Shown: positions 1 to 64,000 of the stretch, in pieces
Layout of the letters: each line of letters starts with the position of its first letter
Position numbering within the stretch: position 1 is the stretch's first letter
Source: Mytilus edulis
Lineage: Eukaryota
Assembly (NCBI RefSeq): GCF_963676685.1
Contig: NC_092355.1
Coordinates: 10,912,001-10,976,000 of the forward strand
DNA length: 64,000 nt
Reading direction: 5' to 3'
Notes under the pieces: model-generated
Databases searched by the model: none
What the model was told of the DNA's origin: nothing
The model's input: the letters and a program-made list of their open reading frames with translations, nothing else
Made by a program: the position numbers and the translations under genes

Positions 1-3000
1 ATTTAACATTCTTAGACTTACTGTTATGCCAATTGTCCGCGACACAACCATTTATATCGGGGTCGCTATTTTATTTTACAACCGCGCTGTAAACACGAGG
101 AGTTAATGTATTGTGTTCTGCCTATTTTAAGTATTTCAAGGTAAAATGATTACATTCTATATATCCATGTGTTTGAACTATTGTTTTTTGCATTTAGTTA
201 CAATTAATTTCTGTCCATCAACTTCTTTTCAAATAGATATACGAAAATTATATTAAAACGTGACTTGGAATATGTGTTTTCTTTCAATCGACATGTATGT
301 TTACTTACTTTTCGTTAATTGATTCTATTGCTAATAGTTCTAATGCATTGTTGTTCTTAACGCATCGTCATTAAAACAATTAAACAGTTTTGTAGGTTAC
401 TAACAGTATTGTTAATAGACTTTACAACAATAGTCTACATAAAAGACACAATGCATTGACTTTGGTTTGTAAAAAGCACTTTTCGGTATCCGTCCTGTGA
501 TTTCTTCTGCAGGAATTAAGGCTTGGAATTTTTTGAATTTTTTTTATATAGTTCAGTGACAGAACATACAAAGCTTGTGTATTATAACATTTTTGTACAT
601 ATATACGTGTTTGTAGTTGAAGATCGTAAAATACAAAATATATTAACTATTTATACATAAATGATTGGGTTTTATTGGTTTAATTGTATTAGGCGTCAGT
701 ATGCTGGTATGTTGCAATATATATACATGTAGATATATAAGTATATCATCTCATAATTTTTGACTCCAATAATGTAATAAACAAAAACAGAGTTGAACTC
801 TAGTACTAATAGTATCTATATATATCTATTAAAGTAGCACAGTATGACTAATCAATTGCTGTCTAATTTAACAGCAAATAATTACTTTTGTAATGGAAAG
901 TCTGAACCCTATCACCGATGTTTTATCTAACTGATACATATTTAAATGATAATAAAAAGCAGTGACAGCGTTCTCCAATATAACATCACAGTAGGATCAA
1001 ATGTCATTGAGTAGAAACGATGTAAAACAAAACATTTGCACGTTTTGTATGAATTAGACTAATAAGGTGAATTTAAATCGATACACCTGGAACGTATACA
1101 TATATATGAGTCTTAAGAGCAATGATAGATGAAATACAACTTTAATTTCTAGCGTATATGTTTTAGTTTTAAACATTTGGGTGATCATGATAACTAATGA
1201 CATTTGGTATCCTTATGGAAATAGTTCTATGGACAAGAACAAACATGACTTCAAAATATACTATACTTTTTGTGCTGACATGAACTATCATTGATATGGA
1301 ATATTACTGGTAACAACACTTTAAACGTTTAAAAAAAGATATCATATAGAACACAAACAATTACTTTTGAAATTGTGTATGCAATAAAATCTTCAGAAGG
1401 TCCCTAAATAATGGTATGATGTTTGCAAATAAGACAACTGACCACACTTTGTTGGCCAGTCACTTTCATTTTGCAAGTGCAACATGATGGTTGCAACATG
1501 GAACGCAGGACCGACGTCCGCTCATAAAGTAGCTCAGATTACAAACGTTTTGCGTGTAGTTCATATTGCTTCTTCTTTTTATGTTTTTTTGTTGTTGTTT
1601 TTAGTAGACTATTGTTTGTCTTTTGGTCTATTTTGTAGTTTGTTCCATTCCACTGAAAGCTTGTTTTGCAATTAGTGTTGACATTATTATTTCGTTTTTC
1701 CCCATTAATCATTAACACATAGGTATTATTTATTGGGGAGGGGGGGGGGGTGAAGACATTAAACTTCATAGTTATTCGGATTTCATGTATATGAAAGACT
1801 TTATTATGTTATTCATGCCATAAGTACAAAAAAAAGAATGCACAAATGATATAACGTTTTCCTTGATCCTACTCTTATAACGTCATATCATAAGAAAACC
1901 TTCAACTTGTATTACATCAAAATGGATTTTGCAATACTGTTTTTTTCTTTATTTAAAGACCGACTTCGTGTTTAATGTATACATTTGTTAATATCAGAAT
2001 CCTGCTTATCAATAGTAAACTAAATGTCGTAAAACCTTGATTGAGTAGCAGGCGGGCCTTAGCTTGTTGATCATTTTTGATAATATTTGACTGTTTAAAA
2101 CAATCGCAAATAGCATAACTGCATGAGTTCACAGTACTAATAAAAAAGGACGAATAATTTGGAATACTTATGGATAACTAATTGACCATTAAAAGCACAA
2201 TGTTCATTTTTATATAAAAAAGTATAGCTATACTGTCATCAGCGTGGTAATATAGATCTATATATTGCTTTCATCAATAATTAGATTTAAAATGGAATAT
2301 TTTAGACATTTCCTTTTATGTGTTTATCAACCTAAAAAGATCGTGATTCATTTCCCAGTAATTGTAAAAACAAGTTTTTGTATCTGATATTGTATTTTAA
2401 ACTAAATATCCGTAGTATAACATAATATGCACGTTCATATTGATATCAAAGAGACATACATGTTCGTGTTCAATGATATTAACATAATCAAAAGCTCGAA
2501 TGACTTGTAGTTTAACTCCGTTTATTTTCTTTTTTTCCTTTTGTTGAAATTGTGTTGTAATCCTTTGAAATGTTAATTTAGTAATGTTGTTATGTACTTA
2601 ACTGCATTTTATTCTTATTATTTGTATTGATTTTAGTGTGTAGAAATGTTTATACACGACTCAACTTATAGGTAAAATGTTAAGTTGCAAGACAACAATT
2701 ATATCCCATATTTAAATCGCCTTGTACTTATCTTTTATTAACATTAAAGTATTGGTAGAAAGTAATAAGAACATGGATTGACCTATAGCACATTGTAGCA
2801 ATGGCAATGTTATATATTAGTATATCTAACAGACACTCTTTCTATTAATGTTAGAGATTAGTAGTATGAGTTAGGCCACGCATTACATGACGAGATAAAA
2901 AGATTCTTTTCAAAGTTTTACGATATGTTTTAAGTTATTCTCTTACCATAAAACACGACCTGTGAGAACACACGTTGACAGTGATACAATATACTCTGAC

Positions 3001-3300
3001 CTTTATTGTGAGGCAACCCAACGTCATTAACAACAAATATAGTTGTCTATATACAGTACAGAATACGCTCGATAATGATAATATAACATTTAGAGAGCGA
3101 ACATTGTTTCTATATGAACAAAAATCAAATCATGACTGTTTATAATATGGGAAAGAAAGACACTGTTTAGTACCCGGCATTCTGATTTCTTCTAAAAGAT
3201 GTAATGCTTATTATTTGTATCTCAATTACAGTTCGTGTTGCTTAATCTTTAGTTTTCTATGTTGTCTCATGTACTTTGATTTGTCTGTTTGTCTTTTTAT

Positions 3301-3641
3301 TAAATAACTGTTACAACTTTCAAATGGTTGCATTAGTCTTATTACGACTGTTACAACCCTTTATGCGTTTAGTCAGTTTATGTATGACTGTTTTCGAGTT
3401 GGGATAGTTGTAAATCAACTGTTACAGATTTGAAATAGTTGTATCAGTCCTTTAATGCCTGCGACAGTTATTTCTTGCGTTGTTGCAGTCGATTTATGTT
3501 ATAGAGAAACACTTTTAAAGTTGGGACAGTTACAAAATAACTGCAGAAGTGAAATTTAACAACTGTTACAACTTTAACAAACATCATCAGTCTTAGAACG
3601 ACTGTTACTGGTATGGACAGTTGTTTTTTCGTCCAGTAGTG
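3301..3641. mobile_element. One end of a CACTA/EnSpm element (other end deleted)
   Basis: Absent from the paralog at ~29190. Ends in GTCCAGTAGTG (reverse complement CACTACTGGAC) and has repeated subterminal ACTGTTAC motifs at ~3307, 3347, 3418, 3562 and 3601. Confidence 0.7.
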
Positions 3642-4644
3642 ATCTTTCGCCCGTCCCTCTTTCTTGTAATTAACGGTCAGTGATATTACTTACAATGTTC
3701 ATTAAATTAGTATACTGATATCAATATGTTGTTAAAGATCGTATAGTACAACTTCCATATATATGGGTGAAGGGGTTATTGTTTGTTTTTCGTTCATTTT
3801 GTAAATAAATTAGGCCGTTAGTTTTCCCGTTTGAATTGTTTTACATTGTCATAATATAAGACCATTGACACAACTAACAATGCTCACATACTTATTATAT
3901 AGATACTAGTCTTGTTAGACATAATATAATATAACTTCATATAGAGATGGGGATTACTTTGTTCTTTGTTTGGCGTCGATGTGCTGTCACATTGCAGTAT
4001 ATTTATAGCATTTCTTATATTTCATCTTCAATAATTGAATCATAAAACACTTACTTTAACTGATGGTAATATCTACCTATTTCTATATAAGTGGCACAGT
4101 ATGAATAATCTATTGGTTTCTAATTTAACAGCAAATGATAACTTTGTAATGGAACGTTTGAACCCTATCAATAATTGTTTATCTTGTTCGTACATAGTTA
4201 ATTAATAATAAAAGGCAGTGACTTCGTTCTCTTATATAACAGCACAGTAGGATGAGATGTCATTGAGGACAAACGATGTAAAAATAAAACAACATAAATG
4301 AAGACGTTTCATTCCAAATGGATATCCTACGTCACATTCAAACTCATAAAAATACCAGGGTTATAATATGTTCTGACCGATACAGGTTTCATATAGATTA
4401 GAATCATAAGGAGAATTTAAATCAATACACATGGAACGTCTAATTATTATACGAATTTAAAAGCAAGGAGAACCTTCAATTTCAAGTTGCTACGGTTTGT
4501 AATGATTTGATTATTATTCGTATTACAATTCCAGTATTTAGCTTACTTTCCAATCCATGAATATTTTCTAATGAAAGTGAACTATTTTAAAATTCAAACT
4601 TGAATTTTATCATGTGTAGTATGGTTAAACCGAATAACCTATTC

Positions 4645-7250
4645 GTTTACAGAATCGTATAAACTTTGAAAATCAAAATTCTTTTGATAAATCGTTGAGC
4701 AATTTTACATGTATGATAGAGGACATTATGTCGCCTTTCTTTAAAACGATGCCTTATGTAAACAACAAGCCGTATAAACCAGTTAATTATTTTGATAAAC
4801 CTTGGTTCAACACACGATGCAAGGAACTTTATCGATGTTATATAGATTATCTACATGTTTTCAATCGTTCAAAATCAATTGTAAACCATACAAACTTAAC
4901 TTGTGCAAAGAGGGAATATAAAGTTATGGAACGTCGTCTTAAGCGAGAATACCAACGTATAGAGGGTAATGCAATGGACTTTTTGAAATATAGTAACCCA
5001 AAACTGTTTTATTCGAAATTTAGGAAAAGGACCGAAAAGAAAAATAATGTACCGTTACAATCTTTCTATGAACACTTTAAAAAATTGTCTTCTGTGAATA
5101 TAGACAATACATGTGACGAAGATTTATTTAATAACACTGATGGCGATTGTGTATATCCTGAACTTGATGAAGTGATTACAGAGGAGGAGATTTTAAAAGC
5201 CATCCGCAATTTAAAGCGCAATAAAAGTCATGGAGTAGACGGTATTTTGAATGAATATTTTATAGAGTATAAAGATGTTTTTATGCCAATATTAGTCAAG
5301 GTTTTCAATGGTATTTTACAATCCGGTATATTCCCTACTAGCTGGGCCATTGCTATACTTGTGCCTATTTTCAAGAAAGGAAACGAAGACGATCCAAATA
5401 ACTATAGAGGTATAAGTCTTGTAAGTAATTTCGCAAAATTATTTACTTCCGTATTAAATCAACGTTTGATGGACTGGTCTGATTCTTTTGATGTCATTAC
5501 TGACGCCCAGTTCGGCTTTCGCCCCGGTTTTGGAACTGTAGATGCAATTTTTGCCCTAATTTCGGTAATTTTTAAGTCCCTATCAGCAAACAAACGTCTT
5601 TATTGTTGTTTTGTTGATTACACAAAAGCATTCGATACTGTTCAAAGGCTAATGCTATGGTATAAATTATCAAAAATTGGTATTCAAGGTAAACTTTTAA
5701 CTGTTATTAAATCTATGTATACTAATGTGTCTACTTGTGTATGTGTTGATGGTTTTAATTCTGAATACTTTTCCAATGAATTGGGCTTGATGCAGGGAGA
5801 GGTGTTATCTCCCATACTTTTTTCATTATATGTTAACGATTGTGAAATGGCTTTCATTAATAGTAATGCCATACCATATGAGATGAAAGAATTGAATTTA
5901 TTTTTACTTATGTATGCTGATGATATGGTTATTTTCTCAGAATCTGTTTTGGGGTTACAAAATATGCTTGATACATTATATGAGTATACATCAAAATGGT
6001 CATTGAGTGTTAATATTGATAAAACTAAAATTGTTGTATTTAGGAAAGGTGGAAGAGTTCATGTTGATGAGAAATGGTATTATGATAATAAGGAAATTGA
6101 AGTTGTTGATAATTTTACTTACCTTGGTGTACTTTTAAATTTTAATGGCAAATATAATATGTTACAACAGAAATTGTCAGAACAAGGTAGAAAAGCAATG
6201 TTTGCTTTAAGAAGAAATGTGAAAAGTATGTGTTTAAACTATGTCACTTTGTTATCACTGTTTGATACTTATATAAATTCTTTATTGAGTTATGCAAGCG
6301 AAATATGGGGTGCACATAAAGCCCCGGCAATAGAGAGAGTCCACATGAACTATTGTAAAAATATACTTGGTGTTAAGTTGTCTACTAACAATGTTATGAT
6401 ATATCAAGAACTAGGTAGATTGCCTCTTATTTTCGCAAGAAAATGTAAGATTTTCAAATATTGGTTTAAATTGCTAAATACTTCAAACTGTATATTGAAA
6501 AATTGTTATAACTACTTGTATTGTGAATTAGAGAGATGTCCAAATAATAAGTGTAACTGGTTGTATTTTATAAAGAACGAACTTTTTCTTATTGGTTTAG
6601 GTGATGTATGGTATAGCCAAAACCTTATTTGTGACTTGCCTGATGTATATTTTGCTGTCATAAAGCAACGTTTATACGATTGTCTAAAACAAGAACTTGA
6701 TGCTCAGTTACATATGTCTCCAAAATGTTCTAATTATAAATATATGTTAGATAATTTTTGTCTGCAATTTTATTTATGCAAACCAATTCCAAATGTTTAC
6801 AAAAAATGTATAACAAAAATAAGATTAAGTAGCCACAACTTAGCTATAGAAAATGGAAGATTTTATGGTATAACAAGAAATAATAGAATATGTACTTTTT
6901 GTATAAATGATATAGAGGATGAGTTTCATTTCATCCTCAAATGTCCACGTTTTCAAGGTTTTAGAACAATTTATATTAAGCCATTTTATTGGAAAAAACC
7001 GTCGATGTACAAATTTATCAAACTGATGAGTACTAATAATGTAAAAGAATTGTGTAATTTAGGTAAATTTATTTTTAGATCTTTTAAGCTTAGATCCGAA
7101 ATGTTAAAAGAATGTTTGTTTATCATTACAGCACCTTCTGCTGTCACATAGTCTGTGTTTATGTATGTATTATATGTTTTATTGATGTTGATATAATTGT
7201 ATACCTATAGTTTATATAGACTTTGGTAATAAAGATATAAAGATATTTTT
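4645..7250 (+). mobile_element. 5'-truncated non-LTR retrotransposon (LINE; probably RTEX- or CR1/L2-group)
   Basis: Homology to the paralog stops at 4644 and resumes at 7269. The 3' end is AATAAA followed by the short repeat AAGATAT-AAAGATAT. Clade assignment is inference. Confidence 0.92.
4695..7151 (+). CDS. LINE ORF2 reverse transcriptase with C-terminal Cys/His finger; endonuclease domain missing (truncated)
   Basis: Motifs KPWF, NYRGISL, QFGFR, FVDYTKAFDTV, GLMQGEVLSP, YADD, YLG, HNLAIENGR and CxxC...EDEFHFILKC. The frame is open up to the 5' junction, so the TTG start is not a real start. Confidence 0.93.
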   Translation: MSNFTCMIEDIMSPFFKTMPYVNNKPYKPVNYFDKPWFNTRCKELYRCYIDYLHVFNRSKSIVNHTNLTCAKREYKVMERRLKREYQRIEGNAMDFLKYSNPKLFYSKFRKRTEKKNNVPLQSFYEHFKKLSSVNIDNTCDEDLFNNTDGDCVYPELDEVITEEEILKAIRNLKRNKSHGVDGILNEYFIEYKDVFMPILVKVFNGILQSGIFPTSWAIAILVPIFKKGNEDDPNNYRGISLVSNFAKLFTSVLNQRLMDWSDSFDVITDAQFGFRPGFGTVDAIFALISVIFKSLSANKRLYCCFVDYTKAFDTVQRLMLWYKLSKIGIQGKLLTVIKSMYTNVSTCVCVDGFNSEYFSNELGLMQGEVLSPILFSLYVNDCEMAFINSNAIPYEMKELNLFLLMYADDMVIFSESVLGLQNMLDTLYEYTSKWSLSVNIDKTKIVVFRKGGRVHVDEKWYYDNKEIEVVDNFTYLGVLLNFNGKYNMLQQKLSEQGRKAMFALRRNVKSMCLNYVTLLSLFDTYINSLLSYASEIWGAHKAPAIERVHMNYCKNILGVKLSTNNVMIYQELGRLPLIFARKCKIFKYWFKLLNTSNCILKNCYNYLYCELERCPNNKCNWLYFIKNELFLIGLGDVWYSQNLICDLPDVYFAVIKQRLYDCLKQELDAQLHMSPKCSNYKYMLDNFCLQFYLCKPIPNVYKKCITKIRLSSHNLAIENGRFYGITRNNRICTFCINDIEDEFHFILKCPRFQGFRTIYIKPFYWKKPSMYKFIKLMSTNNVKELCNLGKFIFRSFKLRSEMLKECLFIITAPSAVT

Positions 7251-7969
7251 TTGGAAGAACAATGGTCCGGATTTCGCAGTATGAGTATTTCTTTATATAT
7301 ATATATATACCAACTTCATGTTTATGGAAGGAATTTATATAGATCACAATTGTGCTCATCAATAGAAAATTTTATTTTCACAACTTTGATTGAACAAAAC
7401 AGTTTCGCTCCTTTTTGAAATCATTGCGATTCCAAACATGTGTGTTTATTTATTTAGTGTAATCCTTATTCGATATTTCAGATTAGAACATCGATAAACT
7501 ACACTTGTCTATGTAAGACATTCGTGTCCTTGTTACTTATCTAGAATTTAATTCCAGTCATATTTAATAATCCGTTCTTAAAATAGACACGATCGCTTCT
7601 TTGATGTCGTGTATCCCCGTCTCATTACATCATAATAAAGCCTTTACTGGATATAAAATCAAAATAAATTGAGCAATATCATTAGATCCATGCATCTCTT
7701 AAACTATTAATTTATCAAGATTAAAGATGTGAATATAGTAAAAAGAGATTTCAAAGTTGAACTAATCGTATTTGACATCAGAAATACGAATTTTTAAAAC
7801 ATACAATTTTTTTTTCATGAATTATGCATAATACAGCGATCCCAGAAATATAAAATTACTTCGTATTCATTGATCTATCTTGTAATGGAAAGAGTTCTCA
7901 ATGACAATCATACAACATTTTGTTAATATTTCTTCTTGATAAGACAAGAGAAAGATGCCGAAGTTGATT

Positions 7970-8001
7970 TATAAGAGACGTAAAGCGCCTTGTGGATCAC
8001 T
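7970..8001 (+). promoter_or_regulatory. Candidate core promoter paralog (TATAAGAG + TCACT)
   Basis: Homologous to 34483; TATA at 7970, Inr A at 7999; GTAAGA donor downstream at 8172. Confidence 0.4.
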
Positions 8002-10974
8002 GATCTGAGAAGTACATATGTTTTTACATTACTAGCTTTAATCAATTCAATTCATAGTCTTTTGATCCTTGTGTGGATTGTTTTTAATCAATAACAATAT
8101 TTTTCTCATGTTTTTTTCTCGTGTTATATTTGATAGAAGAAAAAAAAATGATTTACGACTTAACCTATGGTGTAAGATGGAAAGTTGCATAAAAACAAAT
8201 TTATCACATTTATTATTCGCCTTTTATTTATCCCTCGTTGACATATAGTGTAATTGTTGTAAGTTATGCGTAATATGGATTAACCTATAGCAATGACAAT
8301 GTTTTATATTAGTATATCTTGCAGACACTGTTTGTAATTACTGTTAGGGAATATAGCATCAACACGCATTAAATGACGCAATAAAAGATGTTTGTCAAAG
8401 ATTTACGTGTTTTTCTCAATTATTCTCTTACCATAAAACACGATCAGTGCTAATACTCGTGGACAGTGATACTATATACTCCTCACTTTATTGTAAGGCA
8501 ACGACATGTTATTGGAAAGGTTTTAAATACTGAGCACGCGGAAAACAAATTATTTTAAGAAATAATTTCTTGTTTTTTTTTTAGGATTTCAAAAACAGAC
8601 AAACACATTAAACAGAAAACCTCTTTTATCATGTGTTATTGTTACAATATTATCAAGCTGATTTTCAAAAATTTATCATTCACTTTGTCAAATTTAATAA
8701 ATTTAAGAGACTGTAGTCAAGTGATTTTTTTCGTTTATTCAAGTCAATCAATTCTTTTTGTAGTTGGTTTGTCATCAACGAGTATGTTCGTATTAACGTT
8801 TACAATTTGTCATTTCGATTATAAATAGTTACTTGACTACATATTTGTATTCATTCTAATAACGCATCTGTACCATTTCAAAAGATGACAAGATCTTGCG
8901 CATTATTAATCTTAATTGGAAATTATAACGAGTTTTAACATTGTGTTTCATAAAAAAAATAAAAAATAAAGAAGATTTGTCTCTTTTCTCGTTTATCAAA
9001 CAATATATTGCATGATACAACAATATGCAGTAGCAATTATTGTCATATCTCTGATGCATGTATCCGTCTATGCAATTCTAATCTAAATGATAATAATGGA
9101 TACCAATTCCCTGCTGATTATGATTAATCCCCTTTTGGTGACAGTTGAGCAGTTCTTTCTATTAACTTGTATTATCATGCGGAAAGATCATTCAGACCTT
9201 TACGATAACGGTTCATTTAAATTTGTTATGTTTTATATTCCGATCAAACACGGTAAATACAAATGTACTCAGTATTGATGAAATATGGAATAGGTTTACA
9301 TCCATTATCACTAGTAGCACGATTTCAGTCTGAAACGGTCATTTTGGTCTGATCACATCTTGATTGACTGGATTTACCGCTAGAAAAAATCGTCAAGATA
9401 TTTAAGATAGTTCAGTCGCCGTTCAGATCGATAGCCTCATCAGGTAAATCAGTTCGTTAAGGCGTGTCAAGACGGAAAAGACTGAATCGTCTAGCGGGTT
9501 GTTTAGACCCGTTAAGACCGTGTCAGACCAAAACAGACCATGGATACAAAAGAACGTTCAAAATTTTCAGACCCTGTTTTGATCCGTTCAGTATACCGGT
9601 TTGATACCACGAGTTGCGCCCCTTCTACTCGATAATGTATTTTAGATTAATACATGTATATATGTATTTTATTATTACAATTTGAAGTATATTCTGATTA
9701 ATTAAAAAAAAAAGATTAAATCTTGTGTTAATTCTTTATTTCTTTTCTTGTTTTGTTGAGGAACTAATAAATTATTCGTCTATATATATATATGTTGTTT
9801 AGTTTTTAATAAATGTTTATTTATATAAATATATATTGATAATTAAATGCAAGGACGTACGTTAATTGTATACACACCAGAATGTATGCCATAAATTTAA
9901 CCTTGAAATGTTGTGAACACCGGTAAAAATGTTTTTTGTATTTGAAGATTAGTAACGGAAAATCCTAAACGTAACCTAAAAAAGTTAAGGAGATGTGGTA
10001 TGATTGCCAATGAGACAATCCACAGAAATGCAGCGGAGGCAAATTAACACAGTCATGCATATTTTTGTTTTATGCATGACAGTTTCTTTAATTCGTTTTC
10101 TGTTGATATATGTCCTAGTTTACCGTTGAAGCTGTTGCTTTTTTGGTATGTTTATTTTTTTTTCGTGCGAGTTACTCTATTAAAGTTGGAAACAAATATT
10201 CTCGACATTCGGAAATTCGAAAAAAGACTTCCCGGATCCCGAAACCTGATCATATAATGCATTCAGTCTCTGTCGGGACGGTGTTAAAGTATCACCGTAT
10301 AAAAATTTTCCTTCAAACAATATATCCTTATAATATTTATTTTCTTATCCATATAATATGTATATAGTACTTTGTATATACTTTGTATATATATATATGG
10401 CGTTGATTTAAAATAAAATCTGTTTTAGTTAAAACGGTCGAGTGCAATGGCACGTGCTAGTAATCAACCGGGTCAACAGGTAACAAAATCAATGATCCAT
10501 AACGTAAGAAAGTACATGCCTATTATATTTTACAATTACTCTCATCATCATTCTTGATAAAAAGGTCTAAACTTTAATAAAGAATGAATGAACACGTATT
10601 AGTGATGTCTGACCTTCAGTTTTTAATATAAATTAATGCTTATGTTTTTTTTTATATTGAGCAAAGTAACGAATGTGAATCTATTATACGTTAAAGGTTC
10701 TTACAATATCATATATGTCTAAACACTATACCAAAAGACCATGCAAAATATTTGAGCGCCGCATGTAAAACCATTAAAAAAACATGTACTGTTAGGAAGT
10801 TTGTTTAGTACTCAAAAGAAACGTTTCGCTTCTCTACTTATATAGTTTAGAGAGTATTCCTTTAAATTGTGTCAGTTATATAAAGTAGAGTGTATTTGTA
10901 TTCTATTTATTCATCTAAATGTATCATTATAATATACATTTTGTATTTCACAACTATATATACTATAAGTTGTA

Positions 10975-11035
10975 GTGTGATTGATTGTTGTTTAAAGTCC
11001 AGTGGCAAATACTTCATGCATGTTCAGGACCAGCT
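10975..11035. repeat. Short recurrent SINE/LINE-tail-like motif GTCCAGTGGCAAATATTTCATGCAT
   Basis: Recurs at ~20017, 21620 and 25705. Confidence 0.6.
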
Positions 11036-11750
11036 GTAAGTTTATGACATGTATGGAACTCACCGGTGTAGTTTTCACGTGTTATAATAGATAAAAGAAT
11101 AATTATTTTTTAAGATATCGAAACATAAAGGAGGCAAGGCGCATGGATTACCCGCACTTATCAGTTCTTTTCTCTTTTTTGTCTTAAAAAAAAAAATCGA
11201 TTTTTTTTTTATATGTTTATATAATTTACGATAACTGTGGTGTATACGTGCTGTCAGACGAAAGATACATATGTGCCCTCTAAATATCTTTTTTTACTAT
11301 GGATTGTTTGCTTTCGTACTGACGTTTAACACACAACTTTAATTACTGACTGTGATGTATGTAGAAATTCAAACGTACTGGAGAATGAAGGATGCAAATC
11401 CAAGCTTTGAATTAAAATGGTCATTAAATTTGCCACACAAATAAAAGAACAAGTGTAAGTGTTGGAATGACATATACAATATATCAACATGTGCATTGTC
11501 GGAGAATTTAATTTTGATTTTACTTTGGTAACTGGACAAAATTGAAGAGAGGCAGCCCAATCTTTTCTCCTTTTTGTTACGAGTACAAATAGATTTTATT
11601 GGCTTTATAGACATCGAATAGAATTCAGGGCATAACATTACGAAATATGATCTTCAAAATATACAATTTAATACCAATAACGTAACAAATACATTGTTTT
11701 TTTAGCTCACCTGGCCCGAAGGGCCAAGTGAGCTTTTCTCATCACTTGGC

Positions 11751-11825
11751 GTCCGTCGTCCGTCGTCGTCTGTCGTCGTCCGTCGTCGTCCGTCGTCGTC
11801 CGTCGTCGTCGTCGTCCGTCGTCGT
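11751..11825 (+). repeat. (CGT)n/CCGTCGTCGT microsatellite
   Basis: Directly visible; part of the HINE 5' module. Confidence 0.95.
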
Positions 11826-11829
11826 TAAC

Positions 11830-13830
11830 TTTTACAAAAATCTTCTCCTCTGAAACTACTGGGCCAAATCAAACCAAACTTGGCCACAATCATCATTGGG
11901 GTATCTAGTTTAAAAAATGTGTGGCGTGACCCGGTCAACCAACCAAGATGGCCGCCACAGCTAAAAATAGAACATAGGGGTAAAATGCAGTTTTTGGCTT
12001 ATAACTCAAAAACCAAAGCATTTAGAGCAAATCTGACATGGGGTAAAAATGTTTAACAGGTCAAGATCTATCTGCCCTGAAATTTTCAGATGAATCGGTC
12101 AATAGGTTGTTGGGTTGCTGCCCCTGAATTGGTAATTTTGAAGAAATTTTGCTGTTTTTGGTTATTATCTTGAATATTATTATAGTTAGAGATAAACTGT
12201 AAACAGCAATAATGTTCAGCAAAGTAAGATCTACAAATAAGTCAACATGACCAAAATGGTCAGTTGACCCGTTTAGGAGTTATTGCCCTTTATAGTCAAT
12301 TTTTAACCATTTTTCGTTAATTAAAGTAATCTTTTACAAAAATCTTCTCCTCTGAAACTACTTGGCCAAATTAATCCAAACTTAGCCACAATCATCTTTG
12401 GGGTATCTAGTTTAAAAAATGTGTGGCGTGACCTGGTCAACAAACCAAGATGGCCGCCAAGGCTAAAAATAGAACAAAGTGGTAAAATGCAGTTTTTGGC
12501 TTATAACTCAAAAACCAAAGCATTTTGAGGAAATCTGACATGGGATAAAAATGTTTATCAGGTCAAGATCTATCTGCCCTAAAATTTTCAGATGAATCGG
12601 TCAATCGGTTGTTGGGTTGCTGCCCCTGAATTGGTAATTTTGAGGAAATTTTGCTGTTTTTGGTTATTATCTTGAATATTATTATAGATAGAGATAAACT
12701 GTAAACAGCAATAATGTTCAGCAAAGTAAGATCTACAAATAAGTCAACATGACCAAAATGGTCAGTTGACCCGTTTAGGAGTTATTGCCCTTTATAGTCA
12801 ATTTTTAACCATTTTTCGTAAATTAAAGTAATCTTTTACAAAAATCTTCTCCTCTGAAACTACTTGGCCAAATTAATCCAAACTTGGCCACAATCATCTT
12901 TGGGGTATCTAGTTTAAAAAATGTGTGGCGTGACCTGGTCAACCAACCAAGATGGCCGCCACCGCTAAAAATAGAACATAGGGGTAAAATGCAGTTTTTG
13001 GCTTATAACTCAAAAACCAAAGCATTTTGAGGAAATCTGACATGGGATAAAAATGTTTATCAGGTCAAGAACTATCTGCCCTGAAATTTTCAGATGAATC
13101 GGTCAATCGGTTGTTGGGTTGCTGCCCCTGAATTGGTTATTTTGAGGAAATTTTGCTGTTTTTGGTTATTATCTTGAATATTATTATAGATAGAGATAAA
13201 TTGTAAACAGCAATAATGTTCAGCAAAGTAAGATCTACAAATAAGTCAACATGACCAAAATGGTCAGTTGACCCCTTTAGGAGTTATTGCCCTTTATAGT
13301 CAATCTTTAACCATTTTTCATAAATCTAAGTAATCTTTTACAAAATCTCCATTGAAACTACTAGGCCACAATCATCTTTGGGGTATCTAGTTTGAAAAAT
13401 GTGTCCGATGACCTGGCCATTCAACCAAGATGGCCGCCACGGCTAAAAATAGAACATAGGGGTAAAATGCAGTTTTTTGCTTATAACTATGAAACCAAAG
13501 CATCTAGAGCAAATCTGACAAGAAGTTAAATTGTTAATCAAGTCAATATCTATCTGCCCTGAATTTTTCAGATGAATTGGACAACTGGTTGTTGGGTTGC
13601 TGCCCTCCAATTGGTAATTTTTAAAGAAATTTTGCGGTTTTTGGTTATCTTGAATACTATTATAGATAGCGATAAACTGTAAACAGCAATAATGTTCAGC
13701 AAAGTAAGATCTACAAATAAGTCAACATGACCTAAATGGTCAATTGACCCCTTAAGGAGTTATTGCCCTTTATAGTCAATTTTTAACAATTTTCATTAAT
13801 TTGGTAAATTTATGTAAATTTTTACCAAAT
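11830..13830 (+). repeat. Four tandem ~502-bp repeats
   Basis: TTTTACAAAA(A)TCT starts at 11830, 12332, 12834 and 13336; the fourth copy is more diverged. Confidence 0.95.
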
Positions 13831-15321
13831 ATAGTTCTCTGTTACTAATGGGCAAAGTTCATGATAGATATAATTGTAAGAAGCAAAATCGTTCAGTAAA
13901 GTAAGAACTTCAAACACATCACCATGACCAAAATACAATTTTGTCATGAATCCATGTGTGTCCTTTGTTTAATATGCACATAGACCAAGGTGAGCGACAC
14001 AGGCTCTTTAGAGCCTCTAGTTTATATATATATATATATATAAAAGTAATTTTTTTATCATCAGTGCAAGCAGTAGCGTTTGTTTGATTTTAAAACACGA
14101 ATCGATCTATACTATTTAAAATTACAATACGCAAGCTGAAACCGTACCAAGTGATTATTATTTTTGCACACGACATATAGGCTGTCGTCCCACCTCTAAC
14201 AGTAGACGGTTCTCTTGGTGGGGATATTGTGCATTCAACCGTGGATATGATAAAATATCTGTAATAAACAAAATTGTAATGTTTTGATTGTGTAATGTCT
14301 TAATTTTTAAGGTTACGCGGGTTCGGTATTAAGCGGGACAATTGGTATGAACACATTTCGATATACGTGTAAATTATATTAAAAGAAGCTTTCAAACGCA
14401 GTTATTTTCGAGGATATTTAAAGATACAAATAAAAAAATCCTTTTTATGTTTTTGAATTAGGCTTTTAATTTCCATTCCTAATTATATATCATTGTAGAA
14501 AAAATTTATTTTATACATTTAAAGTACATGTAATTCTTTATGCTAGCTAGTCCATGAATAAAATTGCATAAATCACAAAAACACATTCGGGAATAGCAAG
14601 AAAGTTTACCAAAAAAGTAGTGGGAACTTTACTGTTTTTTTTATCATATATATTTCTGATAGTTTTCCCGACCTATTCACCTATTTTCAAACTTGAAAAG
14701 GGACCCCTTTCAGCGGCACGAGCCTGGAACATGTACACATGACAGTTGTAAGTAACAGCTATATAAATATACAAGAGAAGATATGGTATGATTGCGAATG
14801 AGACAAATGTCCACAAGAGACCAAAATTACACAGACATTAACAACTATATGTCACCGTACGGCCGTCAACAATGAGCAAAGCACATACCGCATAGTCAGC
14901 TATAAAATGCATTTCAAAGATACTATAATTAGAATAAAAGGTTAACGTACTTACAAAATATGTCATCTTAAAGAATGTGATTTCACAAATAAATTATTTT
15001 CAAATTCGCAGTCCAAGTCAACCTAAAATCGGTTACACACATTTTTAATGTTATAAATCCATTCCAACAATATTATTTTAAACACACACTAGCTTGCCTT
15101 TTCATTAATTTGAATAATACAAATTCAGCTAAATTTTGTTTATTCCCATCAACAGAGAAATCTCACACTCATCCCAGACGTTAATAATACTCATGCACTT
15201 CAATTTTGATAAACAATTTATTGATACGGACGAAAACGCTTTAACATACGGTTACATTAGGGTTAAAAAAAATGTGAACTTGTTTTTAATTGAATTCAAA
15301 GATAGATTAAACGGTAGCTTT

Positions 15322-15576
15322 AGGCATCAACCATTTGATTTTCTGGGGGTGGAAAAGGGGGGGGGGGGGCTATGGTTTTTTTTTGGAAAAAAAAGTTTGT
15401 TTCGAGTTTTGGAAAAAAAAATAATTTGTTTTTGACCCAGAGAAAAATAATGTTTGTTTTACCCTCAGCTGACACTATATGTAATGCTAAATTTGTCGCC
15501 AAAAAAATGTTTGGAAAAAAATCCATAGCCCCCCCCCCCCCCCCCCCCCCCCAAGAAAATCAAATGGTTGCTGCCT
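15322..15576. mobile_element. MITE with ~55-bp TIRs
   Basis: AGGCATCAACCATTTGATTTTCTG(G)n..GCTATGG versus CCATAGC(C)nAAGAAAATCAAATGGTTGCTGCCT; T/A-rich flanks. Confidence 0.8.
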
Positions 15577-15689
15577 TAATAGTGAAATGAACTATTTTTT
15601 TGAAGACTCGCCTAAATGTATGTTGCATAGATGTATTTGACCCCAACAGTTTTATTTAGTTCATGCTGTAAATTATATTTATAAAACCA

Positions 15690-16275
15690 TTTATTTGTAA
15701 ATACCGCATAAATCAGTCTGTTCACTGTTTGAATAAAGAAACTTGTCGATTTTATAATATTGAGAGATATCCGAGATTTTGTAATATGGTGTGATAAACA
15801 AGTAATTGAAGATGAATATCATTTTATTTTAGTATGTGAAAAGTATAATGAACTTCGAAAGAAATTTATCAAACCATATTGTTGGAGAAAACCGTCGAAT
15901 CTTAAACTTTTTAGACGATCAATGCATTTGAAAGGGGGCATATATATACAGTTGGAACTCGCCCCTTTTTTTATGCTCGGTTGGGACCCCCTTTTAAAGT
16001 GGTTGGGTTCTCACCAGTATCTGTTCATAATGTAAAGGAACTAACCAATTAAAGGGAAGTTTTTATTTCTGACTGAGAAGGTACGAAATTAAATTCATTC
16101 ATTAATGCTAAAAATCCATTTGATCCTATTCTGCTGTACTGTTATAATGGTATACCTACTTATATGATTATTTGACTAATTGTTTAAATGTAAATATGTT
16201 TCACTGATGTAATTGAATATTTGTAATAATTATTTTCTGTAAGTTGTATTGCTTACGAATAAAAGATTATATTAT
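15690..16275 (+). mobile_element. Degenerate 3' fragment of a LINE related to the 4645 element, interrupted by a small insertion (~15920-16015)
   Basis: Translates CDKQVIEDEYHFILVCEKYNELRKKFIKPYCWRKPS, matching CINDIEDEFHFILKCPRFQGFRTIYIKPFYWKKPS; AATAAA-type tail near 16258. Confidence 0.85.
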
Positions 16276-19200
16276 TAATAAAATAAATATTATAACTTTC
16301 CTTTTTTGATTGGATGACCATGCAGTGGTGTTGCAACGCCAAGGAACTGGTAATAGAAAGCTATTTTGATTTGATACATATGACAATGAATCTTAACAAA
16401 AGGTTCTATAAATTCAATTGTGAAAAAAATCACAATACCGTGCATTAACTCAACAACCGTCCATCGACAAATATTACTCGATATTCATTGAAATGATAAC
16501 AAGTAAACAGTTATTGTAAAAGCAGAGCAGTCTTAAATTCTAATAGTTTTGTCAAAAATGATTCACAGTTTTACCGATGCAACGATATTTTATATATTTT
16601 GAGTTGAAATGGCCTAGCGGTAGTCTGATCACTTCGAATGCAACACGCTTAATCTTTGCTGGGCATTCGTAAAGTTTTTAAACTAAAATAAGATCTTTAT
16701 TATTAGTTATCAAAACATATGTTATATGTAAGCTATCTATTATAAATCTACGAGGAGTTTCAAGAAAAATGGGGGGGGGGGGGGGGCATTGAAGTCTAAC
16801 TTTATATATATAAAAAAAATAAAAAAAAGATCGAGATGTGGTATTGATTGCCAATGAGACAACTCTCCAAAAGCATGAAAAGAGATTAACGTCATAAAGT
16901 TATAACTAACTAACCCCTTTCAAGACAGACGTTGTCATTTCTGCGGCTCAAGAGATATCTGTGACGAATATCATTATAATTATCATGACATGTTAAGTGT
17001 TGGATGTAGCTACAGATAGACAGACATTTTATACTGGAATATTGCTGCAAATTTTATATCAAAGGAATCGCTTTCACATTCTATACTATTATGTACTATA
17101 TTAATACACACTTAATCATGTTTTTTAAAGTTCAGACTCTGAATTGAGACAGCACTATCGGTCATCTTACATAAAATTAATCTAAATTTCTACAAATGTT
17201 ACAGGTAAATCGGTCCTGCAAGCTACATGCAAGTTAAATCAAGGTTTTTTTTCAACCAATGTGCATGGTATTAATAGTTGTAAATATATATTTTCTCTGT
17301 TACTATGAAATGTAGTTTTAAGGTAATAAAGTTCATTCGTTCATTAAAGTATTCTTTTTTAGATACTGATCTGTCTTATAAATATTTTAAATTCTAATTC
17401 TAAACACAAGGACACCAGTATGGGTTAAGCCAGAGAGCTTCCGAAAAGGGGAAATCCCACCTATGTTTACCTAACAAATACACTCATTTCTGCTCAAAAT
17501 ATCAAAAAGAAATTTTACAGAAATTCTCTTAGATGACCTTACATTCACATTATAGCAAAAAAATGGGGAAAAATTCAAAGGAAAGGCAAAAAAAAATTTA
17601 AGAAAAAATATACTGAAATTAAAGGGAACTATATTTGTGAACGAAAATTGACAACGAAAATTGAAGGGGGATAATTGTGTTCCCGGACCAGTACTAACAA
17701 CACAATTCATAAACAAAAATAAGACAAGTTGCTTTCTTTAAAAAAAGAAATGCAATCGTAAACCCAAATGCTTGTTTGGCATTATATATATATTAGATAA
17801 TAGTTTAATAAAGATGTATTGTCTTATATTACTTTTGTTGTGCATAAGAATTAGAAACTGACATTGCCTGTTTAGTGGTTTAAATAATGTAATACCGGCT
17901 TCACACATCAACGTATAGATCCGACGTACGTCGGCCGAGGTAAAAAAAATCATGCACGCTACCAAAATGCTAGTAATTTTGATGCATTCAACCTGTCAAT
18001 CATATCTGTATCGTGTGCACAACGAGCTTAAAGCGTGTATTGGGTGTGCGTAAAGCGTACCTTAGCGTTTCTCCTGGTCTTCCTACATTCCCAACTGCAG
18101 GTCTGTCTATATGTGAATGTTTGTCAATAAGTCTGTCACATTCGCCCGTCTGTTTACATGTTTACCAGTCCGTCTATGTCCACTGGTTCGTCTACATGTT
18201 CACTAGCTTTGAAATAGCTTTCGGTAATTATAAAGAGATAGATTATTTAAATTCCAACGATCACAAATCTAATCTAAATCCGATTTCAATTATTTCGTAA
18301 AATACGTTTTTTGACAGACATTACCTTTATCTGATTATCATAATATTCCCAGTTTAAGGAAAAGAAAAGACATTTTTTCTATATATTTTTTTACAAAGTT
18401 GCTAATGGTTTAATTATGTCGTAATTTGCTAGGTCAGTGTCGGATTCCGGGCGACATAGCGTACACTTTCCTTTTAATTTTTAGCGTTATTAATATCGTA
18501 ATTTTTGTATCCTTGCTATCCTTGCTAAATCTTCTACTGTATATCACAGCTAGTGAATAAGTCTAAATGTCCGTACAGTGTATAGTAAGATCTTTTTTCC
18601 ACACATGGACATTTCATTAGTATAGAAAGTTCGCTATAGTGTTCCATCATGGTCTTAGTGCAGTTTCGAGAGCTTATAGTGCACCGAGGCGGCCTAGGTT
18701 ATTTTTAGACGCACCGTAAAGTCCCAGTCACACCATTGCAACAACGTCCTGTTTTGATAAATTTGTTAAAATGCTGGGACCATGATACTAATAGTATAAT
18801 ATTTCCCTTTTAAATAGTAATTGTTATGAATGATAATATTTTATATGTATGCTGTCTTAGTTTTTAAATAGTTATTTGGTTAATATGGTGTCTCGTAAGT
18901 CATTTTTGGACAGGATATTTTTGTTTTATAGTGTCACGATGTATATTCTGCACGAATAATTTTTATCGCTATCATTATAAAAAACTAGACTATGTGAACC
19001 CTAGTGTGAACCGTATGAGATCGCACACAAGACGGCTGATTGGATAAATGGGATGAATTGTTACGCCTACATAAAACTGATATCCAATCGAATGCCAGCA
19101 GACACCTGTCAGTAAAAACAAATTGTAAGCGTGGATGGTTAGAGATTTATTTATGTATTCGATATTTGAAAAATAAGTTAGATAGTCACTATTCGTTTTC

Positions 19201-22200
19201 CCTTTTTTCAGCCGGATTTCAATAACTGTTTTTACACTTTCTTATGATTAACAGAAAGGTATTTAAATAGAAGCGCACCACATGTAACAGAGATTTACAA
19301 GCATTTAATATAGCGACTTGTGTTTTCCGGAACGTCCTATTTTCAATTATTCACAGACTTTTGCAATATTATTAAACCTTTATTTTTTACCTTCAAAAAC
19401 TGCTCAAACTTGTATTCTCAGACTAGACAGCATGAAAGACATAAACACTTTTATAAGTCAGTGTACACACGGTGTTTTCCAAACTTGGTAATTTCTTCGC
19501 CCAGGGATATGAATTTGACATTAAAAGTCCCTCAAAGCTTTACAATACCCGGTCGTGTCATTTCCGTATATTGTAGATGGAACGAGTGATATACATACAC
19601 CAGACATACATGTTCCGTTACAGGTAAATTTTACCTTTTTGGAGGACTCCTAAGTGGGGATGCGTTGCATGTGTGCTAATCTAAAAAAAATCAAATCTTT
19701 TATTTTTCTAAACTGCGTTACATGCAAATGCGAAATAATTGGTGTTGTTTGTTCAGTCCAATTTATTTATAAATATTAATTTATTCTTTTGAATAAAAAA
19801 AAACTACGCATGTAAACTTCAATGAATACAATAGTATTTAATACTAGTAGCCTAAATGTAAAACAATTGCAGCAAGATTTGAGGTTGAAGCGGCTCGATC
19901 AAAACGTGAATAGATGAGAAATTGTCATCATTCTTCTAATTAATTACAAAGTATTTTGTGAGAACAAATACTTATATTTTAGTGATGGTGATTCATTGTT
20001 GTTTGCCTCAGTCACCTCCAGTGGCAAATATTTCATTCGTGTTCATAACGAGAAGCACTTCAAATAGTCGTTCGACAATAAGATTAAAAGTAAACTTGAA
20101 ATACCACTGAATAATGAGAGAAGATTTAATAAGGATAGAAATTTAGCCTTGCAACAGCTCGCTACAATGGGACCACTAACATCATTGAGGAAGAGTTTTC
20201 AATTTGCAGAGAGCGATGGTCCTCTCAATCTACTCTGATGTCGGCCATCTCTATTCATACGTGTAGATACCAACATCACATAACGGTATCTAATTTAGAT
20301 AAGATCATGACTTTAAAATCGCATTAGTAACGGTGATAATTCTGTTAAACTGTATTGTTTATTATGCTCGAGTTTTTGGTATGACTATGCGACCTCTCTC
20401 CTGGTTGGTCTCGTGAGAATAAGTTCACCTCGACAGCGAGAGGACTTTAGTCCGAATCCCAAACGGGTCTAACAAAGAGTTTTTTTCTTTCTTTCGAACT
20501 GTTAGCTTGTGAACTTACACGTTAAAAATCCATCTCAGTGTGTCGGTCTAGTACAAAGCAGGCTTAATTTTCATATTATATTTCCATATTATAGTTTTGT
20601 CCTTAATCTACTGATTTATATCACACCTGCTATAATTTTCAACGATCGAAATAAAAAAATAAAAATAAAATGGTACGTGAAATATTTCTACGGAACACTT
20701 GCATTTTTGTCTAAAAAAAATCACTGCTCCCGTATTATTTAGTCTTGTTGCGGTTTAGGCTTTTTATTCTGTATAGGTTTCTTTCTATAACAAAAATCTG
20801 TGTGTTGACTCTTAATGTTTTGATTGATATGTGTCGTTGGGTTGATGTCGTATTAATGTATACCTTTAAAATTGTTTTCAAAACCAAATGATGGATTGGG
20901 TATAGAAATATTCACATCTCCCGTTCAATAGTATATCTTTGCTAAAATTGGGTGCGGACGTTTGGTTGTTCGGTTGTATAAATAAGCAGCCGCATTTGGT
21001 CGAAAAAAAAAGTCTATGCATGGTGTAGTGAGAGTTTCGCGCTATCTATACGTTAAAAAAAATTGAATAAATCGTTGAAGGGATATACGAACTTTGATTG
21101 AAATTTCTAAAAAACGAAAAAGGTCACCTGAATCTCCAAGTAAGCCAGTCGCATGGTTGAATTTAACACTTTAGAAGAAACGAAACGGCCAAAATAAGTT
21201 TAGTCTTATTATAAATTGTTGCCAACTTTTTCGTCCGTGTTTGCTTTTATGACAACTTTACCAGATATATATATATAAAAATTTGACAGTAATTGATTCA
21301 CCAAAACGAGCTCAACTACATGTCGTTGTTTTACGCTTCAACATAAATGCATATGTATGTATACAATGGAGACTGTTTTCTGTTCTACTGCCCTTGTCCT
21401 AGATTGGCTGTATACAATCTAACCCCTGACATGGACTACTTTATTAAATGTTTACAAACAAATAAATGCAAAGAGAAAGATTCGGAAAGAAATTCTAAAA
21501 TTTACGCTAAAAAATAAAATACACAAAAATGGAAACAGTTTTAGACAATTATCATTTGAGAACTATATATAATTAGCATGCATCACTAAATGAAACTGAT
21601 AAATTGATTGCTCCCTTAATGTCCAGTGGCAAATATATCACGCATATTCATGACGAGATGCGAAATGGATCAACCTGAAGCAAATGATTGATACATCACC
21701 AAGACAGAGAGTTCGCTGAGGTAAAACGTATGCCGTACTAGAATGCTGTATGGATTTTGCTCATTGTTAAAGGCCGTACAGTGACCTTTGAACGACTTTG
21801 ACCCTACCCCTGCAGAGCTATAGAAAAACAGTACATTAAGGGGTGTTACACAGACTCTTTTTCGATGATACACAGACTCTTTTTAATTGTTACACCGACA
21901 CTTTTTATGAATAGAATCACTCATGCATGATCAGTGAGTTCATGGGCACTTTACTTTTCAATTAGATTTGAACTTTTTGGTTCACCGACTTATTTCCTGT
22001 CTTTTTATTGGATAAAATATTTACATTAGCATCAATATCTATTTTCCGAAACATTTCCAGTAAAATACTATTCATATCAGTACACCAAGGGATTAGACAT
22101 TTAACTTCAAGGGAGGGGGGAGGGTATGGTATAATAAATCAAATTGTCATCACTGTTGGGTTTCTCGTCTGAATATTTTACATTAACTGTGTCAGATGCC

Positions 22201-22356
22201 TCATTACAGGCTGAACCTTTTATAGGGTGCTCATTATAAAGTTTTAGTTTTTGGTCATTGTTGAAGGGTGTGCAGTGACCTATTATATAGTGACTAACAA
22301 GTAAATCACTTGGTCTACATGATTTAAATGGTTGATACTCGTCTCACCATATCTCC

Positions 22357-22455
22357 TTAGGCCAAAATAAAAATTGTTTGTTTCCCCTCCCCAGACCCAG
22401 GTAAAAAATAAGCCCCCTGGGATGGGAAACAGACATTCTTTTAAATGTGGCCTAA
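22357..22455. mobile_element. Small degenerate MITE
   Basis: TTAGGCCA...TGTTTGTTTCCC versus GGGAAACAGACA...TGGCCTAA inverted ends. Confidence 0.5.
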
Positions 22456-22982
22456 TTCATGATCTTTTTATTGAAATTCTGTAATAAGAAGATTTTACTA
22501 GTCTATAAGTATCACATAAACTTTACATTATCAATAATCCATTAAAATGAAGTCCAGTCAAAATAACCATGCCAGACAGATATATGACAGATAATTTCAT
22601 GAATTACATGAATTTTTGAATTTCACAGTTCTTCCATACCCCAAATTTATGGTTAAACGTTTATAGTAACCATAGAAACAGAGAAAAAGACTAAACATAA
22701 AAACCATGAAAATGGTGTCATTGTCAGATGAAATAAGCCATTCAAAAATGTCAAACATGTACAACTTACATTTATTCCATAATTATGCCAAAAGTAGTGA
22801 TCCTATACATGTACAATGTAGCTTATAGCTTATGAGAAACATTGATGACCTTCGGCTATTGTCTGCTCTGAAGTTGGGTTGTTGTCTTTTTTGGCACATT
22901 CCCCATTTCCAGTGTCAATTTTATTAGGAAGTATAAACTGAGAAACAAACCTAACCATGTTAACATTGTATCAAACTGAAAT

Positions 22983-23292
22983 AAGGGTTGAGATCTCACA
23001 AACATGTTTAACCCCGCCGCATTTTTGCGCCTGTCCCAAGTCAGGAGCCTCTGGCCTTTGTTGGTCTTGTATTATTTTAATTTTAGTTTCTTGTGTACAA
23101 TTTGGAAATTAGTATGGCGTTCATTATCACTGGACTAGTATATATTTGTTAAGAGGCCAGCTGAAGGACGCCTCCGGGTGCGGGAATTTCTCGCTACATT
23201 GAAGACCTGTTGGTGACCCTCTGCTGTTGTTTTTTATTTGGTCGGGTTGTTGTCTCTTTGACACATTCCCCATTTCCATTCTCAATTTTATT
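22983..23292. repeat. Dispersed repeat copy (non-autonomous element)
   Basis: The end CACATTCCCCATTTCCATTCTCAATTTTA recurs at ~22895 and inverted at ~44265; the start recurs inverted at ~43100-43170. Confidence 0.7.
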
Positions 23293-26200
23293 AATCACTT
23301 AAATTATCCATGAAGGTCAAGGTCAGGTCAACCCAACCTGATAGACAAGTAGATCTTTCAAGATACTCATATACAATAAAATGTATCCAATTACATATAT
23401 AAAATATATACAGTATAAGAGAGCATTTCATTGATTAAGTAACAGTATATTTTACATGCAGTCATTGAACCATGAAAATGGGGTCAGGTGCAATGTACAT
23501 ATAATGGCAAACTGAAAGATCATAACATATTAATTAGCTACTAGCATCTGAATACAAGACAAGAAACATCCAGCTCTTTTAGCTTTTAAAATGTAAAGCT
23601 CTATAAAATAGCTTACATCATCACCCCAAGACTGTAATACAAATTTCTTGTATACAACCAACTTTCATGACTTTTGTGTAAGGCGAGACAAAATAAAATG
23701 ATACTTTGAAGTACATGTATTGTTTAATATGTTTGACTACTATTATAAAATGCCAGTTTCAGAATGAACAGTAATTTAGAAGATTATTAAAATACATGTA
23801 GATACATTCAGACTATTATAACTATACAGCAAGCTGTCATTCGACTCTAACCAACAACCATGCCAGGGCTGTAAAGCTTGTCTAGGTTGGTAAAAACTTC
23901 CATCATCATGCATATATATGACACTAACCAATAGTGATGGACCGTGACAGACCCTCATGGAAAGTAAAGGAGGTTTAACACTTCCTGGTGGTACATGTAG
24001 CCAACAATAGCAATGGCAGCATAGAAACTCTTATTATATCCAAATTCTTATTTCAAATGAATAATTATCCAAGGTGAATCAGATGATGTATGATCATGAT
24101 GCTGCACTTTTAGTATTGACAATGATTGATATATATTCACTGAAACTAGAAATTTCCATTATTCCAATTTTCTATTCTTAATGATATAACTATCCAAGAT
24201 AATCATGGAATTAAGATATGATGCACTACTAATATTCCTAGAAAACTTTAAATTCTCTTTATTTCAAATTGTTAATATTACTTATTTCAAATATATATAT
24301 ATATATATATATCAAAGGTATGCTCTGTCACCAAGTAATGTAGTACATTGTATTTCCTACATTTTTTCTATGAATTGTAAGTTTGCTATTTGTTCAATTC
24401 ACAATTCTCTTTTTGTCCAATCAGATCATCCCATCAACTGTACATCATGACATAATGCTGTTAGCTCTATCAACGTTATTTCCAAACCAATAAGTAACAC
24501 AAAATTATGAATGAATCCACCATTTCACAATTTATAGCTACAGGTACAAATGAGGTACCATATGAGAGTAACTTAGTGACACTATATATTTCCTATATAT
24601 ACATTGATATACATGATATATGCCGCTTCATAATCTGGCTGGGAATCATGCTCAAACCAATGTGATATCTTATCTACAAAAAAAATATACATTAAGAATA
24701 AAGTATTTATTATATATAAACTTGTATTTATCTACAAGAAAAACTAGCAATCATAAGTTGCTTGACAACAAAGTTTAATGATGTAAAGAAATGAATTTAT
24801 GACTTATACAATTTAATTGATAAGTCCCTTATGAGAAGAAGAATAAAACCCTTTTTTGAGGTTCTATTTCTAAAACAAAATGTTCTCTCTTTCTACATCA
24901 ATGTTTTCTTAGGTGTATACTTCATTGAAGGGTTACTGTCTAATAGAGGCTATAGCACTATACTTGTTGTGATCAATTTATAATACTTTTTTATTTTGAA
25001 ATAGAATTTGTTGAATATTACTACCAACGTGACATGGTGACAAAGCAAATAGTATTTATAAGATTCTTCTTCTTCTTCTTTATAATCCATCAACATACTG
25101 ATGATAACGTGTCGGGCACTTATTTAACTATGCCGTGCATGCGTGGGATCTAATTTTTATTTAGTCATGACAGTCATGACAGTGAATAATATACAAAAGA
25201 TAAAAATAAAAATTTCAACATAATTTCTTTTTCTTGTTATAACATATATTTAAGTTCTACAAAATTAAGAGCATAACAAATCATTTATAACAAAATAATG
25301 AATCATACCCGGTAAAATCTTAAATTTCTTATCACAAAAGATGAAAAGTGTTAAAAATTGTTGTTAAGGACGCAATGCCGTCTCATCATTTGGAATCAGG
25401 CATGTCAGGGCACAATATCAATAAACTCTTTTTTTTGCCCCGGGCAATTTTGAGGTTATTGCATATATACAAACCCAAGCCTTGAACATGTTGAAGGTAT
25501 TCATAACACATATGTGACAAATTATAATTATTGTACATCACCCACCAGTGGCTATATAAATAGGTATATCATCGTCGTAACTAGTCCGAGATTACTCTGA
25601 CGTCCAAACGTAACTAGTCCGAGATTACTCTGATGTCCAGCTTGTCTCGGACTACATCGTAACATGTGAAGATTGGTTGGTTATTGGTTAATAAAAAAAA
25701 GTGACCAATATTTCATGCAAATTTAGGACGTGACAGTTATCAATACATTAACATACAATATGTAGGATTACTCGATCAGGGGTTTAGGTCTTGTAACTGT
25801 TGTATAGCCTATAGGCCATCCCGCACAACCATACCATTGTGAATACCCCACATGTCAATGCATGTTAGGCAATAAACAGGGGTGGATCCAGCCATTTTTA
25901 AAAGGGGGTTTAAACCATACTTGTTTATATGTAACTTTTTAAATCATGCATTGATCTTTCAAAAAACATGAAAAAGGGGGGGGGGGGGGTCCAATCACAG
26001 GAACAATTTTTTAACAAGCCCAAATTCTTACTTTGCCTTTGAACAGGCTACTATCCAAGAGTGTGGAGTATTGGAACGTCGATTCATACCTGTATGCACA
26101 AATTTAACAAATGTGAACATTTTTCCTTCAAACTCTTGCCGTCTTGGGTGATGATCCATGATCAATGATTATTCTGATAGACATGTATTAAAATATTCAT

Positions 26201-29200
26201 TTCTACTCACCAATTGCAATTTCCAGCTCAGCTTATATTGTACTATAGTTTCCTTCTACCATGTCAACGATTTTGTGTAAAATAAGTTAGCTATTAGAAG
26301 CGCTGACACTGCCGACACACATATGCGACATGAATGCAACAAAAATAAAGAGGGTACGGTAACGTTAAATCGTTTACGGGCGAAGAATTATTTTCCGTTT
26401 TTAATTAAACTTGTCAGATTTGATTAATTATCGTCGAAAAATGTCCCTAATGGATAGTCATTCAAATTAAACCAGCTTTATTATGCTGTATGCATGTAAT
26501 ATATATGTAACCTGGTCTTTAAATGTACTTTAAGTACAGTGTCTGACGTATTTATAAACATTTTCTTGATTATTTATCCTATTTCAAATATTAATTTGAA
26601 TGAATTTATAAGCCTTTTTCTGCTATAATATTCAAACTTTATTTTTTAACGAAGGCTTCTGGTATGTAGTTTTTTTTACAAAAGGCCCTCGAATTATAGA
26701 CACATTAAAAAATAAAGATGGAAAGTCAAACGCATGAGTCTGGCAAAAATAAAGTTAACGGACAATCATGTCATGACAATAAACGGAAAACGATAAAAGA
26801 CAGAGTTATATCTATATATTTTTTTCCCTTCCTCAAATTTACTCAAATGCAATTTATATAGGTAACATAAAAAGATAAATGATAATGCATTCATTTACAA
26901 TATTTAAAAATAGTTACATCTTAAATTTAATTTAACATATTAAGATCACGTTTTCAAGTGTTCACGGCCGACATCCGTGATTATTAAATAAGGGTGTAAA
27001 AATGAATGACAAATTCTTCACCACGTACGGCAGTTTGTAATTGCATATAAAACGTATTGCAATCAGTTGTAAACCATTAAATATAAAGGTTCAGGTGCTT
27101 ATATTCAATAATCAAATATTATTTCGGCAATCTGTTGATTTTTTTTAGTCAATTCGCGGCGATTTGTGCAGCAGTATGACTTTGAGCTACTTTTTTTATT
27201 TATATAATTATAAAACAGTGTTAAATAATTAAATAGGAAGAAGTTAGAATTCAAATTGAATATTTGTTTTATTTAAATAACATGATTAAGGGGACGTGGT
27301 AGACTTTCAGTTAAAAAATCGTCTTCTTTCACAGTTTTATTTTATTCTTGAAAGGGGAGCAACCCCTGATAAATAATGGGAAAGTTTCACTCGTTTTGTG
27401 TCCAAATTATTAAAATCTGAACACGACTGGACACGGTCTGACAACATCTTGATGTCAGTTTGTATCCATGGTCTGTTTTGGTCTGACACGGTCTTAACGG
27501 ATCTAAACAGCTCGCTAGAAGATACAGTCTTAAATATCTTGACATGCCTTAACGGGACTAATTTACCTAATGAGACTATCGATCCGAATGGAGACTTAAC
27601 GAACTGACAAATCTTGACGTTTTCCTCTAGCGGTAAATCCAGTCAATTAAGATACGATCAGACCAAAATGACCGTTTCAGACTGAAATCGTGCTACTAGT
27701 GTATTGAATACATTTACGTCCTTTCAACTATAAATAGTTATTACACTACACATTTGTGTTCCGTATAATAAAGTTAGTTTATCCTTTTAAAAAGCGTAAC
27801 GAAATAACACACAATTATATGGAGTTGTTTTCTGTCAAAACGATAGACCCTCCTTTTGAAAAAAAAAAATAAGAAAGAATAAACCGGACGATACCATGTT
27901 TCAATGAAAATTTATTCAAGACAACAGAATGGAATAAAAGTGCGGTCGATAAAATAAGATGCCAACTCTGCAAATGATTGAAGTTTAAAACAATCGCAAA
28001 TAGCATAACCGCATGAGTGTACAGTACTAATGAAAGATGACGAATAATTTTGAAATGAATACTTTTGGATAACTAATTGACCATTAAAAGCACCATGTTC
28101 ATTTTTATAAACAGGTAATAGTTATACTGTCATCAGCGTAGTAATATAGATCTAAGTATTGCTTTCATCAATAATTAGATTTAAAATGGGATATTTTAGA
28201 CATTTCCTTTTATGTGTTTATCATCCTAAAAAAATCGTGATTCATTTCCCAATAATTGTAAAAACAAGTTTTTGTATCTGATGTTGTATTTTAAACTAAA
28301 TATCCCTAGTATAACATAATATGCACGTTCATATTGATATCAAAGAGAAATACATTTTCATGTTCAATGATATATACATAATCAAAAGCTCGAATGACTT
28401 GTAGTTTAACTCCGTTTATTATCCTTTTTTCCTTTTGTTGAAATTGTGTTGTAGTCCTCTGAAATGTTAATTTAGTAATGTTGTTATGTACTTGTAACTG
28501 CATTTCATTCTTATTATTTGTATCGATTTAAGTGTGAAGAAATGTTTATACACGACTCAACTTATAGGTAAGATGTTAAGTTGCAAGACAACAATTATAT
28601 CCCATATTTAAATCGCCTTGTACTTATCTTTTATTAACATTAAAGTATTGGTAGAAAGTAATAAGAACATGGAAGACCTATAGCAATGGCAATGTTATAT
28701 ATTAGTATATCTAACAGACACTCTTTTTTATTAGTGTTAGAGATTAGTAGTATGAGTTAGGCCACGCATTACATGACGCGATAAAAAGATTCTTTTCAAA
28801 GTTTTACGATGTGTTCTACGTTATTCTCTTACCATAAAACACGACCTGTGAGAACAGACGTTGACAGTGATACAATATATTCGGGACTTTAATGTCAGGC
28901 AACCCAACGTCATTAACAACAAAAGACATATAGTTGTCTATATACAGTACTGAATACGCTCGATTGTGATAATATAACATGTAGAGAGCGAACATTGTTT
29001 CTAAATGAACGAAAATCAAATCATGACCGTGTTTTTAATATGTGAAAAAATACACAGTTCAGTACCCGCCATTCTGATTTCTTCTTTAAGATGTTATGCT
29101 TATTATTTGTATCTCAATTACATTTCGTGTTGCGTAATCTTTAGTTTTCCATGTTGTCTCGTGTTTTTTGATTTTTTTGTTTGTCTTTTTTATTGTTTAG

Positions 29201-30453
29201 CCATGGCGTTGTCAGTTTATTTTCGATCTATGAGTTTGACTGTGCCTCTGGTAACAGTCAGTGACATTACTTACAATGTTCATTAGATTAGTATACTGAT
29301 ATTAATATGTTGTTAAAAATCGTATAGTACAACTTCCATATATATGGGTGAGGGATAATTTTTTGTTTTTCGTTCATTTTTTAAATAAGTTAGGCCGTTA
29401 GTTTTCTCGTTTGAATTGTTTTATATTGTCATAATATAAGACCAGTGACACAACTAACAATCCTCATATACTTATTATATAAATACTAGTCTTGTTAGAC
29501 ATTATATAATACAACTTCATATAGAGATGGGGATTATTTTGTTCTTTTGTTTGGCGTCTTTGTGCTATCACATTGCAGTATATATATAGCATTTCTTCAT
29601 CTTCAATAATTGAATCATAAAACACTTACTGTAACTGATGGTAATATCTACCTATTTCTATATAAGTGGCACAGTATGATTAATCTATTGGTTTGTAATT
29701 TAACAGCAAATTATTACTTTTGTAATGGAACGTTTGAACCCCATCAATAATGGTTTATCTTGTTCGTACATAGTAAATTAATAATAAAAGGAAGTGACTT
29801 CTTTCTCTAATATAACAGCACAGTAGTATCCGACGTCATTGAGGACAAACGCTGTAAAAATAAAACAACATAAATGAAGACGTTTCATCCCAAATTGATA
29901 TCCTACGTCATATTCAAACTCATAAAAATGCCAGGGTTATAATATGTTCTGATCGATTCAGGTTTCATATAGATTAGAATCATAAGGAGAATTTAAATCA
30001 ACACACATGGAACGTCGTATTATTATTATATGAATTTAAAAGCAAGGAGGGCGTTCCATTTCATGTTGCGACGGTTTGTAATGATTTGATTATAATATGT
30101 TTTACAATTCCAGTGTTTAGCTTGAATTTTATCATGTGTAGTATGGTTAAACCGAATAACATATTCTTTTGGTTGACGCATTTTATATTTAAGGATCGGA
30201 GACATACAAAGGCTCACTTGTGTAACAACTTTATTTAATGAGAACTGACGCGGTAAACGCAATCTGTTTGCGATATTTGGGATATCTCTAAAACCATTTG
30301 TGAGTGAAATTGATCATCGATTGAACAATTTTAAGCCAACAATTCAACTTTTTGAATTTACATGGGACAACAGATCTTTAATAAATACATGCTACAAGTA
30401 ACAGATGTAATACACAGATCTTTGGGAAACTCGTATTCTAATGAATCACCTAA

Positions 30454-30730
30454 AACGTAAAATCGCAAAAATACTGAACTTAGAGGAAAATCAATTCGGA
30501 AAGTCCATAATCACATGGCAAAATCAATTAACAAAACGCACCAAAAACGAATTGACAAGAACTGTCATATTCCTGACTTGGTAGAGGCATTTTTAAATGT
30601 AAAAAATGGTTGATTAAACCTGATTTTCTAGCGCTAACCCTCTCACTTTGACAGTCTCATCAAATTTCGTTTTATTTACATTGATGCGTTAACTAAACAG
30701 ACACAATAAATAAAATAGTCAAAATAGTTA
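30454..30730 (+). repeat. Dispersed repeat (AAAATACTGAACT..GAGGAAAAT..CGGAAAGTCC family)
   Basis: Related copies at ~40670-40830 and inverted at ~38035-38095. Confidence 0.7.
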
Positions 30731-31615
30731 AAACAAAATTGAAAAAATCAGATGTCATATGCATTCTCTAAGGTATACAACCTTTTTAGATTGTATTGTT
30801 TCCAATAAGCCCTATATAAGTACAAATGACGTAGACACGAATGCTAGCGCTCTAATGATTTATTTGATCCTCGACTGATAACATCATATCATTAAAAAAC
30901 CTCCAACTTGCATTACAACAAAGTGGATTTCGCAGTATGAGTATTTCTTTATTTATAAACCAACTTTATGTTTAAGAAATGAATTCATCAATATCACAAT
31001 GTTGCACATCAATAGAATACTTTATTTTCACAACTTTGATTGAACAAAACAGTTTCGCTCCTGTTTGGAGTCATTGCGATTCCAAACATTTGTGTTTATT
31101 TATTTAGTGTAATCCTTATTCGATATTTCAGATTAGAACATCGATAAACTACATTTGTCTATGTAAGACATTCGTATCCTTGTTACTTATCTAGAATTCC
31201 AGTCATATTTAATAATCCGTTCTTGAAATAGACACGATCGCTTCTTTGATGTCGTTTATCCCCGTCTTATTACATCATAATAAAGCCTTTACTGGATATA
31301 AAATCGAAATAAATTGAGCATTATCATTAGATCCATGCATGTCTTAAACTATTAATTTATCAAGATTAAAGATTTGAATATAGTAAAGAGAGATTTCAAA
31401 GTTTAACTAATGGTATTTGACATCAGAAATACGAATTTTTAAAACATACTAATTTTTTTTTCATGAATTATGCATAATACAGCTACCCCAGAAATATAAA
31501 ATTACTTCGTATTCATTGACTTATTTTGTATAAGAAAGAGTTCTCAGTGACAATCATACAACATTTTGTTAATATTTCTTCTTGATAAGACAACAGAAAG
31601 ATACCGAAGTTGATT

Positions 31616-31647
31616 TATAAGAGACGTAAAGCGCCTTGTGGATCACT
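31616..31647 (+). promoter_or_regulatory. Candidate core promoter paralog (TATAAGAG + TCACT)
   Basis: TATA at 31616, Inr A at 31645; GTAAGA donor at 31811. Confidence 0.4.
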
Positions 31648-34482
31648 GATCTGAGAAGTACATATGTTTTACATTACTATCTTTAATCAATTCAATTCAT
31701 AGTCTTTGATCCTTGGGTGGATTGTTTTTAATCAATAACAATATTTTTTTTATGTTGTGTTCTCGTGTTATATTTTATAGAAAAAAACAATTTACGATTT
31801 TACCTATTGTGTAAGATGTAAAGTTGCAAAAAAACAAATTTATCACATTTTTTATTCGCCTTTTATTTATCCCTCGTTGACATATAGTGTAATTGTGGTA
31901 AGTAATGCGTAATATGGATTAACCTATAGCAATGAAAATGTTTTATATTGGTATGTCTTGCAGACACTGTTTTTAATTACTGTTAGGAAATAGTAAAATT
32001 GACTCGGCTATAGCATCAACACGCATTAAATGACGCGATAAAAGATGTTTTTGAAAGATTTACGTGTTTTTCTCAATTATTCTCTTACCATAAAACACGA
32101 TCAGTGCGAATACTCGTGGACAATGATACTATATACTCCTCACTTTATTATAAGGCAACGACATGTTATTGGAAAGTTTTTAACTACTGAGCACGCGGAA
32201 AACAAATTATTATAAGAAATAATTTCTTGGATTTTTTAAGGATTTTAAAAACAGACAAACATATTGAATCAGAAAACCTCTTTTATCATGTGATATTGTT
32301 ACAATATTATCAAGCTGATTTTCAAGAATTTATCATTCACTTTGTCTAATTTAACAAATTTAAGAGACTGTTGTCAAGTGATTTTTTTTCGTTTATTCAA
32401 GTCAATCAATTCGTTGTGTAGTTGGTTTGTCATCAACGAGTATGTTCGTATTAACGTTTACAATTTTTCATTTCGATTATAAATAGTTACTTTACTACAT
32501 AGTTTTTTCTTTATAATAACATATCTGTATCAATTCAAAAGATGAGAAGATATTGCGCATTTTTCATCGTAATTGAAAATTATAACGTGTGTTAAAATGG
32601 TGTTTCATAAATTAAAAAAAAAAGAGTAGATTTGTCTCTTTTCACGTTTATCAAACAATATATTGCATGATACAACAGTATGCGGTAGCAATTATTGTCA
32701 TATCTCTGATGCATATATCAGTCTACGCAATTTCAATCTAAATGATAATAATGGATACCGATTCCCTGCGTATCAGCTGATTATGATTAATCCAGTTTTT
32801 TTTACAGTTGAGCAGTTCTTTCTATTAACTTGTATTATCATGCGGAAAGATCATTAAGACCTTCACGATAACGGTTCATTTAAAGTTGTTATGTTTTATA
32901 TTCCGATCAAACACGTATTTGAAAATGGTAAATACAAATGTACTAAGTATTGATGAAATATGGAATAGGTTTACATCCATTATTGAATACATTTACGTCC
33001 TTTCTACTATAAATAGTTATTACACTACATATTTGTGTTCCGAATAATAAAGTAATTTTATCCTTTTAAAAAGCTTGAAGACATAACACACAATTATATG
33101 GAGTTGTTTTCTGTCAAAACGATAGACCCTCCTTTTGAAAAATAAAAAAAAATAAGAAAGATTAAACCCGACGATACCATGTTTCAATGAAAATTTATTC
33201 AAGACAACAGAATGGAATAAAAGTGCGGTCGATGGAATAAGATGCCAATTCGGCAAATCATCGAAGAACATAGTACTTTTTAACGGTATAAACATGTAAA
33301 GTAGATTTAGAAATTAGCGTTTTTATTATTATGAATAATGCGGTTTATAGTCGCAACAATTCATACACGCATTTTGAAATTTATGATATGAATAAGACAA
33401 GATTTTGTTTTCTATATTGCAATATTACTCGAAAATAAAAAAAATGCAATAAGAAATGCACGCAATAATTTCAATATTTTCAGACCTAAGGTTGACATGA
33501 TTACGCATAGAAAGACCTAACTAAGATCGGCCTTTTGTTTGATATATACTGACACCCATGGGGATGTTCTTTGACAAGACACACCTTAAATAATGCAATA
33601 TCTGTAGCTTAATCGCAATTGAAAATAAAAACTGGAAACAAAATGTTCCTTCTTACAAAAATTACTGAAGAAGATTAATCTCTTTCCTCATTAATCAGAC
33701 AATATGTCACCTGATACCACAATGTGCAGTATCAATTGCTGTCATATCTTTTGTGCATAAAACCAGACTATGCAAGTCCAATATAAATGATATTATTAGA
33801 TATCAATTCCGTGTCTATAAGCTGATTATGATTAATCCTTTTTGTGACATTTCAACAGTTCTTTCTATTAACTTGTATTATCATGCGGAAAGATCATTCA
33901 GACATTTGTGATAACGGTTTACTTAAATTAGCAATATATCATATTCTGATCAAAACATATTTTCAAATTGTTATCACAAAAGTATTGGTGAAATATGGAA
34001 TAGGATACACGATAAGACTAAGTAATACAATACACTTTAATATGGGACAATATTTGTTTGTACATATAAACTAAGTGTCTAAAAGAATTGCACAAAAGCC
34101 AAACGGAGCTACACATATTCTTGAAAAAAATTAGTCCGTTTTAAGTTCCTTGGCAGATTAAACCCTATGATAATTTCCAATTAAAAACAAAAGCCCTGTT
34201 AATTTTTTTTAAGAACAGACGGAAAACTAAATGATAAAAATACAAACACAAAATGGGGATGCAACGCATTTGCTCTTTTCAAAATATAAAACTAAATATA
34301 ATATATATATATAAATTATTATTGGTTGAATACATATAATATAAAGCTTTTAAATAATCAAAGCATTTTAGTTTTACACAATAAACTTTAATGTGAATAA
34401 TCTGTATGCATCATTTGATTAAACATAGGTCGATTTTTGCGGAGGAAAATTCTTTATAGTTATATTGATTAACTCATTTCTT

Positions 34483-34514
34483 TATAAGAGACGTAAAACG
34501 TCTTGTTGATCATT
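34483..34514 (+). promoter_or_regulatory. Candidate core promoter (TATAAGAG + Inr-like TCATT) of cassette A
   Basis: TATAAG at 34483 and the A of TCA at 34512 are 29 nt apart; the same spacing holds in paralogs at 7970, 31616 and 41254. Confidence 0.5.
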
Positions 34515-34908
34515 GATCTGAGCACTGCATATGTTTTAACGTCATTGGCTTTAATGAATTGAATCTATAGCCTTTTATCTAGTAACTCAGCCCGTGGAAT
34601 TAAAGTTTGAATACATAACAACATTTATCGCACGCTGTTTTCTCCAGTTGTATTTCATAGTAAATGAGTATTCTTTTAAAAAAAAGTTGAGAAAACTTAT
34701 GGAACTATGAAAAATCTGAGTTATATTTTTTGATAGACATTTATGTGATAATATATGGAATATTTAATACCAATAGTCCTATTACTGGGAATATGGCACT
34801 AAGTAATACATTAAATAATCAGATATTTGTCTTTTTATCGATACCAGTGAATAAATAAAATTGTGTTACAACTATTCATTATCGTTGAATAATATTTCGA
34901 AACAAAAG

Positions 34909-34968
34909 ATGGATGTCGGAGATACTTATATTCGTGATTTTCTAAATGACTTCATAAATGATATAAAG
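34909..34968 (+). CDS. Candidate alternative first coding segment A of the GPCR (MDVGDTYIRDFLNDFINDIK)
   Basis: ATG in AAAAGATGG context, 20 open codons, ends at AAG|GTAAGG in phase 0, matching the phase-0 acceptor at 48421. Paralogous to 41678-41737 with no indels. Confidence 0.65.
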
Positions 34969-35563
34969 GTAAGGAGATGTTTAAACAATGAATATCTTAT
35001 ATATGATAGCGTAGAACATTACTAGAACACATTTGTAAGTATGTTTTTTAAAAGAATCAAAATTGTCTAATTGATAAAATTTACAATTGCTGTAAAAAAC
35101 GTCAAATACAATTACCTGTACAACGTAAGAAACACAATGTGATTGAATCTTTAGCATCAACAAGCTGTGTATAGTGGTAAAATAAGGACTACGCAATTCA
35201 AAGATCCATTTCATAGATTTATGTTTTTGTCTCACTCATTATATTACCATGAAACACGACCAAAGAAAAACGTCATGTGTTGTGATACTTTTAAAATACT
35301 CTTGATTTAATTGTAAATTTTGAGAAATCAATATACTTTTTTAAAAGTGTTGACCCTTTTTTCTGTCAATTTGACATTGTACTTATTGAGTGTTGTTTAC
35401 TTATAAGCATGTTACAAAACGTTAAATTTTTCGAAAATCTAAGGAATTTCTTATCCCAGGAATAGATTATCTTAGCCATTTTTGACACAACTTTTTGGAA
35501 TTTTTGGGTCATCAATGCTCTTCAACTGTGTACTTGTTTGGCTTTAAAACTATTTTGATCTAC

Positions 35564-35607
35564 GCGTCACTGATGAGTTTTATGTAGACGAAACGCGCGT
35601 CTGGTAT
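35564..35607 (+). ncRNA. Minimal type I hammerhead ribozyme motif in a Penelope/retrozyme-like repeat (~35420-35650)
   Basis: GCGTCA-CTGATGA-GTTT[TATGT]AGAC-GAAA-CGCGC-GTC-TGGT: intact catalytic core, 4-bp stem II, palindromic stem III, weakened stem I. Confidence 0.7.
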
Positions 35608-38600
35608 ATTAGATAATAATCCTGGTACTTTTGATAACTATTTCTACTGGATACATGTTGAGTGATTTATTATTTGAATACGAAACAGTAAGTTCTTTAA
35701 GCATCTCATTGCTGTTGACCGTTTTAATATCAATTATTTATTTATTTTGTTTTATCATATGTCCGTTTTATTGTAACTTATGTCATCAACCACATGATGA
35801 GGACTACACATTTGTTTAATTCAACCATGAATGAAACGAGTATTCAATCCTTTTTTCTTCTCTTTAGTCATTTATTAATTTCAATTGTCATTTTTTTTGT
35901 TATTCCTGAAGTCTTGAAAATAAATCAATGATAAGATATCTTGAATAAGAACTGTTTGTCATATTTCATTTTAATAAACATAAAGTTATGCTCATGATTA
36001 GGACGTTGATATTCGCGCCAAAAAAAATGGAGCCTATTATTCCATGAATTTTCGTTTATTTATGAAAATCATAGTTTGAGCTTTTAAGTTGTTTTGTCAT
36101 GATAGTTATCAAACGTACCAGGCTGATAACTTGATACGCCAGACGCGTGTCTTCATAAGACTCATGAACCAGACCGCTCGTTTGACATTTTGATGTTAAC
36201 ACTCATTGTTGAGTATTTGACAGTGAACTGCAGTTGAATTCATCTTCACCATTTGTAGATTTGACTGTGAATTGTTATCATACCACATCGCCTCGTTGTT
36301 TTATGAAAACGTATATTTAGCATTTAAAAGGATTTGAAGTTTTTACATATAATTTATAATTATTGAAAATTCAAATGAGAAGCAATATATTTCCTAATTA
36401 AAAAGAAAACAAAAGAAGTTGTTTTTCTTTGGTCAATAATGAAAAAAAGTCACTGATCCAAGAAAGTGCAGTAGCAATTAATTTCACATCTTTACCGCAT
36501 AAAACAGATTCTGTATCATTCTATCATTTTAATGATATCGTTGGAATATCATTTCCCAGTCTATAAGCTTGTTATGATTAATCCATTTCATTTGACATTT
36601 GAACAGTTATTTCTATTAATTTGAATTATCATGCGGAAAGATCAATTATACCTGTGCAATAATGGTTCATTTAAATTTACTTTCTAATAGTAAATGTATG
36701 AAATTTCAAATGTCGATCAAAGAAATATTTTGAAATTGTTATTACAAATGAACTCGGTATTTAAGAAATGTGGAACAAGGTATTTTATTCCACCACCAAC
36801 ATTCGTAATAATGTAAAAATCAACTATATTTCCTCACCGAAAATTACCACTTTGCTATTTTCTTGTGTTTTGCAATTTAGATGTTTAGTATCAAGTTGAC
36901 CTAAGCATGCTATTATAAAAACACATATTCTGTGTATGATTTCCATGTAGTTTTATTTGAGGTCAGCGAAATTGTATGACGTCTAAACTTTGGTGAAATA
37001 TTTGTACCTTCTAGCCTCTAATATGACTTTGTTCTTATCAAAATACTGTCTTTCAGGATAATCTCGTGCAATTATCTTGTAAGTGGGTCTTCTAAATTCT
37101 TTTAAATTGTAACTTGTCTAATAAGGGGTTAGACACTCGAAAGCAATTTAATTAAGAAAGCTTTTCTAGGCCGATTTTTCCAATGTTTTATACAAATAAA
37201 TTGTTCTTTTTCGTTACCTGTGCCCTAATTTCTGACCATAGCCTTCACATGTTTATACCATTCAATACAATATTGGTAACACGAATTATATATATAGAGA
37301 TCAATACTATTTACTGTTTTCATTGTGTTTGATTGCTATATACTATCATGGCAAATCAAATTATATGCAATATATAATGTTTAATAGGCTATTTTTGTTT
37401 GAATGTCCTTATTTTCCATATGTCCAGAAAGTTTTTAGTATATAAATAAGAAGATGTGGTATAATTGCCAATGAGACATCTCTCCACAGGAGACCAAATG
37501 ACACAGAAATTAACAACTTTATGTCACATTACGGTCGAATGTTTACAAACCCTTTTTTCCTACGCTTTTGAGGCAATTTTATAAAACAAAAATGAGACGA
37601 AAGACAAATTATTTTTATTTGATTTCGTATATCAGGCCAAATGTTGGAAAAATATGTGACATTGACCTCCTTTTTAATATTATTAGTAAGCAGGTTGTTG
37701 CCATGGATACACCAAAAAGGAATATATTGAACCATTCAACTACTGGGTATCAGATATGTTGAAAATACTGATTACATACATATGCACATATATGATACAA
37801 ACAGTAGGCTTTTAAAATTAGTAAGAAGGCAAAAAAGAGGGATGGTAAAATTTATGTATATTGCTATCTAACATTAGTACTTATTTAGTGACAAAATCCA
37901 TGTGGTTGTGCTTTTTTCAAGAAAAGAGCAGTAAAACTCCCATTACAAATCAGCGTCCTGCTTTACATTTTAGGAAGTTTTTATAACCATGGAGGTCCTC
38001 TTTGTTGAGCTTCTGCAAATCTCTCACACAATTTTGCCATTTGATTAGGGACTTTCCGTTTTAAATTTTCCTCGGAGTGCAGTATTTTTCTGATTACAAT
38101 TTATACTGCCCACACAGTGGTCGGCGTGTCAGCCACTGCATCATCTAGATTCTGGAAACCCTCTGCTGTCTACCCTTTTTGTTTCTTTTCTATGTTCTCT
38201 CTATGTATACAAGCTCCGTTTCTATGTTCTCTATATGTATACAAGCTCCGTCACAGCTATCAACCTGTCTACCTGAGCTCTAACCACCTTGCAAAATAAT
38301 CCAACTGCTTTATTTCTATGTGGATACATAAAATGTAAAATTGTTCTTCGAAATTCTGTGAACTACTAAATCTAACCAAATAAACGGAGAATGTGTCCAT
38401 ATGGGATACAGATAATGCCCCAGCTTGCATATAACGCTAAAAAAAGTCATTACACAAGAACGATAAAAATGACGTCACTCAAATTCGCACTGGATTTATG
38501 TTTTATGGTATTAAGCATTGTGTATACGTTTCAAAGAATTTAATAGAGGCAAAATAAAATTCGAGAACGGAAACTAATTGTTGGGACGTACTGTACGTAT

Positions 38601-38699
38601 ACGTACTGACGGACGGACAAGGGTAACACTGTTTGCCTCCTGCTCCGCCACAGCGGATGATATAAAAAAATCAGATGTTTTTATATTAAAATTGTACAT

Positions 38700-39033
38700 A
38701 CTCGACTATCCCTACGACCCTTGTATGATACAGTCGATCTGGTCTTGCCAAGATCAGACTGAGATCGAGTATAGTTGATTTGGTCTAGCTAGTCGAGTAA
38801 AGATCGTGTAGAGATCATGAATTGGTCGGAATCATCGAATATTTATTCAATTAGTGGTCGAATTGGAGACGTGATGGAGTCATCAAGAAGTCGTGAATGG
38901 TCGAGTGAAGTTTGTGTACAGTCGGATAGCAGTCGGGAAGAAGTCAAAAACAGGCCCGATCAAGAATTTGGTCGTTGAAATGTGGACAATCGGGATCATC
39001 GAGTTGATCTGATCGCCAGTGTGAACCTAGCTT
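38700..39033. mobile_element. Fragment of a DNA transposon, possibly PIF/Harbinger-like
   Basis: CG/GATC-rich island ending in GCCAGTGTGAACCTAGC; only one terminus is recognisable. Similar single termini near 17895 and 52870. Confidence 0.45.
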
Positions 39034-41253
39034 TATAGAACATCGATTTCTATCATTTATTTCTTTAATTAAGCTGTGCGCGTTTTGGTGATGGCACGTC
39101 ATCAGGAATGATACAATTCATTGGGATATACATGTTGATTTACGTATGACGCGCACATTTTGTTATCCAATCCTAAAAACGGATTCTTCTAAAACATACA
39201 TGTAATGTTATCATTCATTTTTGAAAATATTTACCTCATTTTGACTATAAATAGTTATTACACTTAGTCTACATCTTTGTATTATTTATATGTAACGTAT
39301 CTTTATCAAGGCTCTATCTTATTGCGCATATTTTATTGCAATTATAAATTATAATTGGAAGCATGATATTTCCTATTTAAGAAAATACTTAAGAAGATTT
39401 ATCTCGTTCCTCATCAATCAGTAAATATGTCGCATGATACCACAATGCATATGGGAAGTATCAATTATTGTCTAACCTCTGGTGAATATCAACAGTCTAC
39501 GTAATTCCAATATATGAATGATATAACTGGATATCTACTCACTGTCTATAAGCTGATTCTGATTAATCCAGTTTTGTTCTTTTAAAATTTCTATTATCTT
39601 GTAGTATCATGCATAAACATCATTAAGACTTTTGTGATACCGGTTCACTGCAATTTACTTTATCGTCGTACATTATACTGTTTCAAATGCAAATTCAAGA
39701 TTTGTTATAACATATGAACACAGTGTTTTGATGAAATATGGAATGAAGATGTGACCACATATACTCTCAAATACGAGCAAAATATATTACTTGGAATATA
39801 CAATATGAGAGGAAAAGCTAAAAGAATCACATGTATGCCCATCGGAGCGAAACTTTTGACAGGGAAAGCCTATAATGGTATATACACACATATATGGTAT
39901 GACGGCCAATTTCCAAACTTTCCATTGGAGAGCAAAACAAGTAGATGTTAATACTATAGACCACCGTGCGATCACCCATATCTACATAGAAGCGATACAA
40001 GCACAGCCAACACAATAATATACTAGACGTCGATCAACGTAGCCAGAAATCAATTGAAGATACATATGTCATTAGATGTTCATGTTTTTCAACTTGACAG
40101 AGCGTTTTGGTTGGTGATCTGAGTATGCATATAATAATTGTAATCGTAGAAATGACAAATATACGCTCCAGTGACTTTAAGCATTGCCAGTAATTCATTA
40201 ATTTGCATATGAAATTTATATTTACTGAAATCTTCTGCAGCACTTCTGGTTTCTTTTTTTTTAACAAATAAGGTTTATGTTTATAATATACTTGTACATT
40301 GTAAGCGCAACATAGTTCATTTTATATCGCTAAAAAAATAACAGGATTAAATGCCTTTTCGAAGAAATTTATTAGTTTATAGACTGGATCAACTTATTTT
40401 GATCTCAACATCAAAGTTTGTTGCACATGATCATGTTTCATAAGTTTGTTTTATTGAATACAAGAGAGATACGTTTACTGAATCAACTATTTCAAATGAA
40501 AAACGATCGCAAATAAGTTATGTTACTACTGCAAAACTGGAAACCAGAACTTGTTACGCTTTTCTTTCAAATTATAGCATACAAACTAATGTTCGTAAGT
40601 TTAGTTCTGCAATACATAATTGTCCTGTCCATGTTGACCTTTGCAGGTTATTTGATATAAAAAAAAAGTAACATAACAAAGAATAGCAAACCCCATGAAA
40701 AAATCAAAACAGAAAGTCTTTTATCAAATGGCATACTCATTCAGATGACAAAAAAAAAACTATCATATTCCTGATTCAGAACCAGCATTTATTTATGTAC
40801 AATACTGGTTGATTAATTCGGGTTGTATAGCTAAAGAAGAAAAGCAGATTATGTAGATTACATAAATGTTGTATTATCCGTCTACGAAAACAAATACATT
40901 TCGTGTTTTAATTCCTTGGCAGTTTAAACCCTTTTAGAGGATATTGTTTTCGAATTAAAAAAAAAAGGTTTGAGAAATGTAATATAAGGCGGAGAAGTAA
41001 ATGAAATAAAAATACAAACACAAAACAGACACTCAACGCATTTGTTCTTTATTAATTAAAGCTCAATATATATATTATCAGCATTGTTTTAATACATATA
41101 TCATGTATATAGAGCCAAAAAATATATTCTATGGCATTGAAGTTGTAAACAAAACAACTTTGAAGTGACTAATTTGTATGCATCTATTATTACACAAAGG
41201 TCGATTATAGCGGATGCAGATTACATATAGTTATATTGATTAGCTCTTTTCGT

Positions 41254-41285
41254 TATAAGAGATGTGAAACGTATTGTCGATCATC
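41254..41285 (+). promoter_or_regulatory. Candidate core promoter (TATAAGAG + Inr-like TCATC) of cassette B
   Basis: TATAAG at 41254, TCA adenine at 41283 (29 nt). Confidence 0.5.
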
Positions 41286-41677
41286 GATCTGAGTACTACA
41301 TATGTTTTAACGTTATTGGCTTTAACTAATTGAATCTATAGCCTTTTATATGGTTACATAGCCTGTGGATTACATTTGAATAACTTACCACATTTAACTA
41401 ATGTTGGTTTCTCAAATTGTATTCCAGGGTAAATGAGTATTCTTATTTGTGGTAAAAAAAAAGTTAAGGAAACACATTGAACTATGAAAAATCTAATGTA
41501 TATCTTTTGATAAATATAAATTTGAAAATACATGAAATATTTAATATCAAAAGTCCTCTTAATGGGAATACGGAACTAACAAACATACTGAAACATCGTC
41601 TTTTTATCGAAACTAGTGAATAAATAAAATTGTGCTACGACTATTTATAAACCTTGAATATTAATTCGAAACAAAAC

Positions 41678-41737
41678 ATGGATAACGGAGACTATTATAT
41701 CCGTGATTTTCTGAATGACTTCATAAAGGATATAAAG
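41678..41737 (+). CDS. Candidate alternative first coding segment B of the GPCR (MDNGDYYIRDFLNDFIKDIK)
   Basis: ATG in AAAACATGG context, 20 open codons, AAG|GTAAGG phase-0 donor. 52/60 nt and 17/20 aa identical to segment A; 3 of the 6 changed codons are synonymous. Confidence 0.7.
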
Positions 41738-42849
41738 GTAAGGAGTTCTTTGAACCACTTATAATTTAAATAATCATGATGATATGATTAATGTCTAGCA
41801 AACTAGAAAACTTGTGACATTTTTTTTTCTCTAAAAAAATCAAAATTGTACAATTGATAAAGTTACAAAATAATGTTATGCCATTAGAACATACATGACA
41901 GTGAAGTTTTTAAAAGCATTAAAATTGTATAACTGATGAATTTAGGAAAAAATATCTATCATTCTAAGATTAAAGTAAAATTACCAAATGGTACAAACAG
42001 TTATTAGTATTATAAGAAAACGTATAGACCATATTTTCATGTTGATCTGTCACACTGAATTCTACATTTACGATGTTATAAGGGATGAAAGCTAAAACAA
42101 GACAAATATCCTTTGTGTATATTTCAATGTTACCTATAAGTGAAAATGGATCGCAGAAACACAACGGAGAAACATCTGTGTTAACATAATGTGTTACATT
42201 GCAATACTGACGTATTTGTCATAGTTTGTTTGTACAAAAACATATATACAAATAGTGTGCATATGCGCGGAATTGTGTTCTTTTTTTAAAGTCTATAATA
42301 AAGTAAAATGCAAAATATATTTAGAGATATGTGTTGTTTTTTTTCTCCAAAATGTCGTACTTGTGAGAATTGTGTACAGATAAAAAATAACGGATAATGG
42401 TCAACATTAACAATATTTCTTTACCACAATTGACCCACTTTGATAGTCTGTTAAATTTGTTTAGACTTGTTGACGTTCAGTTTTAAGCGTACCTTACAAT
42501 GATATATAGAGAAAATAAATTTTGTAAATAAACGGACTGCATATAAAATGTTTTATATGTCAATACTAATGTACTAATGTTTTCTTTTAATATGTCATTA
42601 AAAACGTAATCGTTAAGTGCAGTGATAAATGTGGTTCAATTATATTGCTCATTTACTCTATGATACCAAAATTAGTGATAATTTACAAAACAAATGTCAC
42701 CACAAAATAAGACTAAACCTGCGGTTCACAATATAAAAAAACGTCTTTGTTGAAATAACTACTAAAAATCATTATCTGTGTAGGAAGACTATTTGTTATA
42801 ATTAACATATCAGCAGGTTAAGAACTGTTCAATATTTATAAAAAAAAAA

Positions 42850-43232
42850 AAGAAGATGTGGTATGAATGCAAATGAGACAACTGGCCACAAGAGACCAAA
42901 ATGACACAGACATTAACAAATATAGGTCAACGTACGGCCTTCAACAATGAACAAAGCCCATACCGCATAGTCGTCTATAAAAGACCCCGATAAGACAATG
43001 TAAAACAATTCAAACTAGAAAACTAACCGTCTAATTTATATAAAAAAATGAACGAAAAACAAATATGTAACACATAAACGAAAGACAACCACTGAATTAC
43101 AGGCTCCTTACTTGGGACATACATACATAATGTGGCAGGGTTAAACATGTTAGCGGGATCTCAACCCTCCCCTAACCTGGGACAGTGGTATAACAGTACA
43201 ACATACGAACGAACTATAAAAATCAGTTGAAA
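42850..43232 (+). repeat. Longest copy of an abundant dispersed repeat (AGATGTGGTATGATTGCCAATGAGACAA...)
   Basis: Fragments at ~1410, 9990, 14777, 16834, 37449 and 51703, and inverted at ~3780, 21750, 22250, 29360 and 48280. Confidence 0.85.
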
Positions 43233-46200
43233 ATGCCCACATTCTTGCACCAGTTTATTTGTACTTTTTTATTATCTGTTATTATAAATCGTAGTCTGTT
43301 AGTTGGTGTGCTTACAACATAAGATATTGAAAAATGATTAAGTATAAAAAATCCAAGTTGAATACTAGTGGAAAAATAAATGACAAAAAAGAGCTAACAG
43401 TTTTTGTTAATTAAAGGGTGACATTTATACAGTGATGTCTCGACCCATATCAACACTACGTTTCGAGCTGATATGGGGGGCCGATATGGAAAATGCCATG
43501 TATTTAACTCTATGCAATATTTTCAATAATAACTAGATTTGAAATGGAATATTTTGGGACATATCATTAGTGTTGTCATCATTATAAAGAAAAAAGAGAA
43601 TTGTACAACAGTTGTATACGACAGTTATTATTATGTTAATCAACATCTCCCTAGTATTACATAATTTTTTTTTTTTTTAAATCAAACGGATGTGATTCCT
43701 ATAGTTCCGTTTTTAATCATTTTTTCTCTATCTACAAAGGGTCACTTAAAACAGAATTTGACTTGACATTGCATTCCAATTAAAATGCACTTTTATATTG
43801 ATCTATTAATTTAAAGCACTTAGTAATACTATTTATAAAGTAGCTCTAAAGATTAGCTTTATATTTGTTATTGGCTTAGTAGAAGAAAAGGTTATAGTGT
43901 AGTGGGACAATTGTCAACATTTGTATTGAAATACATTCAACCATCTCTTATATTTAATCAACCAACGTATGACAAATTTTTGAGTTAATAAAATCGACTT
44001 TGAATAGAACGACGCATAATTGACATAATACATTTACACATCTTATCGAAAATTGTTTGCTAGTTATCCCAGTCATATTGTTTTCATGATTTTAATGTCA
44101 TATGGCCTTTTTCATGGAGTTGCATTATTTAGTTTCTTTTCATATCCGTACAACAGTATGTTAACTTGTATATACTGTGCATGTATTTGGCCCGAAATAT
44201 CTAGAATCATGAAACTAAACATTGTCAATAATTGTGGAACATAAACAACTGTGAACCCTGAAAAAAATGAGAATTGAAATGGGGAATGTGACAAGTGGAC
44301 AACAACCCTAACAAAGAACAGAAACAAACGAAGGCCACCAATTATAGTTTAACACAGCAATCAAATGCATGATTTTGTGAAAGCACTGCATGCGTATTAT
44401 AGCAATCAAACAACATCCCATGCTTACATATTTATATATATTGAAAAAAAATAATTAAAAAAATGATATGTTTATCTTGTTCTCCAATTTTTATTATTTG
44501 ATTAAATCGATCAATATACACCTGATAGTTTTTCTGTTATTAAACTTATGTAAGGCTTGGTACAATGGCAATCGTTTACAATTAAGGACTAATGCAATCT
44601 ATATTGCCAAATCTATTCACGTAAGAGATTTGTTACTCTTTCATAGATGTAATTCCTTTATCTTTACAAATCGAACGATTGGAATTGCTTAACTAAAACA
44701 ATTGGGAGGTATACTCTTAGGTCGAAAGTAATAACGGACTTGTATCGTTTATTGTGCATATTCATAATATCAGAAAAGGAGATATATATCATTTTATGGA
44801 TATTTTCTATGGTAGTTTTAGATTTCCTCCGTTCATTTGCTTGTTTTTGAAATTGTAATGAAGTCTACTCTATCGTTAGTTCAGTAATGTAGTAATCAGC
44901 CTGGTTGTATATAATCCTTTCTCTGTTATCTGGTATTTATATAATGTAGTGTTTGACTTCAACTAGATTCATTCTTGTTAATTTTGTGAACTCTTTTAAT
45001 CAATGTGTATTTATCGCTTGTCCACATTTAATATCATTATTGTAATTAAGAAGAACAATGGATTGAACTACACCTATATCAGGTATATCTATATGTAATA
45101 TATCAGTATGCATCGCAGACACTCATTAATAATTTCTGATAGGGATAAGTCAAATGGATTTGTACCTTGATCATCAGCACGATATATTTTTAGATAAACG
45201 ATAAATTTCGCAATAAAAAGATTTATTTCAAAGAATATCAAGTTGTTCACTCTCATCATATTTCCTTTAAAACACGACCATAGAGACATTTTACTGTGTC
45301 GCTACAACTGACATTTCATGGCTATCCCGACAGTACTGTGTCAATCAAAAGTATGATTGATGCCACGCTATTGAGTGGGATAGTCATAATCAATTCAAGA
45401 ATTGTTAATTCTATAAAATTGGATAATTAAAATATCATTCATGCCAATAATACCATATTCGTATAATGAATATGACAATGAGATTTTCTCTATCACTATG
45501 ACATTCGTTAAAGAAAAGAATGCTATCAACAATTATTGTATTTGAAATTCATTTATATATATTTGAAGCTGATTGATTTAACAAACACTGATTTTGACGA
45601 TACAAGCCAGTCCCCTCACTCACATGATTCAAACTTCGTAATATTTACGTATTTAATTGGATTTATGTCTTTTGAGTTTTGAGTATTTTGAAGTTGTACT
45701 TACTGGCTGATATTGTGTAGACGGAACATGTGTTTGGCGGACATAATTTTAATAGTGCTGTCTATGATGAGTTTATGTATAAAGTTCTGTGTTATGCAAT
45801 ATTCTTTCAATAAATTTGATCATACAATTCTCAGGTAGAAGTCATTAAGAAGTCATCTGAATTTTTTTTCTAGTTGATTATTATTCAATCGGACATAGTC
45901 AATCAACTAAAGGTAATCTATGTGTTTGTATCATTGAGACGACACCGCAACGACAATTTTTTTATTGAATATCTAGATATCGGATTTATGGTTCATAACA
46001 TGTTGAAATGTTTCTTCGACTAAGCTATTATTGGCTCATGTTTTGTTTCACTTTTCAGTTCCAGTTTAGTTCACTCAATTGTTTAACCTTATTATAATTG
46101 CTAGTTACCTATCAAGTGATAAAGAACATTGAAACATGACAGTTCTGAATGCCTCTCTTTACTGCGTATATGATATGTACGCAATTTATACATAAACGTT

Positions 46201-46464
46201 CTATTCTAATGATTCTGGTTTTATAAATATATATCATCAACCACAGAACGAGAAATATAAAGTTGTATAATTCAAAAATAGATTTAAATGAAAGAATCAT
46301 AATACTATTGTATTATTGCATATTATCATCGTGAACCCATGTGCCATTTATTATTTCTATTAATTTCTACAATCATCTCGTTGTGTAGTTTTGTTTCCCT
46401 AGTTACCTACTAATAATCTTAAAATAACAAGTATTATATCTAATGACATGTTTATAAACAAGAG

Positions 46465-46815
46465 AGTTTCGGTGTGGTAGTCAGCGCATCGGAATAATAT
46501 CCCAAAGGTTCCTGGTTTGATCCCCGTTCCGGGGAGAAAAATTCAGAGACTGTCAATTTTTTGGTTCTGCATTGACATCATTTGCGAGTATGGTCTTAAG
46601 AAACGATAATAGTCAATCAAAGGGGGCGATAAATGGCTGACCTCTGTTAAGAGAGAGCAATATATCTTGCATGTAAAAGACACCCTTGTAGATTTCTAAA
46701 AAGAGCAGGCTTATGCCGCTACAAGGCAGCAATCGCACTCGTACAGTGGAAAGGGGAATATATAAGTTGTAATAACTTGTTTCCAAATCCAATATAAATA
46801 AATATGTTTAAACTA
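46465..46815 (+). mobile_element. tRNA-derived SINE
   Basis: A-box-like GGTGTGGTAGT and B-box-like GGTTTGATCCC at tRNA spacing, ~350-bp body, AT-rich tail. Confidence 0.7.
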
Positions 46816-48420
46816 ATAAACACATAATAAGACTAGTGATATGAAAGCCATCGTTCAGTTATTTAAATTAACTAAGTAAGAAGACTGGGGTTCAGGGGTT
46901 TTCCAATTTTTTATTTATCCCATTTGCTGAGATAAAACCTGATTGAATTGCATAAACGCCAAATGCTACGAGGTCACCTCTGAACAGGGAACTCATGGTA
47001 TGCGTGCATCGTTAAGTAAACAACAATCAATCGGTAATTTTCAATATCATACAAACTGCCTAACAGTATTAAATATCGAATACATTACCTCTCACCAGAT
47101 ACTCGTATTTTTTTCAAATGGAATGAAATTCAAAATACCACATGCCTCTTCATAACGATACTATAAAATATAATTTGTCTTACTATTTTTGAATTACATC
47201 GGGTTTAGTGCATCATGTGTGCATTATAGAATGTCTACTGGCAAGACGGTTTTCCTTTAAATCTAAAAGAATAGACGTGTAGAACGGCAATTCAATTTTC
47301 CATAAATGTCACTTCATATATGCAATTGACACTTATTGCCAATAATACATTCAATTTCACTAGACAAATTAACTTACATCTTTCGTTCAATCAATTTTGA
47401 TGATACTGTCGGTGATATAATGATATTTGGAGTGAGATTTAACGCTTAAGTTCAAAGGTGCATATAGTTGAGGCTTATTCGTGTTTAAAGTTCTAGTGTT
47501 GTTCATTCCACGTTTGCAATACTTCCAGAGTGTTCAAATTAACAACAACACATTCGCAGTTTAATATATTATGAAATTAAACTAACATACACATGCAATG
47601 TCATTTTACGATAAGTTAAATGTAAAGAAAATGTACAATTATACAGAAATAGAAGAAAATCGCCATTGCGTCCCACTAGATTTCTAACTTACTAGCCCGT
47701 TATTAATATCTCTTTTATTTGCTGGTGATTAAGATTAAAACACAATTATGACTACTGTACTATATTTTTTGACATTTTAAACTATATTGTGTCTGTTTGT
47801 TTTGTTTACATATCGTTATCAATATAGCATAACGTTATGCGACTTTCATACAAGTGGGAGGTTTGGCTATATAAACAGATTTATTCCAACATTGTCTACA
47901 TAAGAAAATGCATGTACCAAATCAGGTATATGACAGTTGTTTTCAAATTGTTTGATATGTTTACGTTTTTAATTTTGCTAATGATTATTGATTTTTTTTC
48001 GGCGTTCGATATTACTGTGAATGTACTTTTAACTTTGTTTAATACACAATTATACGGTGTACTGATTTACAGATGCACTGCATTTTATAAAAGAACTAGT
48101 AAGGGTAACTTATCGCCTTTTTGTTTGTTTGCTTTTTTTAAAGGGGGATAAATGTTTTTTTTTCTCGGATTGGAAAAGAGGGACAGTGTGTGGGTATCAA
48201 TTGAATTATCAAAAGTTCATGAATATAAACAGCTTCTTTTTCAGTTTTATCCAAGGCTCCTTGTTGAAGACAGTTATTTGACCTGTAATGGTTACGATTA
48301 CAAATTGTGACTTGGATTGGGAGTTGTCTTTTTTGCACTCATACCACACTGATATCTATATATTTTCATTAACATACTTATAAATTGTAAAGTGATTAAT
48401 GTGTATGTTATCTATTTCAG

Positions 48421-49518
48421 ATAAACCAATCCAAACATCTATCATGTGGAAATGGTTCAAATCAAACATGTGATGACCAGTGGATAACCAATCGAGGCTC
48501 TGGTCAGGGGTCAATTGGGTCAGATGTATTCACATATGTCACCCCAGTGATATTTGCTGTAGGAATAATCGGGAATACAATTTCCTTATTAGTGTTTCTT
48601 ACTAAAAACATGAGGAAGTTGTCGGCAAGCGTATATCTGGCAGCCCTATCAACAGCTGATCTAATGGCTTTGATATTTTATGTCCTGGTTGAGTGGATTA
48701 GAAAAGGAATACCAATCGGGTCAGGACAGGTAACAGCTCCGTTTCTGGAAAGTAATGGAGTATGTCAGATAATACTGTTCATGTCGTATTCTTTTCGTTT
48801 CCTTTCGGCTTGGCTTGTAGCATGTTTTACATTAGAACGATATGTCGGAGTCTGTCACCCGTTGAAACGCAAGGACGTCTGTAACTTACGTTCTTCAAAA
48901 AGAATCGTTTTCTTTGCAGTGATTATTTCCTTTGTTATAGCCTCATTCCGACCATGGCTGAGCGAAGTGCGTTATGTAGGGCCAAATGATGTTCCATCGT
49001 GTACTAGAAGACTTGAACACACATACCTCTCATTTGTCTATGACTGTATTTTTGGAGTATGTATCACCTTTCTACCATTTCTTATTATCACAATACTAAA
49101 TACATTAATCATTCGGAAATTAATTATTCGGAACAAAAGACACCGACAGGTCAAAATTATAACAGAGGAAAGTATAATTCGATTAGAATTTACCGTAATT
49201 TTGATAACTATATCATTTTGCTTCATCGCTTTCAATACGCCATATGCCATTATATGGTTCAAACATTCTCTACAGATGAGTTCTATGCGAATGGAGGATA
49301 GTGTATTCGTACCAACAAATCAAAACTTATTGATTTTTACAAAGACAATATTTTTTATGAATTATTGTATTAACTTTTTCCTGTACAGTATAACAGGTGC
49401 TTACTTCCGAAAAGAACTCAACATGTTATTTACATATAGAAGTAAAGTTTATCAAAGTTATCACAAATGCTCCCTCCCTAACTCTACAGCAACAACTCCA
49501 CAATCATGGATTCCTTAA
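48421..49518 (+). CDS. Rhodopsin-like (class A) GPCR, FMRFamide/peptide-receptor-like; terminal coding exon holding the extracellular N-terminus and all 7 TM helices
   Basis: ORF 48547-49518 has TM1 GIIGN, TM2 LAALSTADL, TM3 FTLERYVGVCHPLK, TM6 FCFIAFNTP and TM7 INFFLY. The frame stays open back to 48421 (INQSKHLSCGNGSNQTCDDQWITNRGSGQGSIGSDVFTYVTPV, with sequons NQS/NGS/NQT), directly after the acceptor TATCTATTTCAG. There is no in-frame ATG before TM1, so an upstream phase-0 coding exon is needed. Confidence 0.93.
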   Translation: MNQSKHLSCGNGSNQTCDDQWITNRGSGQGSIGSDVFTYVTPVIFAVGIIGNTISLLVFLTKNMRKLSASVYLAALSTADLMALIFYVLVEWIRKGIPIGSGQVTAPFLESNGVCQIILFMSYSFRFLSAWLVACFTLERYVGVCHPLKRKDVCNLRSSKRIVFFAVIISFVIASFRPWLSEVRYVGPNDVPSCTRRLEHTYLSFVYDCIFGVCITFLPFLIITILNTLIIRKLIIRNKRHRQVKIITEESIIRLEFTVILITISFCFIAFNTPYAIIWFKHSLQMSSMRMEDSVFVPTNQNLLIFTKTIFFMNYCINFFLYSITGAYFRKELNMLFTYRSKVYQSYHKCSLPNSTATTPQSWIP

Positions 49519-49530
49519 AGTTCACAGTTC

Positions 49531-49536
49531 AATAAA
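49531..49536 (+). terminator. Possible polyadenylation signal of the GPCR
   Basis: AATAAA 13 nt after the stop codon; such hexamers are common by chance in AT-rich DNA. Confidence 0.25.
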
Positions 49537-52500
49537 GGTGTAAAACTAGCTGTTTCAATGACTAATATCATATGGAGATTACTTATATTCAATTATTTTA
49601 TCATTTTGACACCCAAACAAATCTGATTCGTTAATAATTAATCATTTAATTTGAGCAATCTGTATGCCTATATAAATGTGAGTTATACTTCAATAGGATA
49701 CCATCCAAACTCCAAAGATAATTTAAAGACTATCAAACATGTATATCATATACCTGTTTTGAACATTGATGTTAACAGAAGTATATCGCTGTTCAAAAGT
49801 CATCAACCGATTGAGAGAAAAGTAATCCGGGTAACAAACTAAAACCGAGCATTACACATCAAATATAAAAGGGAAAAAAGGGCAGAACAGACACACTTAA
49901 GAGCAACAAAAAACATACATGTACTGCCTTATTTATGACTTGGTACAGGAAATTTTAAGAAAAGTTATGGAGAGTTGAACCTCCTGCTTATATGACATTC
50001 TAAATATGTCGTTAACATGACAACATTATGTGACCAGAATACAGTACAATGAATTGCAAGAATATTCATAATAGAGAACTACCTAAATAATTAATAAAAT
50101 TATACATTTTGACATGTAAGCCATAGAATAACAACTAACACCGAATATAATTTACGACACTGCACAAATACGGTAACATCAAATAATGAAATTTGCATCA
50201 AACGAATGTATCAAAGCCACAAATAGGGACGTCGGAGATAAATTTCTAAAGGTTGAATAGAAAATCAGTATAAAGTCATCATGATGTTATTTGATGTCTT
50301 CATCAGTTCTTTTTGTACACATATTTCAACATTGCAAGTTTTATCGAGACTTCATTGAACAAAAATAGTTTATTAACATTGATAAGAGTGCGTTTCTCTT
50401 GGTGTTGCATGGGGTTTGTGTTTCTCACAATTTTGTTGAAGTCAGTTGTATTCATACAAAAATTCTGAGTTGAATGATGGAAACATTTTTAATATAAAAT
50501 CAAGTTCTGTTGTTTGTTTACTTAGTTTTCGTTTTACTATGCCTTTCTCTGATCTTATTTTCAGTTTCGTTGAGTATTGTCTCTGATATTTGCTGTTCTC
50601 TTTTCAAAATACTTATAATAACTAGAACCCTAAGCTTAAACGGATTGCAACTTAAATAAATGAAGAAGAATAAAAAAAAAACACGAATTATTTTCAAAGG
50701 TCTGTGGCATTGCTTGGAGATCAGATGAGTTGTGTTTACTGTCAATAATGTGTATGTTTAAACAGAAAATGAAAGAAAATCCGGGTGGTGACTTGATAAG
50801 AAAACCTAAAACAAGAAACATTTTACCAAAACAAAGAAGGAATTTTGGTAAATCAAAGACTGATCAACACGTACTCCACGAAAAAAAGTAAAAACACAAA
50901 AGTACTGAACTCTAAAAAAACATGAAATACGAAGTGGGTGGTTTTTGGCAGGATAAAACTATGTATGATGATCTTGGCTGAAAAAATAACAGATTATTTG
51001 CAATCACTACGACAAGTCCTTTTTGTCGAACCTAGTACACATTCGTATTATAAACTCACATATATCAAACTGTAAACGATATAAACATATAGAAATTTAT
51101 TGAAGTAGTTGTTTGTTTTGTTATTTTCTGTTATCATGTTGCTTTATACTTTTTGTTTATTGTAAACTGCATGTTAACAAATAGTTCATTATACAGTATG
51201 CGATTACATGCTTGTACATTATTTAGATTGTATTACTTGTTTGACACTTTTTGTTGTTAGATTAAATGTTTCAAATTAGCTAGTTAAATTTAGTTTTTAA
51301 TATATATCAGATAAATGCATGTGAGCATGATCAGTTCGCCTGCTCTAAAAAACACTGAACCATTTTCATGGTTTGCTGTGGTGCATGTGTAATGCTACAG
51401 CAGTTGTTTAAGGAAGACCAATTAAATTTGAAGTATGCTCATTTTATAATCAATATCATGAGTTTAGGCTTTTCAGTCAACTCCTAAATAAGATGCTGGT
51501 ATTTCATCTTAAAATATAAGTGCAATCTCTGTCAAATGCCCGAATGTTCAATCTTAATGAGTTGACACGATGACACTTTTCCAGTACCACTGTAGGTTAC
51601 GCGATAATTTAACTCCAGGGCTAGTTTCAAAAATTTAGTGTGTATATTCCAAATATATTGACAATATGTGTAAACTACAGGTTACCTATTTCTAGGTATA
51701 CGAAGATGTGGTATGTATGCCAATGAATTAACTTTCCTTCCAAGTCAAAATTTGTAAAAGTAAACCAATAGAAGTATACATACGGTTTGAAACAGAGTCT
51801 AGGCTCACACCAAACAGCAAGCTAGAAAACACCCAAAAAGACTTGTGTAAAACAATGCAAACGGGAAAACCAATGGTCTTATCTTTATATTTATATAAAC
51901 GAAAAACAAGAAACACTTATTCACAACATCAGCACACTACAACAACTGAACGGCATGTTCTGAACTTAGGACAGGTGCTTTTGTTTTTTATACACAATAA
52001 GAGACAGTGGCTACACATACTATTACACGAATTTTTCCTGGTGTAATTTGTTAACTTCAAGCGGATTAAATTGAAGACATGTTGTTCTCAATTTGTTTTA
52101 ATGTTTACCCCATACTTATATTTTATAAGATGTGATTCATAATAATGACAAAAATGTAACAATCATTTGTTATCTCACTTTAGAAAATCAATAAGGTATT
52201 AACACGAGATAAATCACTTTTATAAACCGACGTAAATGCACCTTAAAATATGTGTATTTCCATTTTAAGGTGAGTAGAATCAGTAACCCTTACGACATCT
52301 AAATACATTCTAATGAATGAACTAGTTAGACCTGGGTTTTGCCGTTGCAACACAAAGTAGATTTCTTGAAAGCATCAGTAAGCTACTGGTATTTCCGTGT
52401 ATCGATATTTTGTTATGCATTGAAAAATGGACACAGATAGCTTATAGACATTCTGTAATCTTGATAATTTTAAAAATTGCATGATACATCATCTTTCAGA

Positions 52501-55500
52501 AATAAAAAAAAAAACCCACTATAAATGATTTTAAGAAGATTGGCAAAAAGAGTTCAATCATATTTAGGATATAAAACAATTGACAGACAATATGGAAAAT
52601 AGAAAAAAAAACACCAACATAATTGTCGAATAAAGTGTGATATACTTGTTGATTTATAAGGAAGAAAGTATCACAATCATGCTGCATAAAAATTTCCACG
52701 AGTTGTAGCGTTTACAAAGCGTATACCTTTGTATTTCGACGTACTTATGCAGTGCGCGTTTAACGATTGTTTAGCGTTTCTCTGGCGTCCAACTAACGTA
52801 TACCGACTTTGTGAATTTTCTCTGTACGTTTAATGAACGCCTATCTATACGCCAATGTGTGACGCCGGCATAAAGGACCTATATTATGGCAACTTGAATA
52901 GTGAGTCCTATGTAGATGAAACGCGCGTCTGACGTATTAAATTATAAGGCATGGACCTTTGATAACTATAAGAATGTCGAAATGTATTATTGTATTGCTG
53001 TCCCATATGTTCTTGCATTTATTTGAACTAAAGTCCTGTCATGTAATGTCTTTTTAGTGTTATATTTAACATTGAAATAAAAACGCGATGTTTGGCAAGC
53101 CACAAAACCAGGTTCAACCCACACTTTTTCTTAGATTGTCCAGTACCAAGTCAGGAAAATAGAAGTTGTTATCTTATAGTTCATATCTTTGTGTGTTACA
53201 GTGTTGTTTGATTTTGTGTTTCTTTTGTTTCTTTGTTTTTGTTTTATAGTTGATGTGTTCCCTCGGTTTTAGTTTGTAGCCCAGATTTGTTTTCTCACAA
53301 TCAATGTATGACTTTCGAACAGCGGTATACTACTGTTGCCTTTTTAAAGTCGGCGTACATAAATTTGCACTCAGTAGTTTAAGTTTTTGAAATTCTAATA
53401 ACTCTCTCAAACTATCCTGGATTTTTACCAAAGTTGAACAGAAGCTGGTTTATAATCTAAAGCTAGTATATAAAGGGATACACTTTGTTAAAACTTTGTA
53501 CCTGTTTTTCCAATTTAACTTATTAATGGACTTAATTTTTCTAGCAGTTAACATTGCCTACAGTGTGCAGTTAAAGTTTTTGAAGCATTTAGTGGACTCA
53601 CAAACTTTACTGGATTTTAAATGAATTTGGACAAAGCTTCCCATCGTCAAAAGATAGTATCGAGATAGTATTGTAGAGCCTGCGATTAACAGCAAAAGTA
53701 GGCAGGACACTGGGATCGGTGGAACCCTTGCAGATTGTTATATAACCCGTAGAGATAAGTAGTTTGAATATACTTGTGTATCCCAGTTTTAAGTCAAGAT
53801 TATTTATGACTGTTAAAATCTAAAATGTAATTTTAAATTACTGTAATTGTGGTATGTATTTTCTATTCTTTTTTGGTCGTTCGTCCAAATAAATCTTAAG
53901 AAAGATGACCGGAAAAAATGTATGGGTAACTAAACAGAGGATATAAAAAATCGGTTAATAAATATAGAATGGTAGACTAATTGGATCCATATAGATTCTA
54001 CCTAGGCAACCAGTGTGATACGCAACAACTCCATTCGAGAATTTTAAACTCTATGCGTTGATACTTGAACAGAACCTGAAAACTTCCCGGTTTAATTCCG
54101 TTTTGGGTGAAAATTAATATAATTCGAGCTTTGTTTAAAGACATCTCCGTAATAAAAGGCAGGAGATTACTATTCTGACTGACAAAAGACGTAACAATAT
54201 TACCGGATTTTTACAGTTTTAATGAGTTTACTTCAATTTAATAACAAAAAGTTAAATCACTAAAATACATAGATCCAAGGAAGTTACAAAACTTAAAAAA
54301 AAAAGACAAAATCAAAACGCATCAAACCAATGGAAAACAACTCTCGTAATTTTGAACTGCATGTACATGTGTATATGTTAACGGATCCACTTTTCCTTGT
54401 GTGTAACGTGTTATACTGATATGATAGTTGCTGATTTACCGAGATCAATACAGGGTATTGGCAGTATTTATAAAATATGATGTTCAAAGCTAAGTTTAAC
54501 AGGACTTTATTCAAAAACGTACGTGTTTTAAGGGATGTACATACCATGATATAAAAGTGTATATTCATATTTTATACTATTATTATTTTTGAAAACTAAA
54601 GGCAAGCAGAAAATAGATTTAGCGATTATATACACTTTTTTTTCTTCCATGAAACAAATAGATATTAGACAAATGTGTCTATTCAGGTCTTATCATCCTT
54701 TGCGTATACACTATTCATAGACTTCAGTATTGGCTCGTGCTCATAAAACCCCTATAATTGAAGGATATGGAGCAAATATGAATTTTAAAGTTCAGGGCAC
54801 ACCCTGCCAGGTTTCAGATCAAGGCCTCCAATTACACCATATATGTGGTTTACATTTAACACCTCGTTCTTTATGTCTTAGTGCTAGCGTCACCGATGAG
54901 TTTGTTTTAGACGCTTTGTTGCACACTTGTTTTATCCTGGTATATATGAAGAGTTTATTAAGGTATTCAAAGCTTGCATACCATCCGTATGTTTTATTTT
55001 AACCATATTGGTCATGTCAACATTGATTGTTTACTATTTTTTATTAAATAAATTAAATTACAAACAGTTAACAGACATTATTAACCCTTTTAAAGTCAAT
55101 TACAAGTTTAGGGTTTGATTATTATTCTGTTTCACATTCAATGTTTATTATATGTTTTCATTATTATCCGGAACTAGACATATCTCTTACATCCCCGTTC
55201 GTATTGTACTAAGTGACTGCCTTTAATTTTAGTAACACCATCTGCACTAGTATTTCAAAACTAAGTACATGGACGACATTTAACTTTTTAAAACATACCA
55301 CTGATTCATTCATAAACTGTGATATTTTAATATATTCAACTCCGTTAATTTGGATAAGTGATTTATTAAATGCATACGAACTGTAATTTATTAAGATCCG
55401 ATTTTTGAACTGTAGATTCCACTTTGTTTTTTTTTACCATTGTAAATATTGTGTTTAACATGTTTAACGTTCATATATTGCATTCGTATATATCAGTCTG

Positions 55501-56989
55501 GGGCATTACTTAAACAAGTAACAATTAAAATAACCCATACAAGTAATGTTGAAAACGAGGCTATTTTAAATATTACTTATGTGAGTAACTTTTCTGAATA
55601 CTATTTTTATAAGCGTCCAATAATACATATTTTACTAGCTTTAACAAATTTTCACAGTCATATGGTAATTTTTCTCATTAAATATAAAATCTAATCCTGC
55701 TGAACCACTAATTGCCTTTCTGACGCACTTATCTTTCATACGGACGCTTCTTGGTCAAAGATTGGTTTCTTGGGAACTAATAAATTATAATTTTTCTCCA
55801 AAATCTTGATGGTAAACTGATATGAATAGATAGAGACTTGTGAATCAATTAAGACTTCAAGTTATTTATAGTTTGTAACCGAGGTGAATTACATATGTTC
55901 TTTAAATAAGTGATATTACTATTGTTTTTCAAAAATGTATAAAATAACTTATCCAAGTAATATTTTTGTCATTATTTTTAAAGTGACCATATATCTTTAT
56001 ACTGTTCTCAAATCTAATAAATTCTGTATTTTATGATATAAGATGGTGTAAAAATTACTGAAAACTACATTTAGTCTTTGCTTTTACTGAAATTTAAAAT
56101 AACTCTATTAAGTAATTTTATTATTTTTACAAACAAAAAATACTTATATAAGTAACTTAAAAAAACAACTTGTTTAAGTAACATCCCTGACTGTATATTG
56201 TAAACTATTGCATTTTTTTTATTTTTTTTTCAGTTTACAAAACAATACACTGCCTACTGTATAAACCTTTCTGGTGGAATATTATATTTTCATTTTCGAG
56301 ACAAGTTGTTTTCTTATAATACCCGTCCATATTGCGATTCAGTCGCTTGATTTAACTAGTTGAGTCAGGCTCAGAAAAGTTATGCAACGTAAATATGTAT
56401 TCCTGTTTCTCATGTCGCCAAATCATTTCATCGCGAGCAGATAACCAAATTGGTTAAACAAAAGGGAAAAGTTATCTTTTCCTAGCCATATGAACACATA
56501 AAGCAGTATTCTAAACGTCTTACATTTTATATGAACAAAAGGAAAATGGGTCAAATTAAAGGCACACTTCTTATGTAATAAATACGTCATCAATCAACTG
56601 AAAGAATGAAATAAGACAGACTGCACTTTAACTTATCGCGAATGTCACTTCATTTTCTCGTCATAAAGAGGCATGTGGTTTTGATGCTTATTTTCATTAC
56701 ACAATATGTTATCAAATAACAAGTTCAAGAGGATTATGTATACGCCTATCCTCAAGCTATGTTTAAAAATTGTTAGATGATTTCATATTGCGTTTTTCAT
56801 AATAATGAAGTGTAACCCTACAGATGATCCATACGCAAAACCAACTGGTAGCCGAATAAAGCTGACAGACATAAAATCAAAAGACGAACGTGTTTCATTC
56901 TAGAACAGATTTACGTTCATTTCATATGTTATTGAGCCAGACATGTCAATATATTATTTGCAACATTATTATATTTGATTGATCAGTGT

Positions 56990-57700
56990 TTGTTTAACAT
57001 TTAGTAGAAAATAAGATATGCTTAATTGTTTCACTATGTCGAAAACAAATTAACAGAAACGAACTAAAATATAACAATGACCATATTCCTGACCTTGTAC
57101 ATGACATTTGTAAAGAAAAATAGTGGGTTGAACCTGGTTTTGTGGCATGCCAAACCTCCTGTTTTAATGGCCATGTTAAATATAACATTAAAATGACATC
57201 ACAGTATTATAGGCCTACATATTGGACAAGAAACATACGAATAAAAGGCACCAGTTTTAAAATTTAATACGCCAGAAGTGCGTTCCGTCCCCACAGGACT
57301 TACTAGTGACGCCCAGATACAACAGTTTGAAAGCCAAAACAAATACAAAGTTGAAAAGCATCGAGAACCAGATGTTAAAAAAAGTTGTGACAAAAACGGC
57401 CAGTGTTTTCTGTTTGGAACAAAAACATCCCTATTATTTAGAATAATTTATACTTTTGCAAACAGTAAATTTTATAAAATGACTATATAAAAGATATACA
57501 TGATGAAACTGAAGTATTAACTTATTACAGAAACTAACCGGATACATTACATAAACCGACAAAATCCAACACAAAAAAATATACACACCCGAGTAAGTCA
57601 AGTCTTCAACGCAAAGTAACGTCACATTTGAAATTGTAAAAAAGGACAACAAAATTACGTTATATTTTAATTTGTAAAACAGGACACAAAAAATGACGTC
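56990..57700 (-). repeat. Inverted, longer copy of the hammerhead-associated repeat family
   Basis: 57240-57480 is the reverse complement of 35420-35640, and 57000-57200 is the reverse complement of ~53045-53200; the ribozyme core is mutated. Confidence 0.7.
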
Positions 57701-60381
57701 ACATTTGAATGAATTAAACTATCTATCAAAAATAAAATAGAATGAGGATTGATTTAGGATTACATTTGTACTAAATACTAATATTACATTTAATAACAAT
57801 GAAAATTGCAATATAATAATCAAACTGAGGTAGCAATTAGACAATTAACTATATTCTATGTCCGGTTAATTCTGAATCAAACTGCAAACGTAATACATCG
57901 TAAAAATTACGTTGAACCAAATCAAATCTAATAAATGAAGGCGGTGATTAATTTTCTTTACCATAACACATGACTATAACCGAGAAGACGTCAAGACATT
58001 TGACAAAATCCGATGAGAATTATAAATATAACATCAAGTCTAAATACATAAAATCCGATGAGAATTACAAATATCTATAAGCTTGCATATTATACTTGTT
58101 CATCATGTTAAGCGGTCCTTTCGTCGAACGTTTTCTTGTTTTATCAATAAGGGTTCATTTTCTATAATAATTATTTGAAAATATACTTTTTAATATGCAA
58201 CATTTTCCTACTAGATAGAAAATTAAATTAAATAGAACCGTTATCCCCAAAGTATAAATGATCTTTCCACATTTTATTACAGGTTATTAGAAAGAACTGT
58301 CTGAATGTCATAAAACTGAATTAAACATAAGCAGCTTATGGATAGGAAATTGAAATTCGTGAAATAGCATGCAGATACATGTAGTAGAATAGCATCATGT
58401 ACGTAGACAACTGCTTTAATGATCAAGTAACATTTCTTAGTAATAACTGAATAAGGAAGACCATAATGTTGTTCTACTCTGTTTTTTCTTATTACAATTT
58501 TTAATTATGATCACAAATGCATGGTATACGCCTTCCAAGCTAGGGGGCGGACAATTCCAATGAGATATTCAAGCTCAAAAATTTATTATAATTGAAAAGA
58601 AACACAACAATAAAAATGAAAACAGACAAAGAATATAGTCTAGTATATATTTTTTTTAAATTTCTTTTCATTAATATGTTTTATTGTTAAGCGGGAAGTC
58701 AATCTAATGAACCAATTCACGTGTTTGTTTTGGAACCAGAAGAATATCACCTCCTTATGTAGGATTTTAATAGTGGCCTTGTAAACTAAGACTTTGTACA
58801 GGTTGTTTTCTATCTAGCACATTTCCCGTTTCAATTCTCTAATAATTTCCCCCTGGTACTTAATACGTCTACACAACTTATCATATTGATAGGTTCTTTG
58901 CGATACCATTCCAAACAGCGGGATGCTGGTTCCCAATTACATGTAGAGAATGATCATCACGTATATTCCCGCTGATACTGTATTATGTATAATAATCAGA
59001 TATTGTATAACAATAATTAATAACAGCGAATGAATGACAGTTGTATTTACGATGATAATGTATAACAATAACATGGATTACAGCTCTTTCTATTTAAATA
59101 TATATTTCATAATTATATAATCCAGATTTAGATGTACCCTACTGTGATCAATGATGAAACACAAGAAATGTAAATAGGATAATATTTTAAATGTCAATTT
59201 CAAACATACATGTAGAAGTAAACAGAGAATAAAGGCAGTCATAAATTAGTTTTTTCAAGTTTGTGTTTACTGAACAGTTAACTAAAAATAATCAAAATGC
59301 AGATACAACATCAAAATTGTAGTATTATAACCAAAGTGTAAAACCTTAGTCAATTAGAAATTTATTCACCTCGGAAAACACACAGAATAGAAATGCATAA
59401 AACAAATTAAATCAGTAGATAAACATATATTTAAAAATGTTCCCTAACCGGGACGATTGGGAGGTTGACATTATCATGTGTATTGTCAAAGACTTAATAT
59501 GTGTAAGTACGCGTTTGAGTACAGTTCTTTGATTAGGTTCACTCAATGAATATATTATTATTAGACATGGACACACCAATGTCAGATAATACACGTAAAT
59601 CTTTAAGACAATCATTATTTATGTAGGGCATAATTACTTACTCGTATTTCTTTTGGAACGCACCAACCTCTAATATATTACAGAATTTCAGATAAGACGT
59701 CTTTTTCTCAAATTATCAATTTGTTTTCGTATTCCCCTTTCTTTTTCAAGTAGCTTTTTTCTGTGATAATCAAAAGTAGTACTATTGTTTATTATAACAG
59801 AGAAATAGCCAATTTGATATCGTTTGTCTAGTGTAGTCATTATAATAGCATTGAATATAATTTTTATTGTTACACTGCTATTGTATAACCACCAATATGC
59901 CAGATGAGACGTCCATCTTTATGGAAATTAATGACTGTGTCTAAAATTCCAATTAAGCAAAAGTATTACGTATCACTGCCCACGAGTTGTGTCAATGATC
60001 ATGTTTTATGGACAGAAGTAGGTGAGAGAACAAACGGCAAATCTTTTAAATTAATCTCTTTATATTGCGTCGTTAATCGTTTACCAATATAATATATACA
60101 GCATGTTGATTCTGTAAGACCACTTACAGCAATAACAAAACTTCTATTCACGAGATACTTAAATGTTAAATTGTTATGGATGAAGCATAACACATTTCAC
60201 ATACTACTTACAGTAATTAAAGGTAAAAAAGGATTACACAAGGTGAATAAAAACACTGATAAGTTTATTTTCGTGCAACTTCAATCTTAAATGATATTTT
60301 TTGTCTTGAATTGTAACATACCAAAATTAGAATAAAGTCAATGATCTCGTGATATAAGTACATTTTATCTGGGTGTGGATA

Positions 60382-60504
60382 TATAGATATAGAAAAATAT
60401 CAGCCCACGAGCCAGAATATGAAGCTAAATGTCGAGTGAGCGTAGCGAACGAGCCATTTAGCTTCATATTCTGTCGAGTGGGCTGATATTTTTCAATATC
60501 TATA
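60382..60504. repeat. ~50-bp-arm hairpin, probable terminal structure of the Crypton-type element
   Basis: TATAGATAT.GAAAAATATCAGCCCAC....CAGAATATGAAGCTAAATG / loop containing GAGCGTAGCGAACGAG / CATTTAGCTTCATATTCTG....GTGGGCTGATATTTTTC.ATATCTATA. Confidence 0.85.
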
Positions 60505-62285
60505 CAAGCCACATTTAGATAACATTTTTATCATCTTTCAAAGCAATGTTTTTAATCAAAATTTCCTTTTTTAATAATTTTGCGGGAATTGTTATTACCG
60601 GAGTGTCTCTATTGTTACTAGGAAACACCCGTCATCGACATATAAAACCGCGGAACACCTTGCGGCCAAAATACGCAGGGTAAAATATTCCCATTAACTA
60701 CATGAAGAAAAATGTTTTTTGCACGTGAAAATTCATATATGGGTGTATAATATTTGAAGATAATACAAAAAAAAGAAGAAAAAAGGCTTAATGAAAGATT
60801 AAAAAACAAAAGTATTTCATATCACCACAAGAAGAAAAAATCTACTCGCTGACTGCCGAACAACTTTTAAGCATACGCTTCACAAAACAAATTCCAGAAA
60901 TATGAAGTCTGAGAGTACTTAAATATCTAATAGTCGTAATTCGTTAAGGAGAAGTTAATTTGAGAAAGACGGATATTTGTAAATTGACCTTTTTGTATGC
61001 AATACCTCGACATCTCGCACCTTGCAACCGCCATTTGTACGTGAGAAGAGAAGACATTGGAGGTAGGTGTTATTTTCATACCGACTTCCTCACCAAATTG
61101 CATTGGGACGGTATTTGGTTCAAGTTATTGAGTAGTACTATTTCCTATAAGTGCTTTGCCTAATGTTATCATTGAGAAAACATATTTTCCGGGGGTATTT
61201 TGTTCACTGAGGAACAAAAACAATCAGATCACCTGAAATATTTGCTTCGATGCATACTTTTGGTCTATGTACATTGATATACATGACTTTTTTTGTATCA
61301 TTCTTTTTGTAACTTTGAGTTAAATGATATAATACATCATGTTTATGATTCTAGGAGAAATGTATATATATATGCTTTCAGTGTATTCAACTAGGTAGCT
61401 CAGGGGTCAGAGCATCTCTCTAAGAGAAGGTCTTAGGTTCAAATCCTAACTTAGTTACACTGAAGCAGTAAATACTAGGATTGGAATCTTAACATGTTTA
61501 ATATGTATTAATCATTTAATATTTGCCTTCTTGAGTCTATCTCATGTGAATGATCAATGTACATTATAGACAAGGATTTTTCCTTGATATAGCCAATATA
61601 ATTATGATTTACACCAGTTTTCACATTGTAACTTGCAACTGATATTTTATATCAACAGTATATGTAGAAAACAATTTATCTGTTGTTCAAAAGCTTTTTT
61701 TTGGGGTGCTTTTGTGTAAAGCTTGTTACAGAGTATGTATTTTGGTCATTGTTAAAGGCCATATACCTTACCGATATATACATGTATATATGTAAATTTG
61801 CTTTCATCGTGAGTTCATAATCTTTTTTATTGGTGCTTTAATATTGCATCTTCTTATGTTTTTTGTTATTTGCAGACTGGTTTCAGGTTACATTAAATAA
61901 ATTGAAGCTAGTTATAAAATTTTGATATATATGCAAGATGATTTTATTTTGTTAATTTGCTCTCTTTGTAAATACATTAAATCATTATTAACATTGCTTA
62001 AAGCAAAATTATTTTTACACATTTTCAGTATAAGACTTTTTTTAAATTTTTAACACTTGTAATATGATATTGATACAGTGACTGAGTGAGTCTTATAATT
62101 TGTAGAGCATCTGGAAAAATTCACATTATAATATTTAAGAAATTGATTTGATACATAAAATACATTTGTTGGTCAGATATTTATTGTGTTTAGTTTTAAA
62201 AAGTTGTTTTTAAGCAAATTAAGTAATGAAAATATTGGATAATTCCGACCCACAACAAATAAATGAATTGAATCATTATAATATT

Positions 62286-64000
62286 TTAGAAATCACTATC
62301 ACTGTCACTGTCAATTACGCATAGACGCTTTCTTTTGTTCTGTTTGTTGACATCCGAGGGTTGTTGATCTGATGACGATGATGGCCCATTGTTAAATGTA
62401 AAATTGAAATTTCCACCATGGAATGTTGCGTTGGTGAATAGACCACTCATTGCCGGATGTAAATTCGAAAAATTAAAATTTCCTTTGTAAATTGACTGTT
62501 TACTGTTGTTACTTACAGTCGATTGCGTCTGTGTTGATGTTATAGCCTCTAATACTGGTGAGGCATTTTCTTTATTATCTGATTCTCTTGTTGAAGATAA
62601 CATTAGAGATGTTCCAAGCTTGTTTTGGAATATGAAGGCAAACTGTTAACATTTTTGTGTCCTGTTCTTTGCACAATTTCTGTGTCTTGCACTCCATTGT
62701 CTTTTTGTTCTTGGATTGAACCCTTCCTTGTGCTGTGGCCAGTTAGTCTTTTATCATTATTGGGGAGTGCTTCCGTGGCCATATCTTTTATTATTTTAGA
62801 AATTGATTTAGTTCCTAGTCTGAGATTTTTGTACCAAAGAATTTTGATTCATAATTACTATCCTGAAACGTTGAAGCCTGAATATAAAAAGGGGAATCCT
62901 CTTTTTTTATGGTATCTGGTCTTTTTTGTCGAAATAGTTTATATTGAAACACAGGACATCTGGTGCGGTCAATTTTGTTTTGTACTGCGATTTGTCCTGA
63001 TTTTCTTAGATTTGTTATATTTTCACCCTGTCTTGTTTTTGTCTGCCTTTCCCGACAATACTGGAGGTATTCGTCTCCATTTGTGTCAACTTTTAATGAT
63101 ATATCACCCCAACATAAATTATAATGTTCAGTTACTCCTCTCAAACCAAAATGGTAATTGTTATTAATGTATACTGCGTTTGTAAGTGAGCGAGGGCTAT
63201 TGGACCCCATAACGTTTTTCATGTACAATTTGTTGAGATCGTCATTTGTCAAAGGGTCTGCAGCATTGGGTTTATTACCAAGACCAAGTGATTTTAAGTT
63301 TTTAAATTTTGCGCTCAGAGTCTGACGACTGTTGTGGAATTCATCATCAGTTATAATATTACATCCATACTCATTATCCTTTAAATGTCGGCTAATGCTC
63401 TGCTGTATTGACTTAAGAGATGATGGTTCATATTCAAAAGTACCATTTGTTTGTTTTTCCTTTGTGGCGCTAAGAAAGAAAAAACTAAGATATCTGTCCA
63501 ACTCTTGTGGTGGTATTTGTTCAATGTTTCTTTTTTCATCATGTTTTGACTTTAACAATTGGAAAATTTTCAAATCAGACTTTGTTTTCTTTGAAGTATT
63601 TTTATTAAGTTGCTCTTGAAGGAAGGAGTTTATATCAGCATCTGTTACATCTCTGAAACGGTCACCCTCTGATGCTTTTGCTAAGGATGTTGTGCCAGTT
63701 TGATCACTGTCAGTTTTAGTGTTCTTGTCTTCTTTTGCATTTTCCTTTTGTTTTTCATTTGTGGCATTTTGATTTAGAATTAAACGGTCACTCTCTGAAG
63801 CTTTTTCTGAAGATGTTATGCCAAAAGATGCAGTTTGATCACTGTCAGTTTTAGTGTTCTTGTCTACTTTTGCATTTTCCTGTGGTTTTTCATTTGTGGC
63901 ACTTTGTTTTTGAAATTTGTCAACATTTACAGGGAGGTATTTATATCTAGTGCTTGAACTTGGTTTTGAAAAGTCCCAGTAACTGCATGAAGGGCTGTCC
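62286..64000 (-). pseudogene. Crypton-type tyrosine recombinase (DUF3504; ZMYM/KCTD1/QRICH1-related), two frameshifts, 5' part outside the window
   Basis: The frame is open from 63999 through RFRDVTDADINSF..NKNTSKKTKSD, YEPSSL, LGLGNKPNAADPL, HFGLRG, ERQTKTRQG and RCPV. After a frameshift near 62837 it continues WYKNLRLG...LTGHSTR...TGHKNVNSLPSY (HxxR, H and catalytic Y). A second shift near 62605 leads to the Ser/Asn-rich tail 62286-62603. Confidence 0.88.

Follow-up and report, generated by a model that had tools for sequence, protein, structure and literature searches.

The 64,000-nucleotide stretch of Mytilus edulis DNA analysed here (the window) contains the 5' region and the single coding body exon of a three-exon gene for a rhodopsin-family G protein-coupled receptor (GPCR), which is named TRHR-like, GPR139-like or FMRFamide-receptor-like depending on the source. 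All seven helices are encoded by one exon on the + strand (48421-49518), which holds the whole seven-transmembrane (7TM) domain and matches Pfam 7tm_1 with E = 6e-25 and a score of 88.6 bits against a cut-off of 30.5, placing the receptor in the rhodopsin family. The Mytilus orthologues of the receptor are 90-97% identical. The exon begins at a phase-0 acceptor (48420/48421), is preceded by an in-frame stop eight codons 5' of that acceptor, and contains no in-frame ATG before TM1. A tblastn search found no 7TM-like sequence between ~75 kb upstream of the window and position 48421, in agreement with an initial annotation, made from the sequence alone, according to which the repeated units upstream of the receptor are free of 7TM sequence and the 7TM exon lacks its own ATG. 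The 7TM exon requires an ATG exon from upstream, and more than one intact candidate is available on the same strand. RefSeq gives one product for the locus, XP_071141297.1, without an isoform label, which counts against abundant alternative 5' ends. This protein is exactly the translation of 34909-34968 joined to 48421-49515, and so uses the 34968^48421 junction that the initial annotation had predicted.

The region upstream of the 7TM exon had been described as one series of about eight equivalent, homologous units on the same strand. Self-BLAST bears out the series itself, with homologous same-strand units beginning near 2211, 7968, 28106, 31614, 34481 and 41253, but revises its make-up. The window contains seven units of three classes (a1, b1, a2, b2, c, d and a3), all on the + strand and upstream of 48421, of which four stem from one duplication, and the two degenerate units previously placed at ~43300 and ~44450 are a single split a-type relic. 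GT is present at each of the proposed donors (after 2671, 8171, 28567, 31810, 34968 and 41737). The claimed homology of these donors is confirmed inside each of two groups, a/b and c/d, and cannot be detected from one group to the other (z = 0.1).

Of the seven units in the window, c and d alone are complete cassettes with an ATG exon and its donor. In their canonical layout a TATA/Inr-like motif precedes a non-coding exon 1 of ~148 nt; after an intron of 188 nt comes exon 2 (121 nt), which has the ATG, 20 codons and a phase-0 donor, and from there a long intron reaches to the 7TM exon at 48421. The ATG exon of c and d had been taken for a first exon. In these cassettes, as in the paralogue copies parC_c and parA_c, it is instead exon 2, an internal exon that has an AG acceptor of its own and is separated from the leader exon by the 188-nt intron. 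All four copies have conserved the donor GTAAAT of exon 1 as well as the AG acceptor, the ATG and the donor GTAAGG of exon 2. Cassette c (34481-35316, + strand) has TATAAG at 34483-34488, an Inr-like A at 34512, exon 1 at ~34512-34659 with donor GTAAAT, intron 1 at 34660-34847, exon 2 at 34848-34968 with its ATG at 34909, 20 codons and phase-0 donor GTAAGG, and module F (see below) at 35191-35316. Its coding part, 34909-34968 (MDVGDTYIRDFLNDFINDIK), is the source of the N-terminus of XP_071141297.1. This choice of c by RefSeq could be homology-driven, since the coding part of c exon 2 is identical to that of the paralogue parC.

Cassette d (41253-41755, + strand) is the sister copy of c and has every signal intact: TATAAG at 41254, an Inr-like A at 41283, exon 1 at 41283-41428 with donor GTAAAT, and exon 2 at 41617-41737 with its ATG at 41678, donor GTAAGG and coding part 41678-41737 (MDNGDYYIRDFLNDFIKDIK). 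The two copies are sisters in the tree with 97/97 support and equal branch lengths (0.12 and 0.11), and exon 2 of d is 85-87% identical to that of c, against 74% in the upstream flank. After 0.11 substitutions per site d retains ~15 critical signal positions and an open frame, and its amino-acid changes are confined to positions that vary across the family. By a rough estimate from this branch length the chance of d staying intact under neutrality is ~0.1, so that its intactness alone is only mildly improbable for a neutral copy. The variable N-terminal peptide is 20-21 amino acids long, has a core (YI.DFL.DFI..IK) conserved among c, d, e-type exons and orthologues, and is predicted with low confidence (pLDDT about 50) to be helical. 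With so short a variable part and so conserved a core, any diversification would mostly touch promoters and not the protein.

The other five in-window units are incapable of providing a proper N-terminus. Unit a1 (2211-3028, + strand) consists of an a-specific 5' part (2211-2600), a GT donor after 2671 and module F (2877-3028), and has no ATG exon. An in-frame TAG immediately precedes its donor, as it does the donor after 28567 in a2 (28106-28914, + strand), a recent duplicate 94% identical to a1 in the a-specific part. Unit a3 (43502-45299, + strand), the degenerate relic, is split by ~1.2 kb and comprises two a5 fragments (43502-43588 and 44816-44896), a donor-like region (44980-45134) and module F (45167-45299). 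The a units show no homology to the TATA/Inr-like motif, which in b1, b2, c and d takes the form of TATAAG ~29 nt upstream of an Inr-like TCA. Unit b1 (7968-8520, + strand) carries TATAAG at 7970, an Inr-like A at 7999, a donor after 8171 and module F (8340-8520), and over its exon-1 homologue (7968-8140) it shares 73% identity with c. It too is without an ATG exon; the sole ATG frame open into its donor is 8 codons long (MIYDLTYG), is absent from its twin b2, and is probably a chance occurrence. Unit b2 (31614-32176, + strand; donor after 31810) is a recent duplicate of b1 with 93-96% identity and has no ATG in a frame open to its donor. We consider that these five partial copies are more probably inert, and that at most they could provide additional promoters with non-coding leaders that splice into exon 2. 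The inertness of b1 and b2 is nevertheless unproven, because both keep good TATA/Inr geometry and strong GTAAGA donors.

The units share further modules. The module F core AAACACGA is found at 2951, 8436, 28837, 32093, 35252 and 45270; the initial annotation had reported these six copies one base off, except for the copy at 35252, which it placed exactly. Three further occurrences (91, 14093 and 50679) are set against an expectation of ~1.07 per strand. The wider module F is truly homologous among the units, with b1 scoring 109 against c (shuffles 41.8 +/- 5.5) and the copy at 45270 reaching z = 11.4 against c. Module E, detected by self-BLAST and present only in the GPCR cluster, has its reference copy at 8792-9308 (+ strand) and further copies at 32442-32983, 33609-34126, 36238-36782 and 39205-39969. 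An inverted relic of a donor region and module F (59940-60311, - strand) lies downstream of the GPCR gene.

This arrangement arose by local copying. The pairs a1/b1 and a2/b2 form one two-unit block that has undergone a recent tandem duplication (2082-4544 and 7269-9308 versus 27973-30123 and 30925-32983, 91-92% identity). The duplicated block is interrupted by a LINE, whose reverse-transcriptase ORF (4695-7151, + strand, Pfam RVT_1) is inserted in copy I, and by a CACTA-type transposon (9309-27701) lying between copy I and copy II. The CACTA element reads CACTAGTAGCACG at either end, its 3-bp target-site duplication is TAT, and the corresponding empty site lies in copy II at ~32983. Whole-genome matches to the a, b, c, e, F and E modules all fall on C12 between 10.56 and 11.00 Mb, near close GPCR paralogues, and are not scattered over many chromosomes as expected of a dispersed repeat or transposon family. 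The block structure, this confinement and the absence of upstream 7TM relics together show that the 5' module was copied locally many times through nested tandem duplications and that the 7TM exon was never copied along with it.

Two additional intact ATG exons, of e type, lie outside the window, 52 and 64 kb upstream of the 7TM exon. All four e-type copies are intact, and an e-type exon supplies the N-terminus of two gene models (M. edulis P0026 and M. trossulus XP_063405703.1). The e-type cassettes are older and the c/d-type younger. Three close paralogues were studied: parC has the full order e-b-c-a5-7TM, and parA and parB have parts of it. Each of them has a b-type unit ahead of its 7TM exon, whole in parC and parB and reduced to the 3' part in parA, but its signals are not conserved: parC_b has lost TATA, GTGACA takes the place of GTAAGA, and parC_b and parB_b differ in their donors. 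Between paralogues b is ~71% identical, near the top of the 60-70% intron range. Three older u-type copies have lost TATA, ATG and GT altogether. Orthologue models from three other Mytilus species have an MDD-type N-terminus, which is closer to the ancestral form; this is found in M. trossulus and M. californianus, and the orthologous 7TM exon of M. galloprovincialis is joined to MDDGDNY.. (VDI17396.1) or to MDVGDTY.. (XP_076083964.1). These two annotations of the M. galloprovincialis orthologue conflict on the N-terminus. The MDD-type exon of the other species may be the positional orthologue of d. Cassette d is probably a working alternative to c, and could even be the one employed in the orthologues.

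The explanation that we find most convincing, and hold to be somewhat better than an even prospect, is that, among these locally duplicated 5' modules in front of one 7TM exon, c is used, d is probably a working alternative, and the a and b units are partial copies that are more probably inert. The anatomy, the local origin, the coding capacity of each unit and the match of c to the annotated protein are established from the sequence; any use of d or e and the inertness of a and b are inferred. That between two and four cassettes are used alternatively is plausible, though not proven. If several are used, the choice among them would be made by the promoter, and their coding exons would have to be mutually exclusive, because d exon 2 begins with an in-frame TGA when spliced after c exon 2.

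A bolder form of this explanation, which we regard as tentative, is that the TRHR/GPR139-like cluster uses a conserved multi-cassette 5' architecture. Its e-type and c/d-type units would stay intact across paralogues and species, would each comprise a promoter, a leader exon and an exon for the N-terminal helix, and would be selected by promoter, their coding exons being mutually exclusive. Should c, d and the e-type cassettes all prove to be in use, the locus would document, in a mollusc, receptor expression diversified by copied promoters and start-codon exons instead of whole genes, and the decayed u-, a- and b-type copies would display the birth and death of cassettes.

The simpler possibility, to which we give about the same modest weight, is a single promoter: c alone is used, and d, e1, e2 and the rest are inert by-products of local duplication that have yet to decay. 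The lone RefSeq product is built on c, the u-type copies show that such units decay, and the neutral probability of an intact d is not negligible. Against this, d has kept its signals and frame, its changes have spared the conserved core of the peptide, the models of three other species employ intact MDD-type exons, and the e-type exons are uniformly intact, with two gene models using them. If only c were used, the locus would be an ordinary partial tandem duplication in a repeat-rich bivalve genome, and a warning that paralogous pseudo-exons can mislead gene models.

It is unlikely that the a and b units work as alternative promoters with non-coding leaders that are spliced to the exon 2 acceptor (34848 or 41617), which would alter expression and the 5' UTR and leave the protein unchanged. 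The TATAAG spacing and strong donors of b1 and b2, and the recurrence of a b-type unit in all three paralogues, suit this idea, but the mutated TATA of parC_b, the altered donors of parC_b and parB_b, and a level of identity close to that of intron do not, and such a transcript is not annotated.

We give very little credence to the original proposal that all ~8 units are working promoter and first-exon cassettes, as in the protocadherin and UGT1A loci, yielding many N-terminal isoforms. It drew on the same-strand array with a GT donor in each unit, on the TATA/Inr-like motif conserved in b1, b2, c and d, and on the single constant exon without an ATG. It is contradicted by the TAG of a1 and a2, the missing ATG of b2 and the decay of a3, which leave most units without a proper N-terminus; by the origin of four units in one recent duplication; by the unconserved b-type TATA and donor in paralogues; by the acceptor of the internal c/d coding exon; and by a variable part of only 20 amino acids with a conserved core in a gene with one RefSeq product. 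That the units are a dispersed repeat or transposon family lying upstream of the GPCR by chance, a case the initial annotation had itself raised and one the transposon-rich window might suggest, is refuted for this assembly by the C12-only matches beside GPCR paralogues.

Several known systems offer comparisons. Partial (5'-end) tandem gene duplicates and pseudo-exons resemble the locus in that pieces of promoter, leader and intron were copied by nested local duplications without the gene body, and in that many copies have lost ATG, TATA or GT (the u-type copies) or the ATG exon (a and b). Unlike such duplicates, four mussel copies (c, d, e1 and e2) retain all their signals. The paralogues also repeat parts of the multi-unit order, in full only in the case of parC, a pattern that would not follow from a model of pure junk. 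Vertebrate GPCR genes can have alternative promoters and 5' exons, such as the many non-coding first exons of ADGRG1/GPR56; these exons, each under its own promoter, lead into a single coding body, and their main effect is on the place and timing of receptor production. The mussel cassettes differ in being recent mutual paralogues that include a start codon and a short N-terminal helix. At Drosophila Gr39a and Gr28b, alternative large 5' exons are spliced to common 3' exons (PMC2204066). These are likewise invertebrate 7TM receptor loci with tandem-duplicated 5' exons, common downstream exons, and exon gain, loss and decay, but their alternative exons encode most of the transmembrane domains and so change ligand specificity, whereas the mussel 7TM domain lies wholly in the constant exon; insect Grs, moreover, are not rhodopsin-type GPCRs. 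With the clustered protocadherins (alpha/gamma) and UGT1A the mussel locus shares same-strand tandem paralogous 5' units in front of shared coding sequence, a donor in each unit, a promoter-like motif in b, c and d, and a shared exon that is untranslatable without an upstream unit. It departs from them in that only two of the seven in-window units are coding, in that a complete cassette consists of two exons, the coding one with its own acceptor, and in that the variable part is a 20-residue peptide with a conserved core instead of a whole ectodomain or substrate-binding half. Alternative cassette use, for which the one indirect sign is that gene models in other species have different N-termini, would if real make this locus a small-scale promoter-choice version of the protocadherin logic in a molluscan rhodopsin-type receptor.

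The receptor gene lies in an AT-rich stretch (~30% GC) of the chromosome-scale contig C12 (10,912,001-10,976,000), which belongs to a genome of 1.37 Gb. Its constant exon, the 7TM exon, has a reading frame at 48421-49518 that encodes a rhodopsin-family GPCR (Pfam 7tm_1, 88.6 bits) whose best database relatives are Mytilus proteins. The exon has a phase-0 TTTCAG acceptor, an in-frame stop eight codons upstream and no ATG before TM1, bearing out the proposal of the initial annotation that it lacks a start codon of its own. We searched this exon and exon 2 of the upstream cassettes separately, comparing each with database proteins. The M. edulis RefSeq protein XP_071141297.1 (385 aa) corresponds exactly to MDVGDTYIRDFLNDFINDIK, the translation of 34909-34968 in cassette c, followed by the translation of 48421-49515, and its annotated junction is the predicted 34968^48421. 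A 252-aa ORF downstream on the minus strand (62815-63573), which matches DUF3504 and, weakly, QRICH1, may be a gene fragment of transposon-derived or domesticated kind.

The homologous units upstream of the 7TM exon are real and share its strand, as initially described, but self-BLAST and module mapping divide them into three classes. Units a1 (2211-3028) and b1 (7968-8520), with their flanks, form a block (copy I) that has recently been copied as a2 (28106-28914) and b2 (31614-32176; copy II), the spans 2082-4544 and 7269-9308 matching 27973-30123 and 30925-32983 at 91-92% identity in self-BLAST. Copy I is interrupted by a plus-strand LINE (4695-7151) with an 818-aa ORF containing a reverse-transcriptase domain (RVT_1), the position of which coincides with the break in the alignment of the two copies. 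Between them lies an 18.4 kb CACTA-type element (9309-27701). Its two ends share the sequence CACTAGTAGCACG, its target-site duplication is TAT, and copy II shows the matching empty site at ~32983. The element contains about four repeats of a ~502-bp unit (11824-13934). The complete cassettes c and d match each other at 75% identity over 34138-35086 and 40905-41868 (self-BLAST). Two further degenerate units that had been proposed are a single degenerate a-type unit, a3 (43502-45299), split by ~1.2 kb.

Module F, one of the homologous blocks accompanying the units, is related across classes (b1 versus c, score 109 against 41.8 +/- 5.5 for shuffles; a3 versus c, z = 11.4). The 8-mer AAACACGA occurs at the six places first reported for it, though five are shifted by one base and there are three further places. 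The a/b donors had been assumed to be homologous to the exon-2 donor of c/d, but no homology is detectable (z = 0.1), the sole hint of kinship being a similar distance to module F (264 nt against 284 nt). Downstream of the receptor gene, the donor region and module F recur in inverted orientation (59940-60311, minus strand), and another F-like match is present at C12:10,996,859, also on the minus strand. The whole locus arose by nested local duplication of the 5' module of the gene, and comprises one annotated cassette (c), one intact sister (d), two intact older ATG exons further upstream (e1 and e2) and no fewer than eight copies that are decayed or partial.

The anatomy of a complete cassette emerges when c and d are aligned with their counterparts in paralogues C and A. 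In all four sequences TTTATAAGAG precedes an Inr-like TCA by ~29 nt (the A at 34512 in c and 41283 in d), a leader exon ends at a conserved GTAAAT donor (34659 and 41428), and an intron of ~188 nt leads to a conserved AG acceptor. The 121-nt exon that follows (34848-34968 in c and 41617-41737 in d) contains an ATG, 20 codons and a phase-0 GTAAGG donor in every case. The coding exon, taken initially for a first exon, is the second exon of a two-exon cassette with an acceptor of its own. AlphaFold models residues 4-21 as a helix with pLDDT ~50, so the model has no bearing on function. From the coding part of exon 2 through module F (34909-35316) cassette c is 94-100% identical to the paralogue C cassette (C12:10,773,307-10,773,750, minus strand), whereas its 5' half upstream of the ATG is only 73-84% identical, which makes this a clear gene-conversion tract. 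The exon 2 coding parts of c and paralogue C are identical, and owing to this tract RNA reads confined to exon 2 would be unable to separate the two genes.

Among the remaining units, the last codon before the donor is TAG in a1 and a2, and the open frame of b2 has no ATG. An 8-codon ATG frame in b1 (MIYDLTYG) is absent from its twin b2 and is thus probably a chance feature. The b units appear to consist of a homologue of the leader exon (73% identity to c over 7968-8136), which abuts a different donor region, and no exon-2 homologue is detectable in them. Direct splicing to 48421 would yield no full-length receptor from five of the seven units; the a and b units, a3 included, could at best serve as non-coding leaders spliced into exon 2.

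Whole-genome matches to a, b, c, e and E queries fall only within 10.56-11.00 Mb of C12, adjoining three close receptor paralogues on the minus strand (7TM exons at C12:10,561,604, 10,723,255 and 10,767,215); the stretch upstream of paralogue A beyond 10,595,000 was covered through these matches only. Their confinement to the GPCR cluster shows that the units are not a genome-wide repeat family, and we reject a transposon origin. Whole-gene duplication followed by loss of 7TM exons is likewise unsupported, tblastn having detected no 7TM relics from ~75 kb upstream of the window to 48421. Rfam and tRNA scans of 1-43600 gave no matches, nor did a scan of metagenomes with the exon-2 core.

Paralogue C has the full order of e-type exon, b-type unit, c-type cassette, a5-like piece (resembling the 5' part specific to a units) and 7TM exon (6778, 12043, 15818, 18907 and 21695 in the reverse complement of 10,760,001-10,790,000), of which paralogues A and B have parts only. 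This shared order indicates that the multi-unit layout predates the paralogues. Conservation is uneven: the c cassette is 81% identical to its counterpart in paralogue C and the 7TM exon ~87% identical (84% over a span including flanks), while the b unit, at 71%, is close to the top of the intron range (60-70%). The TATA element is mutated in the b unit of paralogue C, and the GTAAGA donor is replaced by GTGACA in those of paralogues C and B; on these grounds the b-type units look unconstrained. Neutral decay of such units is illustrated by three older u-type cassettes upstream of the window (C12:10,847,673, 10,863,005 and 10,880,331). All three have lost the TATA element, and the exon-2 homologue that survives in the latter two has neither ATG nor GT donor. 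The paralogue B 7TM exon (C12:10,722,602-10,723,941, minus strand) has a ~137-nt insertion and a TAA, and the matching database protein, P0026, ends at 228 aa; paralogue B has probably become a pseudogene or else been mis-modelled. About 75 kb before the window (C12:10,836,438-10,836,980, plus strand), and upstream of all same-strand 5' units, there are pieces of a 7TM pseudogene that contain stop codons.

Additional coding starts are provided by the e-type exons, four 21-codon ATG exons with the consensus MMTK..SYIQDFLSDFINEIK, all intact and with GT donors. Two lie on the plus strand upstream of the window: e1 (MMTKCISYIQDFLNDFINEIR; C12:10,895,900, L024:5900-5962) and e2 (MMTKRISYIQDFLSDFINAIK; C12:10,908,287, L025:8287-8349), respectively 64 kb and 52 kb ahead of the 7TM exon, their donors following C12:10,895,962 and 10,908,349. 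The others precede paralogues C and B, and share ~550 nt of conserved upstream flank with e1 and e2. Both M. edulis P0026 (from paralogue B, which has no c cassette) and M. trossulus XP_063405703.1 have an e-type N-terminus. No 7TM relic was found between the e exons and 48421, and the window's receptor exon is the only possible downstream partner of e1 and e2 on their strand. Just downstream of e2 (L025:8400-8600) is a short dispersed repeat, unrelated to the cassettes, with more than 40 copies of 88-93% identity on many chromosomes.

We rate as about even the chance that this gene really employs two or more coding cassettes, d being a candidate beside c. The two are sisters in a tree of 5' halves (97/97 support) with equal branches (0.12 and 0.11), and hence a tandem duplication within this gene's lineage. 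Cassette d retains every cassette signal. Over exon 2, identity between d and c is 85-87%, against 74% for the upstream flank, and the amino-acid differences of d fall at positions 3 and 6, where the family varies, leaving YIRDFLNDFIKDIK intact. By our own estimate, which is suggestive only, such retention under neutrality has a chance of roughly 0.1. The orthologous 7TM exon of M. galloprovincialis has two annotations, beginning MDVGDTY (XP_076083964.1) and MDDGDNY (VDI17396.1), and orthologue models from M. trossulus (XP_063418151.1) and M. californianus have MDD-type N-termini; elimination leaves the MDD-type exon as the probable orthologue of d. Read in frame after c, the first codon of d exon 2 is TGA, so this exon must be skipped if transcription starts at c, making any dual use of c and d mutually exclusive.

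Use of cassette c alone is a less likely reading. Against alternative use, XP_071141297.1 has no isoform label, which by NCBI convention denotes a single annotated product, and its 90%-identity protein cluster lacks d-type and e-type isoforms of the gene. Since the core of the 20-aa peptide is conserved, alternative use of cassettes would change the protein little, and its biological meaning, if any, would be a matter of promoter choice. We found no description in the literature of such an architecture in molluscan GPCRs. The claim of some eight promoter/first-exon cassettes arranged as in protocadherins or UGT1 survives in a much reduced form, with c annotated and d, e1 and e2 intact; an eight-way array like that of the protocadherins is highly improbable given that five of the seven in-window units are non-coding.

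What the first reader, a model, noticed from the sequence alone, without database searches (positions are those of the whole stretch)
34848..41737. Two paralogous 121-nt exons each encoding a 20-aa in-frame N-terminus for the GPCR
34848-34968 and 41617-41737 have the same length and a conserved upstream acceptor (TTTTTATCGATACCAG / TTTTTATCGAAACTAG). Each has an ATG in A-rich context and an AAG|GTAAGG phase-0 donor. The peptides MDVGDTYIRDFLNDFINDIK and MDNGDYYIRDFLNDFIKDIK differ at 8/60 nt with no indels and 3 synonymous changes, while the flanks do contain indels. Either gives a 385-aa receptor when joined to INQSKHL... The peptide is acidic and amphipathic rather than a signal peptide. DTY/DYY could be tyrosine-sulfation sites affecting ligand binding (inference). 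Both are too short for the ORF track.
Basis: partly seen in the sequence, partly recalled or inferred. Interest (0 to 1): 0.8.

Follow-up and report, generated by a model that had tools for sequence, protein, structure and literature searches.

The report
Alternative N-terminal mini-exons of mussel GPCR

Summary
Exons A (34848-34968) and B (41617-41737) are real 121-nt paralogues inside a roughly 2.6-kb tandem duplication. Each has an ATG, 20 codons and an AAG|GTAAGG donor in phase with the one-exon rhodopsin-type GPCR body (48421-49518).

**Exon A** is already annotated: Mytilus edulis RefSeq XP_071141297.1 is the A peptide plus this body. A spliced Logan contig (run X2) joins the A tail to position 48421.

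**Exon B** has no transcript evidence here. It is much better conserved than the adjacent intron or the body's synonymous sites (p 0.15 against 0.38-0.40, no indels). That indicates long-term constraint.

Two more intact homologous mini-exons of a "distal" type lie 64.5 kb (D1) and 52 kb (D2) upstream of the body. A spliced contig (run X1) joins D1 directly to 48421. Paralogous genes nearby carry the same distal and proximal exons.

**Exon A's coding sequence is not native.** A tract of about 490 bp (34886-35372) is 97.5-100% identical to the first exon of paralogue P2, 173 kb away. This is recent gene conversion with P2 as donor.

Still open are whether B is used, whether the upstream AG sites are acceptors, and the tyrosine-sulfation idea. 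It is a new member of a known kind and of moderate interest.

The parts
34848..34968 (+). Mini-exon A (proximal type). It has a 61-nt untranslated part (34848-34908) and a coding part at 34909-34968 (MDVGDTYIRDFLNDFINDIK). The phase-0 donor GT is at 34969.
   Evidence: Sequence. The peptide equals the N-terminus of RefSeq XP_071141297.1. The 771-nt contig of run X2 carries the A tail directly before 48421. That tail occurs only in A and in P2's exon 1 in this genome, and the body head differs from P2 at its third base.
41617..41737 (+). Mini-exon B (proximal type), the same length and layout as A. The coding part is 41678-41737 (MDNGDYYIRDFLNDFIKDIK), with the phase-0 donor GT at 41738. Its use is not shown.
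   Evidence: Sequence. dN/dS against A is 0.29, and the 14-codon core shows 3 synonymous and 0 non-synonymous changes against P3. Exon divergence from P3 is p=0.149 with no gaps, against 0.376 plus gaps in the intron; Fisher p=1.6e-4. No junction contig with B appeared.
48421..49518 (+). Body exon: 365 codons plus a stop, encoding the whole 7TM receptor. The shared acceptor AG is at 48419-48420.
   Evidence: Sequence and translation. Pfam 7tm_1 E=6e-25. Contigs of X1 and X2 stop matching the genome exactly at the acceptor and continue into upstream exon sequence.
32468..35086 (+). Copy 1 of the old tandem duplication that carries exon A: upstream blocks, the exon, and about 120 bp of intron.
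   Evidence: Self-BLAST gives a constant offset of 6767-6768. Alignment. Upstream p-distance between A and B is 0.218.
39236..41868 (+). Copy 2 of the same duplication, carrying exon B.
   Evidence: In the upstream block A and B are sisters: ((A,B),(P2,P3)), support 0.993, informative sites 24:6:6.
34886..35372 (+). Gene-conversion tract: 97.5-100% identical to the first exon and intron start of paralogue P2 (C12:10773693-825, minus strand, 173 kb away). P2 is the inferred donor.
   Evidence: Sliding identity jumps from 0.55-0.87 upstream to 0.95-1.00 (0.80 in one gapped window). The breakpoint lies inside the untranslated part of the exon. Inside the tract there are 26 sites with A=P2=P3 but not B, against 11 with A=P2=B but not P3.
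34430..34610 (+). Conserved non-coding element about 240-420 bp upstream of exon A. It begins with TTTATAAGAG and may be a promoter or regulatory block.
   Evidence: It has only 8 matches in the 1.37-Gb genome, all inside this gene cluster. Its function was not tested.
41201..41379 (+). The same conserved element upstream of exon B, 83% identical to the A copy.
31614..31711 (+). Partial extra copy of the conserved element, with no exon behind it. A second partial copy lies at 7968-8063.

Best explanation
The window holds most of a Mytilus edulis class-A GPCR gene, annotated in RefSeq as 'thyrotropin-releasing hormone receptor-like'. Its whole receptor body is one exon (48421-49518), and its first 20-21 residues come from one of several homologous mini-exons.

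Four intact mini-exons lie upstream on the same strand:
- D1, at C12:10895900-962, 64.5 kb upstream of the body.
- D2, at C12:10908287-349, 52 kb upstream.
- A, 13.5 kb upstream.
- B, 6.7 kb upstream.

Each has an ATG, an open frame encoding a predicted amphipathic helix (core Y-I-R/Q-D-F-L-x-D-F-I-x-x-I-K), and a phase-0 GT donor. One mini-exon at a time is spliced to the single acceptor at 48421. This gives receptors that differ only in the extreme extracellular N-terminus: acidic MDxGDxY in the proximal type, basic MMTK... in the distal type.

Shown here: D1-to-body and A-to-body junctions in RNA-type contigs, the A isoform in RefSeq, and the paralogy and purifying selection of the exon family.

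Inferred:
- B is, or until recently was, a working alternative. It and its upstream block have stayed far more conserved than neutral sequence since an old tandem duplication.
- Each mini-exon probably has its own promoter, as in variable-first-exon arrays. D1 skips the downstream copies, and each copy carries a conserved upstream block with a TATA-like motif.
- The alternative helices may change ligand access, tyrosine sulfation or trafficking. This last point is speculative.

A's coding sequence was recently replaced by gene conversion from paralogue P2. B is therefore the only proximal copy still carrying this gene lineage's own sequence.
For: - Body and family: Pfam 7tm_1.
- RefSeq P0132 equals the A peptide plus the body at 100%.
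- Spliced contigs: X1 (951 nt) aligns to 48420-49312 and has 58 further letters ending ...TTTTCTTAATGACTTCATAAATGAAATTAG. That string is unique to D1 in the genome.
- X2 (771 nt) aligns to 48419-49155 with 34 further letters equal to the A tail. A k-mer chimera with P2 is excluded.
- Eight exon-type sites occur genome-wide at 0-1 mismatch, all within C12 10.56-10.96 Mb. All eight frames are open and followed by GT.
- Pairwise dN/dS is 0.08-0.29 in the pairs with synonymous differences.
- B exon against P3: p=0.149 with no gaps, against intron 0.376 and body synonymous pS 0.40; Fisher p=1.6e-4.
- The upstream element is specific to the cluster.
- Distal-type N-termini are used in other annotated models: M. 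trossulus P0127 and M. edulis P0026.
- The 'MDDGDNY' type, closest to B, heads the annotated orthologues of this gene in M. trossulus and one M. galloprovincialis model.
- AlphaFold predicts a helix at residues 4-21 followed by a disordered linker.
- A dead copy (X5, C12:10863379) with no ATG, an in-frame TAG and no GT shows what an unused copy decays into.
Against: - No transcript containing B or D2 was seen. Only two junction-spanning contigs were available, both from one study, and the runs are only guessed to be RNA.
- The protein collection holds no B isoform, and RefSeq lists a single unnumbered isoform.
- B's intact ATG, frame and donor alone would survive neutral decay with a rough, uncomputed estimate of 15-25% probability, so intactness by itself proves little.
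- B's two variable codons each carry two nucleotide changes, which could mean relaxed constraint.
- Transcription starts were not mapped, so 'own promoter' is inference. The conserved AG with a pyrimidine run before each proximal exon could be a real acceptor.
- Conservation of B could in part reflect an older gene conversion.
Confidence: 0.6

Rival explanations
1. Exon B is an unused relic of the tandem duplication. The gene uses A and D1, and perhaps D2. B merely has not yet collected a disabling mutation, or it was kept similar by past gene conversion.
For: No B junction appears, and no B isoform is in the protein clusters. RefSeq chose A. Gene conversion demonstrably acts on these exons. 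B's codons 3 and 6 each carry double changes.
Against: The B exon is 2.5 times less diverged than its own intron and than the body's synonymous sites, with a sharp drop in identity just past the first 8 intron bases (+9) and no indel in 121 nt. The known conversion tract in A does not respect the exon boundary. Core codons show only synonymous change against P3. The truly dead copy X5 looks very different. Only two informative contigs were examined.
Confidence: 0.3
2. A and B are internal, mutually exclusive cassette exons. A shared non-coding leader exon further upstream would splice to the AG at 34847 or 41616, and the chosen cassette would then splice to the body.
For: They have equal length (121 nt) and equal phase. 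A pyrimidine run plus AG is conserved in A, B, P2 and P3. The 121-nt unit is gap-free while sequence just upstream has indels.
Against: The D1 transcript skips D2, A and B entirely. Joining any upstream coding exon to A or B puts TGA in frame. About 700 bp upstream of each exon is conserved and contains a TATA-like motif, which fits a promoter. No leader exon was found. Neither contig extends far enough 5' to decide.
Confidence: 0.3
3. The conservation of B reflects a non-coding role, for example an intronic enhancer or an alternative promoter fragment for the receptor gene, rather than a coding exon.
For: The whole 700-bp upstream block and the 61-nt untranslated part are conserved about as well as the coding part.
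Against: The reading frame, ATG, Kozak-like context and an 8-nt identical donor are all retained. Changes in the helix core are synonymous only.
Confidence: 0.07

Closest known systems
RefSeq model XP_071141297.1, 'thyrotropin-releasing hormone receptor-like' [Mytilus edulis] (P0132)
   Same: It is identical to the exon A peptide plus the body exon of this window, 385 aa.
   Different: It lists one isoform only. The D1-to-body form seen in run X1, and the possible B and D2 forms, are not in the protein collection.
Variable-first-exon arrays such as clustered protocadherins and UGT1A (from my own knowledge, not tested against literature here)
   Same: Several homologous 5' exons sit in tandem, each with an ATG and a donor. 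Each is spliced one at a time to a common downstream acceptor, and intervening copies are skipped (D1 skips D2, A and B). Each copy has conserved upstream blocks.
   Different: Here the variable part is only a helix of 20-21 residues, not a whole domain. There are four copies over 65 kb. Individual promoters are not demonstrated.
Alternative N-terminal coding exons in vertebrate GPCRs, such as CRF2 receptor alpha/beta/gamma and the OPRM1 exon-11 forms (own knowledge)
   Same: Alternative 5' exons give receptors with different extracellular N-termini on one 7TM body.
   Different: In those genes the alternative exons are, as far as I recall, not clear tandem paralogues of one another. Here they are homologous duplicates under purifying selection.
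Tandem exon duplication as a source of alternative or mutually exclusive splicing (Kondrashov and Koonin 2001; Letunic, Copley and Bork 2002; own knowledge)
   Same: A and B are equal-length, same-phase tandem duplicates. Inclusion of both would break the frame.
   Different: These are start-codon exons, and internal-cassette behaviour is not shown.
Peptide-type class-A GPCRs with solved structures: TRH receptor, neurotensin receptor 1, mu-opioid receptor, ghrelin receptor and GPR139
   Same: The 7TM region aligns with these (best is TRHR 7wkd, E=4e-13, residues 61-256).
   Different: The similarity is weak and confined to the 7TM region; nothing aligns to the N-terminal helix. Automatic names for close homologues disagree (GPR139, TRHR, FMRFamide, neurotensin, chemokine). 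The ligand class is unknown.

Membership tests
Rhodopsin-family (class A) GPCR, Pfam PF00001 | A match to the 7tm_1 profile above the gathering score. | tested here: met
   88.6 bits against a cut-off of 30.5, E=6e-25, profile positions 2-260 of 260.
Rhodopsin-family (class A) GPCR, Pfam PF00001 | E/DRY at the end of TM3 and an NPxxY-type motif in TM7. | tested here: inconclusive
   Read from the translation. ERY is present (TLERYVGV). TM7 reads NFFLY, with F in place of P, and this is conserved across homologues (N338 F339 F340 L341 Y342).
Variable / alternative first-exon array | Several homologous 5' exons in tandem on one strand upstream of a common exon, each with an ATG, an open frame and a donor in the same phase. 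| tested here: met
   D1, D2, A and B are all intact with a phase-0 GT. No other GPCR body lies between them and 48421.
Variable / alternative first-exon array | Each 5' exon is spliced directly to the common acceptor. | tested here: inconclusive
   Met for D1 (run X1) and A (run X2). Not observed for B or D2, and only two junction contigs were available.
Variable / alternative first-exon array | Each 5' exon has its own promoter and transcription start. | not testable with these tools
   Logan contigs cannot show transcript starts. Only conserved upstream blocks with TATA-like motifs were seen.
Mutually exclusive tandem cassette exons | Equal length and phase, clear homology, and a frame break if both are included. 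| tested here: met
   121 against 121 nt, phase 0, 87% identity. A joined to B gives an in-frame TGA.
Mutually exclusive tandem cassette exons | Both exons are internal, meaning a shared upstream exon splices to their acceptors. | not tested
The contigs extend only 34 and 58 nt 5' of the junction.
TRH receptor / GPR139 / FMRFamide-receptor orthology (the database names) | Specific orthology to a receptor with a known ligand. | tested here: inconclusive
   Names given to 90-97% identical proteins disagree. The best solved relative matches at E=4e-13 over TM1-5 only. I do not file this gene under any of these families.

The most novel reading that the evidence does not exclude
A mollusc class-A GPCR family uses a protocadherin-like array of variable first exons, each with its own promoter. 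Each exon encodes nothing but a different 20-21-residue N-terminal helix, acidic and sulfatable in the proximal type and basic in the distal type. Cells would choose among D1, D2, A and B to tune ligand recognition or surface delivery of one 7TM body. The arrangement would be conserved across paralogues and species and kept in step by gene conversion.
Probability: 0.3. Interest if true: 0.55.

Novelty: new member of a known kind. Interest (0 to 1): 0.38.

Why it matters
Mussel genomes hold very large, mostly orphan GPCR families, and their N-termini are often mis-annotated because the first coding exon is tiny and far away. Here the true 5' end of one such gene is shown to be an array of homologous 60-63-nt coding mini-exons spread over 65 kb. 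At least two are used.

The helix they encode shows a related motif, by eye, as far out as scallop homologues, so it is probably functional. That gives a concrete and cheap experiment: express the isoforms and compare trafficking and ligand response.

The case also shows that annotation pipelines miss such isoforms. The locus is a clean example of non-allelic gene conversion overwriting one exon. It does not reveal a new mechanism.

Tried and rejected
- **Orthologous loci.** I could not fetch the loci of M. galloprovincialis, M. trossulus or M. californianus, so the cross-species test of B was not done at the DNA level.
- **Choice of the one read-laying run.** Read laying allows one call of at most 6,000 letters on this genome. 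None of the joints A-to-body (13.5 kb), B-to-body (6.7 kb) or A-to-B (6.65 kb) fits. I laid the acceptor and body and read the loose ends. This identified A and D1, but two of the four runs had no junction contig.
- **Third A/B-type exon.** I looked for one near 31614-31795, where part of the upstream block recurs. No exon is there.
- **Lost receptor body between A and B.** I looked for one as a sign of a collapsed gene pair. None was found.
- **Is the upstream block a transposon?** The 181-nt block has only 8 copies, all in this cluster.
- **k-mer chimera.** I considered that the A-to-body contig could be a chimera with P2 transcripts. I rejected this because the body heads differ at their third base.
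- **Literature.** One search for Mytilus GPCR alternative first exons found nothing relevant.
- **Earlier scan notes.** They hold nothing on this gene.
- **Joined models.** The body exon was searched alone, and the only full-length protein used was the database entry P0132.
Full report
**What is there**

The window is Mytilus edulis chromosome piece C12:10912001-10976000.

- Each has a pyrimidine run plus AG in front.
- Each has 61 nt without an ATG, then an ATG in an A-rich context (A at -3, G at +4).
- Each has 20 codons followed by AAG|GTAAGG.

The coding parts differ at 8 of 60 nt, with 3 synonymous changes, 5 non-synonymous changes and no indel.

The receptor body is one exon. It begins at 48421 behind TATTTCAG and has 365 codons plus a stop at 49516-49518. 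It matches Pfam 7tm_1 at E=6e-25. No in-frame Met lies upstream of TM1 in that exon, so an upstream start exon is required.

**The exon type is real and A is already known**

I searched the body exon alone, and built or searched no joined model. The search found 385-aa RefSeq proteins in M. edulis, M. galloprovincialis, M. trossulus and M. californianus.

XP_071141297.1 of M. edulis (P0132) is the A peptide followed by this body at 100% identity.

Close paralogues and orthologues start with M-D-x-G-D/E-x-Y-I-R-D-F-L-x-D-F-I-K/N-D-I-K. Scallop homologues start MTDEDEFLKKFLNS..., and more distant bivalve homologues also show an acidic amphipathic stretch before the first N-glycosylation and Cys region.

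AlphaFold2 on P0132 with 74 homologues gives a helix at residues 4-21 (pLDDT about 50-55), then a disordered linker at 22-50, then the 7TM bundle. The mini-exon therefore encodes essentially one helix.

**RNA-type evidence**

Twenty runs hold words of the body. Fourteen look like transcriptome assemblies, but they are only guessed to be RNA.

Only one read-laying run of at most 6,000 letters was allowed, and no exon-to-body joint fits in that length. I therefore laid window:46400-49900 and read the loose ends.
- **Run X1.** A 951-nt contig matches 48420-49312 with 3 differences. It carries 58 further letters ending TTTTCTTAATGACTTCATAAATGAAATTAG.
- **Run X2.** A 771-nt contig matches 48419-49155 with 5 differences. 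It carries 34 further letters ending ATTTTCTAAATGACTTCATAAATGATATAA.
- **Intron coverage.** Neither contig continues into the intron. Intron depth is nil apart from three short, high-depth repeat fragments.
- **The X2 tail.** It is the end of exon A. It occurs only in A and in the identical first exon of paralogue P2.
- **Chimera check.** The window's body differs from P2's at its third base, so a k=31 assembly chimera is excluded.
- **The X1 tail.** It is unique in the 1.37-Gb genome. It lies at C12:10895932-961, 64.5 kb upstream of the body on the same strand.
- **Runs X3 and X4.** Neither had a contig reaching the acceptor.
- **Exon B.** It was not seen.

**A larger array**

A degenerate pattern for the exon end finds eight sites at 0-1 mismatch, all within C12 10.56-10.96 Mb. 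Hits at 2 mismatches are at control level.

Four sites are 'proximal type': A, B, and the first exons of paralogues P2 and P3.

Four sites are 'distal type'. These are 21-codon exons reading MMTK(G/R/C)(T/I)S(Y/F)I(Q/P)DFL.(D/Y)FIN.I(K/R), all open and followed by GT:
- P2dist lies 9.4 kb upstream of P2's proximal exon.
- P4dist lies 10.4 kb upstream of the broken body P4.
- D1 (C12:10895900-962) and D2 (C12:10908287-349) lie upstream of this window's gene.

No other receptor body lies between D1 and 48421. D1 and D2 sit in a roughly 12-kb duplicated segment that is 67-79% identical.

Distal-type N-termini are used in annotated models elsewhere: M. trossulus XP_063405703.1 (P0127) and an M. 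edulis model on P4 (P0026).

A fifth proximal-like copy, X5 at C12:10863379, is dead. It has no ATG, an in-frame TAG and GG instead of GT.

**History of A and B**

The duplication is a block of about 2.6 kb (32468-35086 against 39236-41868, constant offset 6767-6768).

In the 630-bp upstream part, A and B are sisters: ((A,B),(P2,P3)), support 0.993, informative sites 24:6:6. They are nevertheless old, with p=0.218.

The bodies of this gene and P2/P3 differ at 40-41% of synonymous sites.

From about 34886, inside the untranslated part of exon A, to 35372, A is 97.5-100% identical to P2. Upstream of that point the identity is 55-87%. Inside this tract 26 sites group A/P2 with P3, against 11 that group them with B. 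This matches the ratio expected if P2 was the donor.

A tree of the bodies places the 'MDDGDNY' N-terminus in the M. trossulus orthologues of this gene and in M. californianus and M. coruscus. The 'MDVGDTY' form is confined to the P2/P3 clade plus this gene in M. edulis and M. galloprovincialis.

My inference is that A's present coding sequence is imported. B (MDNGDYY) is one nucleotide per codon away from MDDGDNY and descends from this lineage's own exon.

**Is B constrained?**

All mini-exon pairs that have synonymous differences give dN/dS of 0.08-0.29.

B against P3:
- The exon shows p=0.149 over 121 nt with no gap.
- The 8 nt after the donor are identical.
- The next 114 nt of intron show p=0.376 plus 28 gap columns. 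Fisher p=1.6e-4.
- Against the body's synonymous rate of 0.40, the binomial probability is 2e-9.
- In the 14-codon helix core, B differs from P3 by 3 synonymous and 0 non-synonymous changes.

Two cautions apply. Intactness alone is weak evidence; my rough, uncomputed estimate is a 15-25% chance under neutrality. Past gene conversion could also mimic constraint. However, the one conversion tract seen here runs 400 bp into the intron, whereas B's conservation stops just past the donor.

**Mechanism**

The best reading is an array of alternative start exons, spliced one at a time to 48421. D1 and A are shown to be used. B is probably used, and D2 possibly.

Joining any upstream coding exon to A or B would put TGA in frame. 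The D1 transcript skips D2, A and B.

Each proximal exon has a conserved, cluster-specific upstream block. Each distal exon has a TATATA-like motif about 95 nt before its ATG. This fits separate promoters, but transcript starts could not be mapped from contigs.

The functional consequence is inference only. The proximal helices are acidic around Tyr7 and the distal ones are basic at the tip.

**Limits**

- Only two junction contigs were available, both from one study, and the runs are labelled RNA only by guess.
- D1 and D2 lie outside the window, so they are given in genome coordinates.

**Verdict**

The A isoform is already annotated. The D1 isoform, the four-exon array, the constraint on B and the P2-to-A conversion are new details of a known kind of gene architecture.

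Noticed in passing
window 2093-9308 plus 27702-27983, against 27983-33266: A recent tandem duplication of a segment of about 5.3 kb upstream of exon A, 91-93% identical. The second copy is the empty site.
   Followed up: partly
window 4695-7151 (+): An 818-aa open frame that looks by eye like a reverse transcriptase of a non-LTR retrotransposon. It lies inside the first copy of that duplication and is absent from the second. It was not scanned against Pfam.
   Followed up: no
window 11829-13862: A tandem array with a period of about 500 bp, 88-92% identical, inside the large inserted element.
   Followed up: no
window 34430-34610, 41201-41379, 31614-31711, 7968-8063; also C12:10774052, 10566694, 10731579, 10777880: A non-coding element that starts TTTATAAGAGACG. 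It occurs only 8 times in the genome, always inside this GPCR cluster. One full copy lies 240-420 bp upstream of each proximal exon, and partial copies lie between the distal and proximal exons. It is a candidate promoter or enhancer.
   Followed up: partly
C12:10722670-10723878 (minus strand), locus L012: Paralogue P4 is a broken receptor body. It is split by an insert of about 146 bp that is 94% identical to window 30452-30599 (MITE-like), and it carries a TAA. Its distal mini-exon, 10.4 kb upstream, is still intact.
   Followed up: partly
C12:10863379-10863493 (+), locus L005: A dead proximal-type mini-exon copy 97 kb upstream of the body, with no ATG, an in-frame TAG and a lost donor. Fragments of a receptor body lie at C12:10836438-10836980.
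   Followed up: partly
window 46634-46867, 47804-48037, 48272-48388: Short intronic pieces covered at high depth by 31-50-nt contigs with 2-3 mismatches in all four runs. These are probably fragments of expressed repeats, not exons of this gene.
   Followed up: no
window 62815-63573 (-): A 252-aa open frame of unknown nature near the window's end. It was not examined.
   Followed up: no
body exon, TM7 (protein residues 338-342 of P0132): The NPxxY motif reads NFFLY, with F in place of P, and this is nearly invariant across 74 mollusc and other homologues. It is an unusual feature of this orphan receptor family.
   Followed up: no
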